Positions 1 through 61,659 are shown, numbered from the stretch's first letter. The stretch: DNA of 61,659 nucleotides from an uncultured Thermoplasmatales archaeon (GCA_964389625.1 CAYMEF010000002.1:1-61659); one strand, 5' to 3'. The notes: generated by a model from the letters alone, not told the origin. Translations and numbers: made by a program.

Positions 1-518
1 GAAGCGCGGACATGAAGAAGTTTACTGCTTACGTAAACAAGGAAGGACTGAACATCCTAGACATAAAGAAGATAGACGAACGGATAAAGACAGCTGCAAA
101 GTTCCTATCAAGGTTCGAACCCAACGGTATAGTATTCGTTGCCTCGAGGGAGTATGCAAAGAAACCGGTCAGGGCATCTGCGACTGCTCTCGGAGCGAGG
201 ATGATGACGGACAGGTTCATCCCTGGTTCCTTCACCAATCCTTCGATTTCTGGGTACATCGAACCGGACGTTGTTGTCATCAACGATCCCGCAACGGACA
301 ACCAGGCGCAGAGGGAAGCAATCATAAACGGGATACCTGTGGTAGCACTGTGTCACACGAACAACAGCACATCTTTCATTGATCTGGTGATCCCAGGAAA
401 CAACAAGGGTAGGGAGAGCCTGGCACTTATCTACTACCTTCTTACGAAGGGTATACTGACGCAGAACGGAAAGGATGCGTCGCAGCTGAAGCAGGAAGAT
501 TTCCTGGCGGAGCTCTAA
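1..518 (+). CDS. rps2: 30S ribosomal protein uS2 (archaeal/eukaryotic type), 5' end cut by the window edge
   Basis: ORF 12..518 stays open back to base 3. 'DRFIPGSFTNP' and 'VVVINDP...IPVVALCHTN' are archaeal uS2 blocks. TAA stop is followed by a T7 tract. Confidence 0.85.
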   Translation, partial: SADMKKFTAYVNKEGLNILDIKKIDERIKTAAKFLSRFEPNGIVFVASREYAKKPVRASATALGARMMTDRFIPGSFTNPSISGYIEPDVVVINDPATDNQAQREAIINGIPVVALCHTNNSTSFIDLVIPGNNKGRESLALIYYLLTKGILTQNGKDASQLKQEDFLAEL

Positions 519-540
519 TCTTTTTTTCATTTCTCTCTTT
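519..540 (+). terminator. oligo-T tract downstream of rps2 (archaeal-type terminator candidate)
   Basis: 'tctttttttcatttctctcttt' lies directly after the stop codon. Confidence 0.35.
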
Positions 541-658
541 AGTCAAGCAGCTCCAGGGCCATGGACTCGAGGATGGCGTGAGTATTGAATCCCGGTGAGC
601 GTGGTCACTGTCAAAATTGTGAAAACATAATTTACCACTCTGCTATAGCTAAACAGCG

Positions 659-1471
659 ATGTCGACTAGAAGACCATATGTCAGCGGACATTTCTACCCT
701 TCGGACCCAAAGGAATTAAAGGACAAGATCGAGTGGTCGTTCACGCACTGGAATGGGCCGGGGTATATACCAGAAGTCAAGTCTGTCGAGCCGGAAAGAG
801 GCATAGTTGCACCACATGCAGGTTATGACTATAGCGGACCAGTGGCCGCATTTGCATTTGCCGCGCTGGCGAGTTCAGGGAGGTACGACTACTTCGTTGT
901 CATCGGCCCCAACCACACCGGTCGTGGATCTCCCATATCGATTGGGGACCAGGACTACGTGACCCCTCTTGGACGGGCAAAGATAAACGTGACTGCACTG
1001 GAGGAGTTGAGAGACGATGTTGTAGTGGTAGACAATGATGCACACTCACAGGAACACTCCGTTGAGGTCGAGATCCCCTTCCTTCAGTTCATCTATGGCG
1101 ATGTCGAGATTCTGCCAGTTGTGATGATGGATCAGAGTCAGGAGGCTGCGGAACACCTGGCTTCTAGGTTGAAGAAACTCAGCGGAAACTTCGCCGTGAT
1201 CGCCAGTTCGGATCTCAATCACTATCTAGAGCTTCAACAACTGAAGCGATTGGATGCATACTTTTCAAGGGCCGTACTGAACAGGGATACCAAAACGATA
1301 TACAGGTACGAATATTCTGGGGAGATGAGCGCGTGCGGTTTTGGTCCTATAGTGACTCTCCTTTCAACCAACTCTGGCAAGGTAGATCTACTAAAACTCT
1401 CGAATTCAATAGAGATGACCGGTGATGAAACTGGAGTTGGCTATGCATCGTTCAGTGTTCAGAGGGTCTAA
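659..1471 (+). CDS. MEMO1 / AmmeMemoRadiSam system protein B family protein
   Basis: Motifs 'APHAGYDYSG', 'GPNHTG' and 'EHSVEVEIPFLQ' are present. The size (270 aa) and the position next to rps2 are typical for archaea. Confidence 0.8.
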   Translation: MSTRRPYVSGHFYPSDPKELKDKIEWSFTHWNGPGYIPEVKSVEPERGIVAPHAGYDYSGPVAAFAFAALASSGRYDYFVVIGPNHTGRGSPISIGDQDYVTPLGRAKINVTALEELRDDVVVVDNDAHSQEHSVEVEIPFLQFIYGDVEILPVVMMDQSQEAAEHLASRLKKLSGNFAVIASSDLNHYLELQQLKRLDAYFSRAVLNRDTKTIYRYEYSGEMSACGFGPIVTLLSTNSGKVDLLKLSNSIEMTGDETGVGYASFSVQRV

Positions 1472-2361
1472 ATAGTTGTCGCCCTGTAATTACCTGCAAT
1501 AGCTACAACTTTCCTTCTAAAACAAAAATCGTTATAGGTGAGCCAGAGATCGAAAACGGCAGTATCTCCAGTATGAATGGTTGCATCCGGCCCTGGAATG
1601 GGATGATAGCTAAACGGGTATAGAGGAGTGGTGAGATAAAGGCTTCTGTGCCTGTAGCCTTCAAGTGATTTCGATACTTCCTCCGTTGTTCCCCCCTCGA
1701 TAAATTTCTGCTTCACCAACTCGACACCCTCGATGCTCTTCTTGTAGCCTTCTAGGTACTGCTCCTCGCTTGCTGCGATGAAGGAGTTGCTGTAAAGGAC
1801 AGTCATTCCCTTAACTCTCGCTGCCACTTCGATGTACATTATTTTCTTCAGGGTGACGTCTCCCGGTTTGTTCCATATCTCCTTGGTATTCTCGTCGAAG
1901 GAGACGATCGGTTGGTAGTAGAGATGGAAACCTTGACCACAGAGCCTATTTCTTATCAGCTCCGATACATCCCTCTCTGTATCCTCCTTCCCGATCTCCG
2001 AGGATATTTTGTCCATCTGATTAGACAGTCTGGTTCGTTGTTCAATCAAGAACTTTCTCTCCCCATACAAGGGGTATATAAACCAGTCGTCCGTCGCGGA
2101 TTTGCTCCTCTCTCCTATCCTAGACTGGAAGTAGGGTGGCACTATACGAAAGTTCTTGGAGTCTATCCTTTGGAAGTTGGGATCGATTTCTGCTTCTCCT
2201 ACGAGGACTATTGAACCTGCGAATATTATGACGGAGTCCGCTCTTTCGTCATCAGAGAAGTATTCAAATAGAGGGTTTTCCCTGAAGAGGATAACGTTGT
2301 CTTCTATAGATCCGATGACTCTAGCCCTTGCTGCCCTTGAATCACTTAGAGGGTCGTTCAT
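1468..2361 (-). CDS. hypothetical protein (~297 aa), translationally coupled to the upstream CocE/NonD hydrolase
   Basis: Long ORF. The ATG at 2361 (MNDPLSD...) overlaps the upstream gene's stop by 20 nt. The longer start at 2421 would sit deep inside the neighbouring gene. No motif recognised. Confidence 0.5.
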   Translation of the reverse strand: MNDPLSDSRAARARVIGSIEDNVILFRENPLFEYFSDDERADSVIIFAGSIVLVGEAEIDPNFQRIDSKNFRIVPPYFQSRIGERSKSATDDWFIYPLYGERKFLIEQRTRLSNQMDKISSEIGKEDTERDVSELIRNRLCGQGFHLYYQPIVSFDENTKEIWNKPGDVTLKKIMYIEVAARVKGMTVLYSNSFIAASEEQYLEGYKKSIEGVELVKQKFIEGGTTEEVSKSLEGYRHRSLYLTTPLYPFSYHPIPGPDATIHTGDTAVFDLWLTYNDFCFRRKVVAIAGNYRATTI

Positions 2362-3994
2362 ACTCGAAGAAGGAGAAGCTTGAGGGGTGAACTCTCGTGT
2401 GCAGTACCTTTGTGTTCGCAACCATCATTGAGGAGTCGTTTGCGAGATCGAGACCCGTGTTGAGGTTCCTGGAGTACTTTGGGAATGCCGCGGAGGACAC
2501 ATGGAATCTTATCCTGTGGCCCTCCAGGAAAGTGTGACCCGTGTTCCACATATCTACGCTTATTTCGTTCACCTTTCCTTTTTCCAGCGGAATCGATCTC
2601 TCCATTCCATAACGGTAGCGGCCTCTGGTCATGCCATCGCACAACCTCTGGGAATATCCGTTCGGCCAGACGTCAAGGAGCATCGTCATAATGTCAGTGT
2701 CGCTCACGTCTGTCTCAATGAAAACTCTGGCACGCACGGAACCGAGGAAGGTGATCTTCTTTTCCAGCGGACCTGAGGTGTAGACCAAAACGTCATCTCG
2801 CCTCTCAATAGACGAGTAGTTGTCGGGTCCACCGATCTGGGCTGAAGTGATCTCAGTAGCAAATGGAGTTGGGTCGGAGGGATCATAACTGTATTCGTCC
2901 ATCCCCTCCTTGATTTCGTCAACAGACTTCACCAACGCGCCATCCCCCAACCGACTATTAGCTCTCCCTCCGCTCGATAGATATAGCTTCGAGGGCGCCG
3001 CACCACGAGGCGGCCAGTCGTCGAATTCAGACCACTCGTTATTTCCCATGATGAACACTCTTGCTCTCCTCCCAATTACTGTGGACTCGTCAACCAACCA
3101 TTTCCTGAACCAGTTAAGCTGGATGGAATCGAGATCCACGATTGCCGCAGTACCGAAATCCACCTCTCCAAGTCTAGAAGTGGAGTTTACGTTGTGCCCC
3201 CACGGACCGATTAGAATTGCCTGATTCTCCCGAGATCGTTCGGACGCAGAAGAAGTTCTCATTCCAGCGTAATTGATGAAAGTACCGACCTGTTCATCGT
3301 CGTACCATCCGGAGATGTGGAGGGTGGGTACGTCTATACTATCGAACTTTCTTTGATAGCTGATCCTGTCCCAGTAGGAATCAAAAGTCTGATGCTTTTC
3401 ATCCTCTTCCCAGTCCGGGAAGTTCAGACCCAAAGTTCTCGGCATTTCGCTAGACGGAAGGGTCCTGTAGACTCTCTCCCAGTCGATATCATTGACGTCC
3501 TTGAGAGTTCTTCCACTAACTATGTATCTCCACGATATGTGCATCGGGTCGTGCACGCCAGTAGGGCTCTCGACAAAGGGGTCAGATGGAGAAACCCTCG
3601 ATATCATAGCAAGCAGGCCCTTCGGCCTCTGCAGAGCCGTTAGCCACTGGATTCTTGCAGAATAAGATCCTCCAAAAGTTCCAATCTTTCCGTTCGACCA
3701 CGGCTGGCTCGATACCCAGTCAATGACATCTTTTCCGTCCTTCCCATCGTTTATGTAGGGGGTGAAAACTCCCTCCGAGTCCCCCCTTCCGCGAACATCA
3801 GAATTGAGGCAGGCGAAACCGTTTGCGGAGAAGTACGTTGCAAATTTCCTGTAGTTTGAGTCGTCCCGACCATACGGTGTCCTTAAGACTATTGTTGGAA
3901 ATGGTGGTGTGGATTCAGGCAGGTAAACATCCCCGATCAAGGTCGTACCGTCTCTAGTTGGGATTTCAACATATCTGTGTATTCTGGGAGCCAC
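2342..3994 (-). CDS. CocE/NonD family hydrolase (X-Pro dipeptidyl-peptidase S15-like)
   Basis: The N-terminus 'VEIPTRDGTTLIGDVYLP...TIVLRTPYGRD', the nucleophile block 'GTFGGSYSA' and the C-terminal jelly-roll region are typical of the family. 550 aa. Confidence 0.85.
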   Translation of the reverse strand: MAPRIHRYVEIPTRDGTTLIGDVYLPESTPPFPTIVLRTPYGRDDSNYRKFATYFSANGFACLNSDVRGRGDSEGVFTPYINDGKDGKDVIDWVSSQPWSNGKIGTFGGSYSARIQWLTALQRPKGLLAMISRVSPSDPFVESPTGVHDPMHISWRYIVSGRTLKDVNDIDWERVYRTLPSSEMPRTLGLNFPDWEEDEKHQTFDSYWDRISYQRKFDSIDVPTLHISGWYDDEQVGTFINYAGMRTSSASERSRENQAILIGPWGHNVNSTSRLGEVDFGTAAIVDLDSIQLNWFRKWLVDESTVIGRRARVFIMGNNEWSEFDDWPPRGAAPSKLYLSSGGRANSRLGDGALVKSVDEIKEGMDEYSYDPSDPTPFATEITSAQIGGPDNYSSIERRDDVLVYTSGPLEKKITFLGSVRARVFIETDVSDTDIMTMLLDVWPNGYSQRLCDGMTRGRYRYGMERSIPLEKGKVNEISVDMWNTGHTFLEGHRIRFHVSSAAFPKYSRNLNTGLDLANDSSMMVANTKVLHTRVHPSSFSFFEYERPSK

Positions 3995-4119
3995 AAATTG
4001 AGAGGGCGGACAGAGATATAAATGATTATGACCAAGTCAGAGTGCAACTTTGCACCGTCATGGGCAAAAGTAGATCGAAATAGAAAGAAATCGAAGTGCT
4101 TCCTAGCACCTGTAGACCT

Positions 4120-7100
4120 CTAAGATTTTCTCTTTGTCTTTGATACCATAACAGCAACCAGAGCTAACACTATTGCAACAACAGCTACAATCACGATAAT
4201 GTACAGAACATGAATCGGAGCAGGCGTTGGCTGTTTACTGAGGGCTATTTTTAGAACAGAGAGTGATGTTTGGTTTGATGCGACGGTGACGTTGTGATAG
4301 TATGTCTTGTACCCAGGCGAGACCACCTTAATGTCATAACTCCCTGGTTGAACCGAAATATTGAAGTTTCCATTTACGGTCGTTATTGCTTGTCCGTTCA
4401 CGTAGAGTGCTGCATTGGTCGGAGTTATTGTGCCCGTCAGATATAGATGTGCCTGGACTGCTGAGAACTGAATAGACTGGTTTAACGCAAACCCTTCCAC
4501 GTTTATGATGCCCGCTTGGGGAGATACGTTGTAATTTGACGAGGAGTTCACAGAGAATGAGTAAGTGCCATTCAGCTCTTCGAACGATATAGTGGACGAA
4601 TTGGATGTCATAGATATCCCCGCCAGCGTGACGGTCCATGTCGATCCAGCCGGAAGATTGGACTCAATGAAATTCACCTGGAACAGTTCCGAAAAAGTCA
4701 CTGATTTTGTAACGGATGAACCGCTTACGGTGATGACTCCAGATGTTGGAGAAACTTCGTATCCGGTAACGTTTGAGATCTTGTATGTATAAGAGCCGTT
4801 GGTCTCTGGAAATGTAATGCTGGACTGGGTGGATGAAATCGTATTAGCACCAAGGGTCACAGACCACGATGTGCCAGAGCGCAGACCTGTCTGAGAGAAC
4901 GTGACTTCGTACCCGAGGACTTCAGAAAATGATATGAATTCGTTTACCGGTGATCCTCTGATAGTTATGGATCCCGTCTGAGGACTGATCGAGAATCCGT
5001 TCACGCTAGCAACAACGAATGTAAATGTCCCATTTGGTTCTGAAAATTCGAGATTGCTTGTCCTGGAGGAAAGCACTGTACTTGGTCCTCCATAGGGTGA
5101 AACTACCTGGACCCCGCCAGCGAGGAGATTGGAGACGTAGATGTTGTGATCTGTGGGATTGTAAGTAGGAAACAGCGGATATCCCGTCAACGCGATATTA
5201 GCAACAAGAGTATTTGTCAGCGAACTTATCACTGACAGAGAACTGGAATTTTCTTCAGCAACGTAGATGTAATGGTCGTAGGCGTTGTAGGTAATGCCAA
5301 TGGGGGAAGAATGGGCTGGCAGGGCTATAGTAGTAACGACTTTGTTTGTCGATCCGTCAATTACGAGGATGGAATCCAGGGTCTTGTCTGTGAAGTAAAG
5401 GTACCCGTTAAGAGGGTCATATACTCCAAAGTAAGCCGCACCATGTATCGTGTCTATAAGTTTTTCAGTATTGCTGCTTATGACGAAAACAGAGTCCGCC
5501 AGGGTAAGGTTGTTGAAACCTCCTATATACACGTTCCCGTTTGAGGGATCGAATACCGCTCCCGTTGCTGTTTCCCCATTTGCTCCGAGCGTAATGGTTG
5601 TCAGGATCGAGTTGGAGGTACCGTTAATAACAGATACTGAACCAGATATCGAGTTAGCTACATAGATGTTGTGGTTTGTGGAAGAGTAGGCAATTCCAAC
5701 CGGCTGTGTACCAACCGGTATCGTTGCAATAACTGTCTCTGTCGCAGTATTAATTACAGAAACGTTGTTTGAAAGAGAGTTGACAACATACACGTAACCA
5801 TTGTATGGGTCATACACGCTCGCCTCCGGAAAAGATCCAACTGATATAGAGGCGATTATCGAATCCGTCAACGGACTGATCACGAGAACGACTCCAGGGT
5901 ACTTGGTCGAGGGAGTTGAGTTGTGAAGAATCCCGGAAGCATATAGGTATCTGTTCGAGCTGTCGTAAGTTATTCCATATACATCAACATTGATCGAAGT
6001 CGTGTTGATCTGCCCTATTACCCTACCAGCATTAGTGGAGTTTGTAAGCGACACGGTCCACTGCGAGTTTGAGGAGAGCCCGGATTCTGTAAACGTGAGG
6101 TTGTATTTCGTAACAGGCACCATCACCTCAAATGAAACGTTCACGCTCTTTGGCGCTCCATTAATTGTCAAAAGACCTGCAGACGGCTTAGAGGTGAATC
6201 CTGTAGCATTTATTTCATAAGTATAAGTCCCATTTGGTTCCTGGATCACTATCGACGAGCGTATGGATGTTTCCGTTGAGTTAGAAATAGTAACAGACCA
6301 TGAGGAGCCCGTTGGAAGTCCGGTTTCATCGAATGCTATTGAATAAGTCTTCACAGCTTGAGTGAAAATCACGTTAACGGAAATATCTTTCCCCGCAACA
6401 AGCAAGGTCCCATTGTTTGGGGTAGAAGTGTAACCCGAAGCTACCATAGAGTAATGGTATGTACCGTTGGGTTCATTAATTTGAATGGTAGAATTAGATG
6501 AAAAACTGTAGGTTCCGTTCAGGGAAACATACCACAGGGTAGCCGAAGAGAGTCCGGTCTCAATGAATTTAATAGTGTAACTAGCTGCAATCGCAATCGG
6601 CACACTTCGAGCGTAACCAGAAACAGAGAATGACGAAGTGTTGGTCAAATGTGATGTAGTAGTTATGGTATAGTTGTAAGATCCGTTAGGAAGATAGGCG
6701 ACCATAGTTGCAAACGAGGAGGAATTTGAATACTCTAAAGAAAAGTTAGAATCATCTGCTGTCAAGGACCAGGTGTTTGAAGCTTTCAAACCCGTAATGG
6801 AAAAGGTCACTTGGTAGAGGTCCGGAAACTGATACACTTTGTTCTGTTCAGTTCCAGTTACGACGAATGTTGAGGAAGACGGATAGAAATAAGAATTAGA
6901 CTCCTCCACTGAATAAAAAAAGGAACCGTTTATAAGATAGGCTGTCACGCTCGAATAGGTAGATGAAGTATTGTAGTAAACCTCTGAGAAACCCGTTGAG
7001 GATGTAGTAGAGTAAACTCCTATTCCCCACATCAGTCCTGACTTCAGATTCGACTCTTCAAAGTTGACTGGCGTTAACTTAGGGAAGGCCACTGTAATGT

Positions 7101-8646
7101 TCTTTGTCGCTGTCCCCAGTGAGAAGGAGGAATAAGAGTAAACCGATTGATCTTGCTGGTACAATACTGTACTTATCGGGCTCTCAGATACGGTGTAGTT
7201 GTAATTTCCACTCGGCAGAAAGATCGATAGGTGGTTGCTGGAGGTCACGTTAGAAAATGCTGTTACGTGACCTGCAGAATATATGGTAATGCCCCAGTTC
7301 ATTCCGTCCTGAAGTCCCGTTTCAGAAACGTTCACGTTGTATGTTACTGGAAAACTTATGGGTACTGTTGCTCCCGCGGATGTTACGTTGAAATCACCAG
7401 TCACAAAATTGGAACCGCCCTCTCCCGCCGTGAAGGTATAGGAACCATTTGGCAGATCTAGGTACAAGCTAGAAGAAGTGCTATAGTTTACTGCAGACAG
7501 AGTTCCGTTCGTAGCGTAGGCAGAAACCTGCCAGTCGATGCCCGTTCTGTAACCAGATGCAGCGAACTTGACCTGAATGAGGGAAGGGAAGTTGATTGAA
7601 ACATGCTCGCTCTCACCATTCACATAAACGGCATTGGAAACGGTGAAGGATGTATTTTCTGTGGATGGCCTGTAAAAATAGGCACCGTTTGGAAGATCGA
7701 TGCTTATGTTCGCATAAGTGCTACTCTTTACGAAGAAATCATTAAAGGAAAAAACGTTCGGAGTTAATGTCTCCCCGTATATCATCCACGATGTACCGGT
7801 GTTAAGTCCGCTCTCTGTGAAAGTTACGAGATACAATGATGGAATCGACACCTGGCGAGAAATGTTCGAACCAGATACCAAGAACGAATCTGCTTCGATG
7901 ACCATAGATCCAACTCCATAAGCAAAATCGTAGTAGCCGTTTGGAACATAAACCGAAACAGTGGGAGATGTGGATGATACAGTTATTATTGTCATTCTTC
8001 CATCCGGGAGATTTGCAGCTCCATAGATGCTCCAAGAGCCGCCGGCCGTCAGTCCTGACTCACTGAAAGTCGCATTGTAAAAATGTGGAAAAGTAACCGA
8101 AACTGATTTAGTTTCATTGATGACCAATTGATAGGGACCGGTGACGGTGGAGGATGGCCCTTCATAATAGTAGTAAGTCCCAGAAGGAATGGAAGCAGTT
8201 ATTGTGGAAGAAGTGCTAGATTGTGAGAAAACCAAACCATAATTCACGCCATAGAGAGAATTATAAAGGGGGAGATCTGGAGCGGATAGCGAGAGATTTG
8301 TGTAAATGTATACACTCCATGATGTACCGGTCAATTTGTTTGTCACATCGAAAGTTACCGAATATTTTACCGGAGTATTTCCACTGGCCCCCGTAACACC
8401 GCCAGCCAATCCGCGGTTTATAAACGCAAAATTGCTGAAGCCAGATCTGAGCTGATCTGAAATTATAGCTGAAGCAGACGTATTTCCATCAAATTGCTGA
8501 TTTCTCGAAAGGGACGAATTACTGGGCGATTGATGATCACTTTGTAAAATATTGTCAGAACTTAACCCACTTACTGCAGCAGTCGAAATCAGGCTGATTA
8601 CGGCAATGAATACGAATATTGAAATCGCGATTGGCCTATATTTCAT
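4120..8646 (-). CDS. giant surface protein (1508 aa): signal peptide, 12 'VTFxESGL' modules, YVTN beta-propeller, PEGA/CarboxypepD_reg-like domain, C-terminal TM anchor
   Basis: N-terminal hydrophobic signal 'IAISIFVFIAVISLISTAAV'. Repeated 'xTFxESGLxxGxxWxV' blocks. 'YVVNSLSNNVSVIN', 'IYVANSISGSVSVIN' and similar blades. C-terminal 'VLYIIVIVAVVAIVLALVAVMV' followed by 'SKTKRKS'. Very many N-x-S/T sequons. Confidence 0.85.
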   Translation of the reverse strand: MKYRPIAISIFVFIAVISLISTAAVSGLSSDNILQSDHQSPSNSSLSRNQQFDGNTSASAIISDQLRSGFSNFAFINRGLAGGVTGASGNTPVKYSVTFDVTNKLTGTSWSVYIYTNLSLSAPDLPLYNSLYGVNYGLVFSQSSTSSTITASIPSGTYYYYEGPSSTVTGPYQLVINETKSVSVTFPHFYNATFSESGLTAGGSWSIYGAANLPDGRMTIITVSSTSPTVSVYVPNGYYDFAYGVGSMVIEADSFLVSGSNISRQVSIPSLYLVTFTESGLNTGTSWMIYGETLTPNVFSFNDFFVKSSTYANISIDLPNGAYFYRPSTENTSFTVSNAVYVNGESEHVSINFPSLIQVKFAASGYRTGIDWQVSAYATNGTLSAVNYSTSSSLYLDLPNGSYTFTAGEGGSNFVTGDFNVTSAGATVPISFPVTYNVNVSETGLQDGMNWGITIYSAGHVTAFSNVTSSNHLSIFLPSGNYNYTVSESPISTVLYQQDQSVYSYSSFSLGTATKNITVAFPKLTPVNFEESNLKSGLMWGIGVYSTTSSTGFSEVYYNTSSTYSSVTAYLINGSFFYSVEESNSYFYPSSSTFVVTGTEQNKVYQFPDLYQVTFSITGLKASNTWSLTADDSNFSLEYSNSSSFATMVAYLPNGSYNYTITTTSHLTNTSSFSVSGYARSVPIAIAASYTIKFIETGLSSATLWYVSLNGTYSFSSNSTIQINEPNGTYHYSMVASGYTSTPNNGTLLVAGKDISVNVIFTQAVKTYSIAFDETGLPTGSSWSVTISNSTETSIRSSIVIQEPNGTYTYEINATGFTSKPSAGLLTINGAPKSVNVSFEVMVPVTKYNLTFTESGLSSNSQWTVSLTNSTNAGRVIGQINTTSINVDVYGITYDSSNRYLYASGILHNSTPSTKYPGVVLVISPLTDSIIASISVGSFPEASVYDPYNGYVYVVNSLSNNVSVINTATETVIATIPVGTQPVGIAYSSTNHNIYVANSISGSVSVINGTSNSILTTITLGANGETATGAVFDPSNGNVYIGGFNNLTLADSVFVISSNTEKLIDTIHGAAYFGVYDPLNGYLYFTDKTLDSILVIDGSTNKVVTTIALPAHSSPIGITYNAYDHYIYVAEENSSSLSVISSLTNTLVANIALTGYPLFPTYNPTDHNIYVSNLLAGGVQVVSPYGGPSTVLSSRTSNLEFSEPNGTFTFVVASVNGFSISPQTGSITIRGSPVNEFISFSEVLGYEVTFSQTGLRSGTSWSVTLGANTISSTQSSITFPETNGSYTYKISNVTGYEVSPTSGVITVSGSSVTKSVTFSELFQVNFIESNLPAGSTWTVTLAGISMTSNSSTISFEELNGTYSFSVNSSSNYNVSPQAGIINVEGFALNQSIQFSAVQAHLYLTGTITPTNAALYVNGQAITTVNGNFNISVQPGSYDIKVVSPGYKTYYHNVTVASNQTSLSVLKIALSKQPTPAPIHVLYIIVIVAVVAIVLALVAVMVSKTKRKS
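5095..5990 (-). other. segment encoding a ~7-bladed YVTN-family beta-propeller, inserted inside one surface module
   Basis: About 40-aa blades with 'xxP.G(I/V).Y....(N/H).(I/V)YV.N..s..vsVI(d/n)' are repeated about 7 times. Half-modules flank the segment at about 5990-6115 and 4915-5095. Confidence 0.7.
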
Positions 8647-8942
8647 TATAAAGGATATTTTGTTGAATATTTAAGTTTGACCAAACTCGCATTTAAAAAC
8701 CCTAACTCGCTATTATTTAGGTAATATGTTAAGGTCCAGCAATTCCTTGAAAGTTGAGTAGGAGTTCCAAAATTGACTGAAAACTCGCGCACCTTTGCCT
8801 TATGTCTTAATTACGAATAATTAGGATGAAATCTCTGTTTCTGGAGAATCAGTCTAATACTTGGTGGAAATTGATTTTAATTAGACCTAATTCAGACTCA
8901 TTTGATATAAATGTTTTAATACCCTCTGGCATTGAGTGTTGA
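8647..8942. promoter_or_regulatory. AT-rich divergent promoter region between the 1508-aa and 3492-aa surface genes
   Basis: 'gatataaatg' at 8904-8913 lies ~30 nt upstream of the TTG start at 8943. 'aatatttaag' at 8666-8675 (reverse complement 'cttaaatatt') lies ~20-29 nt upstream of the minus-strand ATG at 8646. Both fit archaeal TATA spacing with short or no leader. Confidence 0.45.
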
Positions 8943-11900
8943 TTGAATAATAAAAAGGTTGCCAGGGGGATGGCATTGAGTGTAGCACTAGCAATAGTGC
9001 TCTTGATGCTTTCTTCGTCATTTTCCGGTGCTTTATATCCATCAAACCCAACTAATCCTGCGCAGCCCCAGGGGAGTCACGTCTACCTGGTCACTTCGAC
9101 AATAGGAAACCAAAATTATAGCTATTATGAAGAGGTTCAAAACGGGAAGGTTGTGAAAACCTGGCCGTCACCTGCCGCTCCTACCGTTCTCAATAACTCG
9201 GGTTCAAGTCCTTCTCAGATGGCGAATTCTTCGCCTTCAATAGAACCTTCGAGTGAGAAAAACACTAGCCAAAGCCTAAGTTCTTTGTCGATTGCTAACA
9301 AAACAGAGCTGAATGGACCTAGGTCTTTTGATGGAGACAAAGGTGGAGGTAGCGGAAATACATTCAACATTACTCAGACATATTCCCTTACGTCTATCAC
9401 ATTGTCCCCTACCTCTTCAAATCTTTACGTCGGGCAAACGTTGAATCTCGTTGGTACTTGGGCCGGAGGACTATCTCCTTATAACTATATCTGGCAGGTC
9501 TCTCGGACTTCATCCGACCACTGGCTCTTCACTTCTTACAACAACTCTTCTAATAAATATTCTGCAAACTTAAATTTCACTCCCGACCATCCCGGAACGT
9601 ACTTGATAAACTTAACGGTTAACGGTACGGGCAAAGGAAATGGGCTATATGCATATTCTGTCATCTCCGTTCAACCACAACCCTCCACGAATACCGATAA
9701 CAACCAGTTTAGTTTGGACAATGTTACCTTGAACCCTACCACCTCGGTGATGTATTCCGGTAGTCCAATCGATTTCGTAGGGAAATGGAGGGGTAGTTCA
9801 AGTGCATACAACTACGCATGGGTTATTACCACTGATCCGACACAATGGAAATCCTACTATGAAGGAGAAACCAACCAAATAGATAATTTCAATACGACAA
9901 CTGGGACTTCAACTGGCTTCAGTTTCAATCCAGTATACGGTTCGTTTGGTGTTTTTTACCTCTACCTATATGTGACTCCATCCAATGGGAAATTGGCCGG
10001 ACCTGGTAATCAACAGGATTCATTGGTTGCTTTCACGCAGATCATTCTACTCCCCGGTACGCCCGGAGTGACTTCTGTTACCATCTCGCCCACTTCGATT
10101 AATTACAACAATGACTCTGGACTCCTAACGTTCAAGGGAAACTGGACCGGTGGGGCTCCACCCTATTCTTATGCTTGGTTTGTGACCTATCGCGATACGA
10201 TAAAAACCCCATACATCCTTCAGTTTAGCTCCTACAACTATACCAATAAGGCTTCCGCAACTTTCACGTATGAGCCCACGAATAGCGGCCAGTACTTTGT
10301 TTATCTCTTCGTCAACAGCGCAACTTCCCCAGCTTACGTAATGGCAGTTTCCCAGATAAATTCTAAGGAAAATCCTCAACCCACCGTACAGCAGATTACG
10401 ATCACCCCAACCACAGTGGACGCAAGCATCGGAGAGTCGGTGACTTTCAATGCTAATTGGACAGGCGGCATTTCCCCGTATACCTATTTGTGGTATGTCT
10501 CTTCTTACTTCCCTCACTGGCAGAAGGGGGCTCACAACTTCAATACGGTAAATACAACGATAACTCCCAATGCTCAGTTTACATATATTCCAGATAGTTA
10601 CGGTATTTTTTACGTGTATTTGTTTGTAAACAATCACGTAAGTCAGAATTCGCAGCCCGGAAGCAACGATGAAGATGAAGGTCTGGCCCTGATTGCCACA
10701 GCCGAATTGAGCGTCCTTCATCCATCCTTACCTCTGACTTCTTCGGCAATTTCGCTTTCTCCCGCCAGCACGACAGTTGGAAATCCCGTGACCGCTACGG
10801 TCGAGTCCGGATATGGCATAGCTCCGTTCAGTTATTCCTGGGCGGTAACAACTTCTGGCCAACCCGCTACCGGAGATTATACAGCTACGGGTGATCAAAT
10901 CACCTTTTCCAGCCCAGGAACGTTTGAAGTTACAGTTACTGTAACAGACTCCAATGGACAAACCGCCTCCCTGACACAAACAATTACTGTGATAGGCCCA
11001 CTGACAGTATCGGTTGCAATATCGGGAAGTAGAACTATAGACAGCGGTCAGTCTGCCACCCTTCTAGCAACATCTATCACAGGGGGTACGTCACCATACA
11101 TTGGTCAGTGGCTGGAGTCGGCTCCCTCGTCCTCAAACTTCATAAACCTAGGTAATCAGTTTTCCGTCACAAGCAGCGATCTCTCAGCGGCAACAATTTC
11201 TAGCGGGATCCTGACTATTACGGGAACGTGGTTGTTCGAACTCAAGATCACTGACACCTCGTATACAGTTGCATATTCTAGTCCGATCTCCATTACAGTT
11301 AACCCACAACTAACCGTTGCACTGTCTGCTTCCAGTACTGGAATCGACTCGGGTGGTTCTGTCACTTTCACGAATTCAACGACCGGCGGGACGCAGCCAT
11401 ACACGTTCGGTTATACGGTCACCCCGGCCACAGGCTGGACTCAATCGAGCAATCCGGGAAACACTTTTACATTTACGGCCGCTGGCACATACAAGGTAAC
11501 GCTTACGGTTACCGATTTTGCGGGTTCCATAGTTTCCTCTTCTACAGTAACCATTACTGTTACATCGCTGCCCACGATCTCGGTTCAACCGCAATCTTAC
11601 TCAATAGACCCAGAACAGGTTTTCAGCCCGCTTACTTCCACTGTTGAATATGGTAGTGGCACCTATACCTGGCAATGGTACTCTGGCTCTCCAGGGAGCG
11701 GTTCAGCCGTTCCTCAAGCTTCTGGAAGCGGTACTTCTGCAACATTTACTCCAACACAGGGTGGTTTATACTATGTTATCTTTACAGACTCGTCAAACCA
11801 GATTGCGACATCCAACGCGGCCGTAGTGAAAGAAAATCAGAACCCGTCCGTTGTCGTTACACCATCTTCGGCTACGATTGTGACGTCACAGCAGTTGCCG

Positions 11901-14900
11901 CTTTCGTCAGCAGTCTCAGGGGGGTCGGGTTCATTCTCCTACTCCTGGACCATCGGAGGAAGTGGGACAGTCGTCGGAACAGCTTCTGGCTACTCGTTCT
12001 CGGAATCAACTTCTGGCACTTATAAAGTCTGGCTGAATGTGACCGATACGGGGACCACTCCTCAGTTTGTAATCACTGCAGTTTCAGTCTCGATAACGGT
12101 AATGACGGCTCCTACAGTTAAAGTGTCTCCTCCGTCAGCCACCATAGACGCATCCCAGTCGATCGTGCTTACTGTCTCGGTTAACGGAGGCTCTGGCACT
12201 TATGTGTACGCCTGGAGCATTGGTGGAAGTCCGACCTCTGTTGGGAGTACTCAATCTTATCAGTTCTCGGAATCAACAGCGAAGACTTACAAGATTTGGC
12301 TGAACGTTACCGACGAAGGAACCAACTTGCCTTATGTTATAACAACGACCGTTTCTATAGTAGTTGATGCATCACCTTCGATTGACGTCGAACCCAACTC
12401 AGCAATAATCGACTCCGGGCAATCGGTTACACTGACATCCACTGTAATCGGTGGTACGGGGCAATTCTCCTGGCAATGGTATGATACATCAGGTGCTATT
12501 TCCGGAGCTTCCGGAAGTGGAACAACTGCTTCTCATTCCTTTTCTACAGCAGATTCGGATATTTACGTCATTTTCACCGATACTGGAACTTCATCCGGAG
12601 CAACTCCAACCTCATCATCGACTTCTTCTCCATACGTTTCTGTAACTGTGGACCCGGCACTTTCAATAGTTGACCAGCCAGTGGCTACTATTATAGATAG
12701 CGGACAATCATTGACTCTCTCTTCGACCGTAACAGGTGGGACGGGATCTTATTCGTGGTCTCTCTACACTTCAAGCAACGCTCTCATCGCTTCGGGAACT
12801 GGTGCAGTTGCGTCAAAGAGTTTCTCACCGACATCAACGGCTTCATATTACTTCGAATTTACTGATACTGGAGTCACATCAAGTGCAACTCCTGCTGCAT
12901 CCATCCAGTCCATTATTGTCCAGGTTACGGTCAATCCAGCCCTGGTTCCCGGAATAACTCCATCTTCTGCCACATTACCGGCAGGGCAATCGCAGCAGTT
13001 CGTTTCTACCACAACGGGAGGTTCTGGGAAGTACACATATTCCTGGACAGTAGGCGGAAGCTCCTCAGTCTTAAGCACAACCAGCACTTTCACCTTCAGT
13101 GAGTCCGTACCAGCGTCATATGTGATCTGGATGAACGTGACTGATACGGGGACTACAGTGCCGTACACGCTTTCTGCCAAGGCAACCGTGCTGGTCAATA
13201 CGGCCACCCTTAGTGTTTCATTTGCGTTCAACACTCCCGCATCTGGGAGTGGTTCGCTCGATGCTGGACAGAGTCTCGGCATTAGTGTCACCCCTATAAT
13301 AAGCGGAGGCACAGGTCCCTACTCTTATCAGTGGTTCCTTAATGGTACTGCAAATGTGAATAAACTTGGTGCATCTAGTTCAGCAACATCAGGGACAGCT
13401 ATAGTATATGCGTTTACTCCGCCCGGAAAGGGTACGTATACTTTCTACCTTCAGATATCCTCCAGCGATGGGCTCGTCTCCATGTCTGGCCCGATCACAA
13501 TCTCAGTTTATGCAAAACCATCAATCTCACAACAACCATCCCCGTCTACGATAGATTCTGGACAGACGGTACAGCTGACATCGACAGTTATAGGAGGAAC
13601 GCCATTATTCTCTTGGACCTTGTATTCCTCCTCTGGAACAGCAGTTGCATCAGGATCGGGGAAGACGGAAACTTATTCGTTCAATCCTCAATCGAACGGC
13701 TCCTACTACTTCGTCTTCACTGATACAGGCGTTGCGTCTGGCTCTAGTCCCACCCCCTCAGCTAAATCCAGCGCTGTTTCAGTAACAGTTTATCCGGATC
13801 CCACTGTAACAGTACTACCTGCAACAATAGGTAGCGGTACAGCTGCTACTCTAACAGCAACAGCAGCAGGTGGCTCGAAGACTGGATATTCTTTCAAGTG
13901 GTATTCCGATCCAGGGTTGACCCATCTTGTTTACAGTGGTGACCCATTTAATACTCCAGTTCTCGCTTCTACCACAACGTACTATGTCACGGTCACGGAT
14001 TCCACGGGATTTGTCAGTTCACCTGCATCAGTCGTAGTGACAGTCGTCGGGAGTCTTACATCATCCTCGCTAACAATCTCTCCTACAACAACTGACGTAG
14101 GCTTTCTGGTAACTGGCTCGGTCTCTCCCGGTTCGGGCGTTTCTCCCTACTCATACAGCTGGGTCATAACCCTTTACCCATCAGGATCTGCATCTGGTGA
14201 CTACACTCCCTCATCCAATCATGTTACCTTTACCAAAGCTGGCGTGTATTCCGCAACGTTGACGGTTAAAGACTCCTCTGGTGAGACAGCAAGCATTACC
14301 GATACGATAACAGTAAATGCACTCCCAACCATTTCCATATCTCCTTCCACGATCACAGTTGACGCGGGAAGTTCAGTAACTTTCACGTACACCAGCAGCG
14401 GAGGTACCTCACCGTATACCTACGGATGGGGTTACTCTGTCGCCTCTGGAATAACCCAGACGGGAAACCAGTTCACATTTGCGAACACGGGCAATTTCAC
14501 TATAAAACTGTTCTTCAACGATTCCGTTGGCGGTAGCGGGTACGCAACAGCCACGGTATCTGTCAACACCCAGCCGGTGATAGTTATTTCCACACTCAAC
14601 GTTACAGTCAGAGCAGCATCATCAATCGATAGTGGCACATCCACTAGTATCGAAATCACAAGTATCAGTGGAACTGGACCATACGTTGCTGTGTTGAAAG
14701 AGGAACCTCCAGGAGAAGGAAGTTATTCGGCGGTTGCAACCACTGCTCAATTTAGTTCAACTCCCGAGTACATTAGCACGGGTATTCTGACTACCATTGG
14801 TCAGTATCACTTTTTGGTTACGGTTACCGAAGTCAGCAATTCGGGGATTTTCGGCAGCTCGCAGCCTATAGTTGTAACTGTTGTAAACGCACCCTCCAGC

Positions 14901-17900
14901 TCCGCCCTGACCATCTCTCCTACTACTACCGATATTGGCCTCCCAATCACTGTCACTGTTGCAAATGGGTATGGAGTTCCCCCATTCGTGTATGCCTGGA
15001 CAGCAACACTCTCCGGAGGTGGGCCTGCGACTGGCGATTATTCGTTCACGAACAATCAGATCACTTTTACCGCAGCAGGAACCTATTCCGTTACAGCGAC
15101 TGTTGAAGATGCTGACGGAATTAGCGTCTCTTCTACTGCTATGGTAATGGTTAACGCGCAACTTGCGCTAACCCTGACTGCGGTTACTCCCACAACCATA
15201 GATAAAGGGCAGACTGTTACATTCTCATACTCGACAACCGGAGGAATGACTCCGTACTCTGTGAGTTATATCGTTTCGTCCATTGGCGGTGGCATAAAAT
15301 TTGGCGCATACTCAATCAGTGGAAACATCATTACTTTCTCCCTGGTCGGACAGTATGAAGTGAGCGCCACGGTAACAGATGCACTAGGGGGCACAGCCAC
15401 ATCATCCTCCCCAATTACTGTTAACGTGAATGCTCTTCCGACGATTACCCTCACTGCATCGGAAACAACTATAGATTCTGGGAACAGTGTTACATTTACC
15501 AATAACACAATGGGCGGGACTCAGCCTTATACTTATATCTGGTCATTCCCGTCCTCAACGGGCATCACCCGGTCTGTCAATACTTTCACATTCGCCAACA
15601 CGGGCAACTTCACAATAACACTCACGATAGTCGACGCGGTCGGAGTGGTCGCCTCTGCATCCGTGCTGATAAGAGTCAACTCATCCCCAATCATAGTGTT
15701 ACAACCAGCCAATTCGTCCAGTCTGCTGGCGTCCTCTAATGAGCAGACTTCTGTGCTATCGGAGCACTCATTCCAACCGCAAAAAAAAACATTAACTGGA
15801 GGCAATGACCCCAAGATTACTCTGGACCAGGACACTCCATGGAGCGTCTATGTTCAGGCGGGAACTGGAACTCCTCCCTTTACATTTAACTGGGCGATAA
15901 AGTACGAGAGCAATAACACTACTCTCAGCAACACCCACTATAACCTGACAAGCAGTAACTCTACATATGTTGATAACGTCGTAAATTTCTTAGTGCAAGG
16001 CACTTTTTATGTGGTCTTGACCGTTGTCGACAAGTATGACTCTACTTCCACGGAATACTTGACGATAGTGGTGGATGCTCCACTTCTCGTTGTTTCAACA
16101 ACGGTGACCGCTACCCCTTCTTCTTTTGATCTGGGAAACAGTACCATGATTGCAGCCACACCGACGATAAGCGGAGGGACCCAGCCCTATTTCTATCAGT
16201 GGTATCTGAACGGTGTATCTTCTGGGAACAAGATATCCGGAGGTTCTGGAACAGCTCTAAGTGGCACTCAGATAACGCTCCCTGAAACGCCTGCAACTGC
16301 AGGTAGCTACACATACTATCTAATTATACATGACAGCGCATATTCTCCTGCTACAAACACCACCAAGGTCACGGTTACAGTTAACAACCTGCTGACGACC
16401 GGCTCGATTGAAATATCACCAACATCCACAGTAATAGATGGGTTGATAAATGCAACAATCAAGTCTGGGTATGGAACTTCTCCCTTCAACTATACCTGGA
16501 CCATCACCCCGATAGGTGGTTCGCCAATCATACAATATGGGCATCAGATCGGGTTGAGCCAGGCAGGGAACTACACAGTCAGTCTAAAGGTCAGGGACGT
16601 AAATGGGAATTTCGCTTACAACAATACGACAGTTAGAATCTATTCATCAAGCCTGGTATTGGTGACAATCAATTCTCCAACATCAACGCAGACAATCGAT
16701 GCCGGCCAGACCCAATCCGTTACCGGCAGTTTCTCCGGAGGCAGCGGGACCTACGAATATGCCTGGATCGTCCAAACTTCAACGACCGCGGTCACTCCTA
16801 GCACTTGGAATACTAGCGCAGTCTCACCCCAGAGTCACACATTTACATTTAATTCCGCCGGTACTTTTTACGTCTTCCTTTATGTCAAGGATACCATTGT
16901 CGGGGACACTCAAAATGCATATCGTGAGGTCAAGGTAAACAACACACTGGCGCAATCTGCGATAACCATCAGTCCCACCTCAACGGATGTAGACAGTCCC
17001 GTCACAGCTTCGGTATCATCTGGGTATGGAACTGCACCCTTCAGTTACTCCTGGAGCGTGTCACTTTACCCCTCTGGTGGATCGGCTGCAGGAGATTACA
17101 ATTCATCGGGGAATCAATTGACGTTCAGCAAGTCTGGGAACTACACAGTCAAAGTAACAGTTAGCGATTCATATACCTCCGCAACTTCTTCAAGCTATAC
17201 CATAGACGTCTCTGTTGTCGTGAGCCTCAGAGCGTCGATTGCCACCTATCCTACCGCCGGAGTGACGGCCATCGACATCAATCACCCCCAGGAATTCCAG
17301 GCAACTGTTGTGGGAGGGAGCGGTTCATATACATATTCATGGGGTCTGAGCGGAACTTCAGGCACGCTGGGCACATCCAGCACCTATACACTCAACGTCT
17401 CTACCCCGGGATTGTATATCGTCTGGCTGAACGTTACTCAGGGCACATACAAGACATCCGCATCTCCACTGACAATCGTGGTCAACCCGCTGCCAAAGGC
17501 CTCCATAGCTAATGGGGGAACCCTACAGGCAGACGTTGGTGAGCCCATTTCGGGTTCAGTGGTTGGTGGAACACCACCATATACTTATTCGTGGTCTGTG
17601 TCTCTGTACCCTTCTAGAAATTCCGCTTCCGGCGATTACACAGTTTCAGGAACTACAATCACATTTAACGCTAAGGGAAACTATTCTTTGGAGTTCATAG
17701 TGAGAGACTACGATGGATCGACCTCTGCGGTTACTGTGACCATAGGAGTAAACGCCGCGTTATCCGGCTCACTTTCACTAATCAATCCACTTTCCTCCGT
17801 GATAGACAGGGGGAATTCGTCACTGTTAACTGTCTCCATTACCGGTGGTTCGGGCAGCTTCTCGTATCAGTGGTATGAGCAGGCCCCAGGAACCAGTTTT

Positions 17901-19421
17901 CCACAACTCATCGTAGGTGCAGTTAATTCAACATATGATTTCGTTACCACACCTGCGACTACTCCCGGGGTCTATCTTTTTAACGCCACAGTCACTGACG
18001 TCAATACTGACCCAGCTGTAGTCAAATCCAACATAATCAGCGTCACTGTACGTTCCACCGTTGTGTATGGGCTTACATTCTCTGAATCTGGTCTTCCCAG
18101 CGGTGCCGTCTGGTATGTTAATCTTACTGCAGGAAAGTCCTATTCTTCTTCAAATTCCAGTATATCACTGTTAGAACCAAACGGGACTTATTCCTACACC
18201 GTTTCAGTGGAAAACAAAACGTTCAAGCTGTCTCAGGCAACAAGTTCTTTCACGGTTACAATCAACGGAACAGCAGTTAGGAAGACGTTCGTGTTCCTTC
18301 CTGTCGTTTACTCCGTCACGTTTCACGAGTATGGACTCATAACTGGAACGGAATGGTTTGTTAATCTAACTGATGGGCAGTCTTACTCTTCTACTCTTTC
18401 CATAATATCTTTCTCTGAAACAAATGGAACCTACACATATACGATTGCGACGGTGAACAAGCAATATAGGCCGACGCAATTTTCCTCCGAGTTTATTGTC
18501 GATGGTAGCTCACTATCGGAACAACCAATCCAGTTCTCACTGCTGAACTATACTGTAACATTTGATGAATCGGGACTTCCAGGCGGGGCAAAATGGTTCG
18601 TGAACCTGTCAAACGGTCAATCATATTCATCTTCAGGTAACGACCTGTCCATCTCTGAACCAAACGGCAGTTACTCTTACACCATAGCCACCCCAAACAA
18701 GATATATTACTCTACTGGGGGGACGCTTGGAGTGAATGGAGCTTCGATCACCGAATACGTCACGTTCTCTCTATATCTCTATAACATCTCATTTACGGAG
18801 ACCGGCCTCTCATCAGGTACCGTTTGGAACATCACCCTCAAAGAAATGAACGGGTTGGTAGCACATTCATCCACTGGACCGATTTACTTTAATGCTGTAA
18901 ACGGCACTTATAATTTCACCATTGGTGGAATACCTGGGTATAGAACTCAGAGCTACAACGTTACTGTAGTTGTTAGAGGTGGAGATATCAAGAATATTGT
19001 TACCTGGACTCCGGTCACGTATCCTGTGACAATAACAGAGAGTGGCCTGGCCCCTGGGTCTAGTTGGTCTGTGGCTCTCACGACTACTTCTTCTACGGGC
19101 CTGGAAAACGTCACTATCCTTAACACAACTTCTGATTCCATCACATTCAACGTTACGAATGGATCGTACTCATACGTTGTCATCCTCCCTAAGGGGTATA
19201 CCGGTTCACCAACAAAGGCAACAATCTCTGTGGTTGGTAGCGGGGTAATCGCTCAGCTAAAGGTTAAGGCTCTACCAAACTACTTACTCATTTGGACAAT
19301 AATAGCTATGATCGCAGTAATGGTAGTGGTTATTGTTATTTATTATATTGGCGAGAAGAAGAGCTTGTTCAAAAGGGATGGTAGGGCTGTAAGTATACGT
19401 CGGGTGAAACAGAAGAAGTGA
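8943..19421 (+). CDS. giant surface protein (3492 aa): signal/TM, S/N-rich linker, ~30 Ig/PKD-like repeats, 5 'VTFxESGLP' modules, C-terminal TM anchor and basic tail
   Basis: Uninterrupted 10.5-kb ORF. TTG start at 8943, or ATG at 8970. The recurrent signature 'GG(T/S)xP(Y/F)xYxW' appears in about 30 repeats. Classical PKD-like ends such as 'TVTDSNGQTASLTQTITV' are present. C-terminal 'LLIWTIIAMIAVMVVVIVIYYIG' is followed by 'EKKSLFKRDGRAVSIRRVKQKK'. Confidence 0.9.
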   Translation: MNNKKVARGMALSVALAIVLLMLSSSFSGALYPSNPTNPAQPQGSHVYLVTSTIGNQNYSYYEEVQNGKVVKTWPSPAAPTVLNNSGSSPSQMANSSPSIEPSSEKNTSQSLSSLSIANKTELNGPRSFDGDKGGGSGNTFNITQTYSLTSITLSPTSSNLYVGQTLNLVGTWAGGLSPYNYIWQVSRTSSDHWLFTSYNNSSNKYSANLNFTPDHPGTYLINLTVNGTGKGNGLYAYSVISVQPQPSTNTDNNQFSLDNVTLNPTTSVMYSGSPIDFVGKWRGSSSAYNYAWVITTDPTQWKSYYEGETNQIDNFNTTTGTSTGFSFNPVYGSFGVFYLYLYVTPSNGKLAGPGNQQDSLVAFTQIILLPGTPGVTSVTISPTSINYNNDSGLLTFKGNWTGGAPPYSYAWFVTYRDTIKTPYILQFSSYNYTNKASATFTYEPTNSGQYFVYLFVNSATSPAYVMAVSQINSKENPQPTVQQITITPTTVDASIGESVTFNANWTGGISPYTYLWYVSSYFPHWQKGAHNFNTVNTTITPNAQFTYIPDSYGIFYVYLFVNNHVSQNSQPGSNDEDEGLALIATAELSVLHPSLPLTSSAISLSPASTTVGNPVTATVESGYGIAPFSYSWAVTTSGQPATGDYTATGDQITFSSPGTFEVTVTVTDSNGQTASLTQTITVIGPLTVSVAISGSRTIDSGQSATLLATSITGGTSPYIGQWLESAPSSSNFINLGNQFSVTSSDLSAATISSGILTITGTWLFELKITDTSYTVAYSSPISITVNPQLTVALSASSTGIDSGGSVTFTNSTTGGTQPYTFGYTVTPATGWTQSSNPGNTFTFTAAGTYKVTLTVTDFAGSIVSSSTVTITVTSLPTISVQPQSYSIDPEQVFSPLTSTVEYGSGTYTWQWYSGSPGSGSAVPQASGSGTSATFTPTQGGLYYVIFTDSSNQIATSNAAVVKENQNPSVVVTPSSATIVTSQQLPLSSAVSGGSGSFSYSWTIGGSGTVVGTASGYSFSESTSGTYKVWLNVTDTGTTPQFVITAVSVSITVMTAPTVKVSPPSATIDASQSIVLTVSVNGGSGTYVYAWSIGGSPTSVGSTQSYQFSESTAKTYKIWLNVTDEGTNLPYVITTTVSIVVDASPSIDVEPNSAIIDSGQSVTLTSTVIGGTGQFSWQWYDTSGAISGASGSGTTASHSFSTADSDIYVIFTDTGTSSGATPTSSSTSSPYVSVTVDPALSIVDQPVATIIDSGQSLTLSSTVTGGTGSYSWSLYTSSNALIASGTGAVASKSFSPTSTASYYFEFTDTGVTSSATPAASIQSIIVQVTVNPALVPGITPSSATLPAGQSQQFVSTTTGGSGKYTYSWTVGGSSSVLSTTSTFTFSESVPASYVIWMNVTDTGTTVPYTLSAKATVLVNTATLSVSFAFNTPASGSGSLDAGQSLGISVTPIISGGTGPYSYQWFLNGTANVNKLGASSSATSGTAIVYAFTPPGKGTYTFYLQISSSDGLVSMSGPITISVYAKPSISQQPSPSTIDSGQTVQLTSTVIGGTPLFSWTLYSSSGTAVASGSGKTETYSFNPQSNGSYYFVFTDTGVASGSSPTPSAKSSAVSVTVYPDPTVTVLPATIGSGTAATLTATAAGGSKTGYSFKWYSDPGLTHLVYSGDPFNTPVLASTTTYYVTVTDSTGFVSSPASVVVTVVGSLTSSSLTISPTTTDVGFLVTGSVSPGSGVSPYSYSWVITLYPSGSASGDYTPSSNHVTFTKAGVYSATLTVKDSSGETASITDTITVNALPTISISPSTITVDAGSSVTFTYTSSGGTSPYTYGWGYSVASGITQTGNQFTFANTGNFTIKLFFNDSVGGSGYATATVSVNTQPVIVISTLNVTVRAASSIDSGTSTSIEITSISGTGPYVAVLKEEPPGEGSYSAVATTAQFSSTPEYISTGILTTIGQYHFLVTVTEVSNSGIFGSSQPIVVTVVNAPSSSALTISPTTTDIGLPITVTVANGYGVPPFVYAWTATLSGGGPATGDYSFTNNQITFTAAGTYSVTATVEDADGISVSSTAMVMVNAQLALTLTAVTPTTIDKGQTVTFSYSTTGGMTPYSVSYIVSSIGGGIKFGAYSISGNIITFSLVGQYEVSATVTDALGGTATSSSPITVNVNALPTITLTASETTIDSGNSVTFTNNTMGGTQPYTYIWSFPSSTGITRSVNTFTFANTGNFTITLTIVDAVGVVASASVLIRVNSSPIIVLQPANSSSLLASSNEQTSVLSEHSFQPQKKTLTGGNDPKITLDQDTPWSVYVQAGTGTPPFTFNWAIKYESNNTTLSNTHYNLTSSNSTYVDNVVNFLVQGTFYVVLTVVDKYDSTSTEYLTIVVDAPLLVVSTTVTATPSSFDLGNSTMIAATPTISGGTQPYFYQWYLNGVSSGNKISGGSGTALSGTQITLPETPATAGSYTYYLIIHDSAYSPATNTTKVTVTVNNLLTTGSIEISPTSTVIDGLINATIKSGYGTSPFNYTWTITPIGGSPIIQYGHQIGLSQAGNYTVSLKVRDVNGNFAYNNTTVRIYSSSLVLVTINSPTSTQTIDAGQTQSVTGSFSGGSGTYEYAWIVQTSTTAVTPSTWNTSAVSPQSHTFTFNSAGTFYVFLYVKDTIVGDTQNAYREVKVNNTLAQSAITISPTSTDVDSPVTASVSSGYGTAPFSYSWSVSLYPSGGSAAGDYNSSGNQLTFSKSGNYTVKVTVSDSYTSATSSSYTIDVSVVVSLRASIATYPTAGVTAIDINHPQEFQATVVGGSGSYTYSWGLSGTSGTLGTSSTYTLNVSTPGLYIVWLNVTQGTYKTSASPLTIVVNPLPKASIANGGTLQADVGEPISGSVVGGTPPYTYSWSVSLYPSRNSASGDYTVSGTTITFNAKGNYSLEFIVRDYDGSTSAVTVTIGVNAALSGSLSLINPLSSVIDRGNSSLLTVSITGGSGSFSYQWYEQAPGTSFPQLIVGAVNSTYDFVTTPATTPGVYLFNATVTDVNTDPAVVKSNIISVTVRSTVVYGLTFSESGLPSGAVWYVNLTAGKSYSSSNSSISLLEPNGTYSYTVSVENKTFKLSQATSSFTVTINGTAVRKTFVFLPVVYSVTFHEYGLITGTEWFVNLTDGQSYSSTLSIISFSETNGTYTYTIATVNKQYRPTQFSSEFIVDGSSLSEQPIQFSLLNYTVTFDESGLPGGAKWFVNLSNGQSYSSSGNDLSISEPNGSYSYTIATPNKIYYSTGGTLGVNGASITEYVTFSLYLYNISFTETGLSSGTVWNITLKEMNGLVAHSSTGPIYFNAVNGTYNFTIGGIPGYRTQSYNVTVVVRGGDIKNIVTWTPVTYPVTITESGLAPGSSWSVALTTTSSTGLENVTILNTTSDSITFNVTNGSYSYVVILPKGYTGSPTKATISVVGSGVIAQLKVKALPNYLLIWTIIAMIAVMVVVIVIYYIGEKKSLFKRDGRAVSIRRVKQKK
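9380..18050 (+). repeat. tandem array of ~30 Ig/PKD-like domain-coding repeats (85-115 codons each, at least 4 interleaved subfamilies)
   Basis: Subfamilies seen by eye: (a) 'GYG(I/V/T)xPFxYxW...GDY...ITF..G.Y..T.TV.D'; (b) 'GGSGx(F/Y)xYxW(T/S)(I/V)GGS...FSES....Y.(I/V)W(L/M)NVTD(T/E)GT'; (c) 'IDSGQ(S/T)(V/L)xLTSTV(I/T)GGT..FSW.(W/L)Y...(V/F)FTDTG(T/V)'; (d) four longer N-terminal units. The repeats are diverged at DNA level. Confidence 0.8.
18058..19265 (+). repeat. five tandem ~80-85-codon 'VTFxExGLPxGxxWxVNLT...EPNGTYxYT' modules
   Basis: 'LTFSESGLPSGAVWYVNLT', 'VTFHEYGLITGTEWFVNLT', 'VTFDESGLPGGAKWFVNLS', 'ISFTETGLSSGTVWNITL', 'VTITESGLAPGSSWSVAL'. Confidence 0.8.
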
Positions 19422-19567
19422 GTTGATTTGATCAATGTTCCCCAATAATCCTGATGTCTGCGTTCCATTAAATACTTTCTTTTTCCTTCCAATACTGAAA
19501 TTCGAACACTCAGATAACTCAATTTACTATGAATCACATAAAATAATTATTAAATACATAAATATAA

Positions 19568-22165
19568 TTGGTTGGTAATGTTATCATGAGAGTGGAACAT
19601 GGTCTGCTGATTGGACAGAAAATTGAGTTGATTGCGCTGCTGGTAGTAGCGCTGGTCTCAATGTCTGCTCTCTCCGGCGGATGCGTTTCATCTTTAATCT
19701 CCTCCCCTGCCATCGTTCCAGCAGATACTGGCGTCAATGTTGCCACTTTTGCAATCCATGATCTTACCATTTTTTCTGTTACTATATCCCCTGTTAATCC
19801 CATTATTGACATAAACCAGTCAGTAACTTTCACTGCAACGGATAGTCAGTCCCTCACTTACACCTACGTCTGGTTCCTGAACAGCAAGGAAGTTGGCTCC
19901 AATTCTTCTACCTATACTTTCACACCAACGTCCACTGGCAGCTATTCTGTATATGTGAATGCCACTTCACAAGGAATTTCAAGGAATTCTAATACAGCAA
20001 GTGCGACAGTGGACAGTACCCCTACGGTCAGCATTTCACCCACCACAAAGAAGATAACAGTTGGACAATCGGTAACTTTCCAATCCAATGTGACCGGAGG
20101 TACGGGGACGTTCAGCTACTTATGGTACCTCAACGGGACGAAGACTTCCGTTACGACATCAACTTATACATTAACCCCAGCTGGAAATGCAACATACTAC
20201 GTCTACTTAATGGTCAATGACACTGGAACAACTTATGGCACACCCACCATATCGGTAAAGTCTAACAACGCCCAGATTACAGCCGTGTTTGTGACTTATC
20301 CTGTGGAATTCTCCGAATCGGGACTCCCAGCTGGGACAAAATGGTACGTGAACCTTACGAATGGACAATCGCGTTCCGTAGTTGGTTCACTCATCCTGTT
20401 TTACGAACCAAACGGAACTTATACCTACACCATTTCCTCAGGAAATAAAGTGTACGCTCCCAGCCCTTCATATGGTACTTTCACAATTTATGGCGACACG
20501 GTATCCTTTACAATCACGTTCCAGCCAGTCACGTATCCAGTCTCTTTCAATGAGACAGGACTCCCCAACGGAACTGTCTGGTATGTAAACGTTTCTGGTC
20601 AACCGTCTCTGCCTTCAGCTCACTCAATAATCACTTCGTCACTTTCGAATGGTAGTTACACTTTTACCATATCTACGGTAAACAAGGAATACTATCCAAC
20701 ACCCTACTCGGGATCTATAAGAGTGAATGGGCACGCTGTGACAGTAAGCGTAGAATTCTCCATATTTACATATCCCGTGGAATTCACAGAAAATGGCCTG
20801 CCAGTGAACACCGAGTGGTTTCTTGCGGTGACGAGCAACACGTCGATCAGTCAATATAATTCATCAGGTTCATCCTTTTCCCAGACAATATCTTTGAGTT
20901 TACCCAACGGGACTTATAATTATTCCATTGTATCTGGGATTGATACATTTGGCCCGTTTCCAGCCAATGGCACCTTCCAAATATCTGGCAATCCCGTCTC
21001 AAAATCCGTTCAGTTCCTAAGATTATATACAGTCACATTTGTTGAAACTGGTCTGCCGATCTCTTCAAGTCCAAATCTCAAATGGTTCTTGAACATAACA
21101 GACCCCCAGTACTACAGCTCTAAGACTAGCACCATATCTTTCTGGGAACCCAATGGAACATATTCATACTCAGTTTCGACAAACGACAGATGGTATGTAC
21201 CTTTCAACTCTACTAGAACTGGCTCATTCACGGTGAATGGTTCTGCAATTACCCCGTTTCCTTCAAGCTCCCCAATAGTGTTCAATGAACTTTTCAACGT
21301 GACGTTCAAGGAGCAGAAGCTTCCCAATGGAAGCCGCTGGTTTGCAAACGTTACTAATGGAGGATCATACTTCTCCACGAACAGTACTATCACTTTTACA
21401 GCTATAAATGGCAGTTACTCATATGAGATCTCGACAGGAAACAAGCTGTACAGGCCATCTCCCTTTAGTGGGATCTTTAATCCAAATCAAACTTCCTTTC
21501 CCATCCTTGTACAATTCAATCTTGTAACCTATCCAGTAACGTTTTCCGAAAAGGGTCTTACGAACGGTACTTTCTGGTCAATAATAATAAACAACATCAC
21601 TCGAATATCTACGAATCAAAGCATTTTTTTCAAACTCAGCAACGGGAGTTACGAATACTCCATTCAGGCACTCTCCGGGTTCTCTACCAGCGAATATATT
21701 GGGAATATTACAGTCAACGGAAGCCCGATCATAGAACCTGTAACCTGGAATCTTGTCACGTACCCAATAAATGTAACTCAGTCGGGTATACCGGCAGGCA
21801 AGAGCTGGTCAGTGACCCTTCAGGGAGAGACATTCAACAAGGTCCCAATTTCGATCACCATAAACACGACAAAGACATTTGTTACGTTCTACGAACCCAA
21901 CGGGACATATAATTATACCATTAATGCTCCATTCGGTTACACTGGCAGTCATGTGGTTGGAAGGGTTGTAGTAAACGGCAAGCCAACCTCAACTGCTGCA
22001 ACACTAGTGCCGCCAAACTTCAAGCTAATCGGAATAATTGGCGTAGTCATAGTTGCAGTTCTTGCTGTCATCCTCTTTCTTATCAACAGGCACGAGAACA
22101 GGAGTTTCTTCGTGAGAGATGGAAGGTACGTTAAGAATGGAAAGTATCTCAAGTACAAGAAATAA
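19568..22165 (+). CDS. surface protein (865 aa): N-terminal signal with Cys-containing 'LSGGC' motif, 2 Ig/PKD-like repeats, 7 'VxFxExGLP' modules, C-terminal TM anchor and basic tail
   Basis: The likely true start is ATG 19586 (MRVEHGLL...), with 'cataaatataa' about 25 nt upstream. 'VEFSESGLPAGTKWYVNLT', 'VSFNETGLPNGTVWYVNVS' and similar modules. C-terminal 'LIGIIGVVIVAVLAVILFLI' is followed by 'NRHENRSFFVRDGRYVKNGKYLKYKK'. Confidence 0.85.
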   Translation: MVGNVIMRVEHGLLIGQKIELIALLVVALVSMSALSGGCVSSLISSPAIVPADTGVNVATFAIHDLTIFSVTISPVNPIIDINQSVTFTATDSQSLTYTYVWFLNSKEVGSNSSTYTFTPTSTGSYSVYVNATSQGISRNSNTASATVDSTPTVSISPTTKKITVGQSVTFQSNVTGGTGTFSYLWYLNGTKTSVTTSTYTLTPAGNATYYVYLMVNDTGTTYGTPTISVKSNNAQITAVFVTYPVEFSESGLPAGTKWYVNLTNGQSRSVVGSLILFYEPNGTYTYTISSGNKVYAPSPSYGTFTIYGDTVSFTITFQPVTYPVSFNETGLPNGTVWYVNVSGQPSLPSAHSIITSSLSNGSYTFTISTVNKEYYPTPYSGSIRVNGHAVTVSVEFSIFTYPVEFTENGLPVNTEWFLAVTSNTSISQYNSSGSSFSQTISLSLPNGTYNYSIVSGIDTFGPFPANGTFQISGNPVSKSVQFLRLYTVTFVETGLPISSSPNLKWFLNITDPQYYSSKTSTISFWEPNGTYSYSVSTNDRWYVPFNSTRTGSFTVNGSAITPFPSSSPIVFNELFNVTFKEQKLPNGSRWFANVTNGGSYFSTNSTITFTAINGSYSYEISTGNKLYRPSPFSGIFNPNQTSFPILVQFNLVTYPVTFSEKGLTNGTFWSIIINNITRISTNQSIFFKLSNGSYEYSIQALSGFSTSEYIGNITVNGSPIIEPVTWNLVTYPINVTQSGIPAGKSWSVTLQGETFNKVPISITINTTKTFVTFYEPNGTYNYTINAPFGYTGSHVVGRVVVNGKPTSTAATLVPPNFKLIGIIGVVIVAVLAVILFLINRHENRSFFVRDGRYVKNGKYLKYKK
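20287..22010 (+). repeat. seven tandem ~80-90-codon 'VxFxExGLP' modules
   Basis: Same module family as at 18058-19265 and in the minus-strand gene 4120-8646. Confidence 0.75.
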
Positions 22166-22205
22166 TTGCTTTATTCAATCCGAAATCTATGCAAAAACGA
22201 GCGAG

Positions 22206-23279
22206 TTACTCTTGGACTTTCTTGAATATTGAACCCGTCTTTAAATCCTTTTCAGACTGAGAAGATACGATACCCTTTGAGGTGATCTTGTAAAAGAATG
22301 GGTATGGGCTGTATGCCCCGCCTCTCATTTTTATGATGGATGCCTTTCTAATACCGGCAGTGGGGTCCTCCATCTCGAGCTTTATTACACCTGACACGAA
22401 ATACTCTTCAATACCATACATGCTGACATCGCTCTTCATAACTGGGCTCGTAACAAGCATATATGTGTGCGGAATTGCAAGTGACATGAAGAACTGATTC
22501 ACGAAATCGTCGTTCTCAACTATCATGGGCGTGATGGGATCTATCGCAATGCGGGTTATATTAGACTCCACGGTTATTCTGTTTATCTCGCTTGAGAGCC
22601 TCGTTATGTACTTCGTCCTGTTCTTCAGATTCTCAAGAACGTCTTCCTTTAGTTCCCTAATCCTATCGGAGAGCTCTATCACTTCAATGGTTCCATCTTT
22701 GTAGTATTCTTCGAATCCAAAGTTGAATGTCTTCGCATTCGCGATGTACTCTGCTCCTCTCGTATCTGTAAGTATGATCGCACCCTTTTCCCCCAACCGA
22801 GCCCCTTGAACGAGGAATTGAGTACAGGTAGTTGTCTTTCCGACTCCCGTCTTACCGGATATCATGTACACATTTCCACGCTTCATCGCACCTCCGAGGG
22901 ATTCGTCAAGTTCCTTTACCCCGAAAACGTCCGATTTCGACTTTGTCTGCTGTCTCTGATCTATCGTGATTATATTGTACATGTGAGTCAGGTTAATTTC
23001 AGTGTCGTCAAGGTCCTTATTTACTACAAGCGCCTTTAGAGATATTCCACAGTCTCCTGCTACCGCATTGAATTTCATTATATCGCTGACAAGATCGTCT
23101 GAAATCCCGTGAAGAACAGCAACCTTTATGTTTTCGTCCCTTTTGGACGTAACGACCAGATCGAACTTGTGTACTGCCCCTGATTTACCAGTAATTTTGA
23201 CATTACTGCCCCACGTGAATTCGCTGTCTAACTCGAACTCTTCCGCTACTTTAGCAACATTAATGGAGTCCACCGTCAT
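22206..23279 (-). CDS. KaiC/RecA-superfamily ATPase with an additional ~105-aa N-terminal domain
   Basis: Walker A 'GKTGVGKTT', a Walker B-like 'GAIILTD', and the KaiC-like C-terminus 'IIKMRGGAY...FYKITSKGI'. The N-terminal 'GKSGAVHKFDLVVTSKRDENIKVAVLHG' is an extra domain. 'gatataaatg' (reverse complement of 23304-23313) lies 25 nt upstream of the ATG. Confidence 0.8.
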   Translation of the reverse strand: MTVDSINVAKVAEEFELDSEFTWGSNVKITGKSGAVHKFDLVVTSKRDENIKVAVLHGISDDLVSDIMKFNAVAGDCGISLKALVVNKDLDDTEINLTHMYNIITIDQRQQTKSKSDVFGVKELDESLGGAMKRGNVYMISGKTGVGKTTTCTQFLVQGARLGEKGAIILTDTRGAEYIANAKTFNFGFEEYYKDGTIEVIELSDRIRELKEDVLENLKNRTKYITRLSSEINRITVESNITRIAIDPITPMIVENDDFVNQFFMSLAIPHTYMLVTSPVMKSDVSMYGIEEYFVSGVIKLEMEDPTAGIRKASIIKMRGGAYSPYPFFYKITSKGIVSSQSEKDLKTGSIFKKVQE

Positions 23280-23446
23280 TACGGATTATGGAGGCCCAAG
23301 GCCCATTTATATCTTTCTCTAAAAGATTTATTCTGCGGTCAATGCAACTAACAATATCTCAAATATATTTTCTATTATATAAAAATATCAATGCTGGTAC
23401 GCTGTTAGTCCTAGGAACTACTAACCAATAATCCTAATTGTGGCGA

Positions 23447-24307
23447 CTAAGCACTGTTAGCGGCCTTGGATCGTTCACTACTTGAAGTAAAGTTTTCGAT
23501 GCTTTCCACTTTAAACGATGGCAGAGTTTCACTAGACTCGTAGAGTCTTAGAAGGAACGGTTTAAGTAGGAATGTAGGAAGATGGACCATACCCTTAACG
23601 GAGTGTAGATCGTGCAATTCTAGATATGAGGCCAAGGGTATGTGATCCTTATCAATGGCATTAAGAAGATGTAGGGTCGGCTCATTTTCCATGTCGATGA
23701 GAGCGACGGATTGTTTATCGTCCAGATCATATGCTAGGGCGCTGGCCGTGTTTCTATGGCTATTCTTCCACTCTACAATGTACCTTTTCTTGTTATTTTT
23801 CTTGAAGGCGAAGGTCACAACTGACAGCGGCATTCTCACGTTGATTTCATCCAAAATTTTGCTGATGCTTGCAGTGGGTTTCAGTTGAATTTCATCCACA
23901 TTTTGATCGAGTGATACTAAGAGCCGCAGCAGGTTGCCTGCTTCTTTCAACTGAGACGAATGGAATCTGAAGCTGGCGTGAATCCTTTTTCCTCTAGTGA
24001 ACAATTCCCCGTCAGCAAGTGTTGGAACCATCCCAACATTTTCGCTCACAGTCCTTACAACCGCATTGTCTATCTTTTCGGTTATTACCAAGATATCTCC
24101 CATCAGGACTGGATTCATAGTTTCCAGTAGTACTCTATTGTTTTCAGAAATACCGCTCAGGAAGAATGTAGCATAAATTTCATCTTTGTGGTTATAGAGA
24201 TTTATAGGCACCGGCGTATCCTTTACTATAGCAGAGAGAACAAAACTGTTAATTGGCGTTGAAAAGCTTAAGGTCATGTTCAAGCGCTTATCTGCGATGC
24301 TAAGCAT
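23447..24307 (-). CDS. uncharacterised protein, paralog 1 of a local three-member family (286 aa)
   Basis: It shares the N-terminus 'MLSIADKRLNM' and the central 'HASFRFHSSQL' block with ORFs 24406..25338 and 26175..27098. No TM segment or known motif. Confidence 0.6.
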   Translation of the reverse strand: MLSIADKRLNMTLSFSTPINSFVLSAIVKDTPVPINLYNHKDEIYATFFLSGISENNRVLLETMNPVLMGDILVITEKIDNAVVRTVSENVGMVPTLADGELFTRGKRIHASFRFHSSQLKEAGNLLRLLVSLDQNVDEIQLKPTASISKILDEINVRMPLSVVTFAFKKNNKKRYIVEWKNSHRNTASALAYDLDDKQSVALIDMENEPTLHLLNAIDKDHIPLASYLELHDLHSVKGMVHLPTFLLKPFLLRLYESSETLPSFKVESIENFTSSSERSKAANSA

Positions 24308-24405
24308 TTAAGGGTGAAACGCGTTGGTATTTATTAATTGTTCTTCGAGATACCGTATAACACAAAATCAGTTAAGTATTAATTTCAAAAGAAATTGACT
24401 TTGCG

Positions 24406-25338
24406 ATGCTTTTAAGGGAGATTGACAAAGAGCTCGATATGGAATGCAAGATAGTCTTTAACAAGGATGACAGAATTTTCAGCCTATCCAAGGCTTTAAA
24501 CCGAACGTTCCAGGCTTTTGTTGAGACCAAAAATGGCGAAAGGGTCCTGTCAGTTTACGTTCCAAAGGGGGCGGTAGAAGAAGCTGGTAATATGGCAAAA
24601 TTCTTGACCTCTGGCTCGGAGAACGAAAGATTCCTGATTTCCGACATTCCAATCGAAGACTCAATTTTCGAGTTTCTGATCGCTCTCGGCAAGATAGAAT
24701 CTACCTCCACTTTTGATGTCTTTATACAGAAAGGAAAAATGACAGTTCGATTCAGGTTTCACAAATCTGCGATCCCTAACATCTCTCAGGTTCTCGCTAA
24801 GAATGACATTCTGAAGCACCTCGTTAAAGAAATAAGCATACTTCCAACTGCCGGTTTCATAACTTATCTTGACATAAAGAACAAGGAGTTTTCCCTGCAC
24901 CTAATAGAATACTCGATGCCATTCTCAATAATAAAGAATGAACAGATCAAGTCACTCTTCAAAAATGGCGCAATAGCCGAAGTTGTTAACGTTTTTTCAG
25001 ATACCAGTAATCACAAATTGCTGATATATGGGGCGAAGGGGAGTAAGACGGACCTCAAGCCCATTTCCCCTGGTTCTGATATCTATGAGGTTCCTCTAGA
25101 AACACTAGAAGTCGAATCATTTAACGTACTGACCAACGTTTTCAATTCAAAGGGAATTAAGAGGTACAACATTTTTTACAAAAAAGTGGACGATACGTTC
25201 AGAATCTTGACTTTTCTGGAAAGATACGATGCCATGAAGCACATATCTGAATTGTTCATTTTCTATAATAGACTTAACCAGACAGTTGACTTGTCACTTT
25301 CAATGGGATATACGCCTGAAATGTTGGAATCGCTCTGA
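24406..25338 (+). CDS. uncharacterised protein, paralog 2 (310 aa)
   Basis: Collinear with 26175..27098 over the full length ('MLLREIDKELDMECKIVFNKDDRIFSLS' versus 'MQLKEVDKKLDMQGTIVFSKNDRIFQLS'; 'VRFRFHKS' versus 'VKFRFHHT'). Confidence 0.65.
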   Translation: MLLREIDKELDMECKIVFNKDDRIFSLSKALNRTFQAFVETKNGERVLSVYVPKGAVEEAGNMAKFLTSGSENERFLISDIPIEDSIFEFLIALGKIESTSTFDVFIQKGKMTVRFRFHKSAIPNISQVLAKNDILKHLVKEISILPTAGFITYLDIKNKEFSLHLIEYSMPFSIIKNEQIKSLFKNGAIAEVVNVFSDTSNHKLLIYGAKGSKTDLKPISPGSDIYEVPLETLEVESFNVLTNVFNSKGIKRYNIFYKKVDDTFRILTFLERYDAMKHISELFIFYNRLNQTVDLSLSMGYTPEMLESL

Positions 25339-25607
25339 TCCGCACACTCTAAACTCGACAGAAAAGGATAAGCCAATATACATTCACAGTTTTTATTTTC
25401 CGACGGAGGTAGGTAGAGTCAATTGTAGTATTCCCTTATTATATTTTTATTTTTTAATTAAAACGAGCATATTGCTTACATCATATTATCAGTTAAGATA
25501 CTTTCATTATTTGATATTCTAAAATTCAAAACTTGAAATTTGGCATATCGATATCCGAGTGAAGGATTTAACCTCAGATTCGCTAAGGATTGTGAGAGTT
25601 GTGCAAA

Positions 25608-26075
25608 ATGGAGAACTTTCTTGTTTCGTATGGTTCCGTAAGGGATTTGGAACTGCTTGTAGAGCATCGCCTTAACATGTGGAAAGACATCCACCCCGAC
25701 TTGGTTGATCAAATTGAATCTTCAAGAGAATTCACAAGTAGATGGATCTAGAGAAAGCTTCAAACAAACGAGCTCATCGCTTTCATAGTAAAAGGCAACG
25801 ATGGAGTCGTAATGGGATCTGGCTGCATTCTGATAAAGGAGGATCAGCCCAGAGCAAGTACGTTGAAACTATCGTTTCCATACATTCTGTCCATGTTTAC
25901 TGAACCCGAATATCGTGGGAAGGGGGTAGCCTCTGCAATAGTAAGAGAGGCCATTGGATGGAGCAGGAGAAACGGTTATGATAGAATCTCGTTGCATGCG
26001 TCAGATAAAGGGAGATCCCTCTATGAAAAGTTTGGGTTTCTTCAAACAAATGAGATGAGACTTAGGCTCGTCTAG
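25608..26075 (+). pseudogene. GNAT family N-acetyltransferase interrupted by one in-frame TAG (25749-25751)
   Basis: ATG 25608 and ORF 25812..26075 are in the same frame, separated only by the amber codon. The downstream part carries the GNAT acetyl-CoA motif 'YRGKGVASAIVREAIGWSRRNGY' and 'LYEKFGF'. Confidence 0.6.
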
Positions 26076-26174
26076 GTTTTTTTGGCCGGTCTTCAAATCT
26101 GGGGAATCTGTCTTATTGCGGGTCTACGATTTTTGAAGAGTAAAACGTTAATTTGGTAAAGAAATACTCATTGG

Positions 26175-27098
26175 ATGCAGCTCAAGGAAGTGGACAAGAA
26201 ACTGGACATGCAGGGTACCATTGTTTTCAGCAAGAATGACAGAATCTTTCAATTGAGTAGAATCAACAATCGCGTCTATCAATGTATCATTGAGAAAAAC
26301 GAAGAACAAAAGTCCCTCCTTGTCTTACTGGGAAAGGAAAAGTATAATTCTGGCACGGAGGAACTGAAGTTTTTTCAAACATCCACCGACAATGCAGGAA
26401 GAATTGTTGCCAGAGTTTCGCTAGAGGAAGCGATTTTTAAACTTCTCTTGGGACTCGTCGAAGTTAGCTCTGTATCTGGGTTGAGTCTTATGGTCTACAA
26501 TGGATCCCTTTTGGTCAAATTCCGTTTCCACCACACGTTTACCTCAGGCGTCTCTAGAATCCTTCAGCAGTGCGTAAGACTGGTGCACATTGTTAAAGAG
26601 ATCTTGATTGAGCCGACAGAGGGCATCATCGCCGAACTGGATAGGAGAAGCCAGGAAACACCCTTATCGGTACTGGCTGTCGATCTCCCTCTAACGCTGG
26701 TGAACAACGAACAGTCGATCTCGATACTCGCCAATGGAGGAATAGGCGAATTCGCTGGAATTGTCTCTCCAACACCCTCTTACAAGTTTCTTTATTACAG
26801 CCCTTCCGAAGTAGGCGACAGCTTGACCGTAGTGGACAGAGAGAATCACATATACGAGAGCCGTTCAAATGTAGAGATCCTGGGCCTTATAACGCAGCTG
26901 CTGCGTAATGCGCACATCAAACCACATCTGATAGCATTCCGAGCCAGCGGAAACTCGCTTAGGTCTTACTTGTTTGTTGAGAAGGAAGACGCAGTCAGGG
27001 TCATTTCTGGGGGATTCAAGGTTGTATCTCGTGCTTCCGTCGATGTTGGGCTCGCCCTTGCTGTGGACTACTCGCCAGATGTCTGGGGCTTGTTATGA
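26175..27098 (+). CDS. uncharacterised protein, paralog 3 (307 aa)
   Basis: See paralog 2. Full-length collinear similarity. Confidence 0.65.
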   Translation: MQLKEVDKKLDMQGTIVFSKNDRIFQLSRINNRVYQCIIEKNEEQKSLLVLLGKEKYNSGTEELKFFQTSTDNAGRIVARVSLEEAIFKLLLGLVEVSSVSGLSLMVYNGSLLVKFRFHHTFTSGVSRILQQCVRLVHIVKEILIEPTEGIIAELDRRSQETPLSVLAVDLPLTLVNNEQSISILANGGIGEFAGIVSPTPSYKFLYYSPSEVGDSLTVVDRENHIYESRSNVEILGLITQLLRNAHIKPHLIAFRASGNSLRSYLFVEKEDAVRVISGGFKVVSRASVDVGLALAVDYSPDVWGLL

Positions 27099-27257
27099 TC
27101 AAAGCGCTGCGGGTATCGGCATATTATTTATTTTATAAGATGTGTAACTTTATTTATTATACCAAATAAAGAAATACCCTTCACATTAAAATAACAAGTG
27201 CTTAGGCTTCATTTTTATTGTATGAACCACTTAGTAGTAAAAAAATGGTGACTCAAA

Positions 27258-27977
27258 ATGGCAATAGATAAACAAAAGATAAGCCATCTGATCAAGGAGA
27301 ATCTTAACCACTCGTGCCCTGGTGCAATGGAGACTTGTGTTAAGATCACTGCAATAGCTGATCTTCCATCTAGGTTTGGACAGTTCCAGGTAGTAGCGTT
27401 TCAAAACGACTTCGACAAGAAGGACCACGCAGCAATCGTGCACGGCGACATCTTTGAGAAGGAGAACGTTCCAACCCGGATACATTCCGAGTGCCTAACG
27501 GGAGACGCCCTCGGCTCCTTGAGATGCGACTGCAGAGATCAACTGGAGGCATCAATGAAAATGCTGGGTGAGATGGAGTACGGCGTACTTCTCTACCTCA
27601 GACAAGAAGGCAGAGGAATCGGTTTTGCTAACAAGATCAAGGCGTATCAACTTCAAGACGGCGGCTACGACACATTCGAAGCAAACAAGGCACTTGGGTT
27701 TAGGGATGACGAACGCGATTATGCTATCGCTGCTCATATGCTGTCGTCTTTACACGTAAAGTCTATACGGTTGATGTCGAACAATCCCTTGAAAATCGAA
27801 GACCTCAAATTCCACGGCGTGAAGATTACTGGAAGAATACCTCTAATCATTCCTCCGAACGAGCACAATTCGTTCTATCTGGAGACTAAAAGGACGAAAG
27901 GAGGGCATATGCTCGATAAGAATGAGGAGGAGAACTTCATCGAACAGGAAGACGATCTGGTGGACTACAAACTCTAA
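27258..27977 (+). CDS. ribA: GTP cyclohydrolase II
   Basis: 'RIHSECLTGDALGSLRCDCRDQL' (Zn-binding Cys triad), 'YLRQEGRGIGFANKIKAYQLQDGGYDT' and 'DERDYAIAAHML' are present. It has an acidic ~25-aa C-terminal tail. Confidence 0.85.
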   Translation: MAIDKQKISHLIKENLNHSCPGAMETCVKITAIADLPSRFGQFQVVAFQNDFDKKDHAAIVHGDIFEKENVPTRIHSECLTGDALGSLRCDCRDQLEASMKMLGEMEYGVLLYLRQEGRGIGFANKIKAYQLQDGGYDTFEANKALGFRDDERDYAIAAHMLSSLHVKSIRLMSNNPLKIEDLKFHGVKITGRIPLIIPPNEHNSFYLETKRTKGGHMLDKNEEENFIEQEDDLVDYKL

Positions 27978-28068
27978 CTGAAGATCCTGGTCTCCATTTC
28001 GTTACAATTGATCTCGGAAGGAACACAAAATAGTATTTATCCAGTTCAAACATCTACTAACCAAGACA

Positions 28069-28467
28069 ATGAGCGCCAAAGCGGAATTCGAACAAATGAT
28101 GGAGAGATCCGATAGATTTCTGAAAACAGCAGAAAGTACACTGGAAAAAGGTTTTCTTGATATAAGCTCATTCAATGCAAATCAAGCCCTAGAATTATTC
28201 CTAAAAGCACGTGTGTTAAGACTGGCAGGAGACTACCCTCACACACACGACATAAAAGAACTTTTGATAACACTTGGAAAGGTTTGTGAACCCAAGTACG
28301 CTGGTACTGTGGAAAATATTCTTAGAGAGAAGAGCCTGGAGCTTAAGGCAGTCCAAGATACTTACATAACGTCTAGATACTTCTTCACCAGCTCGTCGGA
28401 GAACGAAGTCAATCGGATGATCGGATTCATTAAGGAGCTTGAGAGGAGTCTGGAAGATGTTCGTTGA
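28069..28467 (+). CDS. HEPN domain protein (partner of the downstream nucleotidyltransferase)
   Basis: 132 aa, all-helical. 'ALELFLKARVL...PHTHDIKELL' and '...TYITSRYF' are typical of archaeal HEPN (PF05168-like). It overlaps the next ORF. Confidence 0.7.
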   Translation: MSAKAEFEQMMERSDRFLKTAESTLEKGFLDISSFNANQALELFLKARVLRLAGDYPHTHDIKELLITLGKVCEPKYAGTVENILREKSLELKAVQDTYITSRYFFTSSSENEVNRMIGFIKELERSLEDVR

Positions 28468-28765
28468 GATGGCGAAGAAGAGAAGACACGCATTTGATCA
28501 CTTGAATTCATACCTAGATCTAATCAAAAGGATAGCCAAGACCGAAGACAAGAACTCTAGGGTCTTCTTATTTGGATCGGTTGAGAAAGGAGACTACAAT
28601 ATGGCCAGCGACATAGACATTCTCATCGTGACGGAGAAAGATAGGTACATACTTCTAACAAAGCTTGAAAACGAAGGGATAGAATTTCCATTTGAGCTGC
28701 ACGTTAGAAACTCCAGGGAAGCAGAAGCATACTTCCAACACATTCCCGAACTGAAGGAACTCTAG
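28439..28765 (+). CDS. minimal nucleotidyltransferase (MNT) domain protein
   Basis: 'VFLFGSVEKGDYNMASDIDILIV' matches the GS...DxD Pol-beta-type NTase motif. The real start is probably ATG 28457 (overlapping the HEPN stop) or ATG 28469. Confidence 0.8.
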   Translation: MRGVWKMFVEMAKKRRHAFDHLNSYLDLIKRIAKTEDKNSRVFLFGSVEKGDYNMASDIDILIVTEKDRYILLTKLENEGIEFPFELHVRNSREAEAYFQHIPELKEL

Positions 28766-29516
28766 GAAATTATAAGTCACATCTCATCCATAATCAAGTC
28801 ATTCAAATAAAGTTACATAAGAAATACAGTTATGGCAATTCCAGTATTCTTGACATCATAATTGCCTAATGACGTATAACCACAGTTATACATCAAGAAA
28901 TTCTAATACATAGGCCTCAGATCTTTTTAGATGTGAGTGATAAAGTCCCGGAACTGAAAATGAGCAGAATCGAGGTATCAAAACAGATGATTTCGGTCAC
29001 ATTTTTGTGTAATTACCTTACCATGGTTCTTTCGATTCCAAATTTGATTTTTAAATGACTACCAAATAAATTGTCCCAGAATTTTTGAAGTCTGAGCGCA
29101 TTGCACCTCCTTAACGTCGCTGTTGCTAGGAGAATAGTACAAGGAAACTGATAGATAGACGAAACGTGTAACCGAACAAAGTAGAAATGGATCCTGCTCA
29201 AGAGTGTTACCATAAAGGTAACTTCATTTGTGAATTGCCTTCCACACATTTTTCTCTTCATTTTTAATTATTTTCCAAGTTTTTAAGTAGTTCTCCATGA
29301 TTCGATATGGCGTCTCTGCAGTAACGTTAATTCATTGATTCAATAAGGCATCCTTATATTTTCATATTTAATTAATTATATTAAAGGCAAATTTGTGTTA
29401 TTTTGCATTTTGGAGGATTATAGTTTTGGCATCACGCAGTGACGAGGTTGGCAAGTGGGTTGAAATATTTTAGGATCGGTCTGGCCTTTTGCGAACTCTG
29501 GGACTTTCAGTACCGC

Positions 29517-30362
29517 CTACTTTCCGGTCGAGATCTTCTTGATTTGGTCCCATTGATCGTCGGTCAAGACTGAAAGTCCATTGAATTCACCTGCTCCTTT
29601 GAGCCACTCTCCTCCATCTATCGTAATCACTTCACCGTTGATGAATGAAGCCTCATTTGAGATGAGGTAGGCTGCGAGACTGGAGAGCTCTTCAATGCTT
29701 CCAGTTCTCCCAAGGGGTACCCTATTTTTCAGTGCCTCATCCATTCCTGGCAATGGAAAGAGATTCTTTTGGGTAGCCTGGGTAGGAAAAATACCAGGAG
29801 CAATTGCAACGTGCCTGATGTTGTATTTCGCCCATTCTACAGCAAGTGATCTTACGACTGCGAGGACCCCGGCCTTTGCGGCTGCTGATGGTACAACATA
29901 TGCGGATCCCGTCCAAGCATAGGGAGTCACTATGTCAAGTACTACTCCCTCCTGTTTTCTCTCTATCCATCTCTTGCCCATTTCCAACGTCATGTAAAGA
30001 GTACCGTGTAGCACAATGTTGAGAACAGAATCTACTGCATGAGGGGAAAGCCTCTCGGTGGGGGAAACGAAATTCCCAGCGGCGTTGTTCACCAAAACGT
30101 TAATTGGACCAATTTCGCTTTCGAGGAAGTTAACGGATTCCTTTATCTGTTCCGGCACTCTGACGTCGCACTTATGATAGGAAACTTCGATCCCACTTTC
30201 AGAAAACTCCTTAGAAGTTCTCTCAAGAACATTTTCCCTCCTGCCTAGAATCGCAATTTTGGCCCCAAGATCTCCAAATTTCTTTCCGATTCCTTTTCCC
30301 AGACCCGTTCCTCCGCCTGTGATCAAAACGACCTTGTCCTTCAGTAACTCCTCTCTGAACAT
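29517..30362 (-). CDS. SDR family oxidoreductase (2,4-dienoyl-CoA reductase-like)
   Basis: 'VVLITGGGTGLGKGIG' Rossmann motif, 'NNAAGNF', and 'VVPSAAAKAGV'. Confidence 0.85.
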   Translation of the reverse strand: MFREELLKDKVVLITGGGTGLGKGIGKKFGDLGAKIAILGRRENVLERTSKEFSESGIEVSYHKCDVRVPEQIKESVNFLESEIGPINVLVNNAAGNFVSPTERLSPHAVDSVLNIVLHGTLYMTLEMGKRWIERKQEGVVLDIVTPYAWTGSAYVVPSAAAKAGVLAVVRSLAVEWAKYNIRHVAIAPGIFPTQATQKNLFPLPGMDEALKNRVPLGRTGSIEELSSLAAYLISNEASFINGEVITIDGGEWLKGAGEFNGLSVLTDDQWDQIKKISTGK

Positions 30363-30549
30363 CTTCTCCGGTATCTATAACATTAACGGTTATAACCATT
30401 CATCTCAGGTTGATACTTTAGGATAAACCCCCGGCTCGTCCTACGAATCGAACGGAATCTGTTCCTTGTCTCGTTTCACTGGAATAAAGGAAGAGCGCAA
30501 ACATCATCTATTCATAGGGGTTCCCAGATTTGGAAAAGCGAAAAAGAAG

Positions 30550-31107
30550 ATGAGCGGATTGAAGGTAAGGGAAAAGGAAAAGGCGGACAGGACCTTGTAC
30601 AGCCTAGTTATGGGGACGATAGTTACCGCCATTATCGCTCTGTCTTCCATTATTCTGATACTAACAACCGCACTTATCATTCCCATGTTCTACAAGATAT
30701 CTTTCATCTCAATTTTCCTTCTTAAGGACATAACTGACTCATTCTTCGTTGCAGGCTTTGCAACCTCAGTAGTCTTATTGTCAATCTCAATCGTATATCT
30801 GGAACGGAATGTAAGATTACTGTCGGTTAAGCTCTCTAACCTAAGTTCTGCAAGTAGTCGCCCAGATGACACCAAAGCGATCTCCAACGAAGAATTACTC
30901 AAGTATCTCGATGAAGGCGAGAGAAGATTGTATGGTTTACTGGTGGATTCCAACGGTTCTCTGCTTCAGAAGAACCTTGTTGGTTTGGACGGTATGTCGA
31001 GAGCCACGGTTTCCAGACTCGTCGATCGGTTAGAGAAGAAGGGCATTGTGGAGAAAATTAGACATGGATCGACCAATATGATTGTGTTGAAACGCACTTC
31101 TCGCTGA
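30550..31107 (+). CDS. membrane-anchored winged-helix (MarR-like) transcriptional regulator
   Basis: Two or three N-terminal TM helices, then 'ERRLYGLLVDSNGSLLQKNLVGLDGMSRATVSRLVDRLEKKGIV'. The ORF is open from TTG 30466; ATG 30550 is the more plausible start. Confidence 0.6.
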   Translation: MSGLKVREKEKADRTLYSLVMGTIVTAIIALSSIILILTTALIIPMFYKISFISIFLLKDITDSFFVAGFATSVVLLSISIVYLERNVRLLSVKLSNLSSASSRPDDTKAISNEELLKYLDEGERRLYGLLVDSNGSLLQKNLVGLDGMSRATVSRLVDRLEKKGIVEKIRHGSTNMIVLKRTSR

Positions 31108-31169
31108 CATTTCATTATTCTGAAATTGATTTCACTGAACGCTTATCTACTATTTCACAATAGAAAAAT

Positions 31170-31571
31170 GTGAAGGTAATCTTAATGAACTTCAGAAACG
31201 ACTTGACAGGGATGTTTCGAATATTCCTGAGCGTCATACTGGCTCTCGTTATAGCAGGCGTGGTACTTGCCTTCCTATTCGGGACTAGATACTGGACTTC
31301 AGGAACAGGCTACGGGTATGGAATGATGGGTTTTGGATCGGGTGGTATGTGGATATTTGGAGGTCTTTTCATGATAATACCCATAATACTGTTCTTCCTA
31401 TTTATTTACTGGATGGTAGGAATTGCTTCTGATCACGGTCATCGCCATATGCATGATGACTTCTCCTACCACGGAAGTTCTGCTATTGATACTCTTGACG
31501 AAAGATATGCGAAAGGTGAGATCAACAAAGAGCAGTACGATGCAATGAAGAGTGACATATTGAAGAGGTGA
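31170..31571 (+). CDS. membrane protein with a His-rich loop and a C-terminal SHOCT domain
   Basis: Two TM helices, 'SDHGHRHMHDD', then 'LDERYAKGEINKEQYDAMKSDIL' (SHOCT). GTG 31170 or ATG 31185 start. It ends 6 nt before the next gene. Confidence 0.65.
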   Translation: MKVILMNFRNDLTGMFRIFLSVILALVIAGVVLAFLFGTRYWTSGTGYGYGMMGFGSGGMWIFGGLFMIIPIILFFLFIYWMVGIASDHGHRHMHDDFSYHGSSAIDTLDERYAKGEINKEQYDAMKSDILKR

Positions 31572-31577
31572 GACAGA

Positions 31578-32237
31578 ATGGGACCGAGGATTGTAATGAT
31601 TTCCGCCTTTGTCGTCACCCTTGTTTTAGTGGTTGGAATCGGTGCATACTTAGCAATTTCGGAATCTGGTAGCACAAGTGTCTACAGAAGCCAGTATATG
31701 TCACAAAGTACAGTAATTGCACTTTCCTCGCCGGGTCCAGCGATAAGCCTAGCGAATTCGTCAGACAAGATATTCGTCAATGAGAGCTCAACTATTATGG
31801 TGGAACTGTCCCCCTCGATGGGCAGGATGAACGGCACTCCTCAGGAATATTTTGTCATTTTCGGTTTGGTTAATCCCACAATTGTAGCCAAGCAAGGCAT
31901 CTCGATAAGATTTGTAGAGGTCAATATGGACAACATGGAACACAACTTGGTCATAACGACAGAATCCCCTCCATACTCTTACAGCGCAATGATGGGATAC
32001 GGTGGCATGTATTATGGAAACGCCACTTACCACGGAACAGGGATGCTCTATGCTAACGGCTCTAATTATGCAAGGATGATGATGTATTCATCTTTTCTTC
32101 CTCCATACAGTGGAAATTCGCACTTCCCCTACGAGAACGTTACGTATACAACGAACGCTGCAGGGAATTATTGGTACATCTGCGAGTATCCGGGACACGC
32201 AGAAGAAGGGATGTATGGAGAACTAATAGTAGATTGA
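31578..32237 (+). CDS. membrane-anchored type-1 copper protein (rusticyanin/sulfocyanin-like cupredoxin)
   Basis: N-terminal TM 'IVMISAFVVTLVLVVGIGAYLAI'. Upstream His ligand 'MEHNLVI'. The C-terminal 'YWYICEYPGHAEEGMYGELIV' gives C-x4-H-x4-M as in rusticyanin ('CQIPGHAATGM'). 'gaggtga' lies upstream of the ATG. Confidence 0.75.
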   Translation: MGPRIVMISAFVVTLVLVVGIGAYLAISESGSTSVYRSQYMSQSTVIALSSPGPAISLANSSDKIFVNESSTIMVELSPSMGRMNGTPQEYFVIFGLVNPTIVAKQGISIRFVEVNMDNMEHNLVITTESPPYSYSAMMGYGGMYYGNATYHGTGMLYANGSNYARMMMYSSFLPPYSGNSHFPYENVTYTTNAAGNYWYICEYPGHAEEGMYGELIVD

Positions 32238-32688
32238 ACGGATCTATCGGCAACGGGACGGATTATTTGTCCGTTCCGGACCTTCTTTTCTATGAGCTGA
32301 TGGGAGGCAGAGATAACCTCTAAACCCCATTATTTTCACTGTCTGCAAATGATCTCTTCTTGACGGGGATGTGCATGCCTTCTCCAGTGAACCTAGGCAT
32401 GAAGTTTGTTATTGTTCCGCGCTTAAACTATACAAGCTGATTGACGAAGGCTGGTATCTATGATAGTGGAACCAGCAGAAGGAGAGCATTAATTCACCAG
32501 TCTAATACGGAGGTGGCAAGACAATGTTATGTAGGTCCAACAGGATCAAGGAAGAGGAGCCTCATAATACAACCACCGTAACCGATCGATAGAAAGTATG
32601 CTCATCCCAGATAGTGGGCACATACGACTGACCTGTTACGAAGAGGGAAATTTGTTAAATACCTCTCAATCTTTTAAGAAATGGTATC

Positions 32689-33210
32689 GTGACGAAAATC
32701 AACTTGACACAAAACGAGTCAAAGGTACTACGAGCACTGGTTGAAGACTCGAGATTGACAGTAACAGAAATAGCAGGAATTACTAACCTTAATCGCAACA
32801 CCGTGCGATCCGCTATAAACTCGTTGATATCTAACAATGTAATTACGCGATTTACTGTCAACGTTTCCCACCCTGAAGGCGAGAAATTAATTCTTCTGGA
32901 ATTAGACAACCTGGAGCAGGTACCTGAGGGGGACAGGATAGAGGTTCTTGAGCTCGCCAACGGCAAGTATGTCGTTCTATCCAGTATGGATTTGCTCAAA
33001 AAGAATATAAAATATATCAATGTGAATATAGTAAGCAAACGGCAAAGCTTTGACAGCATAACGACCAGTGTTAGAGCTTACTGCGACTACTGTGGCAAGG
33101 AAATAAGAGAAGAAATACTGATCGTAAAGCACAAAAACCACGAATATTATGCCTGTTGTGAAAATTGCAAGGCTGATCTGGAAAAGAAACTGGCAAGAGC
33201 AGGCGACTGA
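32689..33210 (+). CDS. Lrp/AsnC-type HTH regulator with C-terminal TRASH metal-binding domain (CopR/CopT-like)
   Basis: 'ESKVLRALVEDSRLTVTEIAGITNLNRNTVRSAINSL' HTH. The C-terminal 'CDYC-x20-CCENC' fits the TRASH pattern C-x2-C-x19-22-C-x3-C. GTG start. Confidence 0.7.
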   Translation: MTKINLTQNESKVLRALVEDSRLTVTEIAGITNLNRNTVRSAINSLISNNVITRFTVNVSHPEGEKLILLELDNLEQVPEGDRIEVLELANGKYVVLSSMDLLKKNIKYINVNIVSKRQSFDSITTSVRAYCDYCGKEIREEILIVKHKNHEYYACCENCKADLEKKLARAGD

Positions 33211-33367
33211 CTTCCTCCCACTTATGAATTAATGAGGTTCATCCTTAAAATTATGTAGCTTTCTAAGTAGTCTACAGGAAGTATTTCAAAACGTAATTTG
33301 GCCGAGGGAATTTTACTTGTTGGAGTATAAAAAATAACTTACTATTACGAATATCTCAGCGACTTAC

Positions 33368-34275
33368 ATGAGAAGTCCTATACTTTCAAACAGAGGAGTG
33401 ACTTACCTATCGGAGTTACTCAACGTAATCCTAAAGATAGTTCCGGATGAAAGACTCGGATTTGTTGCGCAGACTGCCCCAGGACTCGTGTTCAGCGGTA
33501 CGGACTTCTGCTACAGCGAAAACGGAATCATGGCGAGCGAGACTACTCTGGATGAGATAGATACGTACAACGAAAAAGGAGTCCCAATCTTCCAGGGGCT
33601 AAGACTTGCGATTCAAAACTCGAGGTTCTTTGACGAATTTTCAAAACGCATAGTGCAAGATAACACGGGAGGGTATGTCAATGATTACCCTATGGCGGAC
33701 GGATAGTCCAAGGAGATCGGGCTGTTGGAAATCCTGTCCTACAATTATGTGCTGTCGAAGAAGAACAGTGGTTTTTTCCCCTCGAGCAATTTTGTTCAAT
33801 TCGAAGAAGTTAGAAGGGAGTCCAAAATTGCACACGACGGTTCCTTAAATTCCGACAACGCCAGATTGTTTAGACTGGAAGAACTTATCAAAAATGGTAA
33901 CTTGGATGTGGAAACCTGTAAGGGGATACTAGCAGACCACTACGATTACGCTCGGAAGAAGGTAAATCCTGGAAAGAACTCCGTATGCAGTCACAGAGAA
34001 ATTGAACCAAACCTAGATGTATTTGACAAGAGAGGATCATACTACCGTTCGGTACAATTGATGGGAAAATAGTAACAGGTAGAGGCTCGTTAGAGGGAGA
34101 GTCGTTTGTAAAATTAGGGAAGCCATGCTCTGGAACTTTCAACAGCGAGGATTTTCTGGTTGCCCATCTCGAATACTCATGGACGAGAGAGTTTCTAGAA
34201 GATGTTGACTCTGGAGAATGGCAGACAATCAGTCATGGTTGGCAACAGAAGAAAATGAAAGGCTCGGAGACTTAG
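33368..34275 (+). pseudogene. phospholipase B-like (Ntn-hydrolase, LAMA family) gene remnant: 5'-truncated, one in-frame TAG, one frameshift
   Basis: 'PGLVFSGTDFCYSENGIMASETT' and 'NTGGYVNDYPMADG*SKEIGLLEILSYNY' follow the PLB-like pattern (S.DDFY...ETT; NSGTYNNQWMIVDY). The TAG is at 33704-33706 in frame. The frame shifts near 34030-34050 ('...FGTIDGKIVTG...' continues in another frame to TAG 34275). Confidence 0.5.
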
Positions 34276-34305
34276 CAGATCTCCGGATCCTCAAATCGAC
34301 CTCAG

Positions 34306-35862
34306 CTACACCTTCTTGAGGGCCCTGCCTCCTCTATCTGCAGTTATCTTGCCCCTTTCGATCTCGAGTACTCCATTCACAAAGAGGTATTCGACACCTT
34401 CTGGAGGGACAGTTGGTGATTCAAATGTGTTCTTGTCTCCAAAAGTGTTCGGATTGAAAATGACTAAGTCCGCAAAGTAGCCATCTTTTATGTACCCTCT
34501 AAGGTCTATGCCGAATCTATCCGCAGTCAGTGATGACGATTTCCTGACCATTTCTTGTACAGAGATGAAATTTAGATCTCTAACGTATTTCTTGAAGACC
34601 CTCGGGAAAGTTCCAAAACTCCTTGGGTGAACCGTGCCTTCTACGTAAACCGAACTGTCGCTACAAATTGCAGTGAGTGGATGAGACACAATAGTGTCAA
34701 CGTCGAGATTGTTCATCGTATGAGCAATGATCATAATGTCCTTGTGATTCTTCTCAAGCAACCGTAATACTGTTTCCTCGCAGCTTTCCTTCATATCTTT
34801 AGAGATATCAAGGATGTTTCTGTGGTTGTACTTATTGAGTTCTGGGTTTTCCAAATCCTCCAAGACTATTTCGTGCCAATCTTCGGGATTCCTGTTCTTT
34901 GCCATTTTCTCTTTTGCATTCTTCCTCTCGTCAGGGATATTTATCCTCTCTAGCATCCTGTAGAATCCTCCATCCATCATTTCCTTGGGAATTGTTATGG
35001 TGAGGTTAGTAGAGGCCGCATCGTACGGATACGCATCCCAGCCAACAGGTTTCCCCTTTTTGACGACCTTTTCCAGTCTTTCAAGCTGCTCAATCCCCTT
35101 CCCCCAGTTTGCTCTCCCTTCTGCTTTCAGGTGTGAAACTTCCAATCTTGCTCCAGATTTCTTTGATACGTTAAGAGACTCTTCTATCGACTCTTGTAGG
35201 AAGGAACCTTCATTCCTCATGTGTGTGGCGTAGACTCTTCCCATCTCTGAAACAACTTTACAGACCTCCGCAAGTTCATTCACGTCTGCAAATCCAGAAG
35301 GAGTATACTCAAGTCCAGACGAAAGACCATAAGCGCCCTGTTCCAGGTTCTTTCTAAGGAGTTCTTTCATTTCCTCTATTTCATTCTTCGTTGGTTTCCT
35401 TGCAGCGTTACCCAGTATAGCCGACCTTAGTGTACCTTGACCAACGAGTGCTGCCGTGTTGATTGCAGGTTTCCTGCTGTTGACTGCATCAGCATACTTT
35501 CCAAAATTCTTCCATTCGAGTTTCAGCCCATTAGACTCCAAGTCTTCTCTTACTTCACCTTCGTTATTCGAAGAGACTGGAAAGGGGGTGTAACCACAAT
35601 TTCCCGTGACCTCTGTTGTGATCCCCTGCATAATCCTGTTTTGGGCTTTTGGATTCTTAAGGACTTTCACGTCAGAATGAGAATGTGCATCGATGAATCC
35701 CGGAGCGATAATCAAGCCCGTTACGTCTATTTCGATTGCACTTCCAGTTACATTCTTTTCTCCTGAAAAATAGATCTTGTCTTTTCTGACAACCAGTCCC
35801 GGATTCCTTCGTGGTACGTCTCCCGATCCGTCTACCAACAGTCCGCCGGTTATTCGAAACAT
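34306..35862 (-). CDS. N-acyl-D-amino-acid deacylase (D-aminoacylase) family amidohydrolase
   Basis: 'IDVTGLIIAPGFIDAHSHSD', 'GITTEVTGNCG', 'VYATHMRNEG', and the C-terminal 'ADLVIFNP...V.YLFVNGVLEIERGK'. Confidence 0.8.
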   Translation of the reverse strand: MFRITGGLLVDGSGDVPRRNPGLVVRKDKIYFSGEKNVTGSAIEIDVTGLIIAPGFIDAHSHSDVKVLKNPKAQNRIMQGITTEVTGNCGYTPFPVSSNNEGEVREDLESNGLKLEWKNFGKYADAVNSRKPAINTAALVGQGTLRSAILGNAARKPTKNEIEEMKELLRKNLEQGAYGLSSGLEYTPSGFADVNELAEVCKVVSEMGRVYATHMRNEGSFLQESIEESLNVSKKSGARLEVSHLKAEGRANWGKGIEQLERLEKVVKKGKPVGWDAYPYDAASTNLTITIPKEMMDGGFYRMLERINIPDERKNAKEKMAKNRNPEDWHEIVLEDLENPELNKYNHRNILDISKDMKESCEETVLRLLEKNHKDIMIIAHTMNNLDVDTIVSHPLTAICSDSSVYVEGTVHPRSFGTFPRVFKKYVRDLNFISVQEMVRKSSSLTADRFGIDLRGYIKDGYFADLVIFNPNTFGDKNTFESPTVPPEGVEYLFVNGVLEIERGKITADRGGRALKKV

Positions 35863-35873
35863 AAGATTGCTAT

Positions 35874-36146
35874 GTGTGTTGCATTATATCATCTCTTCGA
35901 GAGCCCGTAAGAGCGACCGTTAAACTCCTGTCTGGAATTTTGGAAATAGGGGTCACTAAAGGCGTCACTTCTGACTATGGTCAGGTTTCTTACACCTACT
36001 CGGTGCCTGGATCATATCTTCTAGGCGTGGTCATATACAACGTCACGTCCGAAAATAATAACAATGCATCATTGCTGGCAATTACTGTTCTGTCCTCATT
36101 GAGAGCAAATCCAGCCGCAATCTATGGCCCAATTGAGCCTGTATGA
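35874..36146 (+). pseudogene. fragment of a family-5 solute-binding protein gene (PKD-like N-terminal part only, frameshifted)
   Basis: 'GQVSYTYSVPGSYLLGVVIYNVTSENNNNASLLAITVLSSLRANPAAIYGPI' aligns with residues ~95-150 of the intact binding protein at 46400..49147 ('GVVSYAYPVPGSYLVSLVVYNATSMISNNASLLPVTINPSLTANPAAIEGPI'). 'VWNFGN' is readable in another frame just upstream. Confidence 0.6.
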
Positions 36147-36623
36147 TAAATATATGATGCACTTTATCAGGTCTGGTCACAATGAGTTTTATTCATGACT
36201 TCGGCGTATTGCCATTAATTGGTTGATCTTACATTAAATTGTAAACCCTACTTGATCAAAAATAATTTTCACACAGTCTTAGCCATATATACGTTCAGAT
36301 CACCTTCACAGAGATATGGTGAGAGTTTATTGTCGGAATTACTCGACCAAGGTCTTATTCACCTTTGTTTCAGAGTGGTGTGTCGAGACGAAGGGCAGCC
36401 AACCATTCATCGACCTCTTGAGCCCAGACTGTAACGCGGCTGCCTTTCCGACTCACACAACATTATCGTCATAATGTTGTGGTCAGAAAGCATCTTTCAT
36501 AATGCCTCTTCAACTTACTATCCCTCAAAAGGAGAAAGGTGATAGCGTGAGTTATCTAGATTATCCAGAAATGATCAAGAGAAGTGGTATAAAGTAAAGA
36601 ATAAACAATCAATTCCCACAAAT

Positions 36624-37796
36624 TTGACATCAATCAGACTGTATATGGTAAAATGGAGCAAATTTATTAGGCTCCTAGAAATTCTCTATGGACATCTAGT
36701 GAAGCTTTATGTTTACGTAGTTAGAAGGCTTCTTTTGCTCATCCCGGTGGTTGTAGGTGTAACGATAATCACTTTTGTTCTCTCTCACGCAGACATAAAC
36801 TTGCTGATTGCTGGTTATGAGGGCAAAACACGCACCACCGCAGCCAGGCTCATAGTAGAGCATGAACTGCACCTGAATGGGCCAACCTATGTTCAATTTG
36901 CTTACTACTTCACGAACCTATGGACGGGTAACTGGGGGTTCCTATCACCCACGGAACCGGTAGATGCAGGTACTCCAGTATTTGTTGAATTTCTGAGGAG
37001 GTTCCCGCCTACTGCGGAGCTGGCCATGATAGCAACAGGTATCATAATTCTCCTAGGTCTACCGCTAGGTGTGGCCAGTGCAGTGAAGAAAGACAAAGCG
37101 GTGGATCACTCTACGAGAATAATTGCAATGGTCGGTTACTCTATCCCCACATTCTGGGTGGGTATTCTGGTTCTAATCTTGGTTGGACCGCACGGTCCAT
37201 TACCTATATGGATTCAAGTACACACAGAAGGACAGATAAATTTTGCCAAGTATGCCTTTTTGTCGAATGGTCATCTAGCACTGTGGGTTAATTCATCCTC
37301 CTCCTCTGGAATTTCTAAGCCAACGGGTTTTATGCTCATCGATACTCTCCTGTATGGAGATTTTCCAGCCTTCCTTGACGCTCTCAAGCACATTATATGG
37401 CCTGCGTTAGTGGTTGCTTTCACTTCTTTTGGGCTTATAACTAGATTTATGCGATCCAGTATGCTGGAAACACTAGGACAGGATTACATTAAGACAGCCA
37501 GATCCAAGGGAGTACCAGAGACGTTTGTGATAAAGAAGCACGCAAGAAGGAATGCATTCGGGGCTACGACAACCGTAATGGGATTATTTTTTGCTGGACT
37601 CCTCAGTGGAGTAACAGTAACGGAGTATGTGTTTGGTTGGCCTGGAATGGGACAGTGGTTGTTTACAGCTGCTGCCGATGCAGACCTTGTCTCTGTTATG
37701 GCAACGACGTTCGTCTTCACGATTGTCATAGTAATAGCCAATCTGCTTGTAGATATCATCTACTCCTATCTTGATCCAAGGGTGAGGCTGGATTGA
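36624..37796 (+). CDS. ABC transporter permease (Opp/Dpp B-type)
   Basis: 'YVVRRLLLLIPVVVGVTIITFVL', 'DYIKTARSKGVPE', and the C-terminal 'YSYLDPRVRL'. The likely start is GTG 36699 (V-KLYVYVVRRLL). Confidence 0.85.
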   Translation: MTSIRLYMVKWSKFIRLLEILYGHLVKLYVYVVRRLLLLIPVVVGVTIITFVLSHADINLLIAGYEGKTRTTAARLIVEHELHLNGPTYVQFAYYFTNLWTGNWGFLSPTEPVDAGTPVFVEFLRRFPPTAELAMIATGIIILLGLPLGVASAVKKDKAVDHSTRIIAMVGYSIPTFWVGILVLILVGPHGPLPIWIQVHTEGQINFAKYAFLSNGHLALWVNSSSSSGISKPTGFMLIDTLLYGDFPAFLDALKHIIWPALVVAFTSFGLITRFMRSSMLETLGQDYIKTARSKGVPETFVIKKHARRNAFGATTTVMGLFFAGLLSGVTVTEYVFGWPGMGQWLFTAAADADLVSVMATTFVFTIVIVIANLLVDIIYSYLDPRVRLD

Positions 37797-38719
37797 ATTC
37801 TCGGGTAATGATTAAGTCACTGCAGTCAAAATATAGTGAATTTGTTAAAATGCTGTTCTTCCTCACAAGAAACCCTGTTTCCACGGCCGGATTGGTTATA
37901 GTCCTTCTCTATGTGTTCGTAGCCATTTTTGGTCCCCTTATAGTAGGAGGGAACCCAGAGATCATGAGACAGGTGCTTAATTATAGAGGGCAGTATATCT
38001 ATTTTACTCCCCTTCCTCCTCAGCCCGCCTTTCCATTAGGAACGACTTTCGGAGGTTATGACATTTTTAACGGCGTGATCAAAGGGGCGCGGACTGACCT
38101 AGGAGTATCTGCTATAGTCGTGTTCAGCGGAGCCATCCTAGGAAGCATCCTTGGTGCCGTGGCAGGATACAAGGGTGGGATTACGGGCGACGTAATCATG
38201 AGAGTGACGGACATTTTCCTTTCTATCCCCTTCATTGTTTTGGCTGTGGCACTGCTTCTCATCTTGGGAAAAACATTTTTGTCAATGATAGAAGCCTTGG
38301 TGATAGTCTGGTGGCCCTATTACACGAGACTCGTGCGCGGACAGGTGCTTTCCATAAGAGAGCAGAAGTACGTTGAAGCATCGGTTGCTGCGGGATCGTC
38401 GTCATTCAGAACGGTGATGAAACACATACTGCCAAACTCGATCTACCCTATCTACGTGCAAATTTCCCTAGACTTTGGAAATGTCATACTCACGTTTGCA
38501 TCTCTGGACTTTCTCGGATTCGGATTTGCAGGAAAGAACTTCGCTGAATGGGGGAGCATAATAAGCCTCGCTACCGAGGGAGGAGCTGGAGTCCAAACAG
38601 TAATTTATTATTACTGGACAATCCTGATACCGGGTCTCGTGTTGCTCCTGTTCGTAGTTGCCATGAATATACTGGGTGATGGACTGAGGGACGTCACTGA
38701 TCCCAGGTTGAGGAGGTGA
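37793..38719 (+). CDS. ABC transporter permease (Opp/Dpp C-type)
   Basis: 'FLTRNPVSTAGLVIVLLYVFVAIFGP', 'YVEASVAAGSS', 'LGDGLRDVTDPRLR'. There is a 4-nt overlap with both neighbours. Confidence 0.85.
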   Translation: MNSRVMIKSLQSKYSEFVKMLFFLTRNPVSTAGLVIVLLYVFVAIFGPLIVGGNPEIMRQVLNYRGQYIYFTPLPPQPAFPLGTTFGGYDIFNGVIKGARTDLGVSAIVVFSGAILGSILGAVAGYKGGITGDVIMRVTDIFLSIPFIVLAVALLLILGKTFLSMIEALVIVWWPYYTRLVRGQVLSIREQKYVEASVAAGSSSFRTVMKHILPNSIYPIYVQISLDFGNVILTFASLDFLGFGFAGKNFAEWGSIISLATEGGAGVQTVIYYYWTILIPGLVLLLFVVAMNILGDGLRDVTDPRLRR

Positions 38720-40158
38720 TCAAGATGGAAGAAGCTCTTATCGTCAAGAACCTGAAAACACAGTTCTTCATATATGAGGGTGTTGTCAAAGCTATTGACG
38801 ACGTCTCATTCACCCTGAGGAAAGGAGAAGTTCTGGGAATAGTGGGAGAGACTGGTTGCGGAAAATCTGTAACTGCCTACAGCATAACTAGGCTCATACC
38901 TGACCCCCCAGGGAGGATAGTAGACGGTCAGATAATGATGGGGAACGTGAACCTTCTGAAGAATATAAAAGACGAGGCGAAAATTGTCATCAAGAAAAGG
39001 CCGAAGATAAAACACAATTACAGGCTCATACGAAGGAATGAATATTTCTACAATAAGATCCGGGGGAAATACATATCAATGATTTTCCAGGAACCCATGG
39101 CTGCACTCAACCCCGTCTACACCATAGAAGACCAGATCGCTGAAACACTCCTGCTGCACAACAGGACCAGGATGCTGAAAATAATAAAATGTTCATCAGA
39201 ACATCTCCCTGACCTTGAAAGAATGAAGAGAGAGGGACGGATAAGCTACACGTATTATGATGAGCTCGGAGAAGAGCTTGAAAAGATCAGTAAAGCGAAT
39301 AGGGGCACGGAATCATTGTCGAGGCATCTTGACATACTTATAGAGAGCGGACGCCATTTCTCCAAGGCAAGGGAGAGATACAAAAACATGCTGAAAAGGT
39401 CATTGGAAGACGACGAACTGGAGGAAAAGTTGCTGGGCAACATTAATGAGGAGGAACAGCTTGAAATAATCAAGGCCCTCTCCAAGGAGTCCAGAAAGGT
39501 CAATCTTGTTAAAATATCAAGGCAGCTCAAGAGAAAGACAAGAGACCCTGTGTTGCTTGAGGCAAGGAGGGAGTCATTCTACCTTCTTGAATCTGTTGAC
39601 ATACCGAATCCATACGGCATACTCAAGGCATACCCTCATGAACTTTCCGGAGGGATGCTCCAGAGAGTCACCATAGCCATAGCGCTGGCGAACAATCCAC
39701 GCATACTCATAGCTGACGAACCAACAACAGCGCTGGACGTAACTGTCCAGGCCCAGATACTCCAGCTTCTAAGAAACCTTCAAAAGGAGATAGGGACTTC
39801 GATAATACTCATAACCCATGACCTTGGGGTCATTGCTGAGACGTGCAACAGGGTCGCGGTTATGTATGCAGGCAACATAGTTGAGACTGCAACAACGGAG
39901 GAACTTTACCATAATCCAAAGCACCCTTACACCATCGGCCTTCTCCAATCCATTCCAAGGGTTGATAACCCAACGAAGGACCTTAAGGCTATCACGGGCA
40001 ACGTTCCAAATTTGATCACGCCTCCGTCTGGATGCAGGTTCCATACAAGATGCAGGTTCGTATTTGACAAATGCAAAGTTGAAAAACCGGAGACTATAGA
40101 AGTATCTGAAGGGCATACAGTTGCCTGCCATCTTTTCTATGGGAAGGAGGTGAGCTGA
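38716..40158 (+). CDS. ABC transporter ATP-binding protein (OppD/DppD-type) with a ~130-aa charged insertion
   Basis: Walker A 'GETGCGKS', signature 'LSGGMLQR', Walker B '[11 protein letters not shown]', and the C-terminal '[10 protein letters not shown]...[10 protein letters not shown]'. 480 aa, against the ~330 aa usual for this family. Confidence 0.9.
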
Positions 40159-40159
40159 T

Positions 40160-41377
40160 TTGGATGATGTTCTCATACAGGGCATAGGGATAAGGAAATA
40201 CTTCCCTATCAAGGGGGGCATATCCGGAAGGACCATGGGGTATGTATATGCAGTGGACGACGTCAGTGTAAAGATATACAAGGGAGAGACCGTAGGACTT
40301 GTGGGCGAGTCGGGGTGTGGAAAAACCACTCTAGGGAGGCTGCTGCTCGACCTTGTGGAACCGACCGCAGGAGTACTGTTTTACAAGCCAAATGAGGGAA
40401 TGGCAGAAGAAGTTGAAAAATTGTATTCCAGCATAACAACAAATAAGCCTAGGGAAATCAAGAGAGAGGAGGGAAAGATCATAAATGCAGCGAAGAAGAA
40501 CGACATTTACAGAAACAAGAGACTCAGGAAAGAATTCAGGAAGAAGGTACAGGTCGTATTCCAGGACCCCGTTTCCTCGCTTGACCCCAGGATGCTTGTC
40601 AAGGATATCATTGCAGAACCACTTCTCATAAACGGGCTTCCGGAGGACGAGCAGGGGATTCCCGACGTAAAGAAAGGACAAAAAAGAAGGAAGGTGAACG
40701 CAAGGGAAGCACAGAGTTACATTCTACAGTCAATATCAGAGATGGGCCTAAACGAGGATCATCTTTTCAGGTTCCCGCATGAATTCAGCGGCGGACAGAG
40801 GCAGAGGATAGCGATTGCGAGGGCGATATCAATCAGGCCCCAGTTTCTTATTCTGGATGAGCCTACCTCAGCTCTGGACGTTTCTGTGCAGGCTCAGATC
40901 CTGAACTTGCTGAAGCAGCTGCAAAAGAAATATGGGATGACGTATCTATTTATAACCCACAATCTGGCAGTTATCAGAGCAGTTAGCGATAGGGTGATCG
41001 TCATGTACCTAGGCAAAATAGTTGAGGAAGCCGCAACTGATGAACTGTTTGAATACCCCATTCATCCCTATACCCAGGCACTCCTGAGCGCAATTCCGAT
41101 ACCAGACCCATCCATGAAGAGGAATATAATAGTGCTGAGCGGAGATGTTCCGTCGCCTTCCAGCCCCCCGTCTGGATGCAGGTTCCATACAAGATGCAGG
41201 TTTGCGCAGGAGATATGTTCACTGAAAGAGCCAGCGCTTGAGGAAATAAGGCAGGGACATAAGGTGGCTTGCCATTTCTCGAAGGACATAGCGGCGTCCG
41301 AAAGTGATATAAATTCGATAAAGAAAGCTGAGCCTGCTGTGATAAACGACCTTCAGCATGTGAACTCTGGGCAATGA
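40160..41377 (+). CDS. ABC transporter ATP-binding protein (OppF/DppF-type)
   Basis: TTG start. Walker A 'GESGCGKT', 'FSGGQRQR', 'LILDEPTSALD', 'IHPYTQALL...[10 protein letters not shown]'. Confidence 0.9.
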   Translation: MDDVLIQGIGIRKYFPIKGGISGRTMGYVYAVDDVSVKIYKGETVGLVGESGCGKTTLGRLLLDLVEPTAGVLFYKPNEGMAEEVEKLYSSITTNKPREIKREEGKIINAAKKNDIYRNKRLRKEFRKKVQVVFQDPVSSLDPRMLVKDIIAEPLLINGLPEDEQGIPDVKKGQKRRKVNAREAQSYILQSISEMGLNEDHLFRFPHEFSGGQRQRIAIARAISIRPQFLILDEPTSALDVSVQAQILNLLKQLQKKYGMTYLFITHNLAVIRAVSDRVIVMYLGKIVEEAATDELFEYPIHPYTQALLSAIPIPDPSMKRNIIVLSGDVPSPSSPPSGCRFHTRCRFAQEICSLKEPALEEIRQGHKVACHFSKDIAASESDINSIKKAEPAVINDLQHVNSGQ

Positions 41378-41395
41378 AAGAAGGATGATGCGAAA

Positions 41396-41677
41396 TTGTT
41401 CTTCATAAGGAAGCTGGAAGGGGAGGAGAGAGAGAAGGCAATAGAGGATCATGGAAAGAGCTGGAGGAGATGGGCCAGGGACGATCTGGCCCGATACTGG
41501 TACATACTTCTCTGCATGTTCGTTGACCTCCTGTTCAACCTGCAGTTCATCCAGTACTATTTCAGATATGGGGGGGAATTGAACTTGATATTCACATTGC
41601 TATCAGCTCTTGCACTTGTCCCTATGTTATATATCGAGTACCTTATTTATAAGAAGCTCTTTCCTGAACGCTTCTAG
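41396..41677 (+). CDS. small two-TM membrane protein (hypothetical), downstream of the ABC operon
   Basis: TTG-initiated 93-aa ORF. It has a charged N-terminus followed by two hydrophobic helices. Confidence 0.35.
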   Translation: MFFIRKLEGEEREKAIEDHGKSWRRWARDDLARYWYILLCMFVDLLFNLQFIQYYFRYGGELNLIFTLLSALALVPMLYIEYLIYKKLFPERF

Positions 41678-42194
41678 ACACCTGATTTATCACGATTCGA
41701 ACATATTTCACAGGCGACTGCATGAAAAATGGCTCATCCGACTTTCATGTGGGTTCATTGATAGAGCTGTAGATTACCGCACATGAAGTGTGTTGCATTC
41801 CTCAGGTGCTCCCTGTTCCTGTAACAAAAAGACATCTCTTCCATGAGTGCTATCTTTGAATTGATGTCCTCAGCACTTGCACTGGTAATGTGGTGGATGG
41901 AATGGTTCAGTATATTGTCAAGATGAACATTCATCAACCTTGCATAATCCTTCATGGCACCGATCGATGGATGCATGACCAAGCCGTACCAGCTCTCCCA
42001 GTATTTCCTTCCACTTTAAATGGAAGGTGCATTCCAGATGTTATTGTCCCCGTTTAAGTTAGACAACTCGATTGAGAGGATAGTTGTACCACAATTCACC
42101 TCCTCTGCTCCCCCGAGGCGATACTATGCATTGATGAGTGTCGCTGGAGGGAAAAACAAGCTGTTAAGAATATTTACTATCCAATCATAGTAGA

Positions 42195-44180
42195 GTGTCA
42201 AAAACATTTATAGAGAAAGAAGGATTGAGCGCTATGAAAACCCAGACTAGCACTTCAAAATTAACTCATTTAAAACCAGAGAACCTTTATGATTTAAAGT
42301 ATATTGGAAATGTTAACGTTGCCGCAGGAAAGATTCTCTTTGAAATGGCAGAACCAAACAGAGAAGAGAACGATTATACGACTGGAATTTACCAATTGAG
42401 TGACGGAAAGGCAGTAAGATTTACAAGAGGGAAAAGGGATTCTAACATTGTCTTTGACAGAACGAAGAAACGTATGGCTTACCAGTCAAAGGAGGGGGAG
42501 AAGACCGTAATATATGTCAGAGACATGGAGAATTACAGCGATTATAGGGTCAAAGAGATAGAGGGTAGAATATTAAAAATGGAGTGGGACGAAAACTCAA
42601 AGGGAGTCTACGTGCTCGTTGAGAAGCGGTCTAAGACGGAAGACTTCAGAATTATCGAGAACATTCCTTTGTATGCCGATGGGAAGGGATTCCTGCAGGA
42701 TCTCAGTTACGAGCTCCTGCACATCGGCACGAGCGGCAAGACTTCCATCATAATGGACGGGAAAGATGAAATCAGGGATTTTGCCATAAGTCCTACGGGT
42801 AAAGATATAGCGTTGGAGGTCAGACCCCTGGGTTCTGACGACTATCATTGTCAGATCGGAATTCTATCTCTGAAAAGGGGTTCCGTATTATACCTAAAGT
42901 CCTCCACAGGTATCCCTCTCAGACCTTCTGGTATAGGAGGGCCCTCTTCAATGGAATATCTTGAAGATGGAACACTTGCGTTCTTCCTCAACAAACAACT
43001 GAGGAGCATTGATGAGGCTCCCGAACTGGTTCTCTGGAAGGACGGCGTTTTGAATGAAGTGATGAAAAATCATGAACTCTCTCCAGGATCCTCCTTGAGC
43101 ATGGATTCTTGGATGGTAAGCTCGAGGCTGATAAGGACGAATGGAAGGTACGTCTACTTTGTTGCCACCGTCCATGGTAGAGCGGGAGTCTATCGGATTG
43201 GCGATCGTGGAGAAATGGACCCCGTCGTGGTGGGAGATTTCAGCATAGACTCGTTCGATTTTGATGATAGCGGACTGTGCTTCGTTGCTCAGAGCTCAAG
43301 CACACCGTCTGGAATATACAGGTACGATGGAAAGGTTAGACTTCTCTATAATGGGAACGAAACAGTCGAGAAGTGGAGACTTGAGAGACCAAGGAATTTT
43401 CATTTCCGTGCAACGGATGGCCAGGATATCGAGGCGTGGATCCTTAGAGGGCGGGGAAAGGGAACGATAGTGAGGATCCATGGGGGCCCGAGAGGAGCTT
43501 TTGGGGAGAGTTTTATCTTTGAAAGTCATCTTATGAACTCCATGGGTTTCAGCGTGATATACTGCAACCCCAGAGGAAGCGATAGTTATGGACCAGATTT
43601 TCATGCTGCGGTTGTGACAAGATACGGCGAAAGGGATTACAAGGACATTATGGAGCTGGTTGAATACTCTGTGAAGGAGTTCGGGTTGGATCCTGACCAT
43701 ATAGGTGTGACTGGAGGTTCCTATGGTGGATTTATGGTAAACTGGATAGTGGGCCACACGAATGTATTCAAAGCAGCTGTCTCGGACAGATCGTTTGCAG
43801 ATGCCATATCTGACTATTTCTCTGGTGACATTAGTCCATCATTCGACTATGACCAGATCGGGGGAACCCCATTCGAGAACCTTGATGTCTACTGGGAGAA
43901 GTCCCCCATAAAGCACATTCGAAACTGTACAACACCCCTACTTCTGATCCAGAATGAGGCCGACTATCGGTGCCCGATCTGGCAGGGATACGAACTTTTC
44001 ACTCAGCTCAAGCTGCAGGGAACGGAGACTAAACTCGTGACATTCAGGGGAGAGAGTCACGACATGCCATTGCTTGGCAAGCCGAAAAACCGTGTCAAGA
44101 GACTGGAAGAGATGTTGGACTGGTTCGAAAGGTTCCTTCTCTCAGAACAAAGGAAGGAAGTTCGACAAAAAACTCAGTAA
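42195..44180 (+). CDS. S9 family peptidase (acylaminoacyl-peptidase / prolyl oligopeptidase-like)
   Basis: N-terminal propeller-like region. The C-terminal catalytic domain has 'GVTGGSYGGFM' (Ser), 'LLLIQNEADYRCP' (Asp) and 'GESHDM' (His). Confidence 0.85.
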   Translation: MSKTFIEKEGLSAMKTQTSTSKLTHLKPENLYDLKYIGNVNVAAGKILFEMAEPNREENDYTTGIYQLSDGKAVRFTRGKRDSNIVFDRTKKRMAYQSKEGEKTVIYVRDMENYSDYRVKEIEGRILKMEWDENSKGVYVLVEKRSKTEDFRIIENIPLYADGKGFLQDLSYELLHIGTSGKTSIIMDGKDEIRDFAISPTGKDIALEVRPLGSDDYHCQIGILSLKRGSVLYLKSSTGIPLRPSGIGGPSSMEYLEDGTLAFFLNKQLRSIDEAPELVLWKDGVLNEVMKNHELSPGSSLSMDSWMVSSRLIRTNGRYVYFVATVHGRAGVYRIGDRGEMDPVVVGDFSIDSFDFDDSGLCFVAQSSSTPSGIYRYDGKVRLLYNGNETVEKWRLERPRNFHFRATDGQDIEAWILRGRGKGTIVRIHGGPRGAFGESFIFESHLMNSMGFSVIYCNPRGSDSYGPDFHAAVVTRYGERDYKDIMELVEYSVKEFGLDPDHIGVTGGSYGGFMVNWIVGHTNVFKAAVSDRSFADAISDYFSGDISPSFDYDQIGGTPFENLDVYWEKSPIKHIRNCTTPLLLIQNEADYRCPIWQGYELFTQLKLQGTETKLVTFRGESHDMPLLGKPKNRVKRLEEMLDWFERFLLSEQRKEVRQKTQ

Positions 44181-44466
44181 CAGAACACGAATAACGTTCG
44201 GGACCCTAAGGGAGAGTCTTCCGAGCTTTCAGGGAGGGCAGGATATCTTTACCCCTCAGATAAAGAGGGTAGTATGGTCGTGATAATGGGACTCGCAGTT
44301 GAAAGATACTGTGCATCACTCCGCTCTTTCTCAATTTAGTGTGTGTCTTGATGCTTCTGGCTCACGGCCAGAAATTCTGTGATGAGATATTTATTGGGGC
44401 CCTGACCACCGCACCAGTTTCTCATTGCACTACTGTGGGAATTTCCAAAGGGCTCCGGAAGCAAGA

Positions 44467-45702
44467 TCACTTGGACAAAAAATCTCTCCTGATGTCGTCT
44501 CTGAATTTTTTGCTGTTTGAAAACTCTTCCGCAGTATCGCTGAGAACATCTATCACTGTGGCAAGTGCCTCTTTCGCCCTGATGGACTTGGCGGCCTTTA
44601 GCGATTGCCTGGAGTGCCAGGGGGTCCCCTTTTCTGCGATTTGGAAAGCTACCTCTAGGGCAGGCACTACCTGAGTGACGTTTGCAAAATCGGTAGAACC
44701 TTCGGGGAGCTCAGACAATGTAGTCTCAAGGGTAGGACATTCGATACCTCTAGCAACCAGCCTTTCCCTTATGCTGTTGGATAACGTCTTGTTGATCTTG
44801 GTAGTGGAGTATAGTCTCCCTATCTTCCGAATTGAATAAGCAGTCTCCGTTGCACTCGCACAACCCTCCACTATCTTCATGAACCTGGCAGTGACGTCTT
44901 TTAGGTATTTAACGTCAGACGTCCTAATTCCGTATGTCAGCACTGCCCTTTCTGGAGTAACGTTAGGCGCAGTTCCTCCTTCCTTTATTATCCCATGCAT
45001 AACGAAGTTGACATCTCTCCTGACGTGTTGCCTCATCATGTTCGCAGCTGTATAAGTGAGTATGGCAGCATCCAGAGCACTCCTTCCATTGTTTGGATTA
45101 GCGGCCTCGTGAGAGGATTTCCCTTTGAACGTGATTTCATAATCAAGGTCCGCGAGAGACTGGTCCCCTACGCTCCAACCATCCCCCGGATGGGAACCGA
45201 GCACCAGGTCGATGCCCTTGAAGGCACCGTTGTCAACCATCACTATCTTTGAACCGGCCCATTCTCCTGATCCCTCTTCATCAGGAGTCCCAAACACAGA
45301 AATGGTGCCATCCCTCATCTTTTCAGAGGCTCGGATTGCAGAAAAGACAGCCGAAGATGCTATCAGATTATGACCGCACGCGTGTCCAATTCCCGGGAGG
45401 GCATCGTACTCTGCTAAGAAAGCTATGGATGGCTTGCCATTTCCCTTGATCTTCTCTGCCTTGAAAGCAGTAGGCATCTCCATGAATTGTTCAGTTATTT
45501 CAAAGCCGTGATCTCTCAGGATATCCGTGAGGATTTTAGATGACTTAAACTCCCTGCTCCCAACCTCCCCAAGCTCGTGAATCTTCAGTGCAAGTTTCCA
45601 GTAATCGAAGACTTTGCCTCTTTCGCTGTCGTTCATTCTTTCTAATATATTTCGTTGGTAAATAGGTTTGGTCAGTCTCGGTGAGATTGCCCTTTTTACC
45701 AA
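44467..45702 (-). CDS. M20 family amidohydrolase/peptidase (AbgB-like)
   Basis: 'EYDALPGIGHACGHNL', 'GTPDEEGSGEWAG', 'SSHEAANP'. Confidence 0.8.
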   Translation of the reverse strand: MVKRAISPRLTKPIYQRNILERMNDSERGKVFDYWKLALKIHELGEVGSREFKSSKILTDILRDHGFEITEQFMEMPTAFKAEKIKGNGKPSIAFLAEYDALPGIGHACGHNLIASSAVFSAIRASEKMRDGTISVFGTPDEEGSGEWAGSKIVMVDNGAFKGIDLVLGSHPGDGWSVGDQSLADLDYEITFKGKSSHEAANPNNGRSALDAAILTYTAANMMRQHVRRDVNFVMHGIIKEGGTAPNVTPERAVLTYGIRTSDVKYLKDVTARFMKIVEGCASATETAYSIRKIGRLYSTTKINKTLSNSIRERLVARGIECPTLETTLSELPEGSTDFANVTQVVPALEVAFQIAEKGTPWHSRQSLKAAKSIRAKEALATVIDVLSDTAEEFSNSKKFRDDIRRDFLSK

Positions 45703-45787
45703 CTAGCCGGTATAATTTCCTCTTCAATTACGGGCCTCGAATGTCGGTCTACCAGCTTTCAGTATACTGCGACATTCAGTATGCTAA

Positions 45788-46063
45788 TTGGTCGCCTGTC
45801 TGAAACCCTTAAAAGCTTCGTTAATTAAAGTCTCAATTCACCTTTCACCACGGAAGAAGTCATTAAGGAATGCTCTACAACAATGCCTTTGTAGACCTCT
45901 AGTGAATCTTTATGTTCACCTAGTTGGAATGCTACCCTTGCTAATTCCAGTGGCTGTACGTGAAACGATACTCACTTTCGTTCTTCCTCACGCAGCCATG
46001 AACTTGCTGAGTGTAGTGGGTGACAGACTGAGAGAGGTGGTTGACCCGAGCCGAGAATCCTGA
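45788..46063 (+). pseudogene. remnant of ABC permease genes: OppB-like N-terminus fused to OppC-like C-terminus
   Basis: 'LVNLYVHLVGMLPLLIPVAVRETILTFVLPHAAMNLL' resembles 'LVKLYVYVVRRLLLLIPVVVGVTIITFVLSHADINLL' (36699 onward). It is directly followed by 'GDRLREVVDPSR', which resembles 'GDGLRDVTDPRLR' (the end of 37793..38719). Confidence 0.55.
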
Positions 46064-46344
46064 TTTAGAATATTGGCCTTCACAACTCATTAAAAACGTC
46101 CCAATGTTCTTGCCAAAACCACGGGACAGTACTATGAGCACAGAAGTGGAACCAACCACTTTAGTGACTCAATGACCGGAGCGGACGGAGTGGTCGGCAC
46201 GATGATGACCGGCGGAGAGGCGATGATGTGAAGGAAAGAACCATAATTAGACACAGTGAGCAATCGCAGTCATTCTATCAAACGCACTTAGCTGCTTGCC
46301 TGAACTGCTGGATAAATTGGACGGCACTTCACCGCACCATTCCA

Positions 46345-46390
46345 GAAAAAAACAAAGAAAGAAACGAAAAATAGGAAAAAAGATAGAAAG
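46345..46390 (-). terminator. oligo-T tracts downstream of the binding-protein gene (minus strand)
   Basis: The plus strand reads 'aaaaaaacaaagaaagaaacgaaaaataggaaaaaagatag'. This gives several T runs on the coding strand right after the stop at 46400. Confidence 0.45.
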
Positions 46391-46399
46391 GAACTGTGT

Positions 46400-49147
46400 C
46401 TAAGTGTTGTACTGAAGCGCGTAGTAGATTACCAGATTAGCTCCCTCAACTGGATTTTCGGTGGCAGCGAGCGAGGAAGATTTGATGGATGAACTGAAGG
46501 CGAGAATGTTGACAGGTTCCATCGTTCCCACGTACAAGTAGAGGTTTATTGCAATTACGTCTGCCTTGTAGTAATCCAGAGATATCTGGCTGGTGTTGGT
46601 AGTCTCACCCGCAAGGTTCAGATAATTCCACATCTGGGACATCTGGGCCCATTGAGCCGGGTTTGTCGTATTGTTCCAGCCGGGTACACCATAAGAGAAG
46701 CCATCGGCATAGTCATCGTATCCAAACGGCCCTATCATCGGGCTCGCATACTGGCTCGTAGGAGAAAAGCCGACCCAGGTGTCGAACCAGAGAGGAAGTG
46801 GATTCTGTCCAGGGGGGACTGCGCTGTAGGAAAGCCACAGGTCATACGAAACATCCACGGGAAGAACAGTCACCTGTCCGTTCGTTGCGGCACTGATGTC
46901 CTCTGCCCAGATCGTGTCCATCTCATCATTCTCAGGATTCCCGGCAACGTTGAAAAGTGGGAAGTAGAGTTTCGTCCCACTCGCATAGTACGATGTCTGT
47001 TCCCAATAGTGCTTCGCCATGCTAAGATTGTATGTCTGTGGGTATTCGGCGGTGATGTTGGAAGGAACATCTTGTGATCCCGGTGGGAAGACACCAGAGA
47101 ATGGTATTGCATAACTTATTCCATCGGAGTAGTAAGACACGTTGGTAAGGTAGCTGATGTTGAATGCATATGCGAACGCCTTTCTCACGCTCAGATTCGC
47201 AAAGAAGTTGGAGGGAATGTTTGTCTGTGCATCGTAAATCTTGGCACCGGTCACGTTGACGTCCATGTTATAGGAATATGTGTAGAGTCCGAAAGCAGGG
47301 ACAGAAATGGTATTCAGAATGTGATTATTAACGTACTTCATAAGGGTCGAAGTTTGACTTACAGGGAAGGCGTTGGTTCCGAACTGCGCTTCGCCCGACT
47401 CAAGCTGTGCCTGGGCAGCCGATTCGCTCGTGAGGTATTCTATCTCAACTTCTGGGATAAGCTTGTTCTGTGGGAGCATCCCCTGAGTGGCTGCATAGTA
47501 TGGGTTTACCTTGAGTATTACCGACGTGGCAGGTTCGTATAGAGCCAAGTAGTACGGACCGGAGCCCATTGCATTATAGTGAATGTACTGATTCCAGTTT
47601 GAAACGAGGCCCGGACTTGTAGAGTTGTTTGCCCAGTATGCATAAGAAGCGCTGGTATTTTGTGGAGCAGCCCCATGCACTACCAGCCAGCTGTAATCCA
47701 TTACGTCAAAGACCGGATTCTCCCATAGTGCCAACAAGAACGATGAAGGAAGACCGTAGTTCGTTACAGGATACGACTGGTTTAGCATGCCGTAATTCAC
47801 TCCTGCATAAATTGCAGAAGAATTTGGAAGCCAAGTGAGGGCAGTCGGAAGCATGTGGAATGTGACGGAGTTGGTTGTGTTATCCCACGTTACTGCATGG
47901 TGTATCCAGTAGAAACTCTCGTTGAACGGACCCGATATTGAAGGAGCAGGCAGCAACCCGTACGCCAGGGTCCAGCCAGGAGTACCAGGATCATTTGCAA
48001 AGAGAAGACCCCTAGCGACGGAAATATAGACATCGTAGGCTGTTACTGGATCACCATTTGAAAACTTCAGAGAAGTGTTGATGTAGAACGTCCAGTTCAG
48101 CATGTTGGGGGTCACCTCTCCGTTAGCCACAGTTGGAATCTGCTTTGCCACTACTGGATTGAATTGAGTAGTCGAGGTCCCGTTCGTCGTTACAAGTGGC
48201 TGATATATTTCCTGGATTACTTCGTCGGAGGTGAAGTCGTACGCTATTGCGGGATCTAGTGTGTTGAGACCGCCTATCGAATATTCTGCGTTGACGACCA
48301 TGTTTTTGTTTATAGGAACACTAGGAACTACCTTCACAATAGAGTAATTTCCAACAGCTATAGTCTCCATGTATGAACCGTTGACTATGCTTCCATTGGA
48401 GGCGTCCTCACTCTGAGTGATCAGATTCACAACATGAAATCCTGTCGATGTAAATGTGAGGTTGACCGTTTCCGGAAGGTTGGTATTGTTATCTGCTATA
48501 GTTTGTGCGCCGCCGTCAATGCTCCATGTAAACGATTGGATAGTATATGCAGTGTTGGGTGTTTCTGTCCCTACAGTCAATGGGCTGGGAGCAGAGAGAC
48601 CTCCAAATGAAAGGTTCGCCCACCCATTCGGACCGATGGTCTGATTTCCGGTGGATGAAGCGTTGTCGTATACCGCTGATGATGCATCTATTACGATAGG
48701 TCCTTCTATCGCTGCAGGGTTGGCCGTAAGGGAGGGGTTTATGGTGACGGGCAAGAGTGAGGCATTGTTTGAAATCATCGACGTAGCGTTATACACGACC
48801 AGGGAAACTAGATAACTTCCAGGGACGGGATACGCATAGCTAACAACCCCGCTGCCATTAGTATCTGTGACTGTCTGTCCGTCTCCAAAATTCCAGACCA
48901 GTTTCTTGAAGCTGCTTCCTGATGGGAGCCCCGGACTAAACGTGATGGTTGAGCCGGCCAGTGCAGCTATGCTGGTTGTTGTGGGAGAGATCGAGAGTGG
49001 TGGAGAAGAGACAGCATGTTTGGGATGATTCTCCACGACCGCTACAAGTGCTCCGACGACAACAATCACAACGACCACCACTGCTATCCATTTTATTGCA
49101 GACGATTTCTTAACAGAAGGGGGCGGATTAGTAGTTGCTTGCGTCAT
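46400..49147 (-). CDS. ABC transporter substrate-binding protein, family 5 (peptide/nickel), with N-terminal TM anchor and PKD-like domain
   Basis: 'IKWIAVVVVVIVVVGALVAVV' anchor. 'WNFGDGQT...YAYPVPGSYLVSLVV' PKD-like domain. 'LNTLDPAIAYDFTSDEVIQEIYQPLV' and 'FSNGDPVTAYDVYISVARG' are family-5 blocks. 915 aa. Confidence 0.8.
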   Translation of the reverse strand: MTQATTNPPPSVKKSSAIKWIAVVVVVIVVVGALVAVVENHPKHAVSSPPLSISPTTTSIAALAGSTITFSPGLPSGSSFKKLVWNFGDGQTVTDTNGSGVVSYAYPVPGSYLVSLVVYNATSMISNNASLLPVTINPSLTANPAAIEGPIVIDASSAVYDNASSTGNQTIGPNGWANLSFGGLSAPSPLTVGTETPNTAYTIQSFTWSIDGGAQTIADNNTNLPETVNLTFTSTGFHVVNLITQSEDASNGSIVNGSYMETIAVGNYSIVKVVPSVPINKNMVVNAEYSIGGLNTLDPAIAYDFTSDEVIQEIYQPLVTTNGTSTTQFNPVVAKQIPTVANGEVTPNMLNWTFYINTSLKFSNGDPVTAYDVYISVARGLLFANDPGTPGWTLAYGLLPAPSISGPFNESFYWIHHAVTWDNTTNSVTFHMLPTALTWLPNSSAIYAGVNYGMLNQSYPVTNYGLPSSFLLALWENPVFDVMDYSWLVVHGAAPQNTSASYAYWANNSTSPGLVSNWNQYIHYNAMGSGPYYLALYEPATSVILKVNPYYAATQGMLPQNKLIPEVEIEYLTSESAAQAQLESGEAQFGTNAFPVSQTSTLMKYVNNHILNTISVPAFGLYTYSYNMDVNVTGAKIYDAQTNIPSNFFANLSVRKAFAYAFNISYLTNVSYYSDGISYAIPFSGVFPPGSQDVPSNITAEYPQTYNLSMAKHYWEQTSYYASGTKLYFPLFNVAGNPENDEMDTIWAEDISAATNGQVTVLPVDVSYDLWLSYSAVPPGQNPLPLWFDTWVGFSPTSQYASPMIGPFGYDDYADGFSYGVPGWNNTTNPAQWAQMSQMWNYLNLAGETTNTSQISLDYYKADVIAINLYLYVGTMEPVNILAFSSSIKSSSLAATENPVEGANLVIYYALQYNT

Positions 49148-49486
49148 AAAATTACCATTTGTTTACCTCAAATGGGTATATTAACAATTTGGTAAACGGT
49201 TTTCAGAAAGACCCTGCGGATTTACTATAGTGAACCATTGGGAATGCTCCGCACGCTCAAGACGCGTTAGAGCCGAAATGATTCAAGTACTCTCGATTGA
49301 GCTATTTCGAGTGCCACCGAAGTCCAGGTTCCGTTTCCAGAACATCCGGGACTCGGACCCCTAGACCTCGTCTTTATTCTCGAGGCATCTGCCATTCGGT
49401 TGGCCATGTCTCGAATCCCTCCAAACGAGATGAATGAGGTAGGACAGCAAACGTTTTAAAGAAACGGAGATACGAAGAAGATTACG

Positions 49487-50548
49487 ATGAAGATTAGGGA
49501 GTTTTGTTCTGATCTGATGGGTGGAGTAACCGGAATGTACAATGCAATCACAGATGTTAAGGGAGTCTTGGTTGGTCACAGCCAGGTGTGGATCGATGTC
49601 CCCTTCGTTCAGAGGACTGGCGCAACGGTTGTCCTACCGCATCAGGGAAACGTTTTTTTGGAGGGAGTTTTTGCTCATACAGCGGTTCTGAACGGGTTCG
49701 GAATCCTGACCGGGCGCGATTCCATTAATGAGCTTGGATTGATGGCATCACCAATAGTACTCACCAATACCCGCAGCGTGGGAACTGGATACGAGGCAGT
49801 TATGAGGCACTTTCTTGAGAGGTCTGATAAGGACTTTGACCTGCCTCTGCCCGTAGTCGGCGAGTGTGACGACAGCTATCTGAATGACAACCAGGGGCCT
49901 CCGGTCCCGCTCGAATCGTTTGATAAGGCAATCAAATCGGCTACATCAGGTGCGGTGGAGGAGGGTGGAGTGGGAGCTGGAACCGGGATGGAACTTTTTG
50001 AATTCAAGGGGGGGATTGGTACATCTTCGCGCATCATCGAAGTCGAGGGTGAGAAGTATACTGTAGGAGTCTTGGTAAACTCCAATTATGGTAGAAGGGA
50101 CCAGCTGTCCGTTTTGGGCAGGAGATTCCCGGCTGCGGAACGGTCGAAAGCGGTGCAGGATGGTTCCTGTATTGGTGTTCTGGCTACCGATGCCCCTGTA
50201 TCGCCCGAACTGCTCAGGCGCCTCTGTAAGAGGATGGGATTAGGGCTTGCAAGAACGGGTTCAGTTGGAAACAACTCCAGCGGCGAGATATTCCTTGCAT
50301 TCTCTACCGCAAGCAGGATTATGATGGACCCGAAGTCGATAGATTCCGGTAGACTCAAGGAGTCGGACTATGATTTATCAAGTCACGATTACCTCTCCGG
50401 TAGGGCAATAAATAGTCTCTTTGAGGCAGCAGTATACGCAACTGAGGAGGCAGCCCTCAACTCGCTATTTCAGGGAAAGACCACTAGTGGCTATGACGGG
50501 CACGTACTCGAAGGCTTCCCCGCGGAAAGGTTTAGGGAGTTGATGTGA
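49487..50548 (+). CDS. DmpA/P1 (S58) family aminopeptidase
   Basis: 'ITDVKGVLVGH', 'TGATVVL', 'GGVGAGTGM', and the autoprocessing-site-like 'FKGGIGTSS'. Confidence 0.8.
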   Translation: MKIREFCSDLMGGVTGMYNAITDVKGVLVGHSQVWIDVPFVQRTGATVVLPHQGNVFLEGVFAHTAVLNGFGILTGRDSINELGLMASPIVLTNTRSVGTGYEAVMRHFLERSDKDFDLPLPVVGECDDSYLNDNQGPPVPLESFDKAIKSATSGAVEEGGVGAGTGMELFEFKGGIGTSSRIIEVEGEKYTVGVLVNSNYGRRDQLSVLGRRFPAAERSKAVQDGSCIGVLATDAPVSPELLRRLCKRMGLGLARTGSVGNNSSGEIFLAFSTASRIMMDPKSIDSGRLKESDYDLSSHDYLSGRAINSLFEAAVYATEEAALNSLFQGKTTSGYDGHVLEGFPAERFRELM

Positions 50549-50790
50549 TTATTTCGCCACTCTTCTCGGTTTCAGCTACCTTCGAAATCTAAGATTGAGA
50601 ATTTCACGGGGAGAGATTGCTTATCAAATTCGCACGATAATCATCAATACGGAAAATACGGGCGGGAGAATTGGCCGGATAAAGAATTTTTCAGAGAGTG
50701 GACATTTCTAGGTCTGAAATTCATCGAGCATCATGATGGCCGCCCCGCTCAAATTCCTCCTCAGCTGATGGTGCCAGAGACCTCCCTGTA

Positions 50791-52011
50791 CTATTCTTTC
50801 TTGTTCCTGAATTCCCTGGTTGCGTCCCTGAGGATGTTCCTGTTTCTCACGATCCTGTCCACTGCATTAACCGATGCCTTTATGGATAGGAGGAGTTCGT
50901 TCACTGCAATTCTAGGGTCTGCTGCCGCTCTTGACCCTTCTGAGTGGAGGGCAAGACCCGGTTTCCCTATCTTCAAGTTTATGTGACCCGTTGGAACTGC
51001 CTTACTTATGTTTGCCTCGTCCGTGCTGACAGATGGCGTGCTGTTGTCTTTGTCTTGATTCGTAGCCGTGACTCCGAAACTCTTCAAAGAATCCTCAAGC
51101 ACCTGATCTATCACGGTGTTGGCCCTGTAATTCTCATAGATCGGTTGAATCCTTTTAATTTCTAGGGTGGTTCCGTACGCGCGCGACACGCCCTCCAGGA
51201 CCTTCAATACCTTTCTCTCAAGTATTTTCAGAAATTCTCCTGTTACCGTCTTGAGCTCCATCTCAAGAACTGCCCTGTCCGTTACAATGCTTGTGACAGT
51301 TCCTCCCTCCCTAATTACCATCTCTATTATTGCCAGCCTATCGTTCTTTATCCAGCTTCTCAGATTGTTGATCGCAACGTAGGAAGTAACCAGTGCATCT
51401 AAAGCATTTACCCCCTTTTCCGGTGAGTAGGCCATGTGAGCCGTCTTCCCCTTGAATATCGCCTGGAAGAGAACATCTGACAGAGATTTCCACCCCACGC
51501 TCCACGAGTCCATCGCATGAATTCCGAGGGCGAAATCGATACCCCTGAGGGCCCCCTTTTCAACAAACGTTGCCTTGCTCCCTGCGTAGATACCTATCCC
51601 CTCCTCAGATGGTGTTCCCAGCACAACCACCCTTCCTTTCTTTAGTACTCTCGATAGTACTATTGCCGTGCCGTACGCCCATCCCGATATCAAATTGTGA
51701 CCGCAAGAGTGACCGTTTGGGAGGGCATCATACTCCGCCAGTAAACCCACAGTTGGTTCTCCCATCCCAAATTCCGCCCTGAATGCCGTCTCAATTCCGA
51801 GATAAGGGTAAGTTGTCTTGAAGCCGTATCTCTTCAATGAGTTTACGAGAAGCGCAGAAGATTTTCTCTCTTCACTTCCGATCTCTGCCAGACGGTAGAT
51901 CTCATTTGACACGTTGAAAATTTCCTCTCTAGATGACTCTACGATCGACTCGATGCGTGATAAGTCTCTCACTTCTTCAAATTCACGTGCTCTACAAATA
52001 TTTTGCTTCAT
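50791..52011 (-). CDS. M20 family amidohydrolase/peptidase (paralog of 44467..45702)
   Basis: 'EYDALPNGHSCGHNL', 'GTPSEEGIGIYAGSK', 'TAHMAYSPEKG'. Confidence 0.8.
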   Translation of the reverse strand: MKQNICRAREFEEVRDLSRIESIVESSREEIFNVSNEIYRLAEIGSEERKSSALLVNSLKRYGFKTTYPYLGIETAFRAEFGMGEPTVGLLAEYDALPNGHSCGHNLISGWAYGTAIVLSRVLKKGRVVVLGTPSEEGIGIYAGSKATFVEKGALRGIDFALGIHAMDSWSVGWKSLSDVLFQAIFKGKTAHMAYSPEKGVNALDALVTSYVAINNLRSWIKNDRLAIIEMVIREGGTVTSIVTDRAVLEMELKTVTGEFLKILERKVLKVLEGVSRAYGTTLEIKRIQPIYENYRANTVIDQVLEDSLKSFGVTATNQDKDNSTPSVSTDEANISKAVPTGHINLKIGKPGLALHSEGSRAAADPRIAVNELLLSIKASVNAVDRIVRNRNILRDATREFRNKKE

Positions 52012-52542
52012 TGGCTTTTCAGTATAGATATTGATCTTGCTGTAATACGGTCACACGGCAACACTTATCAAATCACGACTCTCAAGCAGACTTATAGAGA
52101 TCACTGAAGGAAAGTCACATCGCGCGACTTGAAGGTACATGACATGAAGGAGGATCTGCCAACCCTGTCAACCCAAAATTACGGTTCTCCATCCCGTAGT
52201 ACTGAATATCAGTAACGGCTGGCGCAGACGAGCCCCGATTTATGGAGAATCTTGAAAAAGATTTCGTATGCACTTATGAAGTGCTCAGGCTCGTCCAAGC
52301 AACGGTATCGGATTTCTGACGAGCTCGAGGCGTCTTCCAACGATCTGGAGACCCTGTTAGAAATCCGAGTTTGGAAAGAACCAATTGGGTCCAACTGCAA
52401 TGATGAAGCCTTCTTAGGAAACCGCAAATTTCCGGCACACGGAAATGTGCAAGAGAATAATGGGTTGACCAAGGGATCGACCGCTCAAAACACACCTCAG
52501 CGCTCAATGACCTCTTAGGAAAGATAATTGGCGACAGATCTC

Positions 52543-52862
52543 CTCGTAAGTAAAGATGACACCCAACGAAATGATCATCCTTTGTCTCTGTCAGCTCTGG
52601 TTCTTTAATCTTGCAGATATCCATTGCGAACACAGACCTGTCTTGGAACTTGTATCCGAAGTAATCGGAACCCGATGTCATAATGCTTCCTCAAATCTGA
52701 ACCCCTTCCCACCTTGCCGAGTTTTGGAACCACGTGAATGAGCGCCTCGGTGTAAGGATAGAGGGGATTCGTCACCAACTCCTCTCCGTCGGCTTTCTCT
52801 ACGATTTCTCTAAGATACAGGACATTGACCCTCTTACTGAGGTAATAGGAAATTGATATTCC
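52543..52862 (-). pseudogene. C-terminal remnant of an Opp/Dpp-type ABC ATPase gene (frameshifted, 5'-truncated)
   Basis: 'RVNVLYLREIVEKADGEELVTNPLYPYTEALIHVVP' (compare '[36 protein letters not shown]'). In another frame '...DICKIKEPELTETKDDHFVGCHLY' (compare 'EICSLKEPALEEIRQGHKVACHF'). Confidence 0.5.
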
Positions 52863-52895
52863 ATGTAGAATGCCTTCTATGCGAAGTGGAGGAAT

Positions 52896-53336
52896 GTGGC
52901 CGGAGAGGACAAACCCCGTTTCTTCTTCCACGACATAACGAGAATGAGGTGGAACGGTGATGAGACGTACTGTGCCGAGAGAGGACACGGACCGGCTGTG
53001 GGGAGACCTCACACTGCATTCGGCCTTCTCGTCTCGAGTGAGCACTACTTCCTGGTTGCAGGGTATCCTATAAGGGGATCAAAACCGGGCAGGACTACGG
53101 TCAGTGAGACGGTTGACAACACGAGAAGATTCAAGCTCCGTGGCGTAACGTTCGTATGGGACAGAGGACTAGTTTCGAGGGAGAATGTGGACTATGCACT
53201 CCCCTATGACTTTCACGTCCTATCCGGAGGTCCTCACACTTCTAACGAGGTGGAGAATATCATATCGATGTTCCGGGATAACGAGATAGAGAGGAGGGAG
53301 AAATACTGGAACTATCCAATCATGTTGTCTATATGA
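52896..53336 (+). mobile_element. internal fragment of an IS1634/IS4-like DDE transposase gene
   Basis: 'FFFHDITRMRWNG...AERGHG...FGLLVSSEHYFLVAGYPIRGSKPGRTTVSETVDN..RFKLRGVTFVWDRGLVSRENV' follows the IS1634-type pattern (...DvT..yf.G...g.sKd...gLlv...g.Pi....pGN..D..Tl......rf....v.lV.DRGm.S..N). No ends or full-length ORF. Confidence 0.45.
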
Positions 53337-53358
53337 CTACCAAGTTCCATCCATTTGC

Positions 53359-54105
53359 TTGACGTCGCTCATAGAAGGTTTAAATACGGCAAAGAGGATG
53401 AGTTTTTCGATGCAGCTGTCCAACCTTAGGGTGAAAGTTTATCATGAAAACTGCTGGACCTCAGAACTCAATAACATGTTTCCCGAGGGAAATCTGGTCG
53501 TCCCCTACTCCAGAAAGATAACCGATGGGGTGACGACCACGTATACCCTCGCAAAGACTTCGAAGGTTCAAGCGAAGGACATCGTCCACTCCGGAAGATT
53601 TTCTAGATTCTACCCGAGGATAGTAGGCGAGTTAGGGAACGGCGGTCACAACCAGATGTTCCTGTTGTCTTTTCAATTCAGATCCCACAACAGCATTTAC
53701 AGGGGAATAAAGGAGATCGAAGAGATGATCCCGGTCCATGTCACATACGAAAACGAGTACGAGATTTGGAACTTTCTGATACCTGTGGGCGGACCAAAGA
53801 ACTACAAGAAATTGATAATTGATGAGCTGCAACAGGCTGCTGAGGTCGAGGAATATACTATGGAGGATGGATATGGATTGCTGAAGGGCAATATTGACAG
53901 TTACCTAGGACTCTTCTTCTCTCCGAGCATGATGCTCATGCTTCAGCAACTTATGAAGATAGGTTACTTCGACTTTCCGAGAAAAGTGTCGATCGACGGT
54001 GCGGCAAAGCAGCTCGGAATATCCAAGGGGTTCATATCAAAGTTATCTAGAAAGATGTTCGACGTACTCAGGCCCGGGATCTCGGACCAAAGAAAAAACG
54101 TTTAG
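53359..54105 (+). CDS. HTH_10 (bacterio-opsin-activator-type HTH) family transcriptional regulator
   Basis: The N-terminus 'LRVKVYHENCWTS' and the C-terminus 'GYFDFPRKVSIDGAAKQLGISKGFISKLSRK' are characteristic. The start may be the internal ATG at 'MSFSMQL'. Confidence 0.7.
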   Translation: MTSLIEGLNTAKRMSFSMQLSNLRVKVYHENCWTSELNNMFPEGNLVVPYSRKITDGVTTTYTLAKTSKVQAKDIVHSGRFSRFYPRIVGELGNGGHNQMFLLSFQFRSHNSIYRGIKEIEEMIPVHVTYENEYEIWNFLIPVGGPKNYKKLIIDELQQAAEVEEYTMEDGYGLLKGNIDSYLGLFFSPSMMLMLQQLMKIGYFDFPRKVSIDGAAKQLGISKGFISKLSRKMFDVLRPGISDQRKNV

Positions 54106-54121
54106 GGCCGATCAGAGAGGA

Positions 54122-55303
54122 CTAAACCCTTTCTATAATCGTTGAATAGCCCTGCCCGCCTCCGACGCAGAGCGTCGATATCCCTCTCTCCTTTCCATTC
54201 TCCTTGAGCGATCTGGATAGTGTGCCAACGAGCCTTGCCCCTGAGGCCCCGAGCGGGTGACCGATGGCTATGGCCCCTCCATTCGTATTCACTTTTGAAC
54301 CGTCTAGTCCCAACTCCCTGATGGCATTCAAGACGACCACCGCAAACGCCTCGTTGATTTCCCACAGATCAACATCATCCACCCCTAGCCCTCTCCTGTC
54401 TAGTGCTTTCCTCGATGCGGGGATCGGCCCCAGCCCCATCATATAGGGGGGAACTCCTGCCCATCCAAACCCTGTGATCTTGGAGAGGGGGGAGAAACCG
54501 TACTCCCTCATCTTCCTTCCCGAGACAAGGACGACCAGTGACGTCCCTGCGTTGAGGGGTGATGAGTTTCCCGCCGTTATGAGGCCGTTCTCCTTGAAGA
54601 CGGGCGGCAGTGCGGCTAATTGCTCATAAGATGTGTTACCCCTTATGCTCTGGTCCCTATCAACCACTACCTTGCCTTCAGCGGATTCCACCTCTATTGG
54701 AAGAATCTCGTCCTTAAACCAGCCGCGCTCTGTTGCACCGAATGCCCTCCTGTGACTTTCCAGAGAGAACCTGTCCATCTCTTCCCTTGTGATTCCATTC
54801 GTTCCAGCGAGATTTTCCGCTGTGAGCCCCATATTGTATGCCTCTTTCATCCTGTATTCTGAGTACCTCGGGTCCTCTATGAGAGGGGTGCAGAGCTTGT
54901 TTGAAAGGCGCGGAATATGCGTCATGTGCTCAAATCCGCCAGCGAAGACTATGTCGCTGTTTCCGCTCACGATCTCCATCGCGCCTATGGAGATTGAATT
55001 CATGGAGGAGGCACAAGCCCTGTCCACGGACATAGATGGAACTTCATACGGGAGGCCCGCAAGAAAGACAGGATGCCTCCCCCCGTACGTCCAGTTTTCG
55101 TCCCTCTGGTAGGCACATCCGGTAATAACGTCATCCACTTCTGCTGGTCTGATCCCGGTTCTTTCCACTGCGTCCCTTATGAGCCTAGAATACGCAACGT
55201 CCATCCTTATTTGGTTAAATACGTCCCTCGTGGGTTCGTTTGGTCTTGACCGCGAAAAGGCGGTTCTCTTGTAGTAAACAACATACACCTCGTTATCGCT
55301 CAC
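54122..55303 (-). CDS. thiolase (acetyl-CoA C-acetyl/acyltransferase)
   Basis: 'VDRACASSMNSI' (active Cys), 'NTNGGAIAIGHPLGASGARL', 'LCVGGGQGY'. The likely start is GTG 55303, preceded by 'ggaggtga'. The ORF is open to 55348. Confidence 0.9.
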   Translation of the reverse strand: MSDNEVYVVYYKRTAFSRSRPNEPTRDVFNQIRMDVAYSRLIRDAVERTGIRPAEVDDVITGCAYQRDENWTYGGRHPVFLAGLPYEVPSMSVDRACASSMNSISIGAMEIVSGNSDIVFAGGFEHMTHIPRLSNKLCTPLIEDPRYSEYRMKEAYNMGLTAENLAGTNGITREEMDRFSLESHRRAFGATERGWFKDEILPIEVESAEGKVVVDRDQSIRGNTSYEQLAALPPVFKENGLITAGNSSPLNAGTSLVVLVSGRKMREYGFSPLSKITGFGWAGVPPYMMGLGPIPASRKALDRRGLGVDDVDLWEINEAFAVVVLNAIRELGLDGSKVNTNGGAIAIGHPLGASGARLVGTLSRSLKENGKERGISTLCVGGGQGYSTIIERV

Positions 55304-55307
55304 TTCA

Positions 55308-56060
55308 TCACCTCCCCTGGGTTCCCCCCTTGGGGTCCATGGATTCAAGAATCTCTATCTCCCTCTCGGTCGGGTCTTCCAGCACCCTTACATCGTTCGG
55401 GTAAACGATATTGAGTTTCTCGGCAAGCCTGCGGAGCTCCGAAGTATCGGTGTCTTGGTAGATCGATGCGATCTCAGGTCTCCCTCCGTTCCTTGCCCTG
55501 ATGACGCACTTGTCTGTTATGATTACCTCATCCCTGACGGTCCTCGAATCCTCCCCCACTGTTTTTTGCATTGAACTCGTAACAAAATCCACCCGGTCCC
55601 TGAACTTGGCCTCGGAGAGCTCAATCAGCACCACACTCTTGTTTGCGTAATAAAGAATCTCGCAAGCTCCTCCGCTTCCTGGAAGCCTGACTTTCGGACT
55701 GTAGTAGTCGCCTATCACCGTTGTGTTGATGTGCCCGCTCGAATCTATCTGTGCCGCACCCAGGTAACCCACGTTTATCCTCCCACCCGAGATGAGGTAG
55801 GAGAAGACGTCAAACAGTGAGTAGAGCGCAGAGACGTTTTCTGACAGAGAGGGATCGCCTATCGATAGCGGCTGCCTGTCTGGGGCACAGTCTATAGACC
55901 CTGACTCGTAGACAAGTACCAACCTGGGGGAGTAGATTTTTTTTGCGAAATTTGCGGCGATGTTTGGCAGTCCGACCCCTACCAGTACCACATCGTTGTC
56001 CTTTATCTCCTTGGCAGCTTGGAGTGCCATCCGCATCCTGTTTTCCATTCTATCCCACAC
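55308..56060 (-). CDS. CoA-transferase subunit B (3-oxoacid/glutaconate CoA-transferase family)
   Basis: 'VLVGVGLPNIAANF', 'LVYESGS' (catalytic Glu region), 'GAAQIDSSGHIN'. Confidence 0.8.
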   Translation of the reverse strand: MWDRMENRMRMALQAAKEIKDNDVVLVGVGLPNIAANFAKKIYSPRLVLVYESGSIDCAPDRQPLSIGDPSLSENVSALYSLFDVFSYLISGGRINVGYLGAAQIDSSGHINTTVIGDYYSPKVRLPGSGGACEILYYANKSVVLIELSEAKFRDRVDFVTSSMQKTVGEDSRTVRDEVIITDKCVIRARNGGRPEIASIYQDTDTSELRRLAEKLNIVYPNDVRVLEDPTEREIEILESMDPKGGTQGR

Positions 56061-56964
56061 TCCCCCAGTTCACAGAATTGACCATTCGGGCTCTCATTCT
56101 CAGTTTCTCTAGCCTGTCTGTCCCAAGTTTTGCCGTGAACTCTTCCCTATCGTTCACGCCGTAGACCCACTCTTCAAGATACTTGTCCACCGATGATCTG
56201 TCCCTTGAGATCGCGTCCCACTTGACATAAAAATCGTTGTCCCTGTCATAGAAGCCCTGGGCGTAAGACGGGTGAGCCCCCCAAGGATCGTGAACGACAG
56301 CGGAGACCACCAAACCCGGCACTATAGTCCTGTTGGGGTCTCCCTTGATGGTGGTGGAATCAACAATCTCTTCTGCGGTGACTATTACCTTTCTGGCGGC
56401 AAATGCCACCTCCTTCTGCTCTCCGGTTATTCCCCACATTTGAGAGTTTCCGTCCGAGTCGGATCTCTGTACGTGGATTATAGCCACGTCAGGTTTCAAG
56501 GGCTTTACCACCAAAACCGTCTGCCCTGTGAATGGGTCCGTGACCTCTCTGTAGTTCTCATTGAACTTTGGGAGGTCCGTGCTGCCGACCGCGTTGACGG
56601 GGAAGAAGGGGATATTGGATCCTCCGGCAAACAGTGCCGATATGAGGCTTCCGTGGGTATATTCCTCTATGGCAACCCTGTTGGGTTCGCCTTTTTCCAC
56701 GCTGCGTCTGATGCAGTGCAGCGACCCCACTCCGGGATTACCGAGGTATGAGAACACCAGCCTGGAGGCCGTCCCGGCTGCGACCATCTGGTCATAGATA
56801 ACGTCGGGTGTCATTCTGATCAAATTCAGATCCTTCCTCCCCTGTCTGATCATCTCGTGCCCCGCGGAGAAATCTATCAGGTGGGTGAAGCCAGAAATGT
56901 AAACGGAATCGCCGTCGTGAACGAATGAGGAAATTGATTCCCGCATCGACATCAGCTTATCCAT
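56050..56964 (-). CDS. CoA-transferase subunit A
   Basis: 'ISSFVHDGDSVYISGF', 'LNLIRMTPD', 'GSNIPFFPV', 'AIIHVQRSDSDGNSQMWG'. There is an 11-nt overlap with subunit B. Confidence 0.8.
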   Translation of the reverse strand: MDKLMSMRESISSFVHDGDSVYISGFTHLIDFSAGHEMIRQGRKDLNLIRMTPDVIYDQMVAAGTASRLVFSYLGNPGVGSLHCIRRSVEKGEPNRVAIEEYTHGSLISALFAGGSNIPFFPVNAVGSTDLPKFNENYREVTDPFTGQTVLVVKPLKPDVAIIHVQRSDSDGNSQMWGITGEQKEVAFAARKVIVTAEEIVDSTTIKGDPNRTIVPGLVVSAVVHDPWGAHPSYAQGFYDRDNDFYVKWDAISRDRSSVDKYLEEWVYGVNDREEFTAKLGTDRLEKLRMRARMVNSVNWGSVG

Positions 56965-56978
56965 CGATAGTCGCCTTC

Positions 56979-58307
56979 CTAATCGGAAAGTACACTATTC
57001 GCACTTGGATCCTTCAGTGCGGTCTCAAGCGATTCAACGGTTCTATCGATGTCCTCCTCAGAGTGCGCAACGCTCAGCATGTATCTGCTGGTAGGGATGA
57101 CATAGACCCCCTCTTTCAGCAGCCCGTTGTCGATAACCCTTCTCTTATTCATGTTGACCTCCGATATATCACGGAAAGTACTTATCTCATCCTCTGAGAT
57201 CGTGAAGTTCACTACCCCGCCCTCCCCATATGTCCTGTGAGGTATTCCAAATTGTTCCAGAGTGTGAGAAAGGCCGTTTCTAAGTTCTGTAGCCCTTCTC
57301 GTTATACGGGAGAAGTTGTCGTTTGAAGCTAGCTCGCTCACCGTTGCCATCCCTAACGTCATGCTTATGGGATTTCCATTGAAGGTTCCGGAGTGAAAAA
57401 CCCTCTTATCGTGACTGGTCCTTGGGTCCAGAGCGTCCATGATATCGGGTTCTCCCATCACAGCACCGATAGGCGCCCCACCACCGATGATCTTTCCCAG
57501 ACACACCAGGTCCGGCCGGATTCCGTAATACTCCGCCGCTCCTCCCAGTCGGATGCGGAATCCTGTCTTGACCTCGTCGAATGCCAGAATTATCCCGTTG
57601 TCCCTTGTGTATTTTCTGAGGAATTGCACGAAGTCCGGTCTGGCAGGGATGTAACCGTCTTCAAACGGTTCCATTATTATCGATGAGACTTCTTCCTCTT
57701 CAAGGATAGTTCTTGTACCTTCCGTATCATTGAAGGGAAGCACGACGATATTATCGAGAAGACCACCTTTGACTTCACTGCTGTCAGGCTCCTTTTCTAC
57801 CCTGCCTGTTTTTCCCCTCTTCTTTGGCCTGTAGTTGGCAAGCAAGAATGGGTTTGCACCGTGATAATGTCCATCGAATTTTGCTATCTTCCTCTTCCCC
57901 GTCTTTGCCATTGCAAGCCTGTTTGCGAGAAGAGTCGCTTCAAGCCCTGAATTTGTAAACCTTAGTTTCCCCCCCTTCATGTACCTGTCCAGCAAGATCT
58001 CTGCAAATTCCGCCTCCTGTGGTGAGGGGTTGCCGAACAGCGTCGTACCATAGGAGTCAATGATCCTCTCCAACGCTTCCCTGATCACGGGATGGCCATG
58101 ACCAAGAATAAGTGCACCGTAAGACAGAACATAATCCACATACTCGTTGCCGTCAATATCCCACAGGTGAGAGCCGTTTGCATGCGAGAGAAAGACCGGG
58201 TAAGGATTCCGGAACTTGATGTTACCATTCACTCCCCCGGGCAGGACACGTTCTGCCTCTTCAAACATGGCGTGCGATCTGTCCGTTGAGCGCGAGGACT
58301 CGTTCAT
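56979..58307 (-). CDS. class-III (PLP) aminotransferase, glutamate-1-semialdehyde aminomutase-like
   Basis: 'VLPGGVN', 'WDIDGNEYVDYVLSYGALILGHGHP', 'FTNSGLEA', 'FDEVKTGFR', 'LGKIIGGGAPIGA'. Confidence 0.85.
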   Translation of the reverse strand: MNESSRSTDRSHAMFEEAERVLPGGVNGNIKFRNPYPVFLSHANGSHLWDIDGNEYVDYVLSYGALILGHGHPVIREALERIIDSYGTTLFGNPSPQEAEFAEILLDRYMKGGKLRFTNSGLEATLLANRLAMAKTGKRKIAKFDGHYHGANPFLLANYRPKKRGKTGRVEKEPDSSEVKGGLLDNIVVLPFNDTEGTRTILEEEEVSSIIMEPFEDGYIPARPDFVQFLRKYTRDNGIILAFDEVKTGFRIRLGGAAEYYGIRPDLVCLGKIIGGGAPIGAVMGEPDIMDALDPRTSHDKRVFHSGTFNGNPISMTLGMATVSELASNDNFSRITRRATELRNGLSHTLEQFGIPHRTYGEGGVVNFTISEDEISTFRDISEVNMNKRRVIDNGLLKEGVYVIPTSRYMLSVAHSEEDIDRTVESLETALKDPSANSVLSD

Positions 58308-58582
58308 GGCAACTCATTGCCGGGATGTATTATATTATCATGGTCAACCTGTTTACTGCTTCTGATCTGAGATAAGTCACACATACTCCGGGCAAAGTTG
58401 CATGGCAGATTGTCACGCCGTACTTGTGATCTGGGTGGCCTCAAATCCTCCAAGAATGACCCGCGGAAGGAGTGTTTGACTGTCCTTCGGAATAGCGGAG
58501 TCGGCTATCTCTTCAGTGCCGGGACGTTAGATGTAAAGTGGTTTACCGACAACGTAAAGATAGAGCGGGACATCACCCCCAT

Positions 58583-59932
58583 ATGTCAGTCCACGACCTG
58601 AAGGAAATTTCAATAAGAGTGTCTCCGCCAGGAAAGAATACGAAGAGAATTATAGAGATGAGCAACAAGTACATGGCTACCACTACCCAGACTTTACCGG
58701 TCGTTGGTCGCAGGGGAGTTGGAGTATACGTGGAGGACGTTGATGACAACGTCTACCTAGATTATACGAGCGGAATAAGCGTGACGAATGTTGGATACAA
58801 CAACCCGGATCTTGTCAAGAGAGTGGAAGACCAGCTGCACAACCTCTGGCATTTTGCTGGAACGGACTTCTATACGGAGGTATATGTGGAAGCAGCGAAG
58901 AGACTCACGGAAGTGACTCCTGGGAAATTCAGGAAGAGAGTTTTTTACACAAACAGCGGCACCGAGAGCGTGGAAGCTTCAATAAAGATAGCAAAGGCTT
59001 TCACCCATAAGAGCCAGTTCATCGGCTTCATAGGCGCATTCCACGGCAGGACGCACGGGTCCCTAAGCTTTACTGCTTCCAAGGCACAGCAACGCAAGGG
59101 ATTCTTCCCCTTCATGCCCGGAGTTGAGCACGTTCCCTTTCCAGACCCCTACAGGAATCCGTTCGGCATAGATGGATACGAAGACCCTTCAGAGCTCGTG
59201 AACAGAGTCATAGATTTTATTGATTCCTACGTGTTCAAGACATACGTTCACCCGAGCGATGTTGCGGGTTTCTTGGTAGAACCTATACTTGGCGAGGGAG
59301 GATACATAGTCCCCCCAAAGAACTTCTTGAAGGAGTTGAGAAAGCTGGCAGACCTTCACGGCATTCCCCTCCTACTGGACGAAGTGCAAACGGGATTTGG
59401 AAGGACGGGTAAGTTCTTTGCCTCCGAACACTTCGGTGTGGAGCCAGATGCCATAGCACTGGCAAAATCGATCGCATCGGGCATCCCGATGGGTGCAGTG
59501 GTCATGAAGGAAGAGATGAATTTCAGGGAGAAGGGGATGCACTCCAATACCTATGGCGGTAACCCGATCGCCTCCGCCGCATGTGTTGCCACTATAGATG
59601 TGATAAAAAAGTTGAACCTTGTGAAGAACTCGGAAGAGATGGGAAAATACATGAAGAAGAGGCTGCTGGAACTTCAGGAAAAATACACGGAGATAGGCGA
59701 CGTCAGGGGTCTGGGACTGATGCTTGCACTGGACTTCGTCAAGAACAGTAAGACAAAGGAGTGCCATACTAAACTGAGAGACAAGGTACTGGACAATGCA
59801 TTCAAGAATGGTCTCCTCCTGCTCTCCACTGGACAGGGAGCCATCCGGCTTATCCCCCCCCTTATCATTAAAGAGAGAGAGGTAGACGAGGGAATAGATG
59901 TCCTGGATAGGTCCATAAGGCAAGCCCTCTAG
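58583..59932 (+). CDS. class-III (PLP) aminotransferase (4-aminobutyrate/acetylornithine/omega-amino-acid type)
   Basis: 'DVDDNVYLDYTSGISVTNVGY', 'YTNSGTESVE', 'LLLDEVQTGFGRTGKFFASEHFGVEPD', 'LAKSIASGIPMGA'. The ORF is open from 58538; ATG 58583 fits homolog N-termini. Confidence 0.85.
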   Translation: MSVHDLKEISIRVSPPGKNTKRIIEMSNKYMATTTQTLPVVGRRGVGVYVEDVDDNVYLDYTSGISVTNVGYNNPDLVKRVEDQLHNLWHFAGTDFYTEVYVEAAKRLTEVTPGKFRKRVFYTNSGTESVEASIKIAKAFTHKSQFIGFIGAFHGRTHGSLSFTASKAQQRKGFFPFMPGVEHVPFPDPYRNPFGIDGYEDPSELVNRVIDFIDSYVFKTYVHPSDVAGFLVEPILGEGGYIVPPKNFLKELRKLADLHGIPLLLDEVQTGFGRTGKFFASEHFGVEPDAIALAKSIASGIPMGAVVMKEEMNFREKGMHSNTYGGNPIASAACVATIDVIKKLNLVKNSEEMGKYMKKRLLELQEKYTEIGDVRGLGLMLALDFVKNSKTKECHTKLRDKVLDNAFKNGLLLLSTGQGAIRLIPPLIIKEREVDEGIDVLDRSIRQAL

Positions 59933-60005
59933 TGCCTAAGCAAGAGTCCTGATGAAGAGGGTGGATGGAATATTGACTCCATCACCCGGTAGTTCACTAT
60001 AAGGA

Positions 60006-61058
60006 CTACGGGACATCAATATTCAAACCCATCTTTTTCAGCCTGTCCATTATCAGACGGAACTGAGCCTCGTCAAACCCCAGGTACTCCGGTGGAACCA
60101 CCCCCTTACCATCGATCTTCCCCTCCCGAACGAGTCCCGCAATAGCTGCCACCGGGAATCCGGTCATTCTGGCCATTGAGCTAACCTTTCTCCCCTTGTC
60201 GTAGTAGTCCACATATCTAACCTCCTTTTGTTCTCTACCGTAGGCCTTGACTTCAAGGATGCACAGGTCCTCAGCCTTTACTCCCAGTTTTTTCTCGAAG
60301 AGGTTCGTGGTTATCGACCTGGGAGATGTTCCGTCGATCTTATCTCCTGAAAGGTATCCCATGTCTCTCAGGAACTTTATCTTCTGTAGGTGACCGGGGT
60401 ACCTGTACGTCTTTTCAAACATATCGACCCCCTTCAGTGTATCCAGCAGAGTGCCCAGCCCATCCACGTAGAAAGAATCCAGATCACCTATCCCGGGGAA
60501 CGTGGCAGATTCGATACTATCTAGGGGGTCAATCGTCATGATTCTGTTGTCCTTGACGAACCTCGCTGGTCTGGTATAGATATCGATCAGTCCCTCTATG
60601 CTCCAGGTTATGCTGTAGTCCAAGGGTGGTATCCTTGTCAGGGGAAGCCCGGCATCGTAGATCTCTATACGCTTGGCATCGTACTTCTTGTAGAAGTGAC
60701 CGCTTATGATGTTGGTGAGCCCGGGGGCATAGCCTGCATCAGGTATCAGAAGGGCATTGTTGTTGAGCGCAACTTCATTCAGGGAAAGCGAGCTCTCCGG
60801 CATGAACGAGACGTCCACAACCTTCTTCCCCATGCTCACGAGCCTGCGCATTACCCCAAACGCGATCGAGCCGGGTAGAGCAGAAGCAATCACATCAGCC
60901 TTCTCCAGAGTGTCTTTGAAATCGAATATGTCTCCCTGCAAGACCTTGAAGGGAGTGTCTACAATCTTCCGCTTATCTATCACAACGACAGAATCATTCA
61001 GTGATAGTTCATTCGCTATCACAGACCCGATCATACCATATCCTAGAACCACTATCAT
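60006..61058 (-). CDS. saccharopine dehydrogenase-like NAD(P)-binding oxidoreductase
   Basis: The Rossmann motif 'MIVVLGYGMIGSV' follows ATG 61058 directly (the ORF is open to 61148). 'IPDAGYAPGLTN', 'YRYPGH' and 'SSMARMTGFP' are typical of the Sacchrp_dh family. Confidence 0.8.
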   Translation of the reverse strand: MIVVLGYGMIGSVIANELSLNDSVVVIDKRKIVDTPFKVLQGDIFDFKDTLEKADVIASALPGSIAFGVMRRLVSMGKKVVDVSFMPESSLSLNEVALNNNALLIPDAGYAPGLTNIISGHFYKKYDAKRIEIYDAGLPLTRIPPLDYSITWSIEGLIDIYTRPARFVKDNRIMTIDPLDSIESATFPGIGDLDSFYVDGLGTLLDTLKGVDMFEKTYRYPGHLQKIKFLRDMGYLSGDKIDGTSPRSITTNLFEKKLGVKAEDLCILEVKAYGREQKEVRYVDYYDKGRKVSSMARMTGFPVAAIAGLVREGKIDGKGVVPPEYLGFDEAQFRLIMDRLKKMGLNIDVP

Positions 61059-61477
61059 ATTAGCAAAAAGCGCGTCTAGAATATTAGACATTCCGACAAA
61101 CTGGTTTACCGAAAAGGGGGGGAAAACTGCATAGTGAGGTCCGATCACACTTTTACTCAGGGTAAAGATTCATCGGACGGTAATACTTGCTGGGTGGACC
61201 GAACCTCTCCAGTCGTGGCACGGGGGGCGACAACTGTTACTTCCAAACGTTGTATAATCATATGAGACCTGGATTGTTCACCGCACTTTGAGGCAAAAAT
61301 TCATTTTTTTCATTTTTTAAGATGGACAGGGAGACTTAGATACAGTAGGCAGGATTGGAATTTAGTGACAAGTTCATTGGAGGGAGGAGGAATTAATCGA
61401 ATCACACATGGAGGTCATCGGGTTCAAAGAGGACAATACGGTGGTATTATAGACCCTTTCTTGTTGTTTCTCATCCT

Positions 61478-61561
61478 TCAGTGCCACAAGGTCCTTCCAT
61501 TCTCGTTCTGTATATCCACATAGTGTTCCTTCTCGTGGGTATCTATCCCAACTGACAACAT
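61478..61561 (-). mobile_element. N-terminal remnant of an IS110-family transposase gene (27 codons, then in-frame TGA)
   Basis: 'MLSVGIDTHEKEHYVDIQNENGRTLWH*' matches the IS110 N-terminus pattern M..(V/I)GID.(H/S)K..H.....D..G. After the stop, 'RMRNNKKG' continues the pattern. Confidence 0.35.
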
Positions 61562-61609
61562 TTTATTCCTTCCCATATCCATAAACGGGGACCATAACAC
61601 AGCCCTTTT

Positions 61610-61641
61610 TTGCTGCTCTACGGACTGACTAAGAGCAGCAA
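61610..61641. repeat. perfect 10-bp inverted repeat (hairpin) with 12-nt loop
   Basis: 'ttgctgctct' (61610-61619) pairs with 'agagcagcaa' (61632-61641). It is immediately followed by 'ggagg' and an ATG at 61656. Confidence 0.6.
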
Positions 61642-61659
61642 GGAGGATAAACTGAATGA

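Follow-up and report, generated by a model that had tools for sequence, protein, structure and literature searches.

The window analysed here is the whole of a 61,659-nt stretch of DNA from an uncultured Thermoplasmatales archaeon (GCA_964389625.1 CAYMEF010000002.1:1-61659), and it carries three adjacent genes, which we call A, B and C. Gene A (4120..8646, minus strand) encodes 1508 aa, gene B (8943..19421, plus strand) 3492 aa and gene C (19568..22165, plus strand) 865 aa when read from a TTG codon, with A and B divergent and B and C in tandem, as an earlier, sequence-only reading of this DNA had proposed. For C, the ATG at 19586 (859 aa), which has a TATA-like box upstream, is a likelier start than the TTG at 19568. 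The AT-rich region between the divergent genes A and B (8647..8942), as read from the sequence, has TATA-like boxes ~25-30 nt upstream of both start codons and would be the promoter region of the two genes. Orthologues of A are full length (1508-1526 aa) and 48-81% identical, those of C have 858-870 aa and are 51-63% identical, and the positional orthologues of B in relatives range from 3401 to 4600 aa.

The three-gene locus is conserved. Several relatives have orthologues of A, B and C arranged in the same order, and the B-C pair is present in the published I-plasma genome (ATMD01000001.1, about 481-488 kb); this retention of gene order argues that the three genes are maintained by selection. 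On one side the locus is flanked by rpS2, Memo and PepX, and on the other by a KaiC-like ATPase, Ta1207-family genes (three in the window) and GTP cyclohydrolase II. Since relatives share the order of these flanking genes, which is identical around the locus, A-B-C is best described, from gene order, as a conserved cluster of the core chromosome. An aminotransferase in the window is 80% identical to that of a Thermoplasmatota MAG and 71-72% identical to those of Thermoplasma sp. MAGs and I-plasma, which together with the Ta1207-family genes supports the placement of the organism in Thermoplasmatales. The housekeeping flanks and the kept synteny, along with the lack of tRNA or Rfam features, rule out a mobile or horizontally acquired island. 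The idea that the locus is a dedicated surface-architecture island also fails, given these flanks and the fact that no glycosylation, secretion or sorting genes were found in the window.

The three proteins follow one plan. Each begins with a charged stretch followed by a hydrophobic, signal-like one, and each ends in a hydrophobic helix of 22-24 residues followed by a K/R-rich tail, in agreement with the termini first described for them. PGF or PEF motifs ahead of the TM helix, the mark of a PGF-CTERM/archaeosortase signal, were found in none of 260 C-termini from A/C homologues and module proteins, and the tails of A, B and C lack them as well. All three are rich in N-glycosylation sequons, with 3.3 (A), 2.0 (B) and 4.5 (C) per 100 aa, compared to 0.78 for the 28 other ORFs in the window, a ~3-6 fold enrichment. 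The counts also exceed those of composition-matched shuffles (50 vs 31+/-5 in A, 71 vs 54+/-6 in B and 39 vs 17+/-3 in C). These features support the view of A, B and C as surface proteins that are exported, anchored at the C-terminus and rich in sequons.

Besides their termini, the proteins share a repeated module of ~78 aa, almost without charged residues and without cysteine. An HMM built from the extracted instances finds 24 copies, 12 in A (11 intact and one interrupted by a propeller), 5 in B and 7 in C, so that the earlier counts by eye (about 12, 5 and 7, or about 24) were accurate. When all six reading frames of the window are translated, the matches are confined to A, B and C. As the E-values per copy are about 1e-15 to 1e-25, the repeats are not a product of chance. 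At the family level the module indeed belongs to no named family: neither the whole proteins nor the 23 single copies searched one by one (E up to 10) gave a match of the module to any Pfam-A or NCBIfam model, and the same searches left the family HMMs of the prealbumin superfamily unmatched at curated thresholds. Homologues of the module yielded only sub-threshold fragments of NOMO1-like_1st, DUF5979 and DUF7055. Identity of the module with DUF7055, DUF1214, NOMO1-like or DUF5979 was rejected at the family level, the matches being sub-threshold fragments of 20-30 residues summed across repeats. The divergent InlB B-repeat PF18998 (Flg_new_2) was rejected too, for its matches fall between module copies: at 356-419 of one family member (P0194) and 574-640 of another (P0199), where the gaps between modules are 345-425 and 566-648. 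Nor is the module a divergent PKD domain (PF00801/PF18911), as its hhalign comparison with the PKD profile of B and C gave a probability of 1.4% (E=0.038), and the faint module-PKD cross-matches in iterated HMMs are drift; matches to PKD/Ig models are seen in the 30 domains of B and in the 2 of C.

AlphaFold2, run on 23 aligned copies with the first copy of C as the modelled sequence, gave a confident single-module model of 8 strands (pLDDT 95.1). The best Foldseek matches were CnaB2, the transthyretin-like domain of carboxypeptidase D/N, NOMO1/BOS, SdrD and pilin domains, with TM scores of 0.55-0.64 and probabilities of up to 0.99. A sequence-profile search of the PDB aligned the module with a prealbumin-fold, SpaA-like domain at the lpNGxY turn (E=1e-4). 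The module is thus predicted to be an 8-stranded beta-sandwich of the prealbumin/transthyretin type, akin to CnaB, SpaA and CarboxypepD_reg, and the assignment of the modelled fold holds at the superfamily level only, because Foldseek gave weak E-values (0.04 at best, and none <=1e-3). The predicted fold itself is prealbumin/CnaB-like and not new. Our best reading of the model is a new sequence family with a known fold and without a close solved relative.

The CnaB/SpaA domains of Gram-positive pilins and MSCRAMMs (8BDW CnaB2, the SdrD B-repeats), together with the carboxypeptidase D/N domain, resemble the general fold predicted for the module. They share its lpNGxY hairpin motif and are used in tandem as stalks that hold a functional domain away from the cell surface, as the module would be. 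The module differs from them in lacking a family-model match and a conserved lysine, and in its archaeal acidophile lineage; its proteins differ in being anchored by a TM helix instead of sortase and LPXTG, and in having a conserved sequon at the turn. A CnaB-type isopeptide domain was rejected, because no lysine is conserved at any position of the module, whether among the 23 copies of the window or among 3,658 family copies, and the Lys-Asn/Asp triad is consequently missing. What is conserved across the family copies is Trp (97%) and Tyr (65-86%), and such aromatics could belong to a glycan-binding, CBM- or lectin-like unit, the arrays acting as a multivalent glue on the cell's own glycans or on exopolysaccharide instead of as a passive stalk. 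Foldseek matches that include the beta-sandwiches of rhamnogalacturonan lyase, heparinase and a Bacteroides polysaccharide-binding protein are in keeping with this. We nevertheless consider it quite unlikely. The conserved aromatics lie on beta-strands, in a pattern that would fit core residues, the CBM matches are single-copy noise (CBM_35, E=0.046, in 1 of 23 copies), and where prealbumin-like domains occur in tandem in known proteins, their role is mostly structural.

Protein C is the simplest of the three. Its signal-like N-terminus is followed by two PKD-like domains (residues 70-227, 19775..20248, plus strand; PF16820 at 1.5e-6, self-HMM at 7e-18 and 3e-23), seven modules (residues 246-816, 20303..22015, plus strand; HMM E 4e-18 to 1e-25), and, as read from the sequence, a TM helix (residues 818-839) and a conserved cytoplasmic tail of 26 aa, NRHENRSFFVRDGRYVKNGKYLKYKK (together 22019..22165, plus strand). 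This tail is near-invariant in I-plasma and in most orthologues (P0278-P0296 except P0294), and diverges past 'RS' in P0294 and P0297-P0300. In protein B, the signal-like N-terminus is followed by ~150 aa of low complexity and then by 30 PKD/Ig-like domains (residues 151-3028, 9393..18026, plus strand), delimited by Pfam and a self-HMM (Ig_3 2.6e-25, PKD_4 7.8e-17, PKD 7.4e-13). Five modules adjoin the anchor (residues 3044-3445, 18072..19277, plus strand; HMM E 1e-19 to 5e-23), and the TM helix (residues 3447-3469) leads into a cytoplasmic tail of 23 aa, GEKKSLFKRDGRAVSIRRVKQKK (together 19281..19421, plus strand, read from the sequence). The motif [RK]S[LF]F.R[ED]G is common to the tails of B and C and is kept in orthologues. 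PKD/Ig-like domains make up 87% of B and modules 11.5% of its length, and for the most part B is a PKD fibre and not a module protein. The description of all three proteins as built from a shared module thus holds insofar as each carries copies, and overstates the case for B.

An array of 30 PKD/Ig-like domains is typical of long fibrillar adhesins, and it can be hypothesized that A, B and C are primarily adhesins, in which the fibre of B and the propeller of A bind minerals, biofilm matrix or partner cells (e.g. DPANN episymbionts) and the modules supply reach only. The orthologues of B vary in the number of PKD domains, hence the 3401-4600 aa, while exactly five modules are found in every one examined, which fits a binding fibre of variable length. 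Moreover, the CnaB-type domains found by Foldseek build adhesin stalks in Gram-positive bacteria, and module proteins are also assigned to Micrarchaeaceae and Nanopusillus MAGs. However, the searches turned up no ligand-binding domain whose specificity is known, the heads in the wider family are mostly enzymes or propellers and not classical adhesin heads, and the locus has been kept in a housekeeping context without the rapid turnover usual for adhesins, PKD copy number apart. We regard an adhesive role as possible but doubtful as the primary one; it overlaps with the explanation that we prefer, in which the modules would form the stalks of surface proteins.

Protein A has the most elaborate order: signal-like N-terminus, S/N-rich linker, nine modules, a module interrupted by a propeller, two further modules, a PEGA-like domain, TM helix and short basic tail. 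Modules 1-9 (residues 97-848, 6103..8358, minus strand; HMM domains 1-9, E 4e-15 to 9e-23) include, at the N-terminal end, the most divergent and longest copies (78-94 aa). The N-terminal part of module 10 (residues 850-887, 5986..6099, minus strand) covers strands beta1-beta3 and matches HMM positions 2-33/34 only, in line with the three strands that precede the propeller in the AF2 model. Its C-terminal part (residues 1172-1243, 4918..5133, minus strand; HMM E=2e-12), with the PNGT turn and strands beta4-beta8, is a block ungapped in 14 of 15 orthologues. Between the two lies a seven-bladed YVTN propeller (residues ~888-1171, 5134..5985, minus strand), and the propeller appears to have been inserted into module 10, a reading drawn from AF2 secondary structure and the split HMM match. 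Modules 11 and 12 follow on the membrane side (residues 1248-1398, 4453..4905, minus strand; E=9e-23 and 4e-21), then a PEGA/CarboxypepD_reg-like beta-sandwich (residues 1407-1461, 4264..4428, minus strand), which is a domain distinct from the 78-aa module and scores 28.0 bits with PF08308 (cut-off 20.8) and 28.8 bits, under the cut-off, with PF13620. The TM helix (residues 1478-1501), the tail SKTKRKS and the stop codon (together 4120..4215, minus strand), read from the sequence, are kept in orthologues.

The propeller matches TIGR02276 with four repeats (E=1.6e-30, 104.8 bits, cut-off 27.85), and membership of the YVTN repeat proteins (TIGR02276; YncE-like) extends to residues ~888-1171 of A only. 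Orthologues of A bear the JGI name 'YVTN family beta-propeller protein', and a genome scan with the whole of protein A as query found relatives at the level of the propeller only. The AF2 model of this region has ~27 strands with pLDDT mostly >90, and its best Foldseek match, ahead of YncE, is 1L0Q, a fragment of a Methanosarcina mazei 'surface layer protein' also retrieved from the PDB by phmmer (E=1.4e-31). Like the proteins of the locus, 1L0Q belongs to the archaeal surface and joins a seven-bladed YVTN propeller with PKD domains. The window differs from it in having propeller (A) and PKD arrays (B, C) on separate proteins, and in that a module of 78 aa, which 1L0Q does not have, appears to enclose the propeller of A.

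The match to 1L0Q could also be taken to mean that A, B and C assemble into a paracrystalline lattice as true S-layer subunits, a homology-based idea already put forward for the COG3391/YVTN 'P. torridus S-layer protein' homologues in AMD plasmas. Most AMD plasmas, including I-plasma, are reported to have putative S-layer genes with homology to predicted P. torridus genes, and surface layers were seen by cryo-EM (Yelton 2013, PMC3750248); such genes have been placed in COG3391 (Golyshina 2016, PMC5155288). These predicted P. torridus S-layer or 'surface' proteins and their AMD-plasma homologues (COG3391, arCOG0652, arCOG2560) are, as is A, YVTN-propeller surface proteins of Thermoplasmatales, the likeness being one of type. 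Their S-layer role rests on homology only and is contradicted in Cuniculiplasma (PMC5155288), which has such homologues but no S-layer (PMC5155288; PMC12448462). In addition, searches of Pfam, NCBIfam and the PDB gave no likeness to a characterised lattice-forming S-layer protein, and A, B and C each have their own TM anchor and differ widely in architecture. Lattice formation thus seems very unlikely to us.

The module is widespread. At E<=1e-3 the family comprises at least 7,308 protein clusters (50% identity), a lower bound from an exhaustive search of representatives, with 2,792 clusters at E<=1e-30, and single proteins carry up to 43-44 copies. A peptide-pattern scan of GTDB species genomes gave 214 matches, 208 of them genuine, and among the 80 loci listed nearly all are from Thermoplasmata, with many loci per genome. 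As far as sampled, the module appears almost confined to Thermoplasmata; its true taxonomic range could be wider, since the scan used a single narrow peptide pattern. Across 267 module proteins with lengths of 400 aa or more, the median distance from the end of the last module to the C-terminus is 63 residues, and 183 of these proteins have a C-terminal hydrophobic stretch. A Cuniculiplasma genome, for instance, encodes a 1415-aa protein with six anchor-proximal modules. The heads that precede the arrays are thermopsin, sedolisin, phosphoesterase and propellers: a thermopsin at residues 120-417 is followed by 15 modules in P0195, and in P0264 a thermopsin is followed by five modules and a TM helix, while a sedolisin (52-554) precedes eight modules in P0242 and a phosphoesterase occupies residues 50-440 of P0089.

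The evidence from these architectures is that the module would be the usual anchor-proximal stalk for the surface enzymes and binding proteins of the class. Because the same stalk bears thermopsin, sedolisin, phosphoesterase and propellers elsewhere in Thermoplasmata, it may well be a lineage-wide device for the surface display of proteins. A likeness to repeats in thermopsin-like proteins, suggested in the sequence-only reading, was a good lead in that an array follows a true thermopsin in two of the above proteins, and one module-bearing fragment in the database is named 'thermopsin precursor'. In the thermopsin (A5) and sedolisin (S53) proteases on the surface of Thermoplasmata, the module thus takes the same anchor-proximal place as in A, B and C. 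The latter differ in having no protease domain, with no match to the thermopsin domain PF05317 in any of them, and on this evidence 'thermopsin' would be a wrong annotation for A, B and C.

The same overall plan is known from Sulfolobus SlaB, Saci_1846/M164_1049 and Nanobdella thermopsin-like proteins, which combine a signal peptide with several beta-sandwiches of the Ig-like type, numerous sequons and a TM helix at the C-terminus (PMC12207459; bioRxiv 10.1101/2023.10.27.564410). In PDB searches SlaB showed no sequence or fold match to the module, and Saci_1846 is likened by description. Proteins of the SlaB/Saci_1846 type anchor a crystalline SlaA canopy, whereas Thermoplasmatales have no such canopy. 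A, B and C are best read as surface proteins of an architectural kind already known.

Each module has ~3 sequons, and in 82% of the 3,658 family copies N-G-[ST] is found at one turn, that between beta4 and beta5. Membrane proteins of T. acidophilum are known to be N-glycosylated (Vinogradov 2012, cited in PMC11407970), and the sequons of the module would be expected to carry N-glycans. The conserved N-G-S/T may instead be a structural beta-turn, as it is aligned with the NG turn of the SpaA-like domain.

Taken together, we propose, with a probability of about 0.62, that A, B and C are surface proteins with a stalk-and-head build, glycosylated and anchored in the membrane, and that they are candidates for parts of a ~20 nm exterior protein layer. 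Each would be exported through its N-terminal signal sequence and held by a single C-terminal stop-transfer helix and a positively charged cytoplasmic tail, leaving the N-terminus outside. The tandem modules right above the anchor (five in B, seven in C, and two with the PEGA-like domain in A) would form a rod-like stalk coated with N-glycans, and 5-7 copies at ~4 nm per domain would span roughly 20-30 nm. The stalk of C would bear its two PKD domains, and that of B would carry its 30-PKD fibre outward. Fully extended, the 35 domains of B would reach ~140 nm, far beyond a 20 nm coat. The stalk of A would bear the propeller within one module and then nine more divergent modules outward. With these nine on the far side of the propeller, where service as a spacer is harder to see and a glycan-binding role gains some appeal, the module is more than a spacer under a head. 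A dense, disordered exterior protein layer of ~20 nm has been seen by cryo-tomography on Cuniculiplasma and Oxyplasma, which have no S-layer, and its components were not named in that work of 2025 (PMC12448462). The module proteins together would be the most plausible building blocks of such a layer.

A stronger form of this proposal, which we consider unlikely, is that module-stalk proteins are the main constituents of the coat that would take the place of an S-layer in wall-less Thermoplasmatales, with array length setting its thickness, and that the tails of B and C ([RK]S[LF]F.R[ED]G...) couple the coat to a cytoplasmic partner. Candidate partners could be the syntenic KaiC-like ATPase and the Ta1207 gene cluster. 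A real PKD-TM-KaiC fusion exists in P0341, whose ATPase is 19% identical over 47 residues to that of the window, and weakly suggests a Rosetta-stone link between the KaiC-like ATPase and PKD proteins. If true, the coupling would amount to a mechanical or signalling link from coat to cytoplasm in a wall-less cell, the source organism being probably wall-less to judge from its order.

Thermoplasmatales face pH 0-2 with only one membrane and lack an S-layer, and the question of what covers and protects them dates back to the description of Thermoplasma. The alignment and HMM give a searchable definition of the module for a family without a Pfam or NCBIfam entry, many of whose proteins are mis-annotated as 'thermopsin' or left as 'hypothetical'. 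A highly acid-stable, cysteine-free display stalk of low charge could also be of use in biotechnology. With the module HMM, the evidence for an anchor-proximal stalk and a conserved locus with orthologues in I-plasma, the composition of the coat is now open to a direct test by proteomics and tomography. Besides Oxyplasma, a further candidate, Cuniculiplasma lends itself to this, as it is in culture and has the module.

The three genes under study, A (4120..8646, minus strand, 1508 aa), B (8943..19421, plus strand, 3492 aa) and C (19568..22165, plus strand, 865 aa), were called as ORFs at exactly the positions proposed by the sequence-only reading; A and B are divergent, with a 296-bp AT-rich spacer between them, and B and C lie in tandem. 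In translation, each begins with a few charged residues and then a hydrophobic stretch, and each ends in a hydrophobic helix of 22-24 residues followed by a K/R-rich tail. There is no cysteine in A or B and one in C, within the N-terminal signal-like region, while K+R, like D+E, account for only 3-5% of residues; this near-absence of cysteine and low charge are consistent with an ectodomain facing strong acid. The three proteins had also been described as rich in sequons, and indeed A has 3.3 sequons per 100 aa, B 2.0 and C 4.5, compared to 0.78 for 28 other ORFs of the window, with counts above those of composition-preserving shuffles in each case (50 vs 31 ± 5, 71 vs 54 ± 6 and 39 vs 17 ± 3, respectively). 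The density is highest in the parts made of the shared module, at 3.9-5.4 per 100 aa.

When all 61.7 kb of the window were translated in six frames and searched with an HMM made from the visible repeats, only the A, B and C ORFs matched, at per-copy E-values of 1e-15 to 1e-25. The HMM found 11 intact and one interrupted copy in A, five in B and seven in C, the same totals (12 + 5 + 7 = 24) as had been counted by eye. The duplications are old, given that copies share just 26-53% identity with the reference copy. The module had been called unassigned, and it had no match among the models of Pfam-A (2025 copy) and NCBIfam release 20, whether whole proteins were searched or 23 copies one at a time with E as high as 10. 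AlphaFold2, given the 23-copy alignment, predicted eight strands with very high confidence (pLDDT 95.1, pTM 0.80), and all Foldseek matches of this model in the PDB were prealbumin/transthyretin-like sandwiches, including CnaB2, pilin and SdrD domains, the carboxypeptidase D/N regulatory domain, NOMO1 and the rhamnogalacturonan-lyase beta-domain (TM 0.55-0.64, probability up to 0.99, best E-value just 0.04). Independently of this, a PDB sequence-profile search returned a 'SpaA-like prealbumin fold domain' (E=1e-4), in an alignment centred on the lpNGxY hairpin common to both. Taken with the lack of a Pfam or NCBIfam model, the predicted structure and these matches indicate that the module is probably a new sequence family of known fold. 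The less likely reading of the module as a glycan-binding unit is suggested only by some of the Foldseek neighbours and by conserved aromatic residues. A divergent PKD domain was ruled out (hhalign probability 1.4%), as were the InlB B-repeat, PF18998, whose matches sit between the modules in homologues, and the CnaB isopeptide domain, since the module does not conserve the lysine needed for the isopeptide.

An exhaustive HMMER scan over 1.84 billion cluster representatives recovered 7,308 proteins with the module at E<=1e-3 and 2,792 at E<=1e-30, the longest array being that of a metagenomic protein of 3552 aa (P0010) consisting almost wholly of 43-44 consecutive modules. The family signature derived from 3,658 copies is VTFxExGLPxGxxWxV...PNG(T/S)YxY...V.G...V.F, with the Trp conserved in 97%, an N-G-S/T sequon at the beta4-beta5 turn in 82%, and about three sequons per module. 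In a GTDB scan with one genome per species, 208 of 214 pattern matches were genuine module loci, many loci per single MAG were common, and nearly all of the 80 loci listed belonged to class Thermoplasmata, including Thermoplasmatales (I-plasma, Cuniculiplasma) and Sysuiplasmataceae; because a single narrow peptide pattern was scanned for, the true range could be wider. Three module-array proteins (P0317, P0333, P0337) are attributed by NCBI to MAGs of Candidatus Micrarchaeaceae or Nanopusillus acidilobi, DPANN episymbionts from the same habitats as Thermoplasmatales, with which Micrarchaeota also share hosts, and could reflect horizontal transfer or mis-binning.

The median distance from the end of the array to the C-terminus is 63 residues among 267 module proteins that are 400 aa or longer, and in 183 of them the C-terminal end includes a hydrophobic stretch. 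Heads at the N-terminus vary, from thermopsin (P0195, P0264), sedolisin/pro-kumamolisin (P0242, P0071) and phosphoesterase (P0089) to YVTN/NHL/lactonase propellers; it is because module arrays elsewhere follow thermopsin heads that fragments of such proteins are named 'thermopsin precursor'. The A/C homologues and module proteins that were retrieved have no PGF or PEF motif at their C-termini. Many module proteins of other Thermoplasmata share a pre-TM motif, GL[PS]..[ED].[YW] (e.g. GLPGYEGYVL), replaced by PN[FY] in the B and C families, and both may serve as sorting or processing signals specific to their lineages. The motif [RK]S[LF]F.R[ED]G is common to the cytoplasmic tails of B and C (19350-19418 and 22085-22162), and orthologues conserve it. 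The 26-aa C tail, RxENRSFFVR(E/D)GRYVKKGKYLKYKK, is nearly invariant in most C orthologues though their ectodomains are just 51-63% identical to C, which suggests that these tails bind a cytoplasmic partner.

The view that all three giant proteins are built from the module was right in that each carries copies, but B is mainly an array of 30 PKD/Ig-like domains (residues 151-3028; Pfam Ig_3 2.6e-25, PKD_4 7.8e-17; self-HMM), with modules only in the last 402 ectodomain residues. B orthologues range from 3401 to 4600 aa and have five modules in every one. Such a PKD fibre, variable in length, favours the rival reading of A, B and C as adhesins, which is compatible with a stalk. The PKD region of B (10001-18000) has a G+C of 0.485-0.489, compared to 0.42-0.44 in its flanks, and a consistently negative GC skew, probably reflecting Ser/Thr/Gly/Ala-rich repeats and not foreign origin. 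C has two PKD-like domains N-terminal to its seven modules, and A has a PEGA/CarboxypepD_reg-like domain immediately N-terminal to the anchor as well as a YVTN beta-propeller (TIGR02276, 104.8 bits where the cut-off is 27.85; PDB 1L0Q, E=1.4e-31). On one side of the propeller lies the initial third of a module (residues 850-887, matching HMM positions 2-33) and on the other the remainder (1172-1243), and this 406-residue block is gap-free in 14 of 15 orthologues. AlphaFold2 of the block from the orthologue alignment (mean pLDDT 86) placed three strands, then about 27 strands in seven blades, then the rest of the module strands, and Foldseek ranked 1L0Q first and YncE next for the propeller model. 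That the propeller is nested inside one module is a well-supported inference.

Full-length A orthologues (48-81% identity, about 1508-1526 aa) are named 'YVTN family beta-propeller protein' by JGI, and C orthologues, at 51-63% identity, are 858-870 aa long. The synteny check showed the three-gene locus kept in Thermoplasmata archaeon FK1.bin53 (JAJYUZ010000001.1), several metagenomic contigs and I-plasma, in the order rpS2, Memo, M24-like peptidase, PepX, A, divergent B, C, KaiC-like ATPase, Ta1207 genes, GTP cyclohydrolase II and SDR. The window holds no glycosylation, sorting or secretion genes and no tRNA or Rfam match, and with this housekeeping order conserved in relatives, the proposed dedicated surface-architecture island gives way to a core-chromosome locus. 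Peptidase genes (M24-like, S15 PepX, S9, two M20 and S58; 1468-3994, 42195-45702 and 49487-52011) are unusually dense, and an Opp transporter is also present (permease and ATPase genes, 36624-41377), pointing to a peptide-scavenging host, consistent with the lifestyle described for Cuniculiplasma. A, B and C thus belong to the conserved core chromosome of a Thermoplasmatales archaeon that scavenges peptides.

Other neighbours deserve mention. The Opp-type solute-binding protein (SBP_bac_5, 915 aa; 46400-49147, minus strand) has an N-terminal PKD domain and no module, and with 3.3 sequons per 100 aa, as rich as A-C, is probably a further surface glycoprotein. A small sequon-rich protein (219 aa, 2.7 per 100 aa; 31578-32237, plus strand) with a C-terminal plastocyanin/sulfocyanin-like copper-binding motif is a probable membrane-associated blue-copper protein. 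C is followed by the gene of a soluble 357-aa KaiC-like ATPase, convergent with it, and by three paralogues of the Ta1207 family (22206-27098), an order kept in every relative examined, with two Ta1207 genes there compared to three here. The metagenomic protein P0341 combines a signal peptide, a PKD array, a TM helix and a KaiC-like ATPase in one genuine fusion, the ATPase being only distantly related to that of the window.

We infer export, glycosylation, a stalk role and coat membership for A, B and C. On the reading with most support, the proteins would be exported and retained by the C-terminal stop-transfer anchor, and the module arrays next to it would form a glycan-covered rod carrying PKD fibres or the propeller outward from the membrane; in paralogues elsewhere in the class, the same stalk would display enzymes. 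One beta-sandwich is about 4 nm long, and five to seven modules at that length would span 20-30 nm. Cuniculiplasma and Oxyplasma have a dense, disordered exterior protein layer of about 20 nm, whose components were not identified there (Gaines et al. 2025, PMC12448462). In one Cuniculiplasma genome there is a gene for a 1415-aa protein whose six modules lie next to its anchor. Experiments have established that membrane proteins of T. acidophilum are N-glycosylated (Vinogradov 2012, as cited in PMC11407970). Against a simple stalk, A has nine modules on the far side of the propeller, an extended B would reach about 140 nm, and the conserved N-G-S/T may be there as a structural turn and not as a glycosylation site. 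True S-layer subunits have instead been proposed in the literature on the grounds of homology with predicted genes of P. torridus, yet Cuniculiplasma has such homologues and no S-layer, and no characterised lattice former was matched in Pfam, NCBIfam or the PDB.

The kind of architecture seen in A-C is already known from archaea: a C-terminally anchored row of beta-sandwiches, rich in sequons and sometimes including PKD domains or a YVTN propeller, with 1L0Q, SlaB/Saci_1846 and the Nanobdella thermopsin-like proteins as comparable cases. What is new is a large module family absent from the catalogues and found here almost only in Thermoplasmata, with its consistent anchor-proximal role and conserved sequon, the propeller that appears nested in one module copy of A, the conserved three-gene locus, and the motif common to the B and C tails. 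Though unsurprising in principle, A-C and the module family provide specific candidates for the cell coat of wall-less Thermoplasmatales.

Follow-up and report, generated by a model that had tools for sequence, protein, structure and literature searches.

A role as hubs of signal transduction has been proposed for archaeal KaiC-like ATPases (Makarova, Galperin and Koonin 2017, mBio 8:e01959-17, as cited in PMC5847659). Single-domain members such as PH0284/PH0186 and ArlH contain one RecA/KaiC-type domain with Walker A and B motifs. In the cyanobacterial KaiABC system, a tandem CI+CII protein has its ATPase state read by small partners. In archaea, KaiC-like ATPases reportedly occur in variable neighbourhoods, accompanied by small partner-like proteins. 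Processive GT2 synthase operons (bacterial cellulose, alginate and PNAG-type) combine a synthase, a modifying enzyme and a regulator; to our knowledge, no KaiC-like regulator has been described for such synthases. The Ta1207 family is represented by a crystal structure from Thermoplasma acidophilum (PDB 5M86) and has no known function.

Here we analysed a window of 61,659 nucleotides from an uncultured Thermoplasmatales archaeon (GCA_964389625.1 CAYMEF010000002.1:1-61659), in which a KaiC-like ATPase, named KaiC(N) here, lies beside Ta1207-family genes. Our preferred, if tentative, reading is that the two may constitute a Thermoplasmatales-specific cytoplasmic ATPase-plus-partner regulatory module that is tied to the biogenesis of cell-envelope glycans or of the cell surface. 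Their linkage provides a first functional lead for the Ta1207 family. The locus contains the following features:

19568-22165, plus strand: 865-aa tail-anchored surface protein, the last of the surface genes, converging on KaiC(N)
22206-23279, minus strand: KaiC(N), 357 aa, ATPase of the KaiC/RecA type with one ATPase domain and an N-terminal domain specific to the subtype
22266-22922, minus strand: KaiC-type ATPase core of KaiC(N), residues 120-338
22944-23279, minus strand: N-terminal domain of KaiC(N), residues ~1-112, motif GxSGxxHKFD...FN...D.GI..K
23447-24307, minus strand: TaA, A-type Ta1207-family protein, 286 aa
24308-24405: divergent intergenic region between TaA and TaB, 98 bp, with two conserved AT-rich, TATA-like elements
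24406-25338, plus strand: TaB, B-type Ta1207-family protein, 310 aa
26175-27098, plus strand: TaC, additional B-type protein of the Ta1207 family, lineage-specific, 307 aa

Re-calling the ORFs on the window returned the ATPase and the three paralogs exactly where the earlier note had placed them. The 40-bp gap to the convergent surface gene, which stops at 22165, is likewise exact. TaA lies upstream of KaiC(N) in the same direction, separated by a 167-bp spacer, and forms a head-to-head pair with TaB. The TATA-like elements between them (24328-24340 for TaA, 24373-24385 for TaB) are putative promoters. In L002-L007, the relatives that were aligned, the element (A/G)ATAAGT(A/T)TTAATT is conserved at ~25-35 nt upstream of TaB; L025 shows it in mirrored form. 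TaA orthologues occupy the same position in relatives at 45-54% identity, as do orthologues of the 865-aa surface protein at 57-58%. The latter protein has PKD/Ig-like matches and a TM segment at the C-terminal end, with RSFFVRDGR as the motif in its tail. A HEPN/MNT pair is located 1 kb from the module.

Residues 120-338 of KaiC(N) match PF06745 (KaiC) with E 7.7e-36 and 124 bits against a cutoff of 26.6, and PDB KaiC sequences match with E values down to 2.9e-24. The AF2 model (pLDDT 82.7) matches KaiC CI in Foldseek (E ~1e-12). Walker A (GKTGVGKT, G142-T149) and Walker B (IDPIT, D247) are invariant in 28 orthologues, and a YGIEE motif is shared with KaiC CI. Orthologues within Thermoplasmatales span 36-87% identity. 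As in other archaeal KaiC-like ATPases, the single ATPase domain comes with an extra lineage-specific N-terminal domain, a variable neighbourhood and small partner-like proteins. Unlike in those proteins, the catalytic Glu pair is replaced by D-T: E77/E78 of KaiC CI align to D172-T173 ('LTDT'), which renders the ATPase competence of KaiC(N) uncertain. D172 is nearly invariant among orthologues and might substitute for the catalytic Glu.

KaiC(N) does not reach the threshold of any curated NCBIfam model for KaiC or ArlH; its highest score is to TIGR03880, with 69.8 bits against 249. It is not ArlH/FlaH, scoring 29.5 against 215 and 34.7 against 194 bits in NCBIfam, and the window contains no archaellum genes. 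Nor is it a circadian KaiC (TIGR02655, 36.6 against 546; PRK09302, 59.5 against 408). Its core is homologous to KaiC, and small partners that read the ATPase state would be an idea common to both systems; however, it has one ATPase domain in place of the CI+CII tandem and lacks the CII phosphosite region. No KaiA or KaiB homologues were found among the window proteins scanned, and the Ta1207 proteins are unrelated to either. In the searchable literature text, neither the Ta1207 family nor a GT2 synthase was found as a partner of KaiC-like ATPases.

The ~115 N-terminal residues of KaiC(N) have no Pfam match; they are conserved in 27 orthologues, with F70, N71, K82 and I103 invariant. The fold search with KaiC(N) was dominated by the ATPase domain. 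For the N-terminal domain, AF2 predicts an alpha-beta-beta-beta-alpha-beta-alpha-beta topology, which fits the PD-(D/E)XK fold, while the acidic residues of that fold are not strictly conserved. Weak profile matches were obtained to the endonuclease R.HinP1I (E 0.6), where the invariant K82 aligns to the QxK lysine, and to DUF1829 (6 of 14 members, best E 0.0022). On this basis, the domain possibly has a restriction-endonuclease-like fold, an assignment we regard as tentative.

The three paralogs, which the earlier note could not match to any family, all belong to PF19020 (Ta1207 family). In Pfam hmmscan searches with the whole proteins, TaA scored 100 bits (E 1.5e-28; model positions 12-274), TaB 134.3 bits (E 5.4e-39; 1-273) and TaC 87.3 bits (E 1.2e-24; 3-265), all above the gathering cutoff of 26.3 bits and covering nearly all of the 277-position model. 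Each of them is predicted to be soluble, and none has a TM-like segment. Their mutual homology is real, and all three match the same Pfam model near full length, but it is uneven in strength. TaB and TaC are 31% identical over the full length (E 8e-56), whereas the similarity of TaA to either of them is confined to the region of the FRFH core (E 2e-5 to 3e-5).

The family is small, with 126 clusters among 1.84 billion representatives, almost all of ~300 aa. None of the 126 clusters contains an extra domain, and none is fused to KaiC or any signalling domain. Members with a named source are from Thermoplasma, Ferroplasma, Thermoplasmatota MAGs and a mine-drainage metagenome; every one belongs to Thermoplasmatales or to mine drainage. 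T. acidophilum Ta1207 (5M86) and the window proteins are alike in being soluble, single-domain and ~300 aa long, and they share a taxonomic range. The His that is near-invariant in the FRFH motif is missing from Ta1207 itself. The window proteins are also far from it; the nearest family representative is ~21% identical to Ta1207, over the N-terminal ~157 residues. Since Ta1207 has no known function, family membership does not provide a mechanism.

Structure prediction for the paralogs, proposed in the earlier note and carried out here on TaB, led back to this described family. The AF2 model of TaB (pLDDT 81.8) consists of repeated beta-alpha-beta-beta-alpha-beta units, and its top PDB match in Foldseek is 5M86 (E 1.4e-12, prob 1.0), with a global TM-score of only 0.34, which could reflect either a different packing of the domains or flaws in the model. 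A search with the family profile likewise picks up the sequence of 5M86 (E 1.7e-9). Structural matches ranking below 5M86 are weak: designed ferredoxin folds (E 4e-3, prob 0.92-0.97) and tandem ACT regulators (E 0.03-0.06, prob 0.5-0.75). The internal repeat signal is weak as well (hhalign E 0.0035). The secondary-structure pattern fits ACT/ferredoxin-like domains, and Ta1207-family proteins may be built of repeated ferredoxin/ACT-like alpha/beta units. The PDB 5M86 entry contains 10 identical chains, and we take the assembly to be a pentameric ring.

In a neighbour-joining tree, the Ta1207 family splits into an A and a B clade, with TaA placed within the former. Each pair in the window clade, L015, L019, L021 and L022 combines one A-type with one B-type protein, and the pairs of L009, L010 and L018 likewise consist of two different types. 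What the earlier note described as a local triplication thus does comprise three homologous copies, but the tree resolves them into an ancient A/B pair and one extra B-type copy, TaC.

The neighbourhood of KaiC(N) and Ta1207 genes is recurrent and not a product of chance. Across the acid-loving Thermoplasmatales, four different gene orders place a Ta1207 gene or pair no more than 3 kb from this KaiC subtype, at KaiC(N) identities down to 36% and with differing flanking genes. The window clade (L001-L008, L023-L026) has the order surface-KaiC-TaA-TaB, with identities of 74-87% for KaiC(N) and 45-57% for TaA and TaB. L022/L030 have surface-like-KaiC-GT2-unknown-TaA-TaB, L021 has GT-KaiC-GT2-unknown-TaB-TaA, and L010-L012 have Ta-KaiC-GT2-Ta. 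In Ferroplasma L018, a Ta pair is located ~6 kb from GT1-KaiC-GT2. The KaiCs of the loci outside the window clade align to the window KaiC(N), including its N-terminal domain, at 36-48% identity. The outer flanks of L010, L021 and L018 have nothing in common with the window, and those of L022 share only the upstream rpS2-Memo region, which means that only the KaiC/Ta1207 cluster has persisted. The link is not obligate, however. There is no KaiC within 10 kb of the Ta1207 genes in L009, L019 and T. acidophilum L017, and no Ta1207 gene within 8 kb of KaiC(N) in L020 or within 7 kb downstream of it in L028.

Outside the window clade, KaiC(N) has a recurrent third partner, formed by a membrane GT2 synthase and a beta-helix-like protein. 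The GT2 protein has 5-6 TM-like segments and cellulose-synthase-like Pfam matches (Cellulose_synt, Glyco_trans_2_3); its gene overlaps that of KaiC by 4 bp in L021 and L022. The gene that follows is weakly pectate-lyase/beta-helix-like. Such an arrangement is suggestive of an operon for a polysaccharide or glycan synthase, and it resembles processive GT2 synthase operons in its combination of synthase, modifying enzyme and regulator. The resemblance is one of layout alone, and unlike those operons, the window has no synthase: neither the 61.7-kb window nor the loci L001-L008 of its clade yielded a GT2 or beta-helix homologue. Because it is spread across lineages, the GT2-containing layout is probably the ancestral state.

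In the model that we tentatively favour, KaiC(N) would presumably be a ring-forming slow ATPase or autokinase, like other KaiC/RecA-type proteins. The second component would be the soluble pair of A-type and B-type Ta1207 proteins. This A/B assembly would read or set the nucleotide or phosphorylation state of KaiC(N) and act as an adaptor or ligand sensor, and the output would be control of cell-envelope biogenesis. The model includes a physical interaction between KaiC(N) and the Ta1207 proteins, a direction of signalling and an envelope target, all of which we infer. A cell-surface theme is plausible; a gene for a surface repeat protein adjoins KaiC in both the window clade and L022. A pentameric Ta1207 ring, if our assumption about 5M86 is right, would not match a KaiC ring of six subunits. 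Further points against the model are that the linkage is not obligate, that the family has no fusions to KaiC or to a signalling domain, that Ta1207 itself is without the FRFH His and that D-T stands in place of the catalytic Glu pair. In most lineages the genes of the module lie next to those for the membrane GT2 synthase, translationally coupled to KaiC(N), and the beta-helix-like protein. In this clade the locus is without the GT2 and beta-helix genes, and KaiC(N) instead abuts the genes for giant tail-anchored surface proteins.

The same neighbourhood could also reflect inherited synteny without functional coupling, with the Ta1207 proteins acting independently, for example as soluble ligand-binding or scaffold rings, and having remained neighbours of KaiC(N) by chance ever since the ancestor of Thermoplasmatales. 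We consider this somewhat unlikely. The Ta1207 pairs and singletons without a KaiC nearby and the KaiC(N) genes of L020 and L028 fit such a scenario. So does the rpS2-Memo region common to the window and L022, by which part of the recurrence is explained by common descent; several arrangements may stem from one ancestral cluster, so that the lineages are not fully independent. Rates are also very unequal (45-57% identity for Ta1207 against 78-85% for KaiC(N)); judged by the identities among relatives, Ta1207 proteins evolve ~3x faster, which is unusual for an obligate partner of KaiC(N). Against this, proximity has outlasted at least four different gene orders and orientations and divergence of KaiC to 36% identity, while other flanking genes were replaced. 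A Ta1207 gene within 3 kb of KaiC(N) was observed in 4 of 7 sampled lineages, compared with ~1-2% expected for a randomly placed KaiC(N) under the rough assumption of ~4 Ta1207 genes and one KaiC(N) per ~1.7 Mb genome.

The earlier note had also raised two more specific roles. A dedicated system for assembly, quality control or regulation of the giant tail-anchored surface proteins, with KaiC(N) and/or Ta1207 rings acting on their conserved cytoplasmic tails, we judge to be improbable; the recurrent third partner is the GT2 and beta-helix-like pair and not these proteins. KaiC(N) abuts surface genes throughout the window clade and in L022/L030, the L022 copy being homologous and preceding KaiC(N). 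Beyond these lineages, which share the rpS2-Memo region, surface-gene adjacency is seen only at two KaiC relatives that lack the N-terminal domain and adjoin thermopsin-like repeat proteins (L031, L032). The KaiC(N) genes of L010, L018, L021 and L028 have no surface gene alongside and are coupled to GT2. The tails of the surface proteins, [KR]S[LF]F[KV]R[DE]GR, recall the ends of KaiC(N) orthologues, S[IL][FL][KR][KR][VI], and across the window's 24.8k ORF residues the loose motif has only 4 occurrences; the likeness is, however, a post hoc one of five residues, and KaiC(N) keeps the motif even where no surface genes are nearby. Even less probable, in our view, is a defence-like or conflict system in which the ATPase works with fast-evolving effector or sensor proteins of variable copy number, a reading for which searches of PADLOC-DB, PHROGs and viral contigs gave no support. 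The Ta1207 proteins do evolve fast and vary in copy number, a T. acidophilum paralogue lies beside an N6 DNA methylase, and the HEPN/MNT pair is only 1 kb off. KaiC(N) has weak PADLOC matches to mad8 (E 4e-6, confined to the P-loop region) and, through the possibly restriction-endonuclease-like N-terminal domain, to PDC-M24B (E 0.0034). The putative nuclease catalytic residues of that domain are not conserved, however, and TaA, TaB and TaC have no PADLOC match. TaB and TaC have no match in PHROGs either, where TaA has one marginal match (E 0.0045), and no relatives were found on viral contigs. In the window clade the locus is stable and syntenic amid housekeeping genes, and no sign of an integrase or mobile element was seen there. 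The partner that recurs consistently is a glycan synthase instead of a nuclease or some other effector.

TaC is a third, B-type Ta1207 copy that was gained by this genome alone. Six relatives that span the site (L001/L005, L003, L004, L006, L007 and L025) have no second B-type match there, and no TaC relative at 50% identity or more was found among the 1.84 billion representatives. The gene is flanked by a GNAT gene on one side and a GTP cyclohydrolase II gene on the other. It has the sequence TTAATTT-N3-AAGAAAT in common with TaB, at an equal distance from the ATG.

The locus consists of four open reading frames, all found in the ORF list at the positions that the earlier note had assigned to them:

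22206-23279, minus strand: KaiC(N), a KaiC-like ATPase with a subtype-specific N-terminal domain, 357 aa
23447-24307, minus strand: TaA, Ta1207-family protein, 286 aa
24406-25338, plus strand: TaB, Ta1207-family protein, 310 aa
26175-27098, plus strand: TaC, Ta1207-family protein, 307 aa

As described, KaiC(N) is convergent with the last gene of the surface island, an 865-aa gene that ends at 22165, leaving a gap of exactly 40 bp. TaA, TaB and TaC contain no transmembrane-like segment and are predicted to be soluble, in line with the earlier note, which could match none of them to a family. Instead, all three fit the Pfam 'Ta1207 family' (PF19020; cutoff 26.3 bits) over nearly the entire 277-position model, with E values of 1.5e-28 (TaA), 5.4e-39 (TaB) and 1.2e-24 (TaC), which establishes their membership. 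NCBIfam holds no model matching any of them. Their mutual homology is plain for TaB and TaC, which align from end to end with 31% identity (E 8e-56), but TaA is far more distant, and its BLAST match to the other two is confined to the region around a common FRFH motif (E 2e-5 to 3e-5).

The family is small. Searched exhaustively with HMMER, 1.84 billion representative proteins yielded only 126 clusters, nearly all of about 300 aa and none with an added domain. Named sources are Thermoplasma acidophilum, Ferroplasma, Thermoplasmatota MAGs and a mine-drainage metagenome. R117, H119 and E192 (TaB numbering) are kept in at least 90% of 70 family members. The AF2 model of TaB (mean pLDDT 81.8, pTM 0.60) is built from repeated beta-alpha-beta-beta-alpha-beta units, and an internal beta-beta-alpha repeat gives a weak hhalign signal (E 0.0035). 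A structure search with this model, a check suggested in the earlier note, returned a sole strong PDB match, 5M86, 'Crystal structure of the Thermoplasma acidophilum protein Ta1207' (E 1.4e-12, probability 1.0, TM 0.34; the agreement is local, not global). Weaker matches were ferredoxin-fold designs and tandem ACT regulators. A profile of the 70 members also detects the 5M86 sequence (E 1.7e-9), and single-sequence phmmer with TaB against the PDB gave spurious armadillo-repeat designs only; the link is visible only by fold search or family profile. The 5M86 entry contains 10 identical chains, and the Ta1207 structure paper reportedly describes a pentameric ring.

The supposed local triplication resolves into an A-type/B-type pair and one additional B-type copy, as judged from neighbourhoods and from a midpoint-rooted NJ tree of 32 very divergent family members from the fetched loci. 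TaA falls into the A-type clade, TaB and TaC into the B-type clade. Each adjacent pair of the window clade and of the related loci L015, L019, L021 and L022 combines one A with one B, and the pairs of L009, L010 and L018 each contain two differing types. TaA and TaB are arranged head to head across 91-98 bp containing two conserved AT-rich, TATA-like elements, an arrangement kept in the aligned relatives L002-L007 and mirrored in L025. This conservation suggests that the elements may act as promoters.

In relatives that span the site of TaC (L001/L005, L003, L004, L006, L007, L025), a GNAT gene is followed directly by GTP cyclohydrolase II (GCH2), or no second B-type match is found. No relative of TaC at 50% identity or above exists among the 1.84 billion representatives. 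Since TaC branches below the window-clade B proteins in the NJ tree, it could be a duplicate, either old and lost elsewhere or recent and fast-evolving, or else an acquisition. A search for repeats around TaC as a mark of insertion yielded short chance matches only. Despite the 31% protein identity, the TaB and TaC genes share an upstream element, TTAATTT-N3-AAGAAAT (24379-24395 and 26149-26165), which ends 9-10 nt before the ATG and whose AAGAAAT part was not seen upstream of TaB in relatives; co-regulation or promoter conversion may lie behind it. Between TaB and TaC, directly upstream of the lineage-specific TaC, the gene for the GNAT acetyltransferase (25608-26075, plus strand) is interrupted by one in-frame TAG (25749-25751) at a position where its 155-aa orthologue in L001 has Arg. 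The remainder aligns in frame with this orthologue at 62% identity, and a frameshift was rejected; the gene may be a pseudogene, contain a sequencing error or be read through.

The ATPase was correctly recognised as KaiC-type: residues 120-338 match Pfam KaiC (PF06745, E 7.7e-36), and its membership of the KaiC/RecA superfamily is established. Its scores fall well short of the cutoffs of all curated KaiC and ArlH models, and membership of circadian KaiC or ArlH was rejected. A further 55 relatives reach E 1e-20 or better, and those with annotation all come from Thermoplasmatales or Thermoplasmatota. Among 27 aligned relatives (36-85% identical), nearly all have the N-domain, and Walker A and Walker B are invariant. 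Throughout the subfamily Asp-Thr (D172-T173 in 'LTDT', codons 22761-22766) stands where KaiC CI has its catalytic Glu-Glu, which makes ATPase competence uncertain. The invariant EE of YGIEE was considered as a mimic of the KaiC CII phosphosites and rejected, as its counterpart in the alignment is the CI motif YGVEE.

The N-terminal ~115 residues have no Pfam match. The domain (residues ~1-112) is marked by the motif GxSGxxHKFD...FN...D.GI..K and has a predicted alpha-beta-beta-beta-alpha-beta-alpha-beta topology. Its matches are weak (R.HinP1I endonuclease, E 0.6, and DUF1829), so a restriction-endonuclease-like fold is a possible but tentative assignment. A fold search with the full KaiC(N) model is dominated by KaiC chains. 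Some orthologues have a tandem double N-domain (e.g. P0204, 505 aa), and some close relatives have none (L031-L033).

Gene-neighbourhood analysis, likewise suggested beforehand, found KaiC(N) and Ta1207 genes close together in four gene orders.

Gene orders in related loci (Ta, Ta1207 gene; GT2, membrane glycan synthase)
Window clade (L001-L008, L023-L026): surface - KaiC(N) - TaA - TaB - GNAT - GCH2
L021: GT - KaiC(N) - GT2 - ~331-aa protein - TaB - TaA; KaiC 57% identical to the window protein
L022/L030: rpS2 - Memo - unknown - thermopsin-like surface protein - KaiC(N) - GT2 - ~349-aa protein - TaA - TaB; KaiC 46% identical
L010-L012: Ta - KaiC(N) - GT2 - Ta; KaiC 36% identical
Ferroplasma L018: Ta - Ta - about 6 kb - GT1 - KaiC(N) - GT2; KaiC 38% identical
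L027/L028: KaiC(N) - GT2 - ~357-aa protein, with the next 7 kb downstream free of Ta1207 genes; KaiC 59% identical
L020: KaiC(N) alone; 62% identical
L009, L019: pairs of Ta1207 genes without a KaiC gene within 10 kb
T. acidophilum L017: one Ta1207 paralogue, again without KaiC within 10 kb

A genome scan with a narrow Ta1207 alignment reached close relatives only. GT2 has 5-6 transmembrane-like segments and cellulose-synthase-like Pfam matches, and in L021 and L022 its gene has a 4-bp overlap with that of KaiC. The gene after GT2 encodes a conserved, soluble protein of ~331-357 aa (L021 4416-5411, L022 10703-11752, L028 4568-5641) with no significant Pfam match and a weak pectate-lyase/beta-helix match (E 0.054); its sequence is repeat-rich, as is typical of beta-helices. 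It was rejected as a fourth, divergent Ta1207 protein, given no hmmsearch match and an hhalign probability of 0.1. Both GT2 and this protein are missing from the entire window and from loci L001-L008 of the window clade. As KaiC(N), TaA and TaB still stand together where the locus lacks the synthase, we argue that these three form the core unit.

A Ta1207 gene lies at most 3 kb from KaiC(N) in four of seven sampled lineages, a count inflated by shared descent, where ~1-2% would be expected by chance under the rough assumption of ~4 Ta1207 genes and one KaiC(N) gene per ~1.7 Mb genome. The link is clearly not obligate. Inherited synteny without coupling would account for the arrangement, and we regard this as rather unlikely: the proximity has persisted through four gene orders and deep divergence while other neighbours were replaced, which favours functional linkage. 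The best available hint at an output is the connection to the envelope, with GT2 in most lineages and surface repeat proteins in the window, L022 and L031/L032. We therefore tentatively prefer, on genomic context, a model in which the cytoplasmic KaiC-like ATPase would work with an A/B Ta1207 assembly that may act as adaptor or sensor, the output being regulation of envelope biogenesis. That the system is specific for the giant surface proteins beside it in the window seems improbable to us. A defence-like role is very unlikely: the Ta1207 proteins have no PADLOC match, PADLOC system membership was rejected for the proteins of the locus, PHROGs gave nothing meaningful beyond one marginal match (TaA, E 0.0045), and viral contigs contained no relative.

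A bolder version of the preferred regulatory model, and a highly speculative one, would make KaiC(N) and an A/B Ta1207 ring a so far unrecognised archaeal post-translational switch or timer, functionally analogous to KaiC with KaiB/KaiA, that gates envelope production in the wall-less Thermoplasmatales. Here, the Ta1207 assembly would recognise the short basic motif S-[LI]-F-[KR]-[KR] at the C-terminus of KaiC(N) and in the cytoplasmic tails of the giant surface proteins, and the extra B-type copy would retune the switch.

Both the Ta1207 family and the KaiC-like ATPase class are already described. No mention of Ta1207 or PF19020 was found in the searchable literature, and no function is given by the family's name in Pfam, by how its members are annotated at source or by searchable text. 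Papers on Thermoplasmatales surfaces and evolution mention KaiC only in passing. Within the text searched, the association of Ta1207 with KaiC(N) and GT2 and the A/B pairing are undescribed; Makarova et al. 2017 might already list the neighbourhood. Through the conserved pairing, and through its ties to a single KaiC-like subtype and to a membrane glycan synthase, the family gains its first testable functional context. These findings also offer a concrete, lineage-restricted example of the proposed role of archaeal KaiC-like ATPases as signalling hubs whose partners vary (Makarova et al. 2017, as cited in PMC5847659). Thermoplasmatales are described as lacking a paracrystalline S-layer (PMC12448462), and the locus points to how S-layer-less archaea of this order might regulate a surface coat of glycan or protein. 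The claim, a modest one drawn from comparative genomics alone, would give an orphan structure a testable context.

Within the window clade, identities are 74-87% for KaiC(N), 45-57% for TaA/TaB, 57-58% for the surface protein and 77-89% for GCH2. In L001-L007, TaA and TaB diverge as fast as the surface protein and far faster than the flanking KaiC(N) (78-85%), GCH2 and SDR (75-82%). L022 covers the same part of the chromosome as the window, which starts with rpS2 and Memo; rpS2-Memo and a ~300-aa M24-like protein are syntenic between window 12-2421 and L022 2072-4340. Where the window has three giant surface genes (1508, 3492 and 865 aa), L022 has a single 953-aa thermopsin-like protein, so the surface island has expanded in the window lineage; the surface-like protein of L022 is 33% identical to the window's surface repeats. 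In L031 (7674-8462 with 8825-10456) and L032 (8426-9361 with 9914-10741), N-domain-less KaiC relatives, ~52% identical in the ATPase core, stand next to homologues of the thermopsin-like surface repeats.

The motif [KR]S[LF]F[KV]R[DE]GR lies in the cytoplasmic tails of the two adjacent surface proteins (22090-22165, 19340-19421) and is kept in their orthologues. It resembles the C-terminal S[IL][FL][KR][KR][VI] of KaiC(N) orthologues (window 22206-22235), a resemblance found post hoc; the loose motif occurs only 4 times in the 24.8k ORF residues of the window. Rfam gave no match in the window. Downstream, at 28069-28765 (plus strand), overlapping genes encode a toxin-antitoxin-like pair of a HEPN protein (132 aa) and a minimal nucleotidyltransferase (108 aa), the latter with PADLOC PDC-S09 matches.
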